From Leucoraja ocellata (lineage: Eukaryota), in the NCBI GenBank assembly GCA_036785375.1, contig JAWMAR010000131.1, positions 620,001 through 684,000 of the forward strand: a DNA stretch of 64,000 nucleotides. Direction: 5' to 3'. Below, piece after piece: positions 1 through 64,000 of this stretch. Position numbers and translations under genes: made by a program. Numbering within the stretch: position 1 is the stretch's first letter; the number at the start of each line of letters is the position of its first letter. The notes under the pieces were generated by a model. That model ran no database searches. It was not told the origin of the DNA and worked only from the letters and a program-made list of their open reading frames with translations.

Positions 1-329
1 GAACATTTAAAAAAAATAAGCTTGTTGGAAGTAAAAAAGCCATCCATAATTGGGTTTTCTTTGTTTCCCTCTTATACCTTCCGATGAAAATGCACAACGA
101 CGAATCAAGCAAAAACCATGGATTGAGAATGAACTGCCAGGGAAATAGTCTCCAGCTTTTTTTCAATTTGCATTTAAATCGTTAAAGACCTGATAGATTG
201 AAATTTCAAGAAGTCGTAAAGTGACATGATTTGCTTCCAAATTACCTCCTCAATTTAGGGGCAATTTGGACATACAATGAAAGCTGGCAATGCTATTGAT
301 TAATTCATTCATGTATATGATAAAGACAA

Positions 330-760
330 TGCATCTTGTGGGAATCACTGAAAAGGCCAACATTAATTATCTATCTCTAATTACCCTTAGGGAAGTGGTG
401 GTAAACCACCAAACTCTTTCCATTGAAGGTAATCATTAAAGATTGGGCCAAAGAGCTTATTTCTATGATCTGTGACTATGACTCAAGATAGTTTGGTGTA
501 ATGTTCCAATAACAATGAAAAAGGTGCAGAACACGTTTCCAAGTTATAATGGAATTAAACTTGGGGTAGTGGTATTCCAATACTCCTACTGCCCGTCTAT
601 CCTAATGCAAAAAAGGTCATTGGTTTGGTAGGTGCACAAGACCAACTAGAGTGCATTTTGTAGATGGTAAGCACAGCAACAAGTCTGTTAGTGGTGACAT
701 TCTACATGTCTAGAATGTTAGGAGTGATACCAAATGAGAAAAATGCAATATTACAGCTCA
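330..760 (-). mobile_element. Ancient degraded LINE 3' fragment (clade uncertain)
   Basis: Diverged text 'aaggccaacattaattatctatctctaattacccttagggaagtggtggt' recurs in related form at ~34320-34560, which suggests an old interspersed repeat. Family assignment is by recollection only. Confidence 0.3.
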
Positions 761-843
761 ATCAATATATACAACTGAATGGATTGAAGTCATTACAATA
801 TCAAGTGATTGTATTCCATGCAATTACCTTCCATTAACAGGCT

Positions 844-950
844 TCAATGGGTCATGTACTCTTTGTCTAAAGATCCACCAAGAGTGTGATTAATGCTCCG
901 CTTTTGTGACGAACTGTTAGAATGTTGTAGATATTGGAGCGACCTCTTCC
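844..950 (-). CDS. ZNF217: ZNF217 last coding exon (exon spans 950-828)
   Basis: Acceptor ttttttaaAG|GG at 951/950. Phase-1 join gives GKRSLQYLQHSNSSSQKRSINHTLGGSLDKEYMTH*, similar to the human C-terminus [25 protein letters not shown]. TGA at 846-844; donor AAG|GTAATT at 828/827. Too short for the ORF track. Confidence 0.9.
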
Positions 951-1068
951 CTTTAAAAAAATGTAAAAAACAAAAATTTGTTAAAAGCTGATGAAATCGC
1001 CATCCATTGCCAAGTTTTCAACTTAAAGTTATTAATTGGCCATCGCACACACTTTGAGATGATAAATG

Positions 1069-1278
1069 TGTAGGAAAAAACTGCAGATGCTAGTTTAAAT
1101 TGGTAGACACAAAAAGCTGGAGTAACTCAGTGGGACAGGCAGCATCTCTGGAGAGAAGGAATGAGTGACGTTTCGGGTAGAGTCTGAAGAAGGGTCTCGA
1201 CCTGAAATGTCACACATCCCTTCTCTCCAGAGATGTTGCCTGTCCCGCTGAGTTACTCCAGCATTTTGTGTCTACCTT
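1069..1278. mobile_element. Fold-back Penelope-like non-autonomous element with hammerhead motif
   Basis: Arms ~1103-1177 and ~1200-1277 are reverse complements. The centre reads gtCTGAAGAagggtctcgacctGAAAtgtc (core 1184-1211). Confidence 0.75.
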
Positions 1279-1685
1279 GAGACGATAAATGTCAAGTTAC
1301 CGATACAACTGACCAAAGATTAACATGCTATTTGAATCTGGTTCTTTTCCTTTTCCCATCTAACTAAAAAAAAAGTAGAGAATGCTTATATTCTAAGATT
1401 ACTTCGAATACAAGACCCTAGATTTCAATATATGCCCACGTTACACTTATTAAAAGACAAGGATTTTATGCAAATCTAATTCTCCAAAAATAAAACAAAG
1501 GAACACTTTAAGACATTTTGAATTAAATTGAGTAACAATCTAGGTTACCTTTTCAAAAGAGGAGAGTGTCCACAAAACAGTATTCTTGATATATCAGCAT
1601 TAAAATATTGTTTTCATTCATTTTTAATACGCTTACTCGCCTATCGACAGTTTAAACAAAAATAGAGCAAGATAAACAACTGGTT

Positions 1686-2047
1686 CATAAGTGATAGGAG
1701 CTGAATTAGGCCATTTGGCCAATCAAGTCTACTCTGCCATTCAATCATGGCTAATCTATCTCTCCCTCTCAACCCATTCTCCTGCCTTCTCCCCAAAACC
1801 CGACACCCGTACTAATCAAGAATCTATCAAGCTCTGCCTTAAAAATATCTATTGACGTGGCCTCCAGTCTTCTGTTGTAATTAATTCCACCGATTCATCA
1901 CCCTCCGACTAAGAAATTCCTCCTCATCTCCTTCCTAAGGGAACGCTCTTTTATTCTGAGGCTATGACATCTGGTCTTGGACACCCCCACTAGTAGAAAC
2001 ATCCCCTCCACATCCACTCTATCCAAGCCTTTCACTATTCGGTCATT
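1686..2047 (-). mobile_element. CR1-clade LINE 3' end
   Basis: Typical CR1 3' UTR (aggccatttggcc...ccattcaatcatggct). Minus-strand ORF fragment IVKGLDRVDVEGMFLLVGVSKTRCHSLRIKERSLRKEMRRNF matches the CR1 ORF2 C-terminus. Confidence 0.8.
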
Positions 2048-2295
2048 CACCACATTATCTGCACCCAACCTATAAATCACACTATGGCTCCAGATTCAAT
2101 GTGAAGGCACGGGTGGAAGTAGCTGACTGTAGATGATATATGCATGTGACCCTTAATATAGTTACCTCATCACTACTACCACTCCCCATATCACAAGTAT
2201 AATTACAACCTCCCTACCCACATATCGCTCTCTAGTTTCCGTGACAGACCACGTACAGCTAGTGCTCTCTGTAATGCCACAGTATGAGAATTGCG

Positions 2296-2478
2296 TGTAG
2301 GAAGGAACTGTAGATGCTGGCTCAAACTGAAGATAGACACAAAAGTTGGAGTAACTCAGCATTTCCGGTTAAGGCACAAAAGGGTCTGAAGAAGGGTCTC
2401 AACCCAAAACACCCATTCCTTTTCTCCAGAGATGCTGTCTGACCCGCTGAGTTACTCCAGCTTTTTGTATCTATCCTC
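2296..2478. mobile_element. Penelope-like fold-back element, degenerate hammerhead
   Basis: Same arms (ctggagtaactcagc / gctgagttactccag); gggtCTGAAGAagggtctcaacccaaaacaccc has GAAA mutated. Confidence 0.7.
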
Positions 2479-3574
2479 AATGAGAATAATATCAACTACC
2501 CAGGAGGTTAAAATAAATTACTTTCGTGTCATCTCCAGAGGGCAAATGGCACTAATTTAAGATCAATCTTTGTCAGGAAACCCTTATGTCTTTGTGAATT
2601 AGTAAACATTCAATACATAGATTTAAGCCAAAAGCAAACAACGTGTGGTACAATGCACCATTACAATATTCAAAAGAATGAAAATAATGCTTAGACCTTA
2701 ATGAATTTAACTCCCAGGTTTGATGGTCAAGCCATTTGCATGCAAAGATATGGAAGAGCAATTAAATATTCAAGGGGCCATTAATCATATTAACTCTGAC
2801 CAGCGTTTAGACCACAGGAGCATCTGGATACTTGACCATATAGGCCCATTAGGTCCTCAACCAAGCAGAACCCACATGCACTTCCCGCAGAGTTGTTAGA
2901 AAACAACCAACCAACCCTTCCTTCGGGCACCAAGCCGATCTTCTCTGACACTGCCTTTCCCATAAAACTCAAATTGGAATGCAAATTACATTTGCTTTTG
3001 TACGGCACATGGAGACGACTCTTTGTATGAATGTACGTAAAATTAAGACCAAGGTCAGATACCGACTAAATCTAGGGCAAACTTATTTTAACTTAAGTTA
3101 CCCAATTAACTGATAAATAACTTTGCTGGCATTTAAAACCTTTGCGGATAGCTGTCACAATCATGCCAGCTCCATTCCAAGGGATACAGCTCTTGCCAAA
3201 GTTATATTTAATCTTTTAGATATATGGGAGCATAAAGTTGTAAATGATAACATTGTATTTTTTCACCAAGAAAATGGGCTCACCTAATTCACATTGGATT
3301 GGTCACTCTTAAGAGAGTGGCAAAAGTGGAATTAGTTAGTGCTTCCTTCAAGCATCCCATTGACATTTACTATGGTTACTTTAACTTTCATTGGCACAAC
3401 TTTGGTCCTCATGTTGATAAACAGCAATAAAAGTTTCCAAAGCTGATAGATAGAGTTGGGTGATGAGAGACTCCAATACCTGCATTAGGGAGGCAATTAT
3501 CCGCACACAAGCAATCACAAATGCCTGTGAAGACATGGTTCCCTGAAATGGGGGGACTACGTATAAGCACAGCT

Positions 3575-3736
3575 GTAATTTCTACATGGTGTAACCAAAA
3601 TGTATACAAATACCCTTTAATAAAATCTGACAATGTGCACTTTAGCCACATGTGATTTTTTTCTATTACAAATCTCAAATTGGAGTACAGAGGCAAATAA
3701 ATAAAGAGTCTGTCCCAAACATTATGGAGGGCACTG
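3575..3736. mobile_element. Tc1/mariner element, right-end fragment
   Basis: Ends ...tgtcccaaacattatggagggcactg|TA, a CAGTG-type terminal inverted repeat followed by a TA target dinucleotide. No left TIR was found. Confidence 0.6.
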
Positions 3737-5374
3737 TACTTTTCCCAAATGGTAATTTTTGATTTGTCATAAAGCTTCAAGAGCCTTAGAACAGTATAAT
3801 GGAGGAGTGTCTGGCTTCAACATAGCCACAATAGTTAGTGGCAGCATTGATCATTGCAATCGTGATAAGACACAAAATTAATGCTCTTTTTACTGACCAG
3901 GGGACAGATTAAAATACCTTCTTCTGAAACACTGATGTTCTTTTGAAAAGACCTGAACTTTTGGAAATGGGCATGAATCTCGCAAAATATCAAATTATTG
4001 AATATAAGCAGTTAAACCAGCCATTACCTCATTGTATGAAAAGGGACATTTATTTCAACAACTAGCCCCACCTTTTCCCAGCACAACAGCTGAAATCAAA
4101 TATGTTTTTCTTTTCAGGGAATAGTGGCTGTCCAAAGGCTCCCAATTACTACACAGGCTTTTAAATACAAACAATGTTTTCAGAATGAAGACTTTCTGAC
4201 GTTATACAAATGGCATACCGATTCTATCTTCTAAAGCTGAAACACTGTACATAATAAACAGAGCCACATCCAACCAATTGCATCCTTAAAGTATACCAAA
4301 TAATTGGCTGGAAAATGTGAACAGTTGCTTTGCAAAAATAATCAGTTTTTCCATACCCTCTGCTGACAAATCTCAATGCCCTATATGTGTCCCAAGTTGC
4401 ATTATGACCAGAAAACAGCAGGGGAAAATGATCATGTTAAAATTCAGGACAGGAAGATGTCATTAGCATTTCTGATCTGCCAGGGCCCTTCTCTGGCTCC
4501 TATGACTATTTGACAGCCTTCATTGTCACCAGTGCTGACAATCCCTGCAAAGTGCACGGCAGCAAGTATGAATAAATTGCATTAAATTAAAAGCCACAAG
4601 CTTGATAAATCTCTATAGTAGCATCATAGTCTTGTCAGACATGATCCTTTCCGAGCAGCTGGCTTTATTTTTCAGACATCAACCAGCAAGTCAGGCAAGA
4701 TGGAAAGTCGCCACCTTGATCGGGGCAACTGATGCAAAAATAACAGGAAATGAGTGGCACCAGAACTTCCCTGTCTCCTCTGGGCAACAAAAAAAAAAAT
4801 CAGCCTGATGAACAAGCAGTAGTTGGAAACATCATGGGCTAATCAAGTTTGCTGAGTGTAATGCATTTCCCATGTCACTTCTGATCTTTCATCCAACACA
4901 ATACTCAGCCGGGAGAATTCTGTCACAGCCCAACAAGGCCTGCTTGTAATTCAAAGTGCTTTAGGATACTTTGGGCTTGAAGACGTGTAGCATTTCCTAC
5001 TGCCTACGTTAGCAAGTGCAAACTGAAAGTTGGATCCGTGAGACCGCTCATTCAATATTATTTCTAGTGGGAATGCTGTTAAAAGATTTAGCAGTGATTA
5101 GTCCTCAGACTTGCATCTTACCAATTTCCAGCCCTCCAATAAAGAGATGCCACACATTTAATCGGAAGATTGATGTTGCAGATTTAATATGAATCTTCAT
5201 TTAATCCATCACATTTGCAAGCCAATAATTGACTTCAGCACAACTAAAGATCAGCAGTTTGTGGACAAGTACAGAGGCAATCATGAAGATGTTGTTGGCG
5301 GAAAGCAGATGGTGTTGTCAGTCGTTCAGGCCGTGTAAACACTGATTTGTTTTACGTATATGTTCTGCTCCCTG

Positions 5375-5574
5375 GGTATTCGCCACCCTGGCCACACACT
5401 CATTTCACCCCTGCCACTGGGAAGAAGGTACAGGAGCCTGAAAACTGTAACGTCCAGGTTCAAGAACAGCTTCTCCCCTTCAGCCATCGGGCTATTAAAC
5501 ATTACAACCTCCAATAAGCTCTGAACTACGTAGATATGCGTGTGCGTGTGTGAAAATGTGCATGTGCGCGTGTG

Positions 5575-5606
<32 letters not shown>

Positions 5607-5722
5607 GAACTTTCTCATTTATTATACTGTTTACAGTGTACTATGTTTATATATTCTGTTGTGCTGCTGCAAGAATGTCATTGTTCTATCTGGGACATAC
5701 GACAATAAAACACATCTCTTGC
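5375..5722 (+). mobile_element. Rex/Babar-type LINE 3' fragment with internal microsatellite
   Basis: Translates HPGHTLISPLPLGRRYRSLKTVTSRFKNSFSPSAIGLLN (Rex-type ORF C-terminus). 3' UTR 'gctgctgcaagaatgtcattgttc...gacaataaaacac' matches the tail at 56580-56660. A (TG)/(TA)/(CA) tract lies at ~5538-5605. Confidence 0.75.
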
Positions 5723-5864
5723 TTAATATTTGTCCATACGAATAATGGTAGTGATATTTTACAAATCCCTCAAACAGAATGAACAAATAAAAAGTGGCCA
5801 GTGTGTAGTTGATGACTGAAACACTAGAGTCATTTGAAAGCCAAACTAGTTTGTCGTACTTGTA

Positions 5865-5908
5865 GGTACACAAAAATGCTGGAGAAACTCAGCGGGTGCA
5901 GCAGCGCA
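5865..5908. mobile_element. 44-bp micro-copy of the Penelope-like element arm
   Basis: ggtacacaaaaatgctggagaaactcagcgggtgcagcagc, flanked by a perfect 11-bp direct repeat tcgtacttgta (5854-5864 and 5909-5919). Confidence 0.75.
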
Positions 5909-6222
5909 TCGTACTTGTACTTGGCTTCTGGAAACTATGTGAGGGCAGGTGGGATTACAATGAAAAAGACAGCAAAATTAGAAATAACACTGCTTTAGTC
6001 GGTGGCACCTTGGATGAAAATAAAATCAGACCCCTGGGACGGCGTTGAATGACCAGAATGGCCATTTTAAGCAACATTAACTACTTTTGGTTCCCCGGAA
6101 TTAAATCTCCATTCGATTCCTATTTAGAATTCTCAACATTCAGCCTTCGGAAACCATTTTAAATACCTTCATACAATATTGATTTAAAGTGTCTGAGGTA
6201 AAATTTAACAAATCAATCTTAC

Positions 6223-7953
6223 CTTCTTGAGCAATATTAGTATCTCTACTGTTACTGGGTCCACACGTGCTGTACAGTGAAGCGAGATCTTGTGGGTTGT
6301 AGGAATTCAAAATTTTCAATACATTCCAACGAGAATCAATTCCATTTGAATCCAAGGCTGATCCTGGCTTAGCCGATATCCCTGTGCTTCTTGCCTGAAG
6401 AGGGGACATCTCCTGAGATAATTTTATATTTCTTCCTTGAACACTCCTCCTTATTCCAAATGAAAGCTGATCATTTCTTAAAGGACTATTTATTTTCATT
6501 CTTTTAGCTGTAGGCTCATGCGAGTCCAAACCTCCCTGATTCTCAGATATATTAGTAAGACACATTTTGCTAACATTGGGAGCCCAATGACCATCATATC
6601 TAAACAAATGTCCCCTGGGTCCTTCAGATTCATAGTCCAATTTAGTACCAGACTTTTCAGACACATTTCTCTTACTGGTACCAGCTTCTGAAGAACCATT
6701 CCTTTCTGCTTTTTGCACCATCTCTGGCATCTGCCTTGTTTCAGAATGTATAGATCCATAGCTTTCAAGTTGCATGTTAGGACTCTGGGTCATCTTGAAG
6801 GCATTAAAGTCACTGGAAGATCTAGCTTCTGCTGCAGAGGGAAGGAGATTATTGCACAGGGACTGGTGTGAGGAAGATGATAATTTTGCCTTTCCAGGTA
6901 GCAAGTCAGAAGCATCGGTTGGAGCTGCTGGTAATGGCGACTTGGTCCGACGAGAAAAACTTTTGCTCATTTCTTTGGTGGCAAGCAAAGAAGAAACATC
7001 TTGACCTAATAGTGCAGGAGGGCATCCAGTGCGTCTGCTTTTAAGTGACCCACTATGAAAAGCATTTCGAAATCCATTTATCGAACTCGGTTCAGGAATA
7101 TATTTGTGTACCAACCTTTGGTGCATCACTAAGACCTCTGGGTACAAAGTTCTGTAGGTACAAAATGGGCACACATTGCTCAGTAAGGCACTCTTGGAAA
7201 ATGAGGTAGATACATTTCCCTGAGGACTACCAGCGCTGCACAGGCTTTGCCGATATATTGTGGTACAAAGATTCAAAGGCTTTTCCAATAAACTGAATTC
7301 ATATTTATCACAGTAGTCCTCCCTGTTACGTCTAGTACTAATATAACATTGGTCATTTATAGGAATGGGTTCCACCTTCATACTTCTAGCATTGTTCTGT
7401 TGTGTATAGTTTTCTGCAAGTTCCTCCATTGAGCTTTCCTCCAGAACATTGGAATCGTCAAGTTCGATAATAGCCTTTGCATCAGAGTTACATCTCTGTA
7501 ACTCAACTATCAACTTTTCATCCATTAATTTCTCAGCGTGAGACATTGGCGACATTGGCAACAGTGCACTGCAGAAGATTCGTCGACCATGATGGATCTT
7601 CAGGTCCGGGAATTCTCTACTCGTATTTGAAAACTCGGCATTTTGAAAAATTGGACTAGTAGACGAAATAATCCTTTTCTGAATCCCCCGAGGAATGTTC
7701 GCATCTAAATCTTTGGCACCGCCCAAAGAATCTGTAAAGAACCTCTTGGAGTCTTGAAGAGATTCCTGAACAGATTCATCATTTTCTTTTGGTGCTACTT
7801 CCAATTTTGGAGATATCAATGAATTCTTCAGCGGCTCATTCTTTTCTTCAGTCCTTTTCTGCTCACCCTTGTGATGCCGTTCCAAGTGATACTTAAGTGA
7901 GGTTTTCTGAGCTGCAGCATAGTCACAGAGGGGGCATCGATGGGGTTTTTCAC
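6223..7953 (-). CDS. ZNF217: ZNF217 coding exon 3 (finger 7, finger 8, CtBP-binding motifs)
   Basis: Acceptor gtttcAG|GT at 7954/7953 and donor GAAG|GTAAGA at 6223/6222; 1731 nt, phase 1-1. Encodes GEKPHRCPLCDYAAAQKTSLKYHLERHH, PLNLC, CPFCTYRTLYPEVLVMHQRLVH and RRTGCPPALLG, all ZNF217 hallmarks. Confidence 0.96.
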
Positions 7954-8009
7954 CTGAAACAATAAATATATAATTTACTCATTTTTCATATTTTACTAAT
8001 TTTAAACCA

Positions 8010-8230
8010 TCCTACCAACAACAAGAGAGCAGTCCTGAGCTACTCTCTACTTCATTTGAGACCCTCGGACTATCTTTGATCGGACTTTACCTTGCACTAA
8101 ACATTATTCCCTTTATTATGTATTTGTACACTCTGGATGGCTTGATTGTAATCATTTATTGTCTTTCCGCTGACTGGCTAGCACGCAACTATAGCTTTGC
8201 ACTGTACCTCGGTACTCATGACAATAAACA
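8010..8230 (+). mobile_element. Rex/L2-type LINE 3' UTR fragment
   Basis: 'cttgcactaaacattattccc...tgattgtaatcat...cactgtacctcggtactcatgacaataaac' recurs at ~59640-59740 and ~62740-62895. Confidence 0.55.
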
Positions 8231-8324
8231 AAAAGGTACAGGATATTTAGGCTTGCAAGCATGTTCCATCAGTCAATGTGATTTGTAACCCCAACTCTAC
8301 ATATCCATTATTTTGAAATGATTT

Positions 8325-8574
8325 GGGGTGGCACGGTGGCGTAGTGGTAGAGTTGATGCCTTATAGCGCCAAGTACGTGTTATTTGTACGTTCTCCCCGT
8401 GACTGCATGGGTTTTCTCCGGTTTCCTCCCATATTCCAAAGATGTACAAGTTTGTACGTTAATTGGCTTCGGTAAAATTGTAAATTGTCCCTAGTGTGCA
8501 GGATAATGCAAGTGTGGGGGAAATCGCTGGTCGGTGCAGGGGCTGTTTCTGCACTGTATCTCTGAAGTAAAGTA
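8325..8574 (+). mobile_element. tRNA-derived V-SINE (HE1-like)
   Basis: tRNA-like head ggcacggtggcgtagtggtagag; V-domain tttgtacgttctccccgtgac...gggttttctccggtttcctcccatattccaaaga; CR1-like tail. Confidence 0.8.
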
Positions 8575-8599
8575 TATCACTTGTTTACATCATTCATGA

Positions 8600-8850
8600 A
8601 ATTTCACAGAGGACATAGGTTTATGGTGAGGGGGAAAGATTGTATAAGAACCCAAAGGGCTTTTTGTTTTAACAGAGGGAGGCAGATATATGGAATGAGC
8701 TGCCGGGGGAGAGTTGAGGCAGGTACTATCACATTTTAAAAGGGATATGGGCTAAACACAGGCAGGTAGGTAGGACTAATGTAGATGGGGCACGTTGGTC
8801 AGTGTGGCAAATTGGGCAGAAGGGCCTGTTTTCACGCTGTATGACTATGA
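8600..8850 (+). mobile_element. CR1 LINE 3' fragment
   Basis: 'tatatggaatgagctgcc...gggcagaagggcctgttttcacgctgtatgactatga' is a CR1-type 3' end. Confidence 0.65.
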
Positions 8851-9351
8851 TCATGAAATCTTTCAGAGGATGAATGATGGGGAAAATTCTATCGAAGGAA
8901 ATATTTGAATTAAGGTATGAAATTGAATACTGTGACATAAAGCCAACAGGGAAAGTTGGCAATAGAAGGAAGAGGCGGGTTGTTAACTAAATAGGCTTGG
9001 AGTATAACACGCTGCTAATCAGCTACTACCAGAAGTTAATAAACCCTTGCTTATTGTCATGTAGATATGGCCCATTTAAGTGGAAAGGTTTGGAGTAGTC
9101 GGATGGATTTTAATTTAACGAATGGGAGAGTATTCAATTACTGGTATGTTGCAATAAATATACATAGCACAAAGGGTTTTTTGGTGATTGTACTGGTCAA
9201 GTGCAAAAGTTAGAACAGAAGATTGCTTGATGGATAATACACTGAAAGCATAGGGGCAGTAATAAGGCAAAGTCTACTGGCTGCACAAGGCAACTCAAAG
9301 TAAGTTCTATTCAAATTGAACACCCAATTAAGGAGCATGGCACGTAATTCT

Positions 9352-9560
9352 AATAATAATAATAATAATAATAATAATACATTTTATTTATTGGGCGCCT
9401 TTCAGACATTTCAAGGACACCTTACATAGATTAACAGGAATATAAACATATAATCAGAATAAAATAAATAATAAAGACATCACAGAAACACAAATTAAAA
9501 ACAGAATTCAGTCCAAAAACAAAAAATCAAAAACACAATGTGAAGAGAGAGCAGCGGCTG
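9352..9560 (-). repeat. (AAT)n tail plus 3' end of an L2-like LINE/SINE
   Basis: About nine AAT units followed by 'acattttatttattgggcgcc'; on the minus strand this is ...ggcgcccaataaataaaatgta(TTA)n, an L2-type tail. Confidence 0.5.
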
Positions 9561-9660
9561 GGTTAAAACACCAGAATAAGAATATGGATTTTTTTGGAAA
9601 GAGGTTTATGAGTGACCATACCCAAGGCTTTCAATGGTCAACAAGAAATACTTGAGTTAT

Positions 9661-9945
9661 GGGGCAGCACGGTGGCGCAGCGATAGAGTCAAAGACCCGA
9701 GCTCGATCTCGACTGGTCTTGGACAGATGCTCGTCTGTATGGAGTTTGTACGTTCGCCCCGTGACCTGCGTGGGTTTTCTCCGAGAACTTTTGGTTTCCT
9801 CTCACATCATACTCCAAAGACATAGAGGTTTGTAGGTTAATTGGCTTGGTATAAATGTAAATTGTCCCTATTGTATGCAGGATAGTGTTAATCTGTGAGG
9901 ATTGCTGGTCGGTGCGGAATCAGTGGGCCTATTTCAGCACTCTCT
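9661..9945 (+). mobile_element. V-SINE
   Basis: ggggcagcacggtggcgcagcgatagag head and V-domain gagtttgtacgttcgccccgtgacctgcgtgggttttctcc. Confidence 0.8.
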
Positions 9946-10335
9946 TTTATTATAATAAAATATAATATATGAACAATTACTTTAAAAAGAATACAAATGA
10001 AAGACAGGATGGAGGTCCTGCACAAGACTAGAGAACATTAGTTCAAAATTAAGCAGCTTTGAGAAAGGTTTATTATTCAATTGTTAATAGGAAAGCAGGA
10101 GATGTGAAACAGGATTACAGAAAGATGGGTTAACCGATAGTATGAGAATAAAATGGATCACCATCTACATTAAGAATGACCGCACTGCTTTAAAATAATG
10201 TAAACTAAAACCAATTTTGCTTATTAGGCCTTTAGCTCAACATAACAGTAAACCCAGTGCTTGTGGTTACAGATACTCAACATGTTTCAATATTCCTCTT
10301 TATGCTGCAGTGAACAAATAGAAAACAGGAAGGAA

Positions 10336-10425
10336 AGGGTCTCGACCCAAAATGTCACCTTTTCCTTTTCTCCAGAGATGCCGTCTGAGCCGCTGAGTTG
10401 CTCCAGCTTTTTGTGACTATCTTTG
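10336..10425 (+). mobile_element. Penelope-like element, single arm
   Basis: aagggtctcgacccaaaatgtcacc...gctgagttgctccagctttttgtg. Confidence 0.65.
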
Positions 10426-10598
10426 GCAAAACTGGGCAACTGTTAGTGGTAGAGTGACAAAGGGGATCCGACTGTAATGGCTTCCCCTTTAATATACTTG
10501 AGTAAATTATATATGTTTGTAGGTTTCGACCCACCATGCTCAACCCAACGTTCCTTTGTAGCTTTGCAACTATTGCAAACAACAATGCAACTATTTCA

Positions 10599-10763
<165 letters not shown>

Positions 10764-11064
10764 CTACTTAATCATCCATCACTCCTCCCAAATCATCCCA
10801 TCCATATATCTGGCAACTTTATCTTAATCCAAGAGAGTGAGACAATACACATTTTATCTACAGCAAAAATGTTTATAAAGTACAATTAAGAGTGACACGA
10901 TTAAATGGATCATGAAAATATTGAAGATGGACTGTAAAATGTTTTAAATTCTATATCTGTACAAAATTAAGACCATTCAGCCCACTGAATCTACACAACT
11001 GGAATTCTCTGCTGGTTTCCTTGAATCTTATATTATTTCATATGCTTATACTCCCATCGCCCTC

Positions 11065-11290
11065 CCAATTCTCCTACCCAGCCCAGCCACACTGGGGATA
11101 CTTTACAACATTCCACTAACACACCAACATGTACTACTTTAAGATGTGAGAGAAAACCAACCACTTTGAGGAAACCCACACTATCACATGGTGAAGGTAA
11201 AGACTCCACATAGCCAGCAGTGGATGTCAGGATCAAACTTGGTCACTGGAGAATTGAGGCAACAACAATACCTGTTGTAAAACTGCGCTA
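11065..11290 (-). mobile_element. Old, diverged V-SINE-like element
   Basis: 'gatgtgagagaaaaccaaccactttgaggaaacccacactatcacatgg...aagactccaca' is the reverse complement of a decayed V-domain. Confidence 0.55.
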
Positions 11291-11650
11291 TCCTTAATCT
11301 TGGAATAAGTGATGGCCGCTCTATACAATGTGTTTGCAACTGTATAAAAATGAATGGATGCTAGACTATAAAACTCCGGAGGCCTTTGAGTTAATTATGT
11401 CCCATCGCAAATCTGCACCCAGATCAAGCCTGGCTCTCTTTTATTTCTTGTACCTTACCCGACAACGAAAGCAATGACCAGCAACCTTGGTGCTCGCAAG
11501 CACACCTATACAATGTATGCAGTGCACAACACTGTGCAATTATAAATCAACACCTGAATCACCAACTGAAATATTCATCCGATTACAAAAGTTCCCTAAT
11601 CAGGTGTGCAGCACACATGTGCATTTCCATCTCAAGAAATGTATTTACCA

Positions 11651-12511
11651 CTAGGCTAAGTGGGACCCGTTGGGTCCCAGTCACCACGGGGGAAGTGTGT
11701 ATGTGGGCGGGAGGGGTGGAAGAGGAGGAAGGATGTGGGGGGAGAGAGGAAGTGGGACTTGGTGGTTTGGGGGAGGGGTGTGTGTGGGGTGGAAGTGGTG
11801 TGTGGTGGAGATGGATTGTGGAGGAGAGGGGCGCGGCGGGGGAAAGGGGGAAGGGTGAGGTGGGGGGGGGGGAATGGTGAGGTGGGGGGGGGGGGGAAAG
11901 GGTGAAGTGGGGGGGGGGGGTAGGGGAAGAGCTCGGAGGAAAGACGGGGGAAGAGCCATGGGGGAGAGTGCGGTATCACGGGGGAGGGCAGGAGCCGGGG
12001 AGGAGGACCAGAGGGGAAGGGGTTCGGGATGTGATGAGGCCTCACAGCGGTCGCTGGTCGTTCTCCTCCACCAGGATGAGAGTCTCTACTTTCCGTTGGC
12101 GACATCAGTGCCATCTCTGACTCCGCGCTGGCCGGGCTGGGGTCGGGTCGTTTCCAGTCCCTCCGAAAATTGTGTCCAGTTGGAGACCTCCGCCGGCCAT
12201 CCAGAGCATCCCGCAACTGCAGTAAAGATGCGATGGCACAGGAAGCGGAGTAACAGCAGAAGCGACCAATCCGCCTGACACTGAATGGCAGGAGAGCCAA
12301 TCGATCTGCGCACGTGCAGTTTTTAAGATTTTTAAACCTCGATAACTCTTACCAGCTTCCACCGATCGAAATGAAACTTGGTGCAATCGCAGCATAGGAG
12401 AACGATGAGTAAGCTGGAGAAAAATAGTAGCGCTATCGCGTACCGTTTTGCGCAAATAGAATGACCGCCAAACCGGAAGATAACAAGATCAGAATTTTAG
12501 TTATGTATAGA
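11651..12511 (-). mobile_element. Non-autonomous Helitron (861 bp)
   Basis: On the minus strand it starts A|TCTATACATAACTAAAA and ends GGGACCC-AAC-GGGTCCC-acttagc-CTAG|T. This gives a 5' TC, a 3' CTAG, a subterminal GC hairpin, insertion between A and T, and no TSD. Confidence 0.85.
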
Positions 12512-13524
12512 TTGTCCAACTGTGGTCCATAATTCACATTAATTTAACTTGGTAAGAGCACAAGGAAAAAAATAATCCAATTGATTAATTAGATCCTTTA
12601 GGCAGTAAAACCAATCATACATTGAGCAACTTCTGTGCTTAGCTAATGCCAATTGTAAATATCCCTGTTTGGTAATATCACTTAAATTGTGATTTAATTC
12701 AAAGAGTTACAATGAAACCGCAGGGGGAAAAAAGTGCAATGCAGCAGTGAACTGAATAGACTAATCCCAGATTTGAAACTCTGAGCATCCACAGGGTTAA
12801 TGTTCTTTGCAAGATGTTCTTTGTAAAGGCAGGAAGTTTGCAGCTATATGTTATCCATCAATCCCTACGGGCAAAACACAGTGGCAATGTTGCTTAAAAA
12901 GTCAGGCTTTAACTATTATAATGGTGTAGGTGGTGGGCGAGTTGCAGTTACATTAAGGCAGCAAACAAAGGCAGTTGCCATTAAATTAAGAATTGTATAC
13001 ATGTGGTTTAGCATTTCACATTTTTAATTACAGGGAAAAGTCCACTTATAGCCTCTGGCACTGAGCGATAATACATCAGTGTTGCCGGAGATACAAACAA
13101 TCATCCCAAAAAAGATAGAGCATTCATTTTGTGCTATCCATGATGTAGTCACACTATGTGGCCACTAGGTAGATCTGTGCGCAGTACTGATGATTTCTCC
13201 CAACTTATCACCCGATTAATGTAAAAACTAGAAGTTTAATTGTTTAAGCCATTATCAATAAGGTCTGCAGTGTTATTCATGACAATTAATGTTCTATAGA
13301 AACCATATTTTTACCAAGAAATGTGGTAAAAATTGTAAGCTTGAAACACACTCAAACTGAACATGGTGCCAGGACAAACTGATCTCATCTGCTTTTACAT
13401 AATCGATATCATTCCATTCCTAACACCCATCTAATCTAATAGCTCTTAAATGACACTATCACATCTATCCCCACCACCGTGTAAAAAACAAAATATTTCC
13501 CCACACATCTCTATAATACTAAAA

Positions 13525-13565
13525 GGTGTGTGTGTGTGTGCGCGTGTGCGTGTGCGTGTGTGTGT
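13525..13565. repeat. (TG)n/(CG) alternating microsatellite
   Basis: gtgtgtgtgtgtgtgcgcgtgtgcgtgtgcgtgtgtgtgt. Confidence 0.9.
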
Positions 13566-14539
13566 CTGGTTAGTGTCCATTACTAAATGATTGCAAATTC
13601 AAGGAGTGTAAAAGGCACATTTTCAATTGTGCAAATGACAAATTTTAAATTCCCATTAAAATAAATAATCTGCTGCATGGAAGTATCAGGATAGCCCTGC
13701 AACAGTGCTTCCCAATTTTTCCCAGTAACAAGCCTCACGGAGACACAACCAGTTGAAAGCCATTTTATCAACATAAGTATTTAAATGACCCATGCATTCT
13801 GGTTGAATTAGGAGTTCGGTAAATTAGAAATGCTTTTACTGTAATACAAGTGGCTGAGCACTAGATGGTGCAATTGCACCATAATCTTAAAATTATTTGG
13901 AAAGAAAATTGGGTTATTGAATTGAATATTAGAATAAGAGTCGGTCTAAATTTTACATTTATCATGGCAAATTGCCTTGACCTTATGCACTAATTTAAGA
14001 AATTATATATATACACCGGAATTCCAAAATCATTTAAAGTTTTTAAATCTGATAATACACCTTATGTTTTAGTGTTCCTTTTGTGTTCCCATAAAAATTG
14101 CAAGTTTAAATGGAAAGGGACTCATCAACGTTTTCAATGACAGGACAAAGTAAAAATAATTTTGAAATTATCAAAATATAACTAGTATAATATATGATTA
14201 TAATGGAAGGAATAAACAGAGCAGGGTCCATGCCACTGCATCTTCTTGTTCAACTTACTAGAGCTTCATGTTTGATCCAATCAGTGTTTTGAGTCAGCCC
14301 AAGGCAATTTACTCTGTCTCATTTGTTTTTCATGGCTTTCTGCAGCCTTTGGCGTTGGTGTTATCTAGCTAGTTTGGATTGTATTCAGTTGGCACTCATC
14401 TCTCTTGCCAATGCCATTAAGCCACCTGCAATGGCTTTACCTAAGCTTGCTTTCTTACCACTCATGTCCACTGGTACATTGAAAAGATTAAACTGAAAAG
14501 ATCAAAACCGGGAAGAAGGGGAACACCCAGTTGTACCTT

Positions 14540-15320
14540 AGTATCTCCTCTCAACACTGCCATAATCACCAAATTCTCCAGAGAGCTTGCCCCATCAGGG
14601 GAGAGCACACATTTCCTCCAAATATTGGTAAGATTCAAACCAACATTCCAATCCTTTTCACAAAGTCAGTTCCTTACCGACCATCTCTCTCAATCAAACC
14701 CCTGTGACACCGAAAAGGTAATGCTCACAAATCTCAAGTCACATCTGACCTAGAATCAGGTTTCCGAAATCTATTCTCATACTATAATCAAGGCCAGCTA
14801 TTCTCTCCTCTGATACTGGCCCTGGCCTGCTCAATGTCCACAGAAACCCTCATGCTTACCTTTCATTACGTTTAATTTGCCATTTTAATACAGCCCTTGC
14901 CAGTCTTCCTTGTACATGGAGGTCCTGACAACCCCAAACCAACACTGCTGGCCATGTTGCAACTTGCATCGTGACATTCATCAGTCAGTATTAGTATTTT
15001 TGATCCACATAGCTTCAGGTCAAGTAAGCGTTGACCATAAAATGTCCATCTTAGTTTTTTCCCCAATTTTTACCATGGACATTCTCTGTAATTGCCTCCA
15101 GCTCTCTAAACATTCAGATCAGAGCTTCTCAGTATCTGGCCCCTGGCCCCACATATAAATGTTCCACCGTTGGCAGTTATGGTTGCGAAGTCTGCAGTTC
15201 TCGCCTAAACTCCTAAAGCCTGCGACTCTTTCTTACAAAGCGTGACCCCCTTTTCAAATAGGCATAATTATCTGCTGATATCGCCTCATATGTTATGATG
15301 CAGCTGGCAAACTGTTTGCT
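14540..15320 (+). mobile_element. Ancient L2-like LINE 3' remnant
   Basis: C-rich decayed sequence resembling the L2 ORF2 C-terminal region; a related remnant lies at ~45130-45720. No intact ORF. Confidence 0.35.
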
Positions 15321-17364
15321 GATAAACTGAACTACCTCTGCCAATTTTCCGCCTACATTAAAGATACAATATGAAGGAAAGTCATTATCAAGATCCTGCA
15401 GTCGTACCATTACCAACAGCTGCAATAATCAACAACTACCTTCAGAATCTTGGCTCTGAAGTAAAATGGCTGAGGGATGGGTTGGTCAATATTATCCATC
15501 ATTGGTTGGAAGGTTCAAGCTAATTCTAGATCAATGTTTATTTCAATCAATTCACTGCACATCAACAAGATATTTTTGACCTCTACATTTAAAACATACG
15601 TAATGACCCAACAGCACAAGGTATCATTGGCTTGTTAAATGCTGTTGTATTGTTTGACATTCTGTGTCACTGAGGCCATTTTAAAGAGGTATAGATATTA
15701 GATGTGATCACATTACATTCAACCGATGCCACCACATGAAAGCAATTAATTTTTAAGTTTTAAAACTAGGAACAATTTCGCACAATGCACAACAACTTAA
15801 ACATTAGTCCCTCATCAAACAGGTATCTAATTTTCACCACGATTTCAATTCCAAAACAAAATGACTCACTGACTGGCAAGGGATAAAAACATGAGGCAAA
15901 GGCATTTCGCATTGCTTGCAGGCTTAGCTATACAATGTGTTTATTCAGTGCCTTTCCTCCAAGACATTGTAAAAGGTGTACAAACATCTAAAAATCTCCA
16001 GAGATAACAAAGAAACATACACACTTTACCGACTTGGATAACTGGTAAATCTGGAACAAGCTCAAAGCACCCGAGAGCCTTTATCTGTGCTTTCATGTAA
16101 TTCTCATATTTCATAGGCATCAATAGTTTAGTGTTATTTTTGATGAATTTTAAAAAAGGATGTGCCATTAATAGCAGCTGTAATTAAGATGCTTCCATAA
16201 GTGGTTAGAATGTTTGCAACTGATGTTCTAAACTGTTCTGTAATAAAACGATTTTGCCACCCACCCACCACCACCACCTTTCCTTAGTATCTTTGCCAAA
16301 TTTGATGATTTAAGCAAAGAAGCTTTAAAAATGCCTATTAAAATAATTAAAATCTGCAATGGACTACGATCTCTCGGTAAGGCTGATTTGATCATTATAA
16401 TGAAGATTAGCTGAAGGTTAGAAACCCACAACAGAAAAAAGTCCAAAAGAAAAGCTGCTTAAAAGGAAAGACAACATACTCTAAAGCAGGTCCTGGAACA
16501 AAGAGACAAGATAGTCTAACAACCTGAAATTTAAACACTTTTCCAGCCTAAAAACTGACCTTACAAATATAAAACAAAACAAAACTCCACCTGTGGTTTA
16601 AACCACACACTGCTGCCAACCCCCCCACACCCTAACTATTGAATTGAGATAATTAGATTGCACATTTCTGTAAAGAAACCATGACCTAGAAATGTAATCA
16701 CAAATGATTTTCACCATTTTCAGTGATAGCACTATTTACAATGATTTCTCCCCAGGAACACCATTATAAAAAAAGTATTTTGTAGAATTACAAATAATTC
16801 ATAGATTTGTCCAAAATTTGACCGAGTGCTTCCCATTACAATAAAATTATATAAACACTCACTAAGCTGCTCTGACAAAAAGTCTCTGACCAGTTTCTCT
16901 TTCTACATATGTTACCTGACCTGTTAAGAGGTTCCAGCATTTTCTGTTTTTATTTCAGATTTCCAGTATGTGCAGGTTTTTTAATTTTCACTTCCCATCA
17001 CAAACTGTTCCTCTCCAGATCTAATATTCGGTGCTGCTGATGCGCACAAAATTAGAATATTTTTGCACAACTACTTGTACATTCTCGTTCATTCACCTCC
17101 ATCCACCCCACCCACAAACACCTTCCCAAAGAACAGAGTCATCACCCAATCCAATCTTTCCTGCTGAACTGCACACCTATTGATCTCATGCTCAACTGAC
17201 TCATTGATACCCGCCTCATTCCCAAGACGCCCTTGATGCACTGAGAGCACAGCACTGCCCCATCAGCCTTCATCAAACCCTTGCCAGGGCAGTCCCAGCA
17301 GCCCCTCAAGTGACATTCCATGCCCAGTTATGCATATCACCACAAAATAAGTGATTTTGGGAAG

Positions 17365-17740
17365 GCAGCCAACATAGTCAAGAACCACTTAGACCGCAGT
17401 CAATCCCCCTTTTCCCCTTTCCCATCAGGCAGAAGATACAAAACTTAAAAGTACATTACAGGAACAGCTTCTTCCCCATTGGTATTGGACTACTGAACAG
17501 ATCTCCCACAAGCTAGGGTGTAGTTCCTATCTTCCAACCTGCCTCACTGTTGACCTTGGACCCTTATGTAACACTATATTGCTATAACTCTATATTCTGC
17601 ACTTTGGTATGTTTCTCTTTCTACATGCTTGGGTGTGGCTTGAATGAATGCAGTCACGTATGGGATTTGCCTGGATAGCATGCAAAACAAAATATTTTTC
17701 ACTGTATCTCAGTACACGCAAAAATAATAAACCAACACCA
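17365..17740 (+). mobile_element. Rex/Babar LINE 3' fragment
   Basis: 'cccatcaggcagaagatacaaaa...gaacagcttcttcccc...gcatgcaaaacaaaatattttcactgtatctcagtacac...ataataaacc'. Confidence 0.65.
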
Positions 17741-17950
17741 ATCCCTTGAGACAAGATTTCTTGTTCTGAATTCAGTGCCTTACATCCTCCAGAACTTACC
17801 TTCAACCTTTCTATCAATCCACATCGCTCATCCAAAGCGTGCCAAACCCGTGAGCCCATGGTCTTGTCTCTTTTACTTTAATGATCTGCACCCAAACCAC
17901 CTCAGTGGGTCTCAAACAGCACCAAACATGTTCCAGAGACAGATCCACTA

Positions 17951-18680
17951 CATAGACAATAGACAATAGGTGCAGGAGTAGGCCATTCAGCCCTTCGAGC
18001 CAGCACCGCCATTCAATGTGATCATGGCTGATCATCCCCAATCAGTACCTCTTTCCTGCCTTCTCTCCATATCCCCCGACTCCGTTATCTTTAAGAGATC
18101 TATCTAGCTTTCACTTGAAAGTATCCAGAAAACCGGCCTCCACCACCCTCTGAGGCAGAGAATTCCAAAGACTCACAACTGTGTGAAAAAGTGTTTCCTC
18201 ATCTCTGTTCTAAATAGCTTAATCTTATTCTTAAACTATGCCCCTGGTTCTGGACTCCCCCAAGATCGGGAACATGTTTCCTGCCTCTAGCGTGTCCAAA
18301 CCATTAATAATCTTATATGTTTCAATAAGATATCCTCTCATCCTTATAAATTCCAGTATACAAGCCCAGCCGCTCCAATCTCTCAGCATATGGTAGTCCT
18401 GCCATTCTGGGAATTAACCTTGTGAACCTACGCTGCACTAGCAAGAATGTCCTTCCTCAGATTTGGAGACCAAAACTGCACACAATACTCCAGGTGTGGT
18501 CTCACTAGGGCCATGTACAACTGCAGAAGGACCTCTATGCTCCTTTACTCAATTCCTCTTGTTATGAAGGCCAACATGTCATTCGCTTTCTGCACTGCCT
18601 GCTGTACCTGCATGCTTACTTTCATTGACTGATGAACCCCCAGATCCCATTGCACTTCCCCTTTTCCCAACTTGACACTT
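17951..18680 (-). mobile_element. CR1 LINE 3' portion (RT C-terminal region and 3' UTR)
   Basis: (caataga)n tail; 'ggtgcaggagtaggccattcagcccttcgagcc'. The minus strand encodes the CR1 motif [21 protein letters not shown] (antisense of ORF 18447-18632). Confidence 0.85.
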
Positions 18681-18839
18681 ATGTATTAGGTGTGTCCTCG
18701 ATGATTATATTAAAGTCTATGAATTATTTGACCATAGAAATATCAAAAAGAAAATAGAAATATCAAAAAAAGCAGCAAATGTCTACAAAAATTGTATTCT
18801 ACAGACCAAATGGTTGATAAATGCAAGTTTAAATATGAA

Positions 18840-19085
18840 GCACAAGGAACTACAGATGCCCCATTTATAAAATGAAAAGACAAAGTGCTGGAGTAATTCA
18901 ACAAGTCTGGCAGTTACAATGCCTTGTAACTGTATATTTTGACTGATGGCAGACCAATTTATCTCTGGGATAAATAGAGTTGTATCTCTGGAAAAATGGA
19001 CAGGTTATGTTTCAGGTTGGGGGCCCTTTCTGAAACATCACCTATGCTGCCTGTCCTGTTGAGTTACTCCAACAATCTTTTTGTC
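18840..19085. mobile_element. Diverged Penelope-like fold-back element
   Basis: aaggaactacagatgc...aaagtgctggagtaattca with inverted arm ...tgagttactccaacaatctttttgtc. Confidence 0.55.
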
Positions 19086-19160
19086 CTCAAAAGGAACAGA
19101 GTGTTTGTCACAGTGACAAATAGCATGAAACAGATGTCCAATGGACTGATAGCCACCTAC

Positions 19161-20919
19161 CTGATGAAGGTCCTTCGCCTAGTCCTCCATCTTCTGAGCC
19201 CTCTTCAGAGCCTTCCTCAGGCTTGTCAGTCCCTGGGCTGCGGTCTTCCACCCCTGTGTTAGAGTCTATCGACTGAGTGCCAGGATCACTACCATCAACT
19301 GAACTTGGTGGATTCTCCACACTTTTCCTGCCTTTCCTGTGTACTCTGGAGTGCAGCACTAACTGATGGTAGGTTCTGAATATCTTACCACATACTGTGC
19401 AGTTGGTTGGTTTAAGTTTGTTCTGAGATAATTTGGGATCAACATCCACTTCTCCCAATGGAGGAGACCCATTCTGCCCTACGCCGTTGTGCTTCATTTT
19501 AGCCTTGTCAGGATTCTCCAAGGTCGTACCCTGATTGGCTTTATCCATGGCCCATTGTTCACTGGAATCCTCTTTGTCCGATGGTTCCTCCTCATTCTCA
19601 GAGTTTGCTATTTGCCCTGGATCTTTCACATTCTCTCGACCTACTGCCACTTTCCCTTTGGTGGCCAGCTGCCAAGCTTGGTAGGTGTTGAAGGGATCAA
19701 GCTCAGGTATCCATTTCCCCAGCTTTGCAGATTTGTTACAATTTTGCGACAGGAAAGGACTCAAATTCAGCATCTGTAGGAATCCATCCTGCGACAGAGC
19801 GGGTTCTGGATTTATGGAGGGATCATCCATCTTCTCCGTCAAATCTTTGTTGTGAACTTTGCTGTGTTCCTTTAAGCTGTCTTTGTTAGGGAAAAGAAAT
19901 CCGCACACCATGCACATTTTGTAGGGAGTAGCAACGTTTCCCAAAATTGGCTCCTGCATAGCAACATTATTGATCGTTGCAGGACCTTCTGGATCCTGCT
20001 GCGATTTCCCCTTGGCTTTACTTGAATGTGTCCTCATGTGGTTCTTTAGAAACCAAGGTTCCTTAAAACGCCGGCCACATACATTGCAGCCATAGGTAAA
20101 GGAATCCTTGTGTTTCCTCATGTGAGTTTCCAGATTCAAAGCACTCTCACAGGACAGGCCACAAACTTTGCAGCTAAGCTCACCATCATCATTTTCATCC
20201 ATTGCCTCCTGTTCTGGAGAACTTACAGCGACATGCTCCTCTTCAACGGGGCTCAAACCTTCCTCTACTCGAAGGACTGCTGGCTCACAGAGTGTAGGCT
20301 TGTGCTGAATGACCACATGGTGATGGAGATCATCTGAATGTTGAAAGCTTTTTTTGCAGAACATACACGGGAGAGGTGGGCACGCTTCAGCTTGGACTAC
20401 CTTTCCTTCCAAGCTCTCAAGGGACAAAGTAACACCGTTTACCGGTTTAACATCAATCTCAGTCACACCGGTCTCATTAGTCGCGATACCACCAGACACC
20501 GTATTTGCTATTTCAAAATTTATGGGTGACAAGTTGGCCTTATTCCTTCCCGTTTTTTCTCCTTGTAAATGGTCTAGTTTGTGCTTTCGGAGGTGAATTT
20601 TCAAATGGGCTTTTTGAGATGTTTTATGGTTGCAGAAGGGACAGTTAAATCGCTTTTTATTTGTGTGCATGGTCATGTGTTGTGCCAAAAGACTGCTAAA
20701 AGGAAAGTATTGATCACAAATTGAACAGTGGTGTTCAAACGAATTTTTTGCATCCGAAAAATCGAGCGTTGAGTTTACATCGTCGTCTTGGACACCAGAT
20801 GTTTTCATTATTACGCTCTCTGTGGGCTTTACCACAAATTCATGTGGCTGGTCAGTAAACCAAGGCATAAGCTCTTCTTCAGATGTTCTTTCTTGGTCGT
20901 CGTGATATTGTATTCTCAT
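19161..20919 (-). CDS. ZNF217: ZNF217 first coding exon (seven C2H2 fingers); exon begins at 21016
   Basis: Acceptor tgtgttctgctttcAG|C at 21017/21016; first in-frame ATG 20919; donor TCAG|GTAGGT at 19161/19160. Contains PCMFC..HKPTLCEPAVLRVE, DSFTYGCNVCGRRFKEPWFLKNHMRTH, LDPFNTYQAWQLATKGKVA, CGKIFRTYHQLVLHSRVH and GSEDG, all diagnostic of ZNF217. The exact start codon is less certain (downstream MPW or MKT possible). Confidence 0.95.
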
Positions 20920-21528
20920 CACATTGAGACAATTCAAAGCCTTAGAGCTTCGATTTCAAGCTGGAGCACCTGGCTTGTCCCTTTCCTTGCACTTAATGAT
21001 GTAGAAGTTCCAAATGCTGAAAGCAGAACACAGAGCATTCAAAAACGGAATCAAAATTGTCGCTCGTCCATAAACATCTGGTTTTAAATTATGCTTTAGC
21101 ACTAAAAAAAAAACATTGGAACTACTTTTCTAACCATAATCAAAACAGTAACACTTTCCACATACATAGAATTGCTTTCCACTGCGATATAAATATCGGG
21201 AACAAAGATTAGAAAATCTGAATCAAGTTGCTCTTTATAGACCAGAGGACAGCTCATCACAGAACTCAGTAAACATTAATTTCTCCAGTGGCTTCTACTG
21301 AAAATGAGACCCGTTTAACTGACTCTTTTTTTCCCTCTTTTGAGCTCACTGGATTTTGCAATCAAAATGATAAAGCACCAACTGTCCATATGCAAGTTAA
21401 ACCCAACTTCTCTTTAACAGCATCTTAATGGTTTGCAATAGAAAAAACATTTAAGTTATTGTCCAAGTTGTTTTGCACCCCCATTGCACAAATACTTTAC
21501 CCAAAAGTCTCAGTAGACATGGCACTTA

Positions 21529-21622
21529 AGGACACAAAATGCTGGAGTAACTCAGCTGGTCAGGCAGCATCTCTGGAGAACATGGATATGCAACATTTCG
21601 GGTTGGGACCCTTCTTCAGACG
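21529..21622 (-). mobile_element. Penelope-like arm with hammerhead core
   Basis: The minus strand reads cgtCTGAAGAagggtcccaacccGAAAtgttgc, then the arm ...gctgagttactccagcattttgtgtcc. Confidence 0.7.
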
Positions 21623-21923
21623 GACTGGCAATAAAAGTTGTGCATGTTTACTTTGGTCATTCCATCAGCTTTTAATTATTCAATAAAACAAATGTTTCAA
21701 CTTTGCTGACTAAGCAGCATCTGTGCAGAGAAAAATGTTTTCGGGTCAAATTCCCTCCTTTAGACTGGAAGAATTTTGATAGGCAATATATTGGTCAATG
21801 CAAAGAAAGAAATGAGTCAATTGGGAGAGGGCAGTTTGCACTGTGGAGAATGGAGAATGAAGTACAGAAAGGACACGATTGAGTAGAATGGCAGAAGTAT
21901 TAAAACCAATGCCTATGCTAGAG

Positions 21924-22235
21924 TGCGGCACGGTGGCGCAGTTGTACAGTTGCTGCTGTACAGCGCTTGCAGCACCAGAGATCCGGGTTTGATCCCGACT
22001 ACAGGTGCTGTCTGTACGGAGTTTGTACGTTCTCCTCGTGACCGCGTGGGTTTTCTCAGAGATTTTCGGTTTCCTCCCACATTCTAAAGACGTACAGGTT
22101 TGTAGGTTAATTGGTTTGGTACCAGTGTAAATTGTCCCTCGTGTGCGTCGGATAGTGTTAATGTGCGGGGATCACTGGTCAGTGCAGACTCGGTGGGACG
22201 AAGGGCCTGTTTCCATGTTGTATCTCTAAACTAAA
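21924..22235 (+). mobile_element. V-SINE, near full length
   Basis: A box (tggcgcagttg), B box (gggtttgatcc), V-domain and tail tgtatctctaaactaaac. Confidence 0.85.
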
Positions 22236-23532
22236 CACAACAATGATAATAGGAAAAAAGGTTGCGAGTAGTTAATGGAAGTAGTAGGCGTATTCTAAAA
22301 TTGCTAACTTAATTTGAATTCAGAATAAATGTGGTGTAAATGAAAAGATAAGGTGGTTGCTGTTCCTCAAGTCAACAGTGCAAGAGATCTTGTGCTAAGT
22401 TCCACCCAAGTTAACTATTGCTTCACTTGGGAGGAGTGTTTGGGGCCTTGAACAGAGGAAGAGGAAGTGGCACAGCATGGTTTGTGGGGTAATCAAGAAT
22501 GCTCCAAATAATAATGAAAGGAAGAGGAGACAATGTGTTTTCTGGTGGTATGACGAAAATGCATGGGAAGCAATTCATTGAATTTGAAGGGTGATGGAAT
22601 TGCAGACTTGGGAAGTCATGGGGATGAGTGCTGGCAGAAATGAGACAAACAATTCCAACCAAGTCCATTCTTCAGAACCAATGGACGATTCATGAACCAT
22701 CGAGACATACCCATTCATCTCACCTCATCAACGCCAACCATGATACCCATCTACAATAATCACACGCCTGCATTCGGCCTAGATCCCTCTACACCCTTCC
22801 CATGCAAGTATAAACACCTTGTGTTTTATGCAGGGATAATGCTCCTGAAAAGCAGCGTGCAATTCAAAAACATACAAATCAAACATATTTACACAGGCAT
22901 AAATATGAGCGTTCTTTTTTTTAAATTAGCATATAAATTAGGTTTTTGTACTAATTGAACAAGAGCGTTATTTAAAAAATGCACAAAATCAAACGTACAC
23001 AAAATGTAAGGTGCCTGTATTGTTGAAAAACCTTTAAAACATTTTATCTGCAAGGTAGAGTCCAGCAATAATATGAGAAAGCAGAGCTTGATGCCCCAGA
23101 GGGACTATAATAACCATTCAACCTCCACAAGGCAACGGTCATATTACCAACAAGGACATCATCCCTGATTTTGTTGTTACACCTGCTGACAAGGGCAAAT
23201 TCAAGGTCACAGTGCTGCAGTAGGAAGTAGGAAATGAAAATCAAGATCATTTACAGAGAAATGTTTCTGTTATGGAGTCTAGAGTAGCAGATTTGGAAGA
23301 GAGAAAGGACCTTGTGTGGAAGGGTGGCGGTTATGGTCTTAAAATAAAATGGCTAACTCGTGTTCAAAAATAAAAAATAAAAAATAAAACAAAACAAAAC
23401 CCTACGTCTGCATTTCCAAATCCTGCCACTTGGTGACACTATAATTAAATGCTCCAAAAAAAAGTAAGCTCTCTCAATCTTCAGTGTTGATACCCCCCAT
23501 AATCTTAGTTCTAAACCAGTACAGTGAAATGG

Positions 23533-23690
23533 ATGGTAGACAAAAATGCTGTAGAAACTCAGCAGGTGAGGCAGCATCTATGGAGGGAAGGAAATAGGCA
23601 ACGTTTTAGGTCGAAACCCTCACCCGCTGAGTTTTTCCAACAATTTTTCCTACCTTCGATTTTCCAGCATCTGCAGTTCCTTCTTAAACA
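23533..23690. mobile_element. Penelope-like fold-back element with 12-bp TSD
   Basis: acagtgaaatgg at 23521-23532 and 23688-23699; inverted arms; tail ttcgattttccagcatctgcagttccttcttaaaca. Confidence 0.8.
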
Positions 23691-26600
23691 GTGAAATGGG
23701 TAATGATGTGGCTTTAAAAAAAAAAAGTTAAATAGTCAAAGGCACTGCCCCTACAACAAAGCACAAATGTAAAAGGAACCTATCAGTGCAAATATCCTTG
23801 GGAAGACTATTTAGGAATGGGGCAAGGCCATGCGGTTGGAATGATTTCTAAGCAGTAGATAGGCTTCAGCTAACCAATTGCAAATATCCCAGTGCACCCA
23901 GATAGCCACTGTCAAAGGTTTTTTATAATTTCACCGATCAAAAGATATTAAAACTAATCAAATAAACTATTTAAAATACAGGTGCATAATTAAACACTAA
24001 AATGGGAAATGGGGAATTGGAAAGTACAGAGAACATACACACATTTAGTGCTCCACTGGGGGCATCAAAAGCAGAGTCCAGCAGCAAAACAAGAGGTCAG
24101 GGGCATTGGGATCTAACCTCTGGGTCAGTTCAGGCATCTCCATTGCGCTAAGCATGTACACAAGTCCAAGAGGTCTGAACAACTCGCAGCTGCTGTGTCT
24201 TAGAGAGCGGCTGTCATCAGTTACTTCGATTCAGCCCACTGAGTGTGGAAAGCAGAAGTGTCAACATATGTGATGCAGTAAAGTAGTCTAATTTAAAAAA
24301 AATGATACAACCGTTTAATGTATATGGACCACATTGCATTATTTTCTAAATTTGTAATGGAAAGACAATTAACGTACTGAAAACAAATTTATTCACAGTC
24401 AAAAAGCATTTCAGTTTACTCATGCAGACAGTGTTGGGCATAACTATTTGCTTGTTATTGTATGTGCTCAGTGATTGTGTGTAAAACAAAGCTTGTACAA
24501 CCTGTATCCACTTCAGAAAATTAAACCCTTATGCGGCCGGTGACAGCAGTATAAATCCTAAAGGTTTTATTTTTTTTGCAACTCTGAACTCTCAACTTCC
24601 AACTTTGATGACATTGCCTTCAATAAAACAAATCCACCCACTCTCATCACAGTACGCAACTTTCATCTTCACCACTGTCACTCAAGATTAAAGGGCATCT
24701 GTGTACTTAACTACCAAGTGGTTTAGTACATTCATACACCTCACATTTTAATACATTGTTTGGCTACATTCAATATCCTACTGGCCATGTTTTCTACAAA
24801 AACCACGATCAATTGTGCAATCACACCGCAGAGGGATTATCTATCCTCAGATTCCTCTGCCAATTCATATTCAAAGTCCAACAAGTTGACAAATATTTGT
24901 CAGCATGAATACTCGCAGACCTTGGGTATCTGGAATTCCCTTATTCAAAAGAACCTACACCAGCAGGAACAATGTGGTAGTTTGAATGTACAATGCACTT
25001 TGTGTTGCTCAGCATGTGTGGGTCAGGAATTTTGTGACCAAACTATAACCACTTCTGATTATTACAGGAAGTCATAAATACAGACCAAATGGTTCTGCTG
25101 GTATAAAATTCAAAATGGGAGTTTAAACCAAAAAGGACAAGAACAAAGTGAGAATACTCAAATAAAAGTTTGAAACAATTTACAAACACAAAATGTTTAC
25201 AATTAAACAAAGTGCCAGTTAAAAACTTCAAGTTATGCTAATGCCACAATGATAATTTTAAGATAAAATATTTTAAAGTCTTCTTTCTAGGTGTCAAATT
25301 TTCACACTTGGCCACATAAAGCTTTACATAACAAATCTTTAACCCTAATTAGTTACTGAAATACAAGGTTCACCAAGTGGAGTACAGAAGTCCCTGGGAC
25401 TCCAATTCAAAACTTTAGGTTGAATAGTTTTCTTTCTCTCCTCAAATAATGCCATTCAGCCAAACAACCTATGCAGGCATGTTGCTACAATAACATCCAC
25501 ATGTACAATAGTCCTTTTAAAAAAAACCCCACTATTATTTGATTCTGAGAACAGAGAAAATCCTATGTGTTCTTTCAATTAGTCAGGCAACAACTTTCAG
25601 GGTCCACTAAGTCTCAGCTAAGAGTTACTTTATGTATTGCAATCTGACCCTTTGAGTGAACACGACAGGCCAAAACGACTGTGGTGGTGAAATAACCCCA
25701 AGTAAATTGGACACATTTTTAAATTAGTGTACTGTTGTGCTGTGAAAATCTAACACAACTGTTGAGAGGAGAGAGAGAGAGAATAAAAAAAAAAGAGAAC
25801 TTGCAGCAGTATTTCTCGATTCATTTGTGCTGGTACTGTTGGAGCCCAACTGCACACAAAGTGCTTTGTACAGCAGGTGGTCCTTACAGATCTGCCAAGT
25901 TTACAACACAGCCCATTATTATTCTGTTGCAACATACTGGTCCTGTACTTAAAAGTTTCAAAATAAGTCACTGTTCCTGTCCTGGAGAGAGTATATCTTG
26001 TATCTGGTAAAGCACATCCACCCATTTCCATCGACAGTAAACACGGGAATGATGAAGTTGACCCGCAATACAAAAGTATTCAATTAAGAAACACTGTAGA
26101 AATTAGCAAGATTTTCCACAAAAAAAAAAAATAGGGCCATTTTAGTTGGAATAATAGCTCTTTCTAAAAATGGTGCAACACAAAAAGTATATGTTAAAAA
26201 TAACTACTCTTCTGGCATTTTATTGAAACAGCTCATTTTTAATTTTTTTCCCCCATTGGCCTATTGATAGATATTTGGATTTTTTGGTGTTTGATTCGTG
26301 TAAATAAGCAGACCAAAGATTAAAAATACAACTCGCCTTTTGAGAAACAGCTTTTGCAATAGTTAAAAGCAGTCTAAAAACCGTGATCAGCTGTAGTGTT
26401 TGAGCATTACCCAGCATATTGCAAAGCCAATGGATGCAGAGTCTTCCCAATTATTTTATCACCTGCATACATGTAGTATTGATGCTTTAATATTCCACAT
26501 AACCTGGGCAGATGTCGAGGTAAAACCATTGATATTAGGATCTTTCAAAATACTCATTTTGAGGTAAGCAAATCAGTACATCAAATCTTAAGGTGCAATG

Positions 26601-27514
26601 CTTTCATGTGAGTAGAAACTCCCTGGCCCACTGACAACATACATCAGACTATTGAAAGACCCAGGAAAGTGGTTTCTGTGCCAAGTTGGATAAACAAAAC
26701 CAGCAAGCCTACACACAGGTTATCGGCCACTGTAAAAATTCCACACATTGGACAAAATGGCAGTGGTAAAATCTTTAAAGTAAATTTATGTTGCTGAACA
26801 ACCAAAAATAATTTGTGCAGAACTGCAAGGAATTTAAAAGTCACCTTTAACTGTAACACGTGTTAAATTGCACACTTTTAGCATCAGTACGTCAACATTT
26901 TTTTTTTGTAATCAATCCCAAGTAGAGGCGAACAAAAGCCTGAAATATATAGGTTCCACAGACCGTACATTTAGAAGGAAAATCTTCAGGAAATTAACTG
27001 TCGCCATTGAAATGGCAAAACCAGTTTTATTCCCAAAGACTTGAGGGTATAAAATGATATGGATATTTAAAGCTAGGATCACACATCAACCATGATCTCA
27101 TTGAATGACAGAACTGGCTCGAGCGTTAACAGATTCCTCCTGTTCCTAATATTGCTTTCACACATTTGCATTGTTGGAGGAAGTAACATTGACCACACTT
27201 CCTGCGTCAACCTCAGAATCAATGTGCATAGTGATTATTGATGGGAAGCACTATGTTGTATTAACAATGACTATATCACTACCAGAAGTGTTAAACCAAA
27301 CTCAATATTCTGTCTCACATTAAAAAGTTAGAACAGTAAATCTACTAAATTACTCAGATTGAAAGCCTATTGTCCAATTAACTGGTCACAAAGCTAATTC
27401 CATTCCTGGATTATTCTCCTCATCTGAGCCTCTGTTCATCATAATCTATTGTGCCTCCAATCTAAAATTCAATCAAAAGTGAAAGACGATAAAGATTTAG
27501 AGTAAATGATAGCA

Positions 27515-27715
27515 GAGTACAAAGTGCTAGAAGAACTCAGTGGGCCAGACAGCAAATAGAGAGGGAATGGATAGACAATGTTTTGGGCCCAAAGATAGGT
27601 TCAGGCTCAAAGCGTGCCTGTCCATTCAATCCCCAGAGGCTGCCTGACTTGCAGAGTTCCTCCAGTATTTTGCCTTTCCTCACTATTCCAGCATCTGCAG
27701 ACTCCTGTGTCACCA
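27515..27715. mobile_element. Diverged Penelope-like fold-back element
   Basis: acaaagtgctagaagaactcag with inverted ...gagttcctccagtattttgc...ccagcatctgcag. Confidence 0.55.
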
Positions 27716-27748
27716 AAACACTACCTTCCATCACATCATACTCTATTA

Positions 27749-27992
27749 TAGAAACATAGAAACATAGAAATTAGGTGCAGGAGTAGGCCATTCGGCCCTT
27801 CGAGCCTGCACCGCCATTCAATATGATCATGGCTGATCATCCAACTCAGTATCCCGTACCTGCCTTCTCTCCATACCCCCTGATCCCCTTAGCCACAAGG
27901 GCCACATCTAACTCCCTCTTAAATATAGCCAATGAACTGGCCTCAACTACCCTTTGTGGCAGAGAGTTCCAGTGATTCACCACTCTCTGTGT
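27749..27992 (-). mobile_element. Young CR1 LINE 3' end
   Basis: (tagaaaca)n tail. The minus strand translates TQRVVNHWNSLPQRVVEASSLAIFKRELDVALVAKGIRGYGEKAGTGY*, the CR1 ORF2 terminus. Confidence 0.9.
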
Positions 27993-28037
27993 TATGTTAT
28001 TGGAGGTCGTCAGTTGGCCCAACGAGTCTTTGCCGGC

Positions 28038-28141
28038 GGTACACAAAATTGCTGGAGAAACTCAGCAGGTGCAGCAGCATCTATGGAGCGAAGAAAATAG
28101 GCGACATTTGGGGCCAAAACCCTTCTTCAGACTGACTCAGA
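28038..28141 (-). mobile_element. Penelope-like arm with 14-bp TSD
   Basis: gagtctttgccggc at 28024-28037 and 28142-28155; minus strand CTGAAGAagggttttggccccaaatgtc (GAAA mutated). Confidence 0.8.
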
Positions 28142-28373
28142 GAGTCTTTGCCGGCTCTCTGAGCATTCCCAGAGTTACATTCTGCAGCCTGTAACCATCA
28201 CAAGCCCACTGACTCCATGATTCGTTTTGCTGGTAAGAAAAGTGAGGTAATTTACAAATAACCAATTAGTCCACTAACTGGCAAACCATTGGAATATGGC
28301 AAGAAATCGGACCTTCCAGGGAAAACCTACACAGTTGCAGCAAGAACCCATTGAAAATGTAGTCATTGTCAAT

Positions 28374-28640
28374 TGGGCAGCACAGTGGCACAGCTGTTGG
28401 AAGTGCTGCCAGAGACTATGGTTCGATCCTGACCTCGGGCGGGCACTATCGGAGTGGAGTTTGCACCTTCTCCCTGCGACCCGGTTTCCTCCCACATTGT
28501 CAGTTGATTGGCCTCTAAATCACCCCGAGTGTGCAAGAATAGATGAGAAAGTGGGATATAATTGAAGTAATGTGAATATATGATTAGTGAGGACTTGGTG
28601 GGATGAAGTACATGTTTCCATTTCCCTCAACTAAATTTGC
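28374..28640 (+). mobile_element. Diverged V-SINE
   Basis: gggcagcacagtggcacagc head, ggttcgatcc B box, tggagtttgcaccttctccctgcgacc V-domain. Confidence 0.7.
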
Positions 28641-29954
28641 AAACTCCAAACGGACAACATGAGAGATGAGAGTAGCACTGTAATAATGCATGATGTCACC
28701 CATTTGAATGTTAGTTTTTTCTTGCCCCCCAAAAAAATTGTTGTCTAAATGGTTGCCACCCATGCTCGTGATTAATCAGTAATATCTACTAGACATAATT
28801 CGAAATGTGATATTAATTCTGAAAATAAACACATTTCCATTACATGCAGGGCTCTTTAATCTGGCAGACGTCACATATAATTTTCCAGTCCTGATATCTG
28901 ACAAGGCAGGCCAGCTTCACAAATTCTACACACTTATTCAAATGACATCAACATTCAACATCAAAATTGTTTGCTTGAAGAAATTTTAGATTTGGTAGGG
29001 AGGATATTCCAATAAAATCCACAGAAACAGAATAATTGACAATGTCAATTGTTCAAATCAAAATTTCAGGAAACTAAAAATAAGCAAGCAAAAACTGTCG
29101 GAATTAAATCACTGAAACCTAAAAACCCATTCATTCAACATAACATTTCCACACATTGCAACAGTGACTGACCTACCATTCTTTTGTTTAATCTACTCAC
29201 GATATTATTCATTATTTGACCGTGGTGGAATGTCAAGGAAGAAAAACAGCTTTGCTACTGATACCAGATGTGCAACTAGTACAGACTATTCTAACTCAAG
29301 GATGTTAATTGACAATATCCACAATAGATGCTTTCAATTCCAGTTTATGACTAATACCAGTTAGACAGTGCTAATCATTTTATCTAAATCAAGTTAGTTT
29401 AAACAGATTTCCATGATTGAGATTAGCATTCAAGAACAGCATTTGTGACAGCAATGACATAACAGTTAAAGGTGTCAACAGAAAAGCTGCAGATGCATAA
29501 TGCTCGGAGCACAAATTTTGAATTGCCAAAACATACAAGACCTTGTCAATATGGCAGGGAGAAACTCGACGGTTAACCTTCATTTCCTCTTCATATCAGT
29601 GCAAGACTACAATACAGTAGCATACTGACCTTGAGGCATAAAAAAATGCACATTTGTACATTTTTTGTTCTGTATGCTTTCTCATAAGATGAATAAAACT
29701 TTGTTCCTCTATCTACTGCGAGACATAATATTCAGGAATCTGGCTGCAGTTAAGGTGATTTATAATAATCTCTGGGGAGTTGGACATTTTTCCATCCTAC
29801 TTTACTGCTCAAATTCTGCTGTAACTCAATGATTCACAATGACATTCTTTGCTTTTGCACACAATCCAGTAAAAGCATCCAGTCAATAAATTTGTAGGTG
29901 GCACTACCATGGGTGGACCAGATCTCAAATAATGAGATGAAGTACAGGAATAAG

Positions 29955-30600
29955 ATAGTGTTTAATACTATGGTATCAAAACCACAACTTCTCCCTCAAC
30001 ATCATAAAAACAAAGGAGCTGGTCAATGACGTCAGGAAGTGGAGAAGAGTACATGTGTCAGCTGTCATCAATGGAGCTCCTGAAGATAATCAATTACTTC
30101 AAGTTTCTAGGCATAAATATCACCAACAATGTTCTGGTCCAACCAAATTAATGTCACAGCTAAGAAAGCACACCAACACCTGTACTTCCTCAGACAACTA
30201 AGAACATTTGGCAAGGATCCAACGAGTCTTATCAATTTCTAAAGAAGTACAATAGAAAGCATTCTATCTGGATGCATCAAAACTTAGTATAGCATCTGCT
30301 CTGCCCAAAACTGTACAGAAAATTGTAGAGTTGTAAACATAGCCCAGCACAACATGCAAACCAGCCAATACATTCACACCCTGGTCATTCTTTTCTTTCC
30401 TCTGTAAAGCAAAATGTACAAAAACGTGAAAGCATGTAGAACCAGATACAAGAACAGCTTCTTTTCTGCTGTTATAAGAATTTTGAGCAAGGATGAATTC
30501 CCAATCTACCTCGTTGCTGTCTTCAACCCTTTTAATATTAGTTTCACTCTGCAGCTGTATCACCAGGTTCTGCACTTATTTATTTTCTCTTTTACACCCA
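29955..30600 (+). mobile_element. Old Rex/Babar LINE fragment
   Basis: Decayed RT C-terminal sequence (aacaaaggagctgg, ttcaagtttctaggcataaatatc, aagaacagcttctt), homologous to the inverse of 56700-57250. Confidence 0.65.
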
Positions 30601-32329
30601 TTTCTCCCGTCATCATTTAAAAAAAGACCAGTGCCCTCTCCCCCCCCCCCCTCCCCCCTCCCAACCATGTCATATACACAATGGCAACACTTGAATCATT
30701 CAGAACAAAGTATTTATTCCCAAAATTAATGGCCTCAAATCATCTCCCACCATTTCCATCTGGGGCACAGTTTAACAAGGCTCTGCATCAGCCCCAATAG
30801 CTATTCCTCATGTATTAAAATGGTCTGGCATGAGTGTATCAAGCAAATCAGGATCTTATCCTCCCTCATCTAACGCTCTCACACATTCACCATAAGGGGG
30901 TGCAAGATAGCAAGATCAGAAAAGAGGCAAAATGTTTAAACCTGGCATATCCGTGGATAGTATGGCAAAATTTACTGACCAGGTCACAAGAGATATAGAG
31001 TGTCAATTTACTGATGTATTTAGAATATACACATACGCTGTTTCATTAAACTTGTTCCACATCATCTAGGACACCAGACTATACATAATGGGTTGTTTCT
31101 AAATGATGTAACAGGAATGAAAACTGAAGTGATAGAATTACAATAAGAAAAATGAATTAATCTGGTCCAATCCATCCATTACTATCAGTTACCTATTAGT
31201 TGCTTCTGATGAATAGTTCATTTAAAATTTCAGCCATCTTCAGATTAGAAAAAGTTTTAAATGTGCCTCCTCTTTGGCTAAAGGACTCCAAGATCGTAAC
31301 AAAAATTCTCTCCACTACTCCCCACTCTGAATCAGCTTGCAAGGCTGCAGCAAGTAAGAATGTCATTGTTCTAGTCCCGGTGCATGACAATTAAACACTC
31401 TTGACTGAAATATTTGGCATGTTCACTTTCATCTATTGTCAAAGGATTTCTGATAGCTTTAAAGCAATTCCAATGATGTATCTGAATTAAAATCCTAATA
31501 CATTTGCTGAAGCATGGATGACAAAGGCCATTGATACTGTAATAAAATACTGTGGGCAGCCCTATAGCATTTTAAATAGGTCATCAGCCTCTGCAGTTCT
31601 TTTTCCAAGACATGGCTTGTACATTAGAGCATTCAATAGAGTCCTTTCTGTGATTCACCACAAACGCAGAAACAGGGTGAAGAAAACAAACTGCGTGGAA
31701 CAGTGCCTGATTTAAATGGAGAACATTGCACACAAGGATAGGATTTAAAAAACAAATAACAGTATGCATATTATTACAGAGTTTATTCTAGAAACGAGAA
31801 TAGTTTCTTAAGCTTACACTGACGTGTGCTCAGGCAAGGTACTTGCTCTAACATTTAGTAAGATATTGACAAAGCAACTCAAATCTTCTTTTCTATCTGA
31901 TTCCCACCGCGTTATTCCCTTTATCATGTATCTATACATTTCGATGGCTCGATAGTAATTGTGTATTGTCTTTAACAAGTTTTTCATTATATCCCGGTAA
32001 ACGAGACAATAATTTAAACTCAAACTTCAAATATCTGCCCGTCTCAGCTCCAGGGGAGCATTTACAACTTTAGCTAAAAGAATTCTGAAGACTTGTGGAC
32101 ACATTTCTCATCTCAAATCGTCCCTAAAGCTGCTCATGAAACAGTCTCTAGTCTGGCAAAACAGCCTCAATAATCCTCCTCACAACCTTTATTCCTCTGA
32201 TCTCTCTTCAATGTTGACCAAATTTGCACTATTCTTAGAGCAACCAACAGAGCAGAAGGAAACAAAACAATCAGAAGGAAAAAAAAATCCTGTGTTCGGC
32301 TCTAGATCACCAAAACTACAGGATTCCTG

Positions 32330-32960
32330 GTGTGTCATATTATCAACATGACCCTATCAAATCAGACTTCTGAGCTTTTATACTCTGCCTCTGTTGCAAT
32401 GATTACCAACACATTATTCACCTAATTGCTTCATATTTGACATTCAACATTCCATGAATCAGCACAAGATTCTTCCACCAACATTAACATCTTGCTATTT
32501 TTCTCTTCTTCCTGCAATGATTAACCTTGCATCTGCCCACATTATATTTTGTCTGCCACCATTTAATCCAGCAGCAAATTTCACAATTTGTTCTCCCATC
32601 AGACTTCATACTATCTAAACTAGATACATAACATTGTCCTTTAATTATAAATAAGATTAATGTATAAACCGCAAATGGCTCCACACGAGTGGTTGTGACA
32701 TTCCACTAACCTAAAAAATAAGCTTAGTTTCCAGTTTTCTGTCCTTCAGTATTACCTCCCAACACCAGGAACTGCTATTTCATCAACCTTTGATACGGTA
32801 TCTTATCAAATGCCTTCTGAAAATTCAGACATACTACTATTCACTGGCTCCCTCTTATCAACAAGTAAAGCTTTACAATTTGCCAAGAACAATTTTCCCT
32901 TTCATTATACAAAGTTAAATCAACCCAAACCATTCTATTTAAATGCTCTATTAGCAGATA
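32330..32960 (-). mobile_element. Old CR1 RT remnant
   Basis: Decayed 'ttaaccttgcatctgcccacattatattttgtctgccacc' and 'gtatcttatcaaatgccttctgaaaattcagacatactac' (antisense of the VYxDFQKAFDK motif). Confidence 0.55.
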
Positions 32961-34578
32961 TTAAATAATAGATTCCTGAATTTTTGCATGCTAATTAACT
33001 AGCCAAAAGATTTTTCTTTCTCTGTTCCTCCTTTTTTGAACAACAGTGGTACACTGAAGTTGCAATCAGCTGAAGCTGGTCCAGAAAAAAGGGAATTTTT
33101 ATTTATCATTAATGTATCAGCAGGCAGATAATGCCTAAATAAGAGTTGTGCAGCAACTGGAATTAAATGAAACCAAAATGGAAACTATTATTTACACTTT
33201 ATAATTCCCCCCCCCCCACTTCTTGTGGCACTGAGTGCTGCCATGAGGCGGTGTGTAATCAAAATTTTAACCCAAAAGAAAAAAATGATTACCTGCAAAA
33301 CATACTTGGATGTCAATTTGTCAAGTGTTCTTGATGTTAATGACCAACATTCAGTGATGTCGTCAAGCTCTTGCATCAAAGTCCACTGACAATTCAAATT
33401 GCAGTCAGAAATGTTCCCCGAGTTTTAAAACATAACTAAGTCAGATAAGAATGATGTAGACGACCTCCACGTTACCAACATTAGAGTAAATAGACATTCG
33501 GCCTCACAGAATTCACAAATCACTACCCAAAATTTGAGATAAGAAATAAAATTCACCCATGGAATTTGTTAAAAGTAAATACATTTTTTTCTTCTCGCAT
33601 TTGTAGATGACGCAGCTTTGTGTTATGGAAAATAGCAAAGCAGATCATTTGAGGAACATAACCACCATCCCATCAGTCGTGGTCACCTGTATTGAAATTG
33701 ACTATATCGCAAGCTTCCAGACCCGGGTTGTGTCAACTTTATTTGCCAAACTATGACATTGTCAACATAATGAATTTTAAAATGGCACAGGTTCTCCCAG
33801 AGAACTTCATTTGAACCACCAGCTTGTAGCAAAACATTTGGAATTGTAAGCCAAATGAAGTCCCTCTAGTGATGGAAAACAAAAACTGCAATGGTAAAAT
33901 CAAGGCACACCAACATTTAGTAAATTGCTCGTATGCTGAAAGTGTTCAATTCTACATTACAGTCAAACTATAGTCATTGGACCAAGGCAGACATGTCATG
34001 AAGATCATTTTTGTAATATTAGCAATCTTTCTTTCCAACAGATTTCTTCCAACCTATTATTTGTCCAATGATAAGTCTGTATATAGGCTTAAACAGCAGG
34101 ACTATTCTCACATTTTTATACATCTCTCAAGGGTCCCATTATTTCAAGCGAGCGTTCAACAATAAGGCAAAAGGTATGGGGGATATTTTGTGATCAGAAT
34201 ACTGTAACTGTACAGGTTAGAGCATTTCTTTCATTGCAAGGATTTTACTCAGAATGCCTGGACCACCTAAAAATATTTAAACACCTGTTATAATTATCCA
34301 GTTATATAATATAGGCGTCTTGGGCAAAGCTAACCTTTCTTTCCCATTGCCAAATACACTCAAACTTGAGGCTGACCCACCTCAAATTACTGCAATCCTC
34401 CTGGTACTGATAACCCATTGTGCTTGTCACCTTTACCATTGGTTGTGGAGTTCCAGAATTTAAAGGAAAGTGATGGCAAATGACTGGATATTTTAAAGTA
34501 ACAAAGCTGTGGATTATTTAGAAGGCAGGGTATTACAGTTGGTAACACTTCCAATGCAAGTGGGCCAGGTGTTTAACA

Positions 34579-34891
34579 GGTGGTATGGTGGAGCAGCGGT
34601 AGAGTTGCTGTGTTAAAGTGCCAGACACCCGAGTTCGATCCCGACTACGGGAGCTGTTTTTATGGAGTTTGTACGTTCTCCCTGTGACCGCGGGGGGGGG
34701 GGGGGGGGGGGGGGGTGCTCCGGGTCTCCTCCCACATTCCAAAGACTTACAGGTTTGTAGGTTAATTGGCTTTGATAAGGATTGCAAATTGTCCCTAGTG
34801 TGTAGGATAGTCCTAGTGTATGGAGATCGCTGATCAGTACGGACTCAGTGGGTTGAAGAACCTGTTTCCCAGCTGTATCTCTAAACTAAAC
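34579..34891 (+). mobile_element. V-SINE with internal poly-G run
   Basis: ggtggagcagcggtagag head, gagttcgatcc B box, V-domain interrupted by a ~24-G run at ~34692-34715, tail ctctaaactaaac. Confidence 0.85.
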
Positions 34892-34938
34892 TGCTGTCAA
34901 AGAGCACCCTAGGCAAGCAAGGGCAATGGATTTTATAG

Positions 34939-35065
34939 TCTGAAGAAGGATCTAGACCCAAAACATCGCCTATTCCTTCTCTCCATAGATGCTGCCTCAC
35001 CAGCTCAGTTCCTCCAGCATTTTTGTCTACCTTCGATTTTTCCAGCATCTGCAGTTCTTTCTTAA
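34939..35065 (+). mobile_element. Penelope-like element (hammerhead, arm, tail) with 11-bp TSD
   Basis: ggattttatag at 34928-34938 and 35066-35076; the insert begins tCTGAAGA and ends ...ctgcagttctttcttaa. Confidence 0.8.
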
Positions 35066-35999
35066 GGATTTTATAGATGGTCTGTTAACTGTTGCTCATC
35101 AACACAGTGGTGAAGGGAGCGAATGTTTAGAGTAACAGATGGAGACAATGAAGCTTCAAGTGTTATTGCAGCTGCATTCATCCACACAAATGGGGAGCAT
35201 TTCACCATATTTCCGACCTGTGCCTGAGAAAAGGTGAAAAGTTATTGGAAAGTGTGATTCTGATTCTGAATCTGAATCAGGAAGGTGAACCCAAAGACTG
35301 CAGGAGAGGGACTCAACAAGGATGATGTTGAACCAATACTTTACTTCCACTGAGTCCCCACACCCTTCTGTTGGGAAAATAACTTTTCAAAATTGTAGCA
35401 TAATGATCATAAATCAATTTTGCTTTAGGAAAAGACATCGACCTCTGTATCCTGCGAGTAACCGAAAAGCAAGTGCCTAATACAACTGAAAGTGCTTCAG
35501 GATTGAGATAGTGCCACATTCCACAAGAGGCACCAGAACCACACACTGCCCCTCCCACCAAAAAAAATTGCAAACATAATTCAACGATCTAAACCACTTT
35601 TTAAATTAAATGATCCAAAGGGAGCAATAAAAGAATGCATAGAATCTAATAAGACTTTCAAATGAAAGCTGACAGGTTTATGATTAGCTGGCAATGCAGC
35701 ACCCCTTTACAAACAAAACCATCCATTCAGTATAAATTAAGCCACATGTTGCACAGAGCACTATTAGGCCTATCACTTGTGTCTATTTTTTGCTTAAGTA
35801 ACTGAAAACTTACTCCATAATTTTGCTCTAACTTTTCTTTTGCTTAGAAAAGTGCCAAATTTCCTGGAAGAGATTCAATAGTCCCCACCTCAAAATGCAA
35901 ATTCATCTTTCAGACTATTCAGGGTCATTTGTTCCTTTATTGAGATGTTACCATTAATGGCTTGTAGCGTTAGGCAATAAACAACATGAAAATAAACTT

Positions 36000-36181
36000 G
36001 TGTTCAAGAAGGAACTGCAGATGCTGGAAGATCGAAGGTACAAAAAATTGCTGGAGAAACTCAGCGGGCGCAGCAGCATCTATGGAGCGAAGGAAATAGG
36101 CGACGTTTCGGGCCGAAACGTCGCCTATTTCCTTCGCTCCATAGATGCTGCTGCACCCGCTGAGTTTCTCCAGCAATTTTG
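36000..36181. mobile_element. Young Penelope-like element forming a 137-bp palindrome, 13-bp TSD
   Basis: tgaaaataaactt at 35987-35999 and 36182-36194; arms 36044-36111 and 36113-36180 are reverse complements with one mismatch. Confidence 0.88.
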
Positions 36182-36329
36182 TGAAAATAAACTTAATGGT
36201 ACAAAATTGCTCCAAGTGACCTTATATAAATTAACCCAAGAATTTACACTGAGATTGGGACAAGAAAGCCAGGCCAGTGCCTCTAGTAGTCAACATAATC
36301 AAGAACTGTTCACACTCACTCCTCCCTCC

Positions 36330-36750
36330 TCCCCACCCCCCCTCCCTCCCTCCCAATAGATACAAAGGCTTGGAAAACCGTATTACCAAATGCAAGTTAG
36401 ACACAAAATGTAAAAAAGGAATGGGTGACATTTCAGGTTGAGACCCATCATCAGACTGAGAGTCAGAGGAAAAGGAAATAGAGATGTAGATGGTGAAATG
36501 AATGAAAACAAGAACAGCTTCTTCCCAACGGTTACCACGGAGCTTACACAAAGGACATATTCGTGATCTCTCAATCCAACTTGTTAGCACTTAAAAAAAA
36601 CCATTATCTGACTCCACAGCTGTAACACTATATTCTGCAATCTGTTTCCTTTCCATTTTGCACTACTTGTTATACTCATGTCTGATATGATTTCCCTCGA
36701 TATCATGCAAAACAAACATTTTCCATTGCACAAGTATTGGTTTATCATTG
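36330..36750 (+). mobile_element. Rex/Babar 3' fragment interrupted by a Penelope-like piece (~36400-36500)
   Basis: 'agatacaaaggcttggaaaaccgtattacca' ... 'aagaacagcttcttccc'. The inserted piece reads gtCTGATGAtgggtctcaacctGAAAtgtcaccc on the minus strand. Confidence 0.6.
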
Positions 36751-36826
36751 CCATAAGCTGTATAATTCTCATGCACTGCAGACCAGAGTTTGGGGGCATT
36801 AGCACCCCTAGCAGAGAGAAAATAAA

Positions 36827-37001
36827 GGTAGACAAAAATGCTGGAGAAACTCAGTGGGTGAGGCAGCATCTTTGGAGCGAAGGAATAGGGGCCATTTCGT
36901 CACCTATTTCCTTCTCTCCAATGATGCTGCCTCACCCGCTGAGTTTCTCCAGCATTTTTGTCTACCTTCTATTTATCCTTCATCTGCAGTTCTTTCTTAA
37001 A
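36827..37001. mobile_element. Penelope-like fold-back element with 15-bp TSD
   Basis: cagagagaaaataaa at 36812-36826 and 37002-37016; inverted arms plus tail ...ctgcagttctttcttaaa. Confidence 0.85.
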
Positions 37002-37902
37002 CAGAGAGAAAATAAATATCAGTTTACCCATTTACAACACAACCAGCAGTGGCAGCCTGGGGAATTTTAAAAGCACAATTACCAATGCAATTTAAATAAT
37101 CATCTTATAAAATGGAAACAGCCACAGCTGAAAATATTCTGAAATTTGAAACACAAGACCAAGAATAGGTCATTTAACCCCTTGAGCCTGTCCTGCCACT
37201 AGATTATAAAATGGCCAATCTGTCTCTAACTTTATATTTGTCTTTGTTCCACATTACCCAATTTATTTTGCTAACCGATGGAATTAATGCAGAATTAACT
37301 GATCCAGCATCAGCTGCATTTTATGAAAGGGCGTTCCAAATTTCTACCACCACATGTGTTCAAATCTAATCGAATCCAATTCATTTGCATGATAAGTGAA
37401 AATTATCTTGTGAATATATCCTTTCTTGAATGAACGGATTGTTTTTTTTTTTAAAAACAAATCAAAATCACGTTGAATAAAAGGTGATGATGAAACGGGT
37501 TTAGATATGCTGCTTGTCACAATTTAATAAATCCTTATTTTCTAAACGAAACTGGCGTTTCAACTCTCACGAAATGTTTATTTTTCACAAAATAAAGTAC
37601 ATCGTTCAAACAATGTTAAAAATCAAACTTTAAAAAAATCAAATCAGAACCGCCAACTGCTTCAAGACAATGCACCATTTGTCTGAAAACAGTACAAGTT
37701 TCCTCAGCAATCTCACTTCTACATGGATGGATCCCAGGAATAACACCAATTTCAAATCACATTTGGAACTCCGATGAAATAAACAAAAATGTTAACTCCT
37801 ACCAGTTTTTTTTTTTTAGTTTTTTTTATTATAAACATGACAGATCAGGAAGTAACAACAAAATTCTGGTATGAATCCCTCAACATGACACAAGTCAACA
37901 TT

Positions 37903-37992
37903 CTGAAGAAGGATTTCAGCCAGAAACATTGCCCATTTCCTTCGCTCCATAGATGCTGCCTCACCCGCTGAGTTTCTCCAGCATTTTTATCT
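37903..37992 (+). mobile_element. Penelope-like arm with 13-bp TSD, starting exactly at CTGAAGA
   Basis: acaagtcaacatt at 37890-37902 and 37993-38005. Confidence 0.8.
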
Positions 37993-38844
37993 ACAAGTCA
38001 ACATTTAATTTCTTTATTTCCTCAATGGATTTTGTGTTCCTTACTGGACAGAATTTTTTATTAACTTCATGAAAGAAAGATTTTTTGTTCTGCAAGAGAA
38101 AATACCTGCATTGTTTTGTACATTTCTTTAAACAAATGATCAATATAAAAGAATAGTTGTGTTATTTCTAAGCAACCTTTATATCTTCAGAGTTCTATAT
38201 GGGCAAACGTGTACTGCATGGTGCTTATGCCATTGATTGTACAAACACAGGAAAAATACTGCCAGATGAGCCATACACAAGTTTCTTAAGTTTGAAACAT
38301 TAAAAGCCTCAAGAGTGTTGAACAAAAGCTAGGCTTTTGCCCAAAAGCAGCTCCAGCGTCAGACTTCACAGCTGGAGTGAAGTTTAAAAAAAAGTCACAT
38401 CACATCGTTATGTTTACAATGGGAGCACATTCGAGACTGGACTCAGACCCGTCATTTGTGGATTGAAACAGAAGCTATGGGGAAGGTAAACTTTTTTTTG
38501 AGAGAAGCTTTTGGTATGACCCGATAGTAAGATGGCTCCACAGGCAGACAAAACAACTAAGAGAACACAGAAAAGACAGGTTCGTCATCTTAGATCCACA
38601 ACACAACTCAAGCTAGGAATTCTTGAGAGACTTGCTAGATCCAAAACTGAGGCATTGAGAGAGAAGTGTCGGCGGCAGAGGTCATTGTGAAATTGGAAGG
38701 GGACAAAAATTGGACCAAAAGTTACATTGCAAGAAGGAATGCAAATAAAATAAAAACTTTGCTGCAGTGCAGTGAGAAAGGATCTGGAACTCATACTAGG
38801 GGGAGGTGGGAACAATAGAATCAGGAAATCAAATAAGAATAGTA

Positions 38845-39500
38845 GATATACTGTAAATGACAGGATGCTAAGGAATGTTGATAAACAGGGCTAGAGTTCA
38901 AGTCCATATTTCTAAGAAAACGGTTGATGGTGAAGGCGGCATATGGCATAAGTTGGGAAAACATGTTGCACGTTTAGAAGATATGCATTTAGGAGATTTA
39001 TTGTAATTCCAGTCACCACAATAGAAAGGACATGTTACATTGACAAAGTGTAGAGGAGATTCACCAGAATGTGCAAATAAGACATCTTTAGTTACGAGGA
39101 TTTAATGGATAGACTGGATTTAGTTTCTTTGGTGTATAGGAGTGATCTGAGAGGTATACGCATTGAGTAGATGTCAGAATTGGGCAGATAAGTCAGAAAC
39201 TCTTCCCAACCCCCTTCAAGTGATATGGATTTCAAAAACAAATGGCCACAGGTTTAAGGTGAGGTAAAGGACGTTAAGAGGATTTGTGGGGAAATGTACT
39301 TTATAAAAAAGTTATTGATAACTGGGACACGAGGTGGTGGAGGAATCGGATAGGTTTCAAAAACATTTAGAGAGGAACTTAAAGCAAAGCATAGAAAGAT
39401 GCAGATCGAATGCAAGCAAATGGAATGAGTGTAGATGGATGGACCAAACAGCCTGCATGGACATAGTGGGGAAGGCAGCCCACGTCTGTGCACTACTCTG
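38845..39500 (+). mobile_element. Old CR1 LINE 3' fragment
   Basis: Decayed 'aggagattcaccagaatg', 'ggccacaggtttaaggtgaggt', 'ggacatagtggggaaggc' of CR1 type. Confidence 0.6.
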
Positions 39501-39509
39501 CATTCCAGG

Positions 39510-39720
39510 GGAGACTGCAGACACTGGTTTACAATTAAAAAGACACTGAGTGCTGGAGTAACTCAGTAGGTCCGGTAGCAGCACTGGTAATATGGATAGG
39601 TGACATTTCAGTTTGCGGCTCCTCTTCAGGCCGAGGAAGGGTCCCGACCCAAAACATCACCTATCCATGTCCTCTAGAGGTGCTGCCTGACCCACCGAGT
39701 TACTCAAGCACTGTTGTGTC
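39510..39720. mobile_element. Diverged Penelope-like fold-back element
   Basis: gtgctggagtaactcag...ggataggtgacatttc and gaagggtcccgacccaaaacatcacctatcc...gagttactcaagcac. Confidence 0.65.
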
Positions 39721-39882
39721 TTGACTCTAGGAATTGGATAATGTTTACTAGATCAGGAGCAACGGGACTGAAAAGACCAAGGTACCAGAGTGACAGGACA
39801 GACTTAATGGGCCAAATGGCCTTTTCAGGCATTTCTTTACTGCCTCGTGTCAAAGTGTCAATATGGAAAAGTGTTCCTGAGG

Positions 39883-40172
39883 TGGGCTAGCACAGTGGCA
39901 CAGCGGAAGAGTTCCTGTCTTCGGGTTCGATCCAGACTACGAAGGGGTGGGGGGGCGCTGTCCGTTTGGAGTTTGTATGTTCTCCCTGTGGCCACATAGG
40001 CTTTCGCTGAGTGCTCTATTTTCCGCCCACATTGCAAAGACGTGTAGTTTTGTAAATACATTTGCTTCTGTAAATCGCCCCTAGTGTGTAGGATGCAAAA
40101 CTGGGGTAACATGTACGAGTGATCATTGGTCGGTGCAGAGCCCGTTTCCATGCTGTATCTCTAAACTAAATG
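39883..40172 (+). mobile_element. V-SINE
   Basis: gcacagtggcacagcgg head, gggttcgatcc, tggagtttgtatgttctccctgtg, tail tgtatctctaaactaaa. Confidence 0.8.
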
Positions 40173-43100
40173 TAAACAATGAGAGAGGATTTGTGTTGAA
40201 ACCTTACTTTAATTAAAGTGCCAAGTGTTTAGTAGAGGATAATTGAAAGTCATTTCTAAATACGCAGTACGGAGAATCAAAACATTACTTTGTTCTATTG
40301 ACATGTAACATATGTTAGTTCTTCATAACTGATAGTAACATAGGGAGTAGCATATCTTGGAGGGCATTGATGCATGTTTATTTTTCATGTTACCATACAG
40401 ATTTGAAATAATGCCAAAAAATCCAATCCCAAGGGTTTAGTGAGCATCTTATTTCATCTGAAGAATGCAATTAACTTACAAGTTCAAATTGGAAAAAAAA
40501 CTGCTTTTATATTGACTCAATGTTAATGTATATTATGACAGACCAAATACCTGCGGAACTGCTCTCAAGTTATGCCGTTAATCCAGTTGTCCATTCTCTC
40601 AGGTCTATCAAAAGAAATGTGCATAAACACCAAGGTGCCACATTGATGACATCACCTTGGGAACCTGAATTACGACAGTCTCAATACAAAATCAACTAAA
40701 ACAGAGTGTAATTATTAGGAGACAGGGCTACCACCCACACCCAGCTCAAAAACATTTCACTGCTATCTTCAAATTGGTCAAGTGTTGAACAGACTGCGAC
40801 TTCAGGTAATGAAATAAGCAAAACAGAATGAACAGCTGGAAAGGTTTTATAATTCACCAATGCATGGTAAATCCCTGCACTCCACCAAAGATTATTGCAA
40901 TCTATAATTTTATATATTAACCACAAGGCAGTTCCGTTTTTATACATCTAAGAACACAGTACTACGCAAAATGTAGCTCCCTAAGAAAGTTTGGTTTGTT
41001 TTAGATTGAACAGAACATAATCCTATTGCTTTTTAGGGAAAACAAGACTGCAATGATGGTACCCAAAAGCTAGTAAAGGAAATTAAAAAAAATGTTTTTC
41101 TGATGTACCGTGTTACTATTAAAGTGTGAAAAAATGACCAAATAACCTGGGATGCAAATATGCCAAGAATTTTTTTTTCCCACAAGACTTTTTAAAACAA
41201 GGTCTAGAAAGAAATGTATAACCCAAATTATATAATATGCAAAGTGATATACAAATTACACCAATGGACCCAAAACTATTTTATGTAAATTAAAAGTTGC
41301 ATCAGTACTTATTCATCTCAAACCCTTTAATTCATTTTATGAGCACTATTTCACACACTAGGCACAAGTTTGAACATCTTTTACCAAATGAACGCTGGAA
41401 TGGACTGCATGCAAACAATACTGTTTCTGCACCCACATCATTTACAAAAATAGGAGTAGCTTACAACTCAAAGCCAGCCATGCCTCCAGTGCTCCTATGT
41501 CGTTGAAGGAAGTCCCTACACACACTGTAATGGCTGATTAAACATTACAGTTGCTGTCAGTATTTCAGGCTTGCGCAATCAGGGGTTTGCTCAAGAGATA
41601 TAGAACAGAGTATTTGTTAGGTAGGTATCTGAAAATGCTAAAATAAAATCTGACGAAAGATTACAATTTGAATAAATCCAGATCAATTTTTAAAGGTATT
41701 GAGGAACAGGCAGAGTTATGCAACAGTTAATAGCTAATCTGACCATTAGTACATAGCCTTCAGAAGGAAGGTTCTATCACCTATCTACTATTTAAAGTAA
41801 AACCTAAAGTATCACCCTAAATTTCTCTTACTAAAAGCTATTATTATCTTTCTAAAATTATGCTACTTTAAAACTGAGCTTTTAAGCATAAAAATTGAAT
41901 TGTGAATTATCATTAATATTTAATACCATTGCCCCCCAACTGTTCACAATCTTTTTAACTACTTAAGTATCAGTATTCAAAGGTAACTGGCCAATATTGT
42001 GAAGAATTCAAGGTAATTATTTCACAAATGAAGTACCCATCACACCTCCAATAAGAACACTTGAAATTACCAATCCAATTTCAACAAATTCATATTCCCC
42101 CCCCATCTTAATTTTCTGGGCCTTCCAAACATAGATTGCACAAAAACTGCAAAACACTGAATCAATGTTGATGGTTCAATAGCAGGAAACTGTCTTCAAT
42201 TTGCTTTCCCTGGCTCTTTGTCCTGCATTCTTTTCTTACAACTCATTTATCACTTATTTCTGAAGTGTTTGATTACTCAACTAGGGGTTAAGTTGGTTTT
42301 TCATCTTCACACACTCTGATAACAGCATTACAACTAGGCAAGTGTTACACAGCAAGGGGATGAAGAATGAAATGAAAAAAATACCCAAGGCTGCCAATCC
42401 TCAACATTATGTTATTTAAGCTTCTGGAACCTCTCTCTCCAATTCAAACCAGGATTCACCACATGTTGCTGAAAAGTCACATTCAAATGTGGGAACTCTC
42501 ATGTTCGCCCTTCTTAGAGCAGGCAAATTACTCTGTTCCATCATGGCCAGGCTTTCATATTTAAGTGGGGGGTGGGGGGGTGGAAATCATGGATACAATT
42601 ATAGAAGTAAATAACTTTTAGCCAATGGAATACAGGGAAGCGTAGTGGGCACTAAAACAAAACTCCTGCTTTAATGTGGGCGGAAAGGGTAAAAATAAAT
42701 TGGGAAGTGTGATTTAGAGTCCCAGTTATAATCAACTAATCACGAGTTTGTATAATTCAGTACATGCAGTGCATTCAACGAGAGACACCAGGGATTAAAT
42801 TTATGCTTGAGCATTTCAATAGAGATAAATATAACTGGAAGGCACCAACAGGGAACTGTAAAGCGAGAATGAAGTAAAAAAACACTTTGAAAAAGTGAGA
42901 GAAATTAAATTATTAGTATATTATCCATCGGGATTTATAATATTAACTTTTGTGCCAAGTGAATAAGAATTCACAATTATCTGTACACTTAGGTTCTGAA
43001 TGCCAAATTGAGAGTCTGAACTAGCTGTTAAACCCAGAGATGAGAATGTTAATTTCATTTTGATTCCAAAGTTTGAACATAAAAGGAGTTATAAAATGAT

Positions 43101-44032
43101 AGAGACCTTCCTAAAAACACATTCATTCTCAAAGTAATTGTTGTTCTTCCTATTGTCTGAATTTTATGAATAAAAAATTCAAATAAATCTCAATTTGACT
43201 AATCAAGGTTTTTACAAGCCTTCATCTTGCCTCAACTCATGAAGCTTTGCCCATTGATATCATGAGCACCAGGTAATCTTTTTTCACTTTGGAGCAATTA
43301 AAATTGCCCAATCTATAGTAGACACTCCTATGGCAAGTACAACAACCAAACAAGAAACTCATGGGAGTGGTTAGTAACATTCCTCAGCCGAGTTTAAATA
43401 CTACGTGATAAACTGTTAAGCACAAATATCTCTAGATGGAGGATCGACTAGTTTATGCACACAAACGCCAATATTTCAAAAATACCACATGTTTTGTTTG
43501 GTCTTGAAACTAGAAGCCATAAGGACTAACTGACCAAAACCTAAACAAAGCAGAACTGACTTTTAACAACAGCTGTGTTTTAGCAGATGTGCAGCATGCA
43601 TCTCCAGCTTCCTCGTATTCCACATTTCAAGGAAAGGGCGATGCATTCTCAAATCACTTCTGCTGTAATGCTTTGTAACAATAAACTGGGAGTGCTGCGA
43701 TATGCTGGAAATGCATAAACACAGCATATTCTTCCTGCTGACTGTGCTAACACTTGAGGTCACAAACCCCCCCCCCCAAACTTTACAATCACAAATCACT
43801 GGCTTAAACAACGTTCAAAAGATGGCAGGCTGTGGATTAAAGCCAAAAACAGCAGCAGAGCCTCAAAGTTGAACATACATTTATAGAAAAAGAAATGTTA
43901 GTAAAAATCGATATTGTTATGGAACGAATGTCACATCACTAATCTTACTGGTTTTGCTCATCTTCACATTACATAACAGTACAAACAGATCTAAGTTCAT
44001 GAGTTAGTTTTTAAACTGGGGAAAATATGATT

Positions 44033-44140
44033 GTTGGTACCTTCCTTCAGATAAAACATGAAACCAAGGCCATATTTGCAATCTCAGGTGAATGCAAAAT
44101 ATCCCTTGCCACCATTTTTAAGAGGCCCAACCCAGCCAAT
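44033..44140 (+). mobile_element. DeuSINE (SacSINE1/AmnSINE1-like) Deu-domain remnant
   Basis: ggtaccttccttcagataaaacatgaaaccaaggccatatttgcaatctcaggtgaatgcaaaatatcccttgccaccatttt resembles the Deu-domain consensus (GGTGCCGTCTTTCGGATGAGACGTTAAACCGAGGCC...CTCAGGTGGACGTAAAAGATCCCATGGCACTATTT), recalled from memory. Confidence 0.55.
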
Positions 44141-45129
44141 ACTTGATCAATTGCACAAACATAGACTGGTCTTTGACATACAGGTATGTGTGGGGTTCTG
44201 GAGGTACCCCTACATCACCATAAGTGTATCCTGATTGCCTCAAATCACTTCGGGACTGCTAGGTTGCAACATGTACTATACAAATCCAATTTGTCTTTTC
44301 TTTCCTGATGTGTAGACTTGCAAACGAGACTATCATCCAGAACCAAGTTTTAAAAAGTCAAAAGTCAGACGACTGCTGATTAAGCATCTGCTTGCCGTGT
44401 ACCAGATTTGCACAACACTTCAATTACTTGGTCTGCAGGTGAGACGACAAATAAATAAATGTATCACTTCATACATCTCAAGCGCACTTCCTTGCAAGTT
44501 AAGGGTGGTCCCAATGCAGGTAATTAGGGTAGGCTACAAACAGCTGACTAGATTCACTGAACACAAAGTATATGTGAATTGCTTTTGACTTTCGATAACA
44601 GACCATTTCAAATACTCTACCTTTAGACTGCCACCGATACTCACAAATAGATTTAAGTTAATACATCAATGACATTCTCTAAATAAACACCTTTTAATTT
44701 AGAAACTGGACTATTTGCACGTGATTTGCTATACCTTCCTCTGATACATGCTTGCAATCAATATTTGCAACCTTGATATACATATGAACCATAACACTAT
44801 CTACAGAAGACAACAGAACACTATTCCAAAAATCTATAGTCAAATAAAGAAACAGAAACTTAGCAACGTTTTTGATTTTTATCATCTCTTCCCAATCAGG
44901 TGTTACAACATATCTTTTCTTGTCTGCTTTTTTCATCCAGAAGGCTTTTCAGCAAATAAGAGCTTCCATTAGCACAGGGGAAACCATCTCTCCTGGCCCT
45001 TTTAGCTATTCTCTAAACAGTTGGATTGTTTCTCTAACACTGTAGTAAAATATTGAAAATCCAATGCCCACAGCAAACTCTTTTAGGACACTAATCCATT
45101 CCCCTTGCCTGCAACTGTGCACTGCCCAA

Positions 45130-45720
45130 TTCAATTCTGCAAACTTGATGTCATTTTTAACCCGAGATAAGCTTTGAATCACACGTCCATGCCATGATCA
45201 TCCCTTACTTCCATCTTTGTAAAACTGCTCAGCCACTTTCTGCCTCTGTTCTGTTGATGATAGGCTCACCTTTGCCCTTGTTACCCCTGTAGCCCTCCTA
45301 ACCACCCCTCTTCACTCCACCTCTGAAATAAAATAATCTGCTTCCTGTATACTAACCCGTGCCCAATCGTGTTCATTCTGAGCAGTGATCTGTACCAAGT
45401 CCTGATTAAAATTTTCAGAATAGATTCCTAACCGCTCCACGATATTATACTTCCCGCTGCCTTAATCTCCACATTCCTATAATTCCAGCCTCATGATAAT
45501 GCCCAAAGTAAACTGTTCCAACATTATCAGCCATGCCTCGAGCTGACAAAACTATGAACTTTAATTCCTTCCTTAAGCATTTTCACGTCTTGAAACTTAC
45601 TTCCCCAGCCATTTTGTCATGAACCGCACCATATGGCTCAGTATCAAGTTTGATTTGAAAACATGCCTGGGAGGTAACTTAGGATGTGTTGTGCACCAAA
45701 AGCTGAATCTGCCACCACCT
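45130..45720 (+). mobile_element. Ancient L2-like LINE 3' remnant
   Basis: 'aaaataatctgcttcctgtatactaacccgtgcccaatcgtgttca' resembles the L2 ORF2 QN.AA..L.R motif region; heavily decayed. Confidence 0.45.
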
Positions 45721-46721
45721 GTAATAGATAACATGCACATCAATCTAATATGGTGCTCAAGGATATAAGCCAGGTGTGATACAAGTTCAGTTATGAATAC
45801 ATGCGAATAAATGGTAAGGGAGCACCTCTACTGATTTCAAATTCCCCCTAGTTTTGAGAAAGGTTACAAAGATGCAAGAGATAGTTCAAAAATCTCAGTG
45901 TGCAGATGCTAATAAAAAAATCATTAAAATGGAAGATAGGCAGTGAAGTACCACTTAGAAAAAATCAGAAAGAGCTGCAGGCAAAATGAAAATGGATGCT
46001 AGAGTGAAGGAAAACTAAAAGTACAATTTGGCTCTGTTATTCCAGATACGTGCAACATTTTAAAAATAAATAATTGTTACACCAACAAAAAACAAATGGT
46101 GAAATACATCACCAGTGGTGGTCATGAGAAGACATGGGGTTTGTGCTTTAAATGATCGCTTCAAATGTTCTAAACTTTGAACTGTATCTTCATTTAATAT
46201 CCTACCAAGTTAAACTTAGTTCCCATACACCCCAATGGATATGCAGCCACCCATTATTTCAATTTGCACATTAAATTCAAGATACAAACCCTGCCTTCCT
46301 TTTCATCAACTTGCCCAATTTTCTCAGCTCTCACAGGACCTACACAAAGGGCAATGGGAAATTGTCAATAAGGCTAATCGCCGTCTGGCTGCTTGGCATA
46401 GCACAGGCAAAACCCCTATGTTGCAGGGGATGGGAGGAGGCCACATTTTCGAAAAACGTCCATATCGTGATGAACTGTAATGTGAGACCAGATCATCTGC
46501 GCATGCCGGAAGATGTCGGAGTTGAATGCAAAAATAAATTGTGTTGATTTGTTTACTTTCTCCCAACCACAAATTCTGAAAGAATTAATTATGTTCCACA
46601 CCACACATTTTTGGGCAGTGATTTCTGAATTCTGCAAGAGCAAATTTCCATAGCCCAGAAGAATCTAAAACTCGATGGTCACCTGTATTTGATGGTTAGA
46701 ATTGTCAGACAACTATCCAAT

Positions 46722-46910
46722 CAAAGTATCAAAGCATCCTTTATTGTCATTCAGACCTTTCGATCTGAACGAAATTCCGTTGCCTTGCAGTCATACATAT
46801 AATAAAAATAACAAAAACACCCAATAAACACAAATTTAACATCCACCACAGTGAGTTCACCAGGCACCTCCTCATTGTGATGGAAGGCAAAAAAAAAGTC
46901 TTAAAGTCTT
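46722..46910 (-). mobile_element. LINE 3' UTR fragment (Rex-type tail)
   Basis: (atcaaag)-like tail followed by tttattgtcatt...gaacgaaattccgttgccttgcag, the same tail architecture as the other Rex copies. Confidence 0.5.
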
Positions 46911-49900
46911 ATAGGGAGTATCAGCTAAATTCAAACCCAAATTCCACCGACACCACTTTCAGATCAGGAGTAAAACCTGCCCAATTTCCTTCCCCCATTG
47001 TTCTTATCCAACAGTTTATGTTTGCCAATTTCAAATTAGTGTGTTTTTGCTGCAGAAGTGTTTTTGCTGGTCACAAAACTGAAATCAAACCTAGAGATTC
47101 TCTGGGTGTGAACTGACCATACCACAAGCTGCATCATATGCACCCACATAGTTTCCTCCCTATCCATTATTAGAGCCATGTACTCATTGGAGTTTTAAAT
47201 TTACATTGCTCAGCTTCATCTTCAATCTGCTGATAGACATCGTCTTGGTGTGTACAAGCACAACGCCTGTCAAAGATACTTTTTAAACCTGGTTCAAAAA
47301 GAAGAAAATCCATACTCCATACAGATTCAAGCTTCATGCCATGCGATACTTTTTCCCCATGCCCCAAATCATTAGAAATTCAATGTTCCTGTACATAAAT
47401 GGTCATATCAAAATGATTTTACACAGAATTGGGCAAGATTATAACTACAAAATGTAATTGAGTTCTGCACAGAATTTAATGTCTTCTTTACACTGATGCC
47501 AAATAAAAATAAATATTTATGGCTTTATGTTCTTTGTTCAAAAAAAAACATGCAGATATTTAATCACTTTATCAAAAAGTGTAATAAATACTATTATGAC
47601 CATATCTGCATCAATAATCAGTAGCACTCTTGTTATACCAAGTAATAAATCCCCAGGACTACTAACTGTTTACTCCCAACTCAGTATCAAGAAATTAAAT
47701 GGAACAGTAAAGCTCATGAACACAATACATTATACTGGATCATATTCCACTTAAACTCACAGGGACAACTGAACAGCAAATATACTCCATGCCCAAACAG
47801 TAAGCACCTAAAATGGCTCCTAGACGGGTGGGATGGAAAGAAATCATACTGTCTAGTTAATAGTTTAACCACATTCTATTTGCATTACATCAGGTCCAGC
47901 TGTTATATTCCAACCAACACATTATAAATGTAAAGTCAGCCTTCCAAATTGATAAGAGCCTGATCAGAAGAAATACAGCAGGTTTCAATTGCCCATGAAT
48001 CAGTAAACTTTATATTTGAATCATGTCTTCTATGTAACCAATACACTACAGCATTTCAATGCTAATACAGCATTCACACAATGCTCCGAGATGGAAGCTA
48101 GCAGACCTCACCAAGTAGCTAGTTTAGATACCGTCTGATAGCTTATTATGAGATTCGACAAACTAGCTATCCCCTTAATGACAAACTCTTCACTAATTCA
48201 TTTTCTTCCTGTCAGCTTTTGAGAGGATGGAAGGGGCTTCTGAGCATTTTTGCTTCCCAAGTGCCAAGCTTAAAGTGCAATTACACCTTTAAGTGGCAAA
48301 GAGAAAAAAAAATAATTCAACCCATGCCATGTTTCAGATTTGCAAAAATGGAAGTAGCTACTTAAGGTAGAAAAAACTGCTTTTAATATTTAGGTTAGGA
48401 TTTCAACAAATTTTACTTACTCATTTACTGGATAAAATCTCAATCTGTGATTCTGTTGACATTCAGTTTGGTGTGTATAATAAAGACATTTCAATGTTGG
48501 TGTGGATTGCAATTAACAAAATACAGTAGATGAACTCGAACTTTGAAGATTACTATTCAGTATAATAATTAAGATTCAACAAAATTAACTTTTAAATTAA
48601 AATGTCTGCATTTTAAAAATGATTTGTTACTTTTAAAAAGACCACATATTCGATGTCACTGAATTTCCTTCTATTTAACATCACCAAATCTCCCAACCAC
48701 AGACCCCCTCATCAAAAATTCATGAGGAAATTAGTAACAAGGAAATCTTGCATTCTATTCACAATGTGTCATCCTTAACTAATTTCTCAGCTGCTATGCC
48801 AATACATTCAAAATTGTATCCCTGGATGAATATGGAAGGAATCAGTCAAAATTACAACTACAGGTTACAATCTAGCTGTTTGTTTTGGCACTTTATATGG
48901 GTGGTGGACAGGAAATGGTCAGGACTGACTGAATGAGCAAATAGTATGACAAAAAGAATGATTATTAAAGAGAATACTGTGAATGGCGTTTACAGAATCT
49001 TACCCAAATTGAGTATGGACTAAATATTTTCAGGATGGGGTTAGAGAAAGAAGTCCAAGAGAATTTGATAAACAAAAAATAATAATTTGTTGCGACTTAC
49101 CAGTACTTAAAACTGTAAAAATAAGAACATCAAAGTTGGAAGACTTACAAAATCCCTCAGGAATATTTGGATGTATTTTCATAAATATAATAGCGAATCC
49201 AAATAATTATTTAATTTTCAAGGAAACATGCCCAAGTAAAACAGTATTACCAAAGCAATCACTGCCTCCAAAGTATCACTTTAACTTAAGCTACAAGAAA
49301 AAGAATAATGGATGTTGCATTCTTTTTAAGTTCTTCCCAGATTCCAATTAAAGGTTATAAGAGAATGCAACCCAGTATAGCAAAAAAAAAGAGCATTATA
49401 GTAGAAAATATCTGATGAAAAGATCAAAAGGACAGGCAACAGAAGAGGAAGTAGGTATCAAGGAATCAAGGGAAGTATCAGTCTGGTTTATTTATGACAT
49501 AAACAGATCTGAGATGCTGCAAAATAGGTATTTAAATATTGTAGCTACTGAGAGTTCAGTGGCAATTAATGCTGATTTGTTTTAAGAATATTTCCTGACA
49601 GCACTGTACTTGTTGCCACTGTGGTTACATCTGCATTTCACTGCTTATATCTCAACAACTGAAAAAAAGTGCTGGCACTCAGCAAAAACACACAAAAATA
49701 TTTGGAGTAGTATCGTGTGCAAAGTGCTTCCTCATACTCTTACAATAACTGCCATATCGAAAAAGACAACTTAAAGATTACTATAAATGTAATCACAAAT
49801 GGTTTATTAGCAGGCCCCATTCTATTAACATCTAAATGCCAGCTCTTGAAAGCCTCAAATGAAGCTTCCTCGAGCTGATAAGTGATCAAGAGGATTGCAT

Positions 49901-52854
49901 TGTAAGCACATCTACACACTACAGTGGAATTCATAAAGGGTTAGGTATTTTTCTGAGTAGTTTAGTTAAATAATGCCTATTCTCGTTCTGACTGCATAAT
50001 AACAGTCCAATTAGATGAATGTCATTTATAAAAAGGTTCACCGAAAGAATTACTGATGCAAACTTCAACTTTTGAATATGTAATAGAAAAATGTTTTTCA
50101 AATCAGTTCAAACCCAGAGGAAATTAAAACTGGGTGGATAAATAAGAATGCTGAACTACATTCCCTATTGCTATTCTTAAAACTGTAATTAAAAATATTT
50201 GTAAATAGCTTTAAGTCTGAGACTGTTGATGTGGATGCCAATTTAAGCATGTTTAATGACACCTTGGCTGAGATCATTTAATTCAGAAAAGACACAACAT
50301 TTAGTTGAAAGGCAGTGGAATACTCTGAAAACCCCAAATGGGATTGGAATTCTATTTCCTGGTTTTATATTGCTCAGCTATGTAATAATTTTAGAAATGC
50401 ATCTATTGGAAACAGTGTCTACAACTACTTCTGCTTTTTGGCATACAATTTTGAATGTCACAATTCTTAAAATGTTAATGGTAAATTGGGGGAAAAAAAC
50501 GTATCTTTTGCCTCGCAGTAATTCACTCATATTTGCATTTACATCGATAATCCACAAGACGCATTTTACTACACATTTAGAAAAGAGGAACACTTTTCGA
50601 ATTGTTGGATTTTGGCTGTAAAGACTATCTTAATATGCTATTTCAAGTCACAACATTGAGCATTTATGATCCACTTCTACAGTAGATATTTCAAAATGAT
50701 ATTTTAAGCCATTTGCTTAATGGGCCCTTTCTTGTCCAACCTGTATGCAATTTGCATAACAGTCATTCCATCAAATAAAGTACATGGGTGGGGTTACTTC
50801 ATGTACAAGATATAAAAGTCGTATTGTATTATTTACACATTTACAGGCTAAAGTCACATAAGTTACCCAGAAATAAATATGAGCCATCAAACCTTCCAAG
50901 TTTGACAGCAAAGACCACTGGACATTTATCAGCTAGTTTCAATCTGTTGGCAGCAAAAACACCGAATGGGACAATTCAAAATGAAAAATAAGATTGACTG
51001 AAACTGTGCAAGGTGAACTAGTAGTACAAAGCAATACAAAAACATGTATAGCAATCAACCTCCTAAGTTCCCACAAAAAAAAGATATGCTGCTACATAAC
51101 ATGACATACCAAGGCTGTTGAAAAGACAATGATAGGCTCTAATTTAGGGAACTATTTAAACCCAAAACTTTACAGTACAGGATGTAAGTGTGATGCAAAC
51201 ATCAATGCTGTCTAAAACCAGCAAAGACACATCTACATTTTCAATAAGAGTATGGTCACCAAGGTCATAATCCACAAGCCCAACAGGCAGGCTGACATGC
51301 CTAATGTGAAGGACAGATGTGGCTTTTAATTTAACGGCACAACACAGGAGGCTGCTTGTATATCAAAAACAGCCCTGAAAGGAAGGGTGGGAAAGAGCCA
51401 CTAGACTAGTAACCGCTTCAACTTACAAAGCAACCCTCAAAAAATGCCTACTGGACTAAATATTTCAATTTCTTTGTTGTTTTATAAATAAAAATGTGAC
51501 ATCTTGGAATTTTGAAGAGCAAGGATGCCCAAAAAGTATCTATTTTCAATTACTGGGTTCTGCATTACTTTCCCTTTTTATATAAAGAAAGTGAACTATC
51601 TATCCCTTTACAATGAAGGGTTGTACTTTTAACAGGCAATTCCTTACATTCTACACTCTATCAAGCCTCACCTATGATTTTTCTTTAAAGGCCTTGTGTA
51701 TCAAATAATTTGTTAGAAGACATTGCAAACAACACCACTAGTTTATTAACAAAATCTAGATTAAATCTGTGCAGAGCTATAGCCTTTGTTTACTGGACTG
51801 AAGGGGTATGTTGCTTAATGACTCAGACTATTTTAGAAACCTTGACTTTTGGATTGTAAAATACTATTTCTCAGCAGGAAGTCCAAGAAGCTGGGATTTT
51901 TTTACATATTTACACTGAACATAAAGGAAACTGAAATAAAAACAAAGCAGATGAATATTTGCTATATTTGTTTTCAATAGCTTGCATGGAGATTAGAAGA
52001 TTCTATACTGCATCCAAACAAAATGAGGACTTGTCACATCATGCACAGCTTTGAACAAGGCAAAACAAAATCAAGTGGCAACTGAATTTTATTCTGAACT
52101 GCCAAAAGCAGCTGACATTTCAACTCTCTACTATCATATGAGGTCCAGGTTAGCCTTTCTTAAACAGGGCTTCTGCAACAATAGTGTTGCTGCCATCATT
52201 ATTCTGCCCATGAAGATATTCATTACATCAGGATAAACAAATGTAGCACTTCCTTGATCAATGAATCATACTGGAAAAAGTATGTAACTATCAGGGATTA
52301 GGGGAGGGTGAGATGCAACAACCACAGACAGTGAAGAAAATGTGGGCGCGAACCAAAAATGTATAAAAACTAACAAAATCCTATTGATTTTGTATATGGC
52401 AGCACTGCTTTAAAATTAGACTGAGAAAATAAGGGGTCAAGAACTTCCTTCATGCATGCTGAATGGGGATATTCAGAAATTAATGTTATTTTAAAAAGGA
52501 AATGGAAAAAAAAAACTTCACCATGTTAGGGACAAAAGGTTTACCAATTTTATGTTACATATGACTAAACCCACAAGATAAAGACTGATCTTTTCACTTC
52601 CTGGTGCTTTTTCTGGCTATGTAATCCTGATACTTTAAATAAACTATGCAGCTGGTTGCATCCAAATACATTTATTTCAATCTGATATGTTCCAATATTA
52701 GTTTGTGGATTCCTTTGATTAGTTTCCAATTAGATTTTAAATTGACATGGTTCTCTTAAAGATCTCAATGCCACAAAGGATGCAATTTAAAAGCTGAAGT
52801 TCATGCATTGCAAAACTTGTGTGCAAGCATTAAGCAGCCAAGCTTATCTTAAGA

Positions 52855-53066
52855 CAAGGGTTCCCAATCTTTTTCATCCTGTTTACACCTGGTAACTCTA
52901 AGAGCACATTACAATGTTATTTCACTTATTTATGAACAACTAATGATGAACAGGTATACCAGAACCAAACACAGTCAATCAATGAGAAAAAAATATATAC
53001 AAATCCACAATCAACAAATTTACCCCCTGGGTAGGCGAAATCTTTACCCCAGGTTAGTAACCTTTG
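52855..53066. mobile_element. hAT-type MITE (212 bp)
   Basis: Imperfect TIRs caagggttcccaa / ttagtaacctttg, with an 8-bp TSD tcttaaga (52847-52854) / tcataaga (53067-53074). Confidence 0.65.
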
Positions 53067-55191
53067 TCATAAGAGAATCAAAAAATAAGTGAATTTATTC
53101 ATTGGAATAGCCTTTCATTTGTTTTCTAACTTTAAAAAATAATGCAATTCAAGTTTTAACTCGGAACAAATATACAATAAATATTATTTTAATTTGCCAA
53201 ATTTGAAGTTTTATTAAATAGCTCTGATAGGCTTTTCAATTATTCTTTTATCTATACTGGATGTGTGTAGTCAGCAAACAAATACAGTACTGAAATTTAA
53301 AACCACTGTTCCTAAAACAAACACTTCAATTCAACACATAGGGCAAGCCAATTTCTAAAAGTACACAAAAATCAACCTTGAGACTTTTTTTCTAAAAAAA
53401 CATTCAGACCCTGAAAGAGACCCATCTAGTGCCCAGTGACATTTGTGAAAAAGACTGAAAGTTCCAATCAAGGTTATGGAGACTAAGGCAAGAAAAACAA
53501 AATTACAACTTCTATGGAATTTTCCATTTCCTCAGTTCAGGTGTCCTTTACCCCAGATATGTGAACAACTAATTGCTCAGCAACCCTGATTCTGATCAAT
53601 AAGTAATTAATTATTTCTCTAATCTACAATGCAGTCCCTTGGTTTTGAATGTAAATATCTCTGGAAGAAGGGGGGGAAAAAATATCAATTCTCTACAATT
53701 TCTGCTACTTTGTACCATTAGTTATTGGAAAGCAAACATGGCCATAACAATTCACTGTACAAAAGTGTTGTTTTATTTAACATATCATAAAAAGTTAGTT
53801 CTTTTTTTTTTAAACTGCTGAAAATAAAACGCTCCCCAAAGTTATTCCCAGAGGCCCAAGATTCAAAGGCAGTTTGTTCTTTTAAAACGGAACCAAGAAT
53901 GCAACAAAAGCAATATGGAGATGCTTTTTTTCTGCAATACGCTATGCAACTATTTTACAATAGTTACATTAATTAGTTCTACTCTGGATAAAAGTACTAC
54001 AAATACTTCTATACATTTTAGTCATTACGTTAAAAGATTACAGTACAATTCAAAAGCGACTTTCAGCACACATGTCTAAACATGGCGTGAAGGCATTCAA
54101 GCTATTGTCATGTCATTGTGTTTGCTACCTTTTCTCCTAACACAACCCCCAACCATACCGTCATGGTATTAGTCAGCAAGTCACTGCCTGCTCCCAGCAG
54201 ATAAAGTCTGAAAAATCTTCCATTTTCAACAGATTTCTTAGATACTATTCAACAGATACTTTTTTTTTTTTTTTTTTTAAAGCGTCACTTAAAAGTTGCT
54301 TTAAAGATCTCCACCAGAGGTAGGCGACCAACAGTCAACATAATCCTGGACCATGTGATCCGATACTTGCTGATTAGAATAAAACACGAGTGTTAAGACC
54401 TACACTTCTCACATCAATTGTTTCATAAAATAAGATGAGGCGTTATTCTGATCGACTTTAGAAAAAAAACGAAAATTAAACAAAAAAAAAAACAATTACC
54501 CAATGCATAAAACAGATCAGCTAACAGTAATGGTCACCATATGATTATGAAAACAATTAATAATGGGACAACCGTTGAGGTTCTTCCCCCTCCCCCTCCC
54601 CCCCCTCCATAAAAAAAATATTAAAAGTTGCCCAATTCCATCTGTTCTATTGATCGCTGTACAATCTGTATCGTTCAGAAAACATCGCCACTGAGGGCAC
54701 AAACGGAATCCAAACGAAACAAAAAGAAACTGACAGCGATCAATGAACTTTCATAATGACTAACAAGGCTCCCTCAGACCTTCAAGGAGCAGTTCATTAA
54801 TAAAACTCTCCTCGTTTTAAAACTTGCATTAACGCAGCTTGGTCGAGCAATACGACTGGGAGCCCGTAATTCCTATTATCAAAAGTTATATGTATATAAA
54901 ATAGAGAAAGAAAGGAAAAAAATTCCTAGATTTTTCTTTTTGCGTAAGCAAGTTGAGAGGCTCCCTTGACTTTTGGCTGTTTGGAGTTCTTGTTGATGTA
55001 TTTCTATACAGTGGCTGAATGAAGTCATTTTATTATAAGAGGATCTTTTGAATTAAAGCTACTTACAAGAGGAATAACCCCCACTTTGTAGCATGTAAAG
55101 GCAAATTAAAATACACTATTTATATATATATATTCGACAAAGGAACAAAACAAAAAAAATAACATGCACACCGCTCCCTGCATTGACTGAC

Positions 55192-55400
55192 CTGCTTCTC
55201 CTGTGATGTTTGGACTCATTCCCTGAAGCCCTTTATTCCAAGCTATCTCATTATTTATTTACTCCGCTTGCCTCCCCTCCTACCTTGCGCTGCCAGTGCT
55301 GCAGTTACTCGCTGCTCCCTGCGCCGTGTAATATTCTGCCTTTACCACTCCAGCGCTGCTCGCACCGCCTCCCTCACTCACTCACTCAACGCCTGGGTTC
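55192..55400 (-). other. ZNF217: Probable non-coding first exon of ZNF217 (5' boundary uncertain)
   Basis: Strong donor GCAG|GTCAGT at 55192/55191, directly downstream (minus strand) of the only non-repeat CpG-rich patch in the window. The coding exon at 21016 has an acceptor, so an upstream exon is required. Confidence 0.65.
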
Positions 55401-55500
55401 ACGTGTCTCCCCCCCTGCCGCGCGTTCACGCCGGCCCGGGAGCGCGCTCCCTCACCCATCCAGCGCGCCGCCGACAACCCATCCTGCGTGCACGCGCGTC
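55265..55500 (-). promoter_or_regulatory. CpG-island-like promoter of ZNF217
   Basis: Dense CpG/GC in an otherwise AT-rich, CpG-poor locus. Contains a GC box (ccgcctccc ~55365), an E-box CACGTG (55400-55405), and palindromes gggagcgcgctccc (55438-55451) and gcgtgcacgc (55486-55495). Confidence 0.65.
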
Positions 55501-56236
55501 CTTCCATCTATCTGTATCTATAAATGTATGTGTATGTGTACATACATATGTGTCTCGCAGTCCTTTACTGTGCACTGTCCCAGTTTTATGAAGAGTGGGG
55601 TGAGCAAGGAAAAAATAATAACTTGATGATGCAGGAAATAGCTGTATCAGAGATTAAATCTTTTTTTTTTAATTTTCATTTTGCCTCCCTCTTCACTGGG
55701 ATTTGTTTTGAGACTTTGGACTCTACAATCACGTGAACAACGAAATGACAAAGCCCCGTGTCACTGATCTACTGTGCATTATTTTTGCCATGGATTATTT
55801 TTGAATCTTGACTTTTATGTTCAAACTTTTAAATACAATTTTATTGGCTCTTCTACACAGATTTGGGATACTTCTATATTCACAAATCTGTGGGGTTTTT
55901 AGGGATGTGATTTTTTTTTACATTTGGTTTCTCAAAAAAAAACCCTGCACTGCTATGCAAATTTACTATGAAAATCTATCAGCCATTCCAGTACAGGTGA
56001 TTTCTAGCAGAAATTTGGAAGTTATTTCCAAAGGAACTGAAAGACATACTAAAATGGGTTTGTTGATGCATGGGAAACCTAACGCAGACTGGTGATATTG
56101 TCAGAATATCTTCAGTCATATCTTCAAAAGTGTGACCCCGCCCCCCCCCCCCAGTTGCCAATTGCTTTTCATTTTATTTCTCCATTCCAATCAAACTGAC
56201 CCCTCTGGCTTAAAGAGTAAAGAGTCAAGGATGTTT

Positions 56237-56574
56237 GGTGACAAAAATGCTGGAGAAATTCAGCGGGTGAGGCAGCATCTATGGAGCGAAGGAAATAGGC
56301 AAAGTTTTGGGTCGAAACCCTTCCTCAGACTGATGTGAGGGTGGGGGGGAGGGAGTTGAAGTGCTGAGCCACCGGGAGATCAGGTTGATTATTGCGAACC
56401 GAGCAGAGGAAATAGGCAACGTTTCGGGTCGAAACCCTTCTTCAGTCTGAAGAAGGGCTTTGACCCGAAACATTGCCTATTTCCTTCGCTCCATAGATAC
56501 TGCCTCAACTGCTGAGTTTCTCCAGCATTTTTTGTCAACCTCCGATTTTCCAGCATCTGCAGTTCCATCTTAAT
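56237..56574. mobile_element. Composite Penelope-like element: three hammerhead motifs and a GIY-YIG relic
   Basis: Arm with minus-strand motif (~56300-56332); coding relic LCSVRNNQPDLPVAQHFNS (56408-56352, minus); back-to-back motifs cccttcttcagtctgaagaaggg (~56435-56457); arm and tail. Confidence 0.85.
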
Positions 56575-56579
56575 CATTT

Positions 56580-57741
56580 AGTCAAGAATTTTTTATTGTC
56601 ATATGTCCCAAAATGAAACAATGGAATTCTTACTTGCTGCAGCACAACAGATATGTAAACATAGTACTCTAATAAACAACACAAATTTCAGGGTATATAT
56701 ATTTTCCCCGATGGCAGGTGTGAAATGAGAGTGTGATGTGCTGTGGGTCTTTGATGATGCTTTTTGCAGGAGAAACTCCTGTAGATCCCTTATGGGTTGT
56801 GGGGAGGTCATGATGGACGTGTTCAGCACTTTTTGCAATCTTCTTCATTCCTGGGTGTTCAAGTTGCTGAACCAGGTTGTGATGCAATCAGTTTTAATAT
56901 GCTCTCCACTGTACACTTGTTGACATTCAAGTGAGTATTTGTTGACATACCGAATCTCCGCAATCTTCTAAAGAAGTAGAGGTGTTGATGGGTTTCGAAT
57001 TACATCAATGTGCTGGGGTCAGGAAAGATCTTCAGAGATATGCATACCCAGGAAGTTGAGGTTTTGACTCTCTCCACCACAATCTCGTCAAGGAAGACAG
57101 GTTTGTGGATCCTCGACCTTCTTCTCCCAATGTCAACAATCAGTTCCTTGGTTTTACTGACGTTAAGAGCAAGGTCGTTGTTCTGGCACCATTTGGTCTT
57201 TTGATTGATCTCCCTCCTATACTCTGACTCATCATCATCCATAATTCATCCAACAATGGTGATGTCGTTGGTGAATTTGAAGATGAGGTTGGAATTGTGG
57301 CTGGCTACAGTCATGACTATAGAGTGAGCAGAGCAGGGGGTTGAGCATGCAGCCTTGAGGTGATCCTGTGCTGATGATTATCGAGGAAGAAATGTTGCTG
57401 CCAATTCATACCAATTCTGGTCTGTTGATGATCGAGGATCCAGTTGCAGAGGTATGCGCAGAGACCCAGTTCCGTGAGCTTGATAACCAGTTTGAAGGGG
57501 ATGATAGTATTGAACACTTGCTGTAGTCTATGCAGTCCATGCAGCCTATGTCGTTTTCTTGTCAAGTGGTCCAGTACAGAAGGGAGAGCCAGTGAGATTG
57601 CATCCTTTATTGACGTGTTGTGCTGGTAGGCAAATTGCAGTGGGTCCAGGGTTTTGGTGAGGTAGGAGTTGATATGAGTCATAACCAACCTCTCAAAGCA
57701 CTTAATCACCCTGGACGTTAGGGCCACCGGTCGGTAGTCGC
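56580..57741 (-). mobile_element. 5'-truncated Rex/Babar LINE with frameshifted reverse transcriptase
   Basis: DYRPVALTSRVIKCFERLV..LDPLQFAY..DAISLAL..LDHL and DDESEYRREIN..WCQNNDLALNVSKTKELIVD are Rex1/Babar RT motifs; multiple frameshifts; the 3' UTR ends near 56580. Confidence 0.88.
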
Positions 57742-58330
57742 TGGAATCTGAGGAATAGTATTTAATCTTCTATTTTGGCACTTTTGGAATAAACATACTG
57801 AATTCAGCAATTCAACAGCTTGGATTATCAACAATCCTAGGTTTACATTTCCAGCATCATTGTTTCAAAACAATGAACCGCTAAAACACAGGCAGCATCT
57901 GTGGAGGGAAATGAACAGTAGCCATGTTGCATCAAGATCCTTCATCTGGACTAAGTATGGAGTGGGAAGTAGTGATTATAAATAGGTGGAGATGGATAGA
58001 TGGATAGACGGATTGATTCGAAAGGAAATTGAAGACTGAATCTAAATAAGGAAGGTTGATGGCAGGTGGGAACAACAGAGGGAGGGGAGAGATGAGCAGT
58101 TTTGCGGGGGGAAAGGGAACCAGTGGGAGGAGTGTTGGGTGATGGGCAGATAGAGTAGGTGCATAGGTGAGGGGGGGGGAGGGGGGGGGGGGGAGAAACA
58201 GTGTAATGGAAGGCTTCTTTCAAGGAGCTTATTAATTAATTGGTATTTTCATGGAATAAATAAAACACGACCCAATTTACCCATGCGAGTATTTATGGTC
58301 TTGCATTTAGCCTCATCAGAATCATCTTGT

Positions 58331-58483
58331 GGGTACACAAAAATGCTGGAGAAACTCAGCGGGTGCAGCAGCATCTATGGAGCGAAGGAAATAGGCGACG
58401 TTTCGGGCCGAAACCCTTCTTCAGTCCTTCAGGTCTTTTTGTGTACCTTCGATCTTCCAGTATCTGCAGTTCCTTCTTGAACA
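58331..58483. mobile_element. Penelope-like element with intact hammerhead core, 14-bp TSD
   Basis: cagaatcatcttgt (58317-58330) / caggatcatcttgt (58484-58497), plus tail ...ctgcagttccttcttgaaca. Confidence 0.85.
58394..58427 (-). ncRNA. Minimal type I hammerhead ribozyme motif (best-preserved core)
   Basis: CUGAAGA-A-GGGU[UUCG]GCCC-GAAA-C-GUC|GCC: complete catalytic core, stem II capped by a UUCG tetraloop, palindromic ACGU stem III and a GUC cleavage triplet. Stem I pairing is poor in this copy, and activity is not demonstrated. Confidence 0.65.
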
Positions 58484-60144
58484 CAGGATCATCTTGTATT
58501 CCTTTCTCTCTTACATATTTGTTTAGCATTCCTTTGACTGTGCTAATGTTACTGCTTAGAGTTTACAATTGTGTTCGGAGCATTTATACAAAGGCTGAGG
58601 GTACTGTGCTTGCACTGCAACTCAATTACTTTATTGACTCAGCAACTGAGTCATACTGGCAAGAGCTCTTGCAAGCTTTGTACCTTGTCTATAATAAATT
58701 AAACAATCACAGATTGAGAGGCGATAAAGATAGTGGTGTTAAATGAATGAAATTAACCATCATTTCAGCACTTGCACCAAGAAGGAGAAATTTTCATAAC
58801 AATTCTACAACTATTGCTGGTAGGATGCACATGCGTTATTGCACCTAGAAATGATGATCCTAAAGCTGATTTTCACCTGCGAGCGTTCCACTGGGTTACA
58901 TATTAAAAAGTAACTTAAAATAGTATTAGGGGTTGTATAGCAGCAATAGCCAAGTGGTTAACATTCACTTGGAAAACAAAATGGATTTTGACCTCTCTTA
59001 TCTGACATAAACTCCATTGAGCAGTTTAAGCTTAAAAGAAGGAATGGTATGTTTGTAGAAATTGGCAGCCAATTCTGTGATAGAGATAGAATAAGGTACA
59101 TCTTGAGAGTCCAAATGTTTTTCAACATTTGCTGTCCACCATTTGCCAATGTAGTTGCCAATGAAAATATGTGTATACTTTGTACGTATATTAAGTACAG
59201 AATATCAAAGAATATTCATGCTTTTGCATTGTATCAGATTCTCTGAGGATACATAGAATGGCCCTGCAGTCATCTGAACACTACATATATGTTGTGTTTG
59301 TCAAACTATCATCCAGACTTTATCATTCAAAATAACCATCTAATTCTGCCTTCCACTGCGTATTCTAATTTAAATTGTGTTATTAGAGCATGTATCTTCC
59401 ATTATAACCATGAACTTTCCTAGAATCACTGTTATTATGAAAACAAATTAAGAATCTGGAGAGTAAACTGCAGTATACTGGAAAGTATGTTTGGTGTCTT
59501 TTTCAATTCCCTGTGCAAATCAGATATACATTTCTGAGCTTTAATTTTCTGTATTAGCAATCGCTGTCTTTAAAATATATGGGGGAGTCAAGATATAAAA
59601 TATTGATTAGAATTTTCTTGGGCAAATAAAATTCATTCAGCAGTTTCCGCTGTATAGTCTTTCCGCTGACTGGTTTTCATGGAACAAAAGCTTTTCATTG
59701 TACCTCTGTACACGTGGCAATAAACTAAACTAAACTAAAATAACCAGAGAGGAAAATTTTCCCTGAGATTATATTTACAAATGACCTTGACATGGCCATT
59801 TTTACCCTTCACTTTGGTAAAGTAATATTTTCAATTGCAGAGCAATGTTACATAGTCTAATTTCTATCCATTCTTTCTTCTCTGCACCTCATGTAGCAAA
59901 ATTGTAGCAAGTTCTTTATAAATTTGCTGCATTCCGCCAACTCAGACTTACACTCATCCAACGTGTATATGGAACATTCGTGCTGATTTGCACTTTTCAA
60001 CGGATTAGGTGAAGTCTGGTATTACTGTACTTTTAGGCTAACCATACTGCCAATGTAACTGGGAATAGCCTAAAATAGTTTAGGCAAAACATATAATTTT
60101 ATCATCAACCACATCAGCTTCCCCTGGTAAGGCTTCACTGCAAT

Positions 60145-60312
60145 ATTTATGGAGAGAACGGACCGCTGATGTTTCGGGTTGGGACCTTTCTTCATTCTGA
60201 CCCGAAAAACCATCTGTCCATTCCCTCCACAAATGCTGCCTGACCCGCTGAGTTTCATCAGCACTTTTATTTTTGCTCAAGATTCCAGCATCTGCAGTTT
60301 CTTGTATCTCCA
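60145..60312. mobile_element. Diverged Penelope-like fold-back element
   Basis: gatgtttcgggttgggacctttcttca...gacccgaaaaacc...gctgcctgacccgctgagtttc...ccagcatctgcagtttcttg. Confidence 0.65.
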
Positions 60313-61179
60313 TTTTACTGCAATGTTAGTGTAAAATTATTTTTCAGTCGCATCTGTAGCAGATGTAAACACGTTGATGCACTACAGATGCTGTGTCTAT
60401 AGTGCACACATGTGTATGTTTATGGATTTGGAAAAGCTGTTTCTGTTCACCAATTTAAAGCAGCCCCTTGTAAACTGGTTTTCGATGATCACTACCAACA
60501 ATCTATTCATGTATGTCAACACACTACATAATGTTGTTCAGCTCATTTTCCATTACAAAGGGAAAATAACAGAAGCAAATGTAGTTTCTTGTTCTTTCAT
60601 GACTCTACATTTATCTAAAAACCAGGGGCTGAACACAAACATCCACAAATGTATTTGCAGAATTTTGTACGCAAGCAAAACAGAGTTGGCTATATAATCT
60701 GTCTTTTATGTCTCGTCTTACACCCAAAAAAACAACTAATTATTTTGCGACGAGCATTTATGGGAATAGTCTGTCACTGGTAAAAGCCACTGCACTTCTT
60801 ATCATGATCACTTTATAAATAGGTTACAATCCAATAACAGGAACTGAACAAAACCCAGAAAAAAAACAGCTGCAAAATAATGTCCTGAATGCTGTAACAT
60901 CAGATAAATTACTGGAGTTTCAGCTTATATTTTAGGAGAATTTACAACCACATGTATCCCCAAAACTACTAAACATAAATAGATTTAAAAACTGGAGGCT
61001 TTTATTCATGAGGAAAAATGGAAGACTGACAAAGGAATGTAGTATGTAACACCTATATGGATTTGCAGAGGATATTTAACAAATTATAATGGTGAGTGAT
61101 TATTAAAACCAAGACAAATGCAGTAGAGGGATTGGGGTCAGAATGGTTAAAAACTGGAATAAGGACAGATGCAGGGTAA

Positions 61180-61460
61180 GACGGGACCCTTCTTCAGACT
61201 GTTCGTCATAGAATCATAAAGCTGTACAGCACGGAAGCAGGCCCTTCGACCCACCTTGTTGATTCTGACCAAGTTGGCATAGTAGGCTAGTCCCATTTGC
61301 CTTCATTTGGTCCACAGGCCTCCGAACCCTACCTACCATTGATCTATAAATCCTATCCACCTGAAGGAGGGTCCCAATCTGAAATGTCATCTGTCCATTC
61401 CACTTCACAGATGCTGCCTGACCCATTGATTTCATCCAGAACTTTTTTTATTTGCTTTGT
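61180..61460. mobile_element. Penelope-like element split by a CR1 3' fragment (~61207-61360)
   Basis: gggacccttcttcagact | catagaatcata...ggcccttcgaccc (CR1 tail, minus) | ctgaaggagggtcccaatctgaaatgtc...gatgctgcctgaccc. Confidence 0.55.
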
Positions 61461-61867
61461 CCAATGTCAAACGGGTCATACTCATTCTTTTCCATTGTAT
61501 CTTCAACTCATCAATCTTGTTACAAATACCATGAATTCCAAGGCAAAATAATAATTTGAAATCTCTGTCATTTCTCTACCTCCCATGATTAATTCCCAGT
61601 CTCATCCATTAATGGACAAAGTTTGCTTTAGGTGCTCCCTTCCTTCTGCCTAGCACATGCTGTTAGAAAATAGGAGTGGGTAGACCACTTGGCCCCTCGA
61701 GTCTGCCCACCATTTAAAATGACTGATCTGCCAGAGGCCTCATCTCCTATGTCTTCTCCCTATAGTCCTCAATTCTCTTTTCCTTACATAGTGTCAAATA
61801 CCTCTGAATATTCATTTCCCAGGCTTGGTAACATGTGTCACCTTGGAGCCATGTCTCCATGATGGCT

Positions 61868-62017
61868 GTGTAGGACGGAACTGCAGATGCTGGTTTAAAC
61901 CGAAGATAGACACAAAATGCTGGAGTAAGTCAGCGGGACAGGCAGCATCTCTAGAGGGAAGGAATGGGTGACGTTTCATAGAAACATAGAAAATAAGTTT
62001 GAGACCCTTCTTCAGAC
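61868..62017 (-). mobile_element. Penelope-like element with 16-bp TSD and a 20-nt CR1-tail micro-insert
   Basis: tgtctccatgatggct (61852-61867) / tgtctccatgacggct (62018-62033); insert atagaaacatagaaaataag at 61978-61997. Confidence 0.8.
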
Positions 62018-62374
62018 TGTCTCCATGACGGCTATCAGGTCATGCTTGTTTATTTCTCGTTGTGCTTTTGACTTATCTATCTTGTTACAAAACTGTGCTG
62101 AATTTGGCCAAGAGCCTTCAATGTTCTGTTACTATTTTTCTTTACTCTGACTCTATTTGCTTCTCCAATCTTAAATTGTACACTTTGACTCTTCCCGATA
62201 CATATGGGTCATTGCAATCCCTGACACGGCCATACACTATTTCCTTCTCTTTCTCTTTGGTTTCTGAAATAACCCTCACCTGAATCCTTTTTAAACTATT
62301 TCCAGCTGAATAAATCTCAAGAGGATATAGATAGCCTTTTAGATTAGCATACATTTCAGGATGTAGGAGGAGCA

Positions 62375-63355
62375 TCAAAAGAGGGCAAAAAGGCAGTCGG
62401 CAATAAAAGATGTGGAGGAGCAGTGAGACATGGGTGCATAATTGGATAAATCATTGGAAGTGGAAGGACCTGTTGCAAATTTTTTTAATAAAGCATAAAA
62501 GATCATATGTTTCATAAACAGAAGCACAGCGAACAGAAGCAGGGAGGTTATACTGAATCTTTCTGAACACTTATTTAGCACAGTTGTCGAGTATGGTGTT
62601 CGATTTTGATCACCATACTTTAGGATGAAAACAGGGTTCCTGAAAACAATGCAAAATAAATTTACGAGAATTATTCCCGAAATGAAGGCTTTCAATTCCA
62701 AGGTTCAGGTTGTTCACCTCTGGGCAAATGTGCACCACATCTTTGCACTAAACATGGTATTCTTTATCCTTTATCTCTGCACTATGGCCAGATTGATTGT
62801 ATTAATGTATAGTATTTTTTTGTACTGGATAGCATGCAAACAAAAGCTTTCCACTCTACATTGGTACACTTGACAATAATAAACTAAACTAAACTGAGAA
62901 GATTGGGAGGACATTTGTTAGAGGTGTACAAGACTGAGAGGCCTGAGAAGGGGTAAACAAAGAGTAGCAGTTTCCATTAATAGATGGATTATTGCTCAGG
63001 AAAGCACATTCAAGGTGAGGGGTTAAAGTGCATCGGGGATGTGAGGGAATACTTGTAAGAGCGATTATGATCTGGAATTAAATTGCTCATAAAGATAAAG
63101 GGAGCAGAGACAATCAGGCCTTCCAGAAGGAAAGGCATTTGCAAATCTAAGGGAAAAGAGGAGGGGAATGTGACGGAGTAGATTGTTCTTCAATGAGCCA
63201 TTATGGTGTTCAGGCGAAACATGGAAGTTCAGGGACTGGAGGGTTATGGATTATGTACAGGCAGATGAGATCAGTTCAACTAGCCATCACGTTTGGCACA
63301 AACATTGTGGGCCAAAGGGCCACAGTCCTGTTATGTACTATTCTATGTTATATGT
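62375..63355 (+). mobile_element. Old CR1 LINE 3' part interrupted by a Rex/L2-type tail (~62700-62895)
   Basis: 'gagtatggtgttcgattttgatcaccata' (EY.V.FWSP) and 'gggccaaagggccacagtcctgttatgtactattctatg' tail. Confidence 0.65.
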
Positions 63356-63374
63356 TCTAATATATATAGTCACA

Positions 63375-63539
63375 NNNNNNNNNNNNNNNNNNNNNNNNNN
63401 NNNNNNNNNNNNNNNNNNNNNNNNNNNNNNNNNNNNNNNNNNNNNNNNNNNNNNNNNNNNNNNNNNNNNNNNNNNNNNNNNNNNNNNNNNNNNNNNNNNN
63501 NNNNNNNNNNNNNNNNNNNNNNNNNNNNNNNNNNNNNNN
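63375..63539. other. Assembly gap (165 N)
   Basis: Run of n characters. Confidence 1.
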
Positions 63540-63927
63540 TGTGAATGTGCTGTTAAATTAATTGCATAAAAGTTACATTTTGGGAAACCTACTCCTCATC
63601 ACTGCCATCCTTATTTGGCCGTATGATAAAACAAACATGATAAGCTGACAGAATTAGCTTTGGTCCTGTTGCAATACAATGGCTTTATTGCACTGAAGAG
63701 CTGAGCTACTTGGACTTTGAACAGAGCAGGCTCACTGTCCAGTGTTCAGTTAGCCAATTGCAGCATGATGTCAGAGTCGTTCCGTTTGCCCTTGAGGATT
63801 CCTGCTAGAAGAATACATGCGTGAATAACAAAACGCAAAAGCAGATTAGGCAGCGACGTTTCCCATAATAAAATTGCTTATCGACATTTGCTAGAAGGAC
63901 TCGCATAAAATCAAAGATTGCTTGTGG

Positions 63928-64000
63928 ACACGAGAAACTGCAGCTGCTGATTTACAAAAATAAAAACACAAAGTGCTGGAGTAACTCAGAGGGGCAGGCA
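63928..64000 (-). mobile_element. Penelope-like element tail and arm, cut by the window edge
   Basis: gaaactgcagctgctg...acacaaagtgctggagtaactcagaggggcaggca. Confidence 0.6.

Follow-up and report, generated by a model that had tools for sequence, protein, structure and literature searches.

Repeat arms and their loci

The window, by which we mean the whole 64,000-nucleotide stretch of skate DNA analyzed here, contains 37 arms of one repeat family at approximately 24 loci, and these cover 3388 bp (5.3%) of it. ZNF217 also lies in the window and is 84% identical to its counterparts in Mobula and Narcine and 71 to 78% identical to those of sharks, which places the host among the batoid elasmobranchs. 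The arms were located using a profile built on eight window copies, which gave 38 arms at E ≤ 1 and 37 at E ≤ 0.01; the reversed window gave no match, and five shuffles gave a single match (E 0.39). Merging the arms yields 23 loci, or 24 if those at 21530 and 21699 are kept separate. Nearly all copies are 45 to 250 bp long and lack coding sequence. Inverted arms stand head to head as a fold-back at 11 of the 24 loci, and a single arm is present at the other 13. A first-pass annotation of this DNA had described an abundant fold-back family with at least two arm types. All 16 coordinates that it listed fall on family members and the repeat is real, but fold-backs account for only those 11 loci, and the two arm types resolve further into A, B1, B2, and an older, mixed group C (consensuses built from 6 to 13 arms each). 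The terms satellite and fixed fold-back unit had to be abandoned, because a tandem array of the unit is absent from the window and every locus has a different junction.

Subfamily A comprises the fold-back at 1070..1276 (long, tailed arm on the − strand and short arm on the + strand), which is flanked by a 16-bp duplication (1054-1069 and 1277-1292), and the fold-back at 2297..2474, in which a filler of about 25 bp separates the long arm (−) from the short arm (+) and the duplication is weak (8 bp). It also includes a single short-end arm at 10335..10421 (+), an internally deleted arm at 36396..36470 (−) that retains native pyrimidine-rich upstream sequence, and a single long-end arm at 61870..62017 (−) with an insertion in stem II and an 18-bp duplication. 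The B1 fold-backs at 23535..23687 and 36827..37001 both have the short arm on the − strand and the long arm on the + strand, with duplications of 14 and 15 bp, respectively. The single B1 arms are a long-end arm at 34939..35065 (+, 11-bp duplication) that begins at the ribozyme edge and a short-end arm at 37903..37992 (+, 13-bp duplication) that begins at CUGA. The former is our numbering reference, with the C of CUGA at 34940 as +1.

Two young fold-backs belong to B2, namely, 36000..36181 (13-bp duplication), whose junction is the native palindrome of the stem II region centered at 36112, and 58332..58483 (15-bp duplication), with a short arm (−) and a deleted long arm (+). Single short-end B2 arms are found at 5865..5908 (−, 5′ truncated, 11-bp duplication) and 28038..28141 (−, 11 nt of native upstream sequence, 14-bp duplication). 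Group C contains a decayed fold-back with an internal insertion and a deletion (18841..19093) and fold-backs at 27514..27712 (short arm −, long arm +), 39507..39722 (long arm −, short arm +, joined at the CUGA edge), and 60140..60310 (truncated arm −, long arm +, weak 11-bp duplication). Its remaining members are long-end arms at 16878..16977 (+, single and old) and 63929..64000 (−, cut by the window edge), and single short-end arms at 21530..21621 (−) and 61361..61452 (+). A decayed arm fragment lies at 21699..21765 (−).

Ends, junctions, and target-site duplications

A duplication score of at least 11 was obtained at 9 of the 22 scored loci, compared with 0.1% of 3000 random window pairs. 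Ten clear target-site duplications of 11 to 18 bp were recognized, including that at 1070, which was missed by the scan and read by eye. The first-pass annotation had preferred retrotransposition to a DNA transposon and had named a fixed-length duplication as the finding that would count against it; this preference is upheld, since the length varies. A MITE with terminal inverted repeats could account for the inverted arms of 70 to 100 bp but is hardly credible, given that the ends are asymmetric, more than half of the loci are single-armed, the central region is not fixed, and the variable duplication length refutes it.

The 3′ ends of 35 arms were bimodal: 16 lie near a short site (+92), 14 at a long site (+126 to +130, about +128), and 5 are internal, so that a tail of about 35 nt is found on one end only. 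In each of the 10 fold-backs that could be scored, one end is short and the other long (p about 0.001 at even odds), and the same holds for all five of them with clear duplications (p 0.03). The arm at 18841 is short by end scoring and long by the profile search; the count becomes 9/9 when that locus is left out. Among single arms flanked by duplications, three are short-end and two are long-end, and the clean duplications on the short-only arms at 5865, 28038, and 37903 indicate that the short end alone can be the priming end. At the 5′ side, the ribozyme edge (−4 to +2) is where about 13 of the 35 arms begin, whereas none (0/35) starts at the cleavage site (+29), suggesting that uncleaved RNA was copied. 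A retrozyme unit bounded by the cleavage site was rejected on the same count. A non-LTR retrozyme or satellite was likewise rejected; there is no head-to-tail array, and only the locus at 56237 has two direct copies, and both are defective.

Three junctions fall on native palindromes (36112, 39630, and 56446), and most of the remaining ones, read by eye, are overlaps of 1 to 4 nt or fillers. Paired arms always belong to one subfamily group (10/10 pairs), but they are inconsistently each other's closest match (ranks 1 to 12), and this comparison did not separate one-RNA from two-RNA models. The palindromic junctions and the shared subfamilies are what would be expected under the published view (PMC3846280 and PMC8557442), in which one cDNA or RNA primes itself at a palindrome and is copied onto itself, the short end being produced when the endonuclease resolves this intermediate. 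Such self-priming is possible but doubtful for the skate family, because most junctions are not palindromic, short-only single arms carry clean duplications, and both ends have been mapped in vitro as reverse transcription starts (PMC11167929). It contests the mechanism only and leaves the Penelope identity unchanged.

Hammerhead motif and its decay

The hammerhead core pattern matched 14 times in the window at up to three mismatches (shuffled mean, 0.01), and the subfamily consensuses contain ACGU, in agreement with the minimal type I hammerhead with a palindromic helix III that had been proposed. Three matches are exact (21592-21619, 56418-56445, and 58397-58424), all on the − strand. The last is the best-preserved core, with CUGAAGA, stem II, GAAA, the ACGU palindrome, and GUC, but it is missing the 5′ strand of stem I, which was lost at the junction. 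None of the window copies unites the core, the palindrome, and stem I. A minimal-hammerhead descriptor gave no match with a helix I of at least 3 bp and four matches at 2 bp, the length of stem I in these copies; one of them, the arm at 21530..21621, has a mutated helix III palindrome. Rfam reported no hammerhead at the motif at either threshold and none at the gathering score; an HH9 match (E 3.3) lies elsewhere than the motif and on the other strand, and miRNA matches were put down to hairpins and simple repeats. No exact motif match was found in bacterial and archaeal genomes, and plasmids and phages gave no match.

Between the subfamily consensuses, 1 of 24 non-loop ribozyme (core and stem) positions differs, against 24 of 101 downstream (p 0.02). 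A constraint on the core is thus supported for the source elements, but the selection on structure suggested by the first-pass annotation is not supported among the copies. Stem II showed no covariation: none of the four pairs changed on both sides, and the score of 0.118 compares with 0.136 in shuffles, 451 of 500 of which scored as high as observed. Of the four stem II loops cited as variable in the first-pass annotation, two, CUCA and CCCA, are each one CpG transition from CUCG and CCCG. A shared 8-bp helix in the 3′ part of the arm had no net covariation support. One A copy and one B2 copy have an open reading frame running through the arm, whereas the two B1 copies do not.

It is very improbable that the genomic copies are working ribozymes under structural selection. 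Four copies do satisfy the descriptor when a stem I of 2 bp is allowed, and core positions outside CpG have changed slightly more rarely than the rest in both young arms (3/101 versus 65/1295) and old arms (8/67 versus 167/804); however, neither difference is significant (p 0.48 and 0.11, respectively). Only 9 of 26 arms retain the C11.1-G12 dinucleotide and 9 of 28 the CG of the helix III palindrome, and the catalytic G12 has often been lost through CpG mutation. Predicted folding by itself also disfavors the ribozyme fold: the dimer fold lies 18 to 34 kcal/mol above the dimer minimum in six copies (tertiary contacts lie outside the model), and a fold-back transcript buries the core by 8 to 29 kcal/mol in the four long fold-backs tested. 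From these comparisons we infer that the hammerhead is constrained only in the source elements and is a passenger in the copies.

Coding content

An internally deleted Penelope-like copy at 56237..56573 combines two direct arms with one inverted arm. The inverted, tailed arm occupies 56447-56573 (+), and the direct copies occupy 56407-56445 and 56237-56328 (both −). Between the direct copies is an endonuclease-like fragment of 19 codons (56349..56405, −), and a 3′ leader lies between this fragment and the second copy. Compared by eye with the Neptune rows of PMC8557442 Fig. S2, the fragment resembles the second half of a Neptune-type GIY-YIG endonuclease. An older, frameshifted endonuclease-like remnant, identified by eye at 56071..56196 (+), represents a separate insertion. 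A motif of this endonuclease type, defined after the fragment had been seen, matched twice in six frames, both times at 56.1 to 56.4 kb, against 0.13 matches per shuffled window. The two fragments are not significantly similar at the DNA level (an equal or higher score was reached by 316 of 1982 random windows); at the protein level, the remnant was narrowly the best match outside the query (37 versus 35). Pfam, a word-based homologue search, the atlas, and solved structures returned nothing for either fragment, and three repetitive proteins from an exhaustive search were judged spurious. The assignment of the element to a clade, probably Neptune, therefore rests on the comparison by eye. The insert at 56329-56405 does not recur in the window, which also contains no full-length element, Penelope reverse transcriptase, or single frame joining reverse transcriptase and endonuclease.

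The 56237 locus is the only one of the 24 with coding sequence, and the family is very dense, both of which could point to a dedicated non-autonomous RNA, SINE- or retrozyme-like, transcribed from solo arms and mobilized in trans by the Penelope protein. A short transcript could also explain the clustered 5′ ends; pseudo-LTRs acting in trans have been reported (Arkhipova 2013, PMC3846280), and a 2026 preprint derives retrozymes from pseudo-LTRs (10.64898/2026.07.22.740005). We nevertheless consider such an RNA unlikely. The tandem units that retrozymes require are absent, junctions are specific to each locus, the core would be buried in fold-back transcripts, and identical short arms would be expected from internal priming on the 5′ pseudo-LTR of the full mRNA, as inferred from PMC11167929. 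The non-autonomous family of the first-pass annotation is not needed, because 56237-56573 has endonuclease-like sequence between two direct arms and so couples the arm to coding sequence.

Probable identity and proposed insertion mechanism

The link to Penelope made in the first-pass annotation is supported by the head-to-head and direct arms, the tail on one end, and the variable duplications. We assign a probability of roughly 70% to the reading that the arm represents the 3′ portion of the pseudo-LTR in an autonomous Penelope-like element with an endonuclease and that the loci are dead-on-arrival, target-primed insertions formed as follows. The protein of the element would nick both target strands 11 to 18 bp apart, and reverse transcription would begin at two internal positions in the RNA, using +92 for one strand and about +128 for the other. 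The template would be uncleaved RNA with its 5′ end, or a strong stop, just before CUGA. Two cDNAs would then be joined via short homologies or native palindromes, and a single arm would result where only one cDNA survived. For the hammerhead to act in a source element, one RNA would have to carry two direct pseudo-LTRs, and help from protein would probably be required. The pairing of short with long ends and the 5′ ends at the ribozyme edge fit both-strand priming at two internal starts.

More tentatively, the copies may document the Penelope insertion reaction on a massive scale. A single protein dimer might prime each of the two target strands from one and the same uncleaved RNA, invariably using the short start for one strand and the tailed start for its partner. 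Synthesis might run off at the RNA 5′ end about three bases before the hammerhead core, at TCAGT, which we take to be initiator-like, and priming on the 5′ pseudo-LTR might shed SINE-sized fold-backs, about one per 2.7 kb. If this joint reading, which we hold to be doubtful as a whole, is true, some copies might be re-mobilized as a genuine Penelope-dependent SINE.

Comparison with known systems

The closest architecture is that of endonuclease-bearing Penelope-like elements of the Neptune clade (Craig et al. 2021, PMC8557442; Arkhipova et al. 2013, PMC3846280), which share a pseudo-LTR with a hammerhead, a head-to-head inverted truncated copy, a 30- to 40-nt tail on one end, palindromic junctions, and short duplications. 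By contrast, nearly all skate copies are short and non-coding, and duplications are longer than the 8 to 10 bp of the rotifer examples in the consulted parts of those papers. PAc, a Poseidon element of Anolis carolinensis (Frangieh et al. 2024, PMC11167929), likewise has two fixed AC-rich ends downstream of the hammerhead, extends both strands from two internal starts, and uses an uncleaved RNA template, its ribozyme fold being disfavored without help. However, this biochemistry concerns the Poseidon clade, not Neptune, and the skate element is probably of another clade than PAc; the short end of PAc lies about 85 to 92 nt past the cut site, compared with about 64 nt in the skate family, and most skate copies lack a start codon at stem II. 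Non-LTR retrozymes (Cervera and de la Pena 2020, PMC7229834; Li et al. 2026, 10.64898/2026.07.22.740005), which have been reported in one cartilaginous fish, are also non-coding and pseudo-LTR-related with a type I hammerhead, but they form head-to-tail tandem units bounded by cleavage sites, whereas skate copies are dispersed, single or head to head, and not bounded by the cleavage site.

The literature searched gave no match for four motif strings, nothing for Penelope with little skate or with shark genome and Neptune, and no description of this family, which may already bear a name in Repbase, Dfam, subscription papers, or preprint supplements. Because the Penelope-hammerhead link and inverted tailed ends are already published, the family mainly adds a taxon and scale. 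It also offers a modest mechanistic lead, as the regular pairing of short and long ends hints at the mode of insertion. The skate family could serve as a test bed for how Penelope-like elements come by head-to-head repeats that are tailed at one end only: with a copy every few kilobases, end pairing, junctions, and 5′ ends would be countable in thousands genome-wide.

Minimal Penelope hammerheads in the examined part of the alignment of Cervera and de la Pena (2014, PMC4209133) share CUGANGA, one extra base, a G-C pair opening stem II, GAAA, the palindromic helix III, and NUH with the skate motif; that part includes no cartilaginous fish, and its D. virilis, Culex, and Oikopleura rows resemble the skate family in their 2-bp stem I. 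The descriptor given there specifies 3 to 7 bp and therefore yields no match, a hint that families whose stem I has 2 bp escape hammerhead counts made with descriptors. If the window is typical, 10^5 to 10^6 copies of a hammerhead family would have been overlooked by Rfam and the published descriptor. An old arm at 57889..57950 (−) gives a hint of a longer stem I (4-5 bp) in an earlier lineage.

Identification of the arm family

We searched the window with a profile built on eight copies of the arm, the repeat unit that carries the hammerhead-like motif and is read as the 3' part of a Penelope-like pseudo-LTR. The search detected 37 arms at E ≤ 0.01 with almost empty controls, so the repeat reported in the first-pass annotation is real; the hammerhead-like string itself gave 14 matches with three or fewer mismatches, against 0.01 by chance. 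The arms merge into 23 to 24 loci covering 3388 bp of the window, a total that depends on locus boundaries drawn by eye. Two arms were found at 11 loci (fold-backs), all head-to-head with the ribozyme ends innermost, and one arm at 13. With fragments 19022 and 21699 left out, 35 arms were classed into subfamilies B2, B1, and A and an older mixed group C, which diverge from consensus by 0 to 6%, 5 to 10%, 6 to 14%, and 13 to 37%, respectively.

In structure and in workings the arms correspond to the terminal part of a Penelope-like element, and we put the probability that the loci are Penelope pseudo-LTR remnants at roughly 0.85. The annotation was correct in tying the repeat to Penelope-like elements, and the repeat is of an ordinary kind. 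Its satellite label does not hold, since the copies lack the organization of a satellite. The window copies also lack that of a retrozyme (a head-to-tail tandem hammerhead unit) and that of a MITE, with duplications varying from 11 to 18 bp. No account of this arm family was found in the literature searched; a 2026 preprint (10.64898/2026.07.22.740005) describes retrozymes and Penelope-like elements across vertebrates, with retrozymes in one cartilaginous fish.

Insertion signature and mechanism

Flanking direct repeats scored at least 11 at 9 of the 22 scored loci, compared with 0.1% of random pairs. Ten target-site duplications of 11 to 18 bp were clear, including that of the locus starting at 1070 (read by eye), and three more were weak. 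The insertions are products of target-primed retrotransposition and not of MITE transposition. Numbering the C of CUGA as +1, with cleavage predicted after +28, the arm 3' ends formed two groups approximately 35 nt apart, near +92 (short) and +126 to +130 (long, or tailed), both ending in AC-rich sequence. Every fold-back with two scoreable ends paired a short with a long end (10/10, leaving out locus 60140, which was not scoreable; 9/9 without the ambiguous locus 18841; 5/5 among those with clear duplications), and single arms with duplications carried either end. At the 5' side, about 13 of the 35 arms start at −4 to +2 (two old ones are uncertain) and four start further upstream; none starts at +29, the nearest being +25 and +26. 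The sequence TCAGT is initiator-like. A CCAGCA box occurs twice per arm, at about +76 and +103 (e.g., 34940–35065), some 15 to 25 nt before each fixed end; it is present in all subfamily consensuses and is a candidate signal for two reverse-transcription starts.

The inner junctions differ at each fold-back, three lying on native palindromes and the rest on short overlaps or filler. Fold-backs thus arise during insertion rather than moving as units themselves. For a lizard element, PMC11167929 describes nicking and extension of both target strands, two internal reverse transcription starts spaced by the tail length, and uncleaved RNA as the main template. By a similar two-strand priming route, each target strand would be primed from a different start site, both cDNAs would extend toward a point immediately ahead of CUGA, either an end of the RNA or a stop, and the two would then be joined at short homologies. 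A published alternative (PMC8557442 and PMC3846280) is self-priming followed by endonuclease resolution. One start per strand with both cDNAs directed toward the CUGA edge is the simplest reading here, and we give the two-strand route a roughly even chance. The pattern of ends is an observed result; which start serves which strand, and where the RNA 5' end lies, are inferred. The strict pairing of short with long ends and the clustering of the 5' ends merit counting across the genome.

A copy linked to coding sequence

The Penelope-like copy at 56237–56573 contains, in minus-strand order, an arm start, a short-homology jump, 57 bp of coding sequence, a pyrimidine-rich leader, and a second full arm, and an inverted tailed arm adjoins this minus-strand part. 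This arrangement is the typical Penelope structure of two direct copies and one inverted copy with a tail, as given in PMC3846280. The 57 bp code for CSVRNNQPDLPVAQHFNSL; a second-half likeness to Neptune-clade endonucleases was drawn by eye from PMC8557442 (Fig. S2) and was not confirmed by any database search. Directly beside this insertion lies an older, frameshifted endonuclease-like remnant (56060–56196, plus strand), and the element may have inserted near an older copy. A short motif from the Neptune rows, picked after the fragment had been seen, gave two matches in all six frames against 0.13 per shuffled window, namely, the fragment and the older remnant (at 56071–56196).

State of the ribozyme

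The motif fits the hammerhead consensus that Cervera and de la Pena derived (PMC4209133). The published descriptor gave no matches, since stem I spans just 2 bp in the window; four copies pass when 2 bp is allowed, and the variants in PMC4209133 include two-pair stems I. No window copy combines the core, the ACGU palindrome, and stem I, and the CG dinucleotide that includes catalytic G12 is intact in 9 of 26 arms. The earlier proposal of selection on structure was not borne out among the copies: stem II showed no compensatory change, and the core was not significantly more conserved than the rest of the arm (p = 0.48 and 0.11, a slight trend at low power). The subfamily consensuses, which are thin and have CpG sites restored by rule, differ at 1 of 24 non-loop ribozyme positions versus 24 of 101 downstream (p = 0.02), or 36 of 101 with group C added (p = 0.001), and this difference points to constraint on the ribozyme in the source elements. 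Folding computations on four long fold-back transcripts favored the hairpin over the ribozyme-compatible fold by 8 to 29 kcal/mol, and a competing fold abolished stem II in 4 of 6 short stretches. The old arm at 57889–57950 (minus strand) keeps, by eye, four of five possible stem I pairs, hinting that stem I shrank in younger subfamilies.

ZNF217 and other features

The coding exons of ZNF217 lie on the minus strand at 19156–20955, 10617–10745, 6218–7972, and 850–948, and among named proteins those of rays match best (84%), followed by those of sharks, which places the host among batoid elasmobranchs. The ZNF217 introns hold six family loci, and on the strand of the gene none of these keeps the whole core; fold-backs in introns might give rise to long double-stranded RNA. 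A core-passing copy (21592–21619, minus strand) lies on the gene's strand, approximately 640 bp ahead of where coding begins in the first such exon, and may belong to a 5' intron. The intron segment 11686–12500 contains a G-rich low-complexity tract and then a CpG-rich stretch (observed/expected 0.97).

The 16.5 kb from 39723 to 56236 had no family copy (one match at E = 0.41) and no self-matches past 40170, and may be a regulatory region under constraint. Another dispersed family, whose head carries tRNA-like motifs (D12, D13, D15, D18, and D19) and which presumably resembles the elasmobranch HE1 SINE, occurs at 8324–8571, 9660–9927, 21921–22236, 28441, 34576–34891, and 39883–40170. Further dispersed repeats, so far unclassified, were found at 5628–5710 and 56580–56678; at 8187, 17687, 31972, 59683, and 62839; and at 18037 and 27841. 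An assembly gap spans about 63380–63550 (165 N in the window in total), and a LINE-like reverse transcriptase fragment lies at 57320–57769 on the minus strand (Pfam RVT_1, E = 6e-5).
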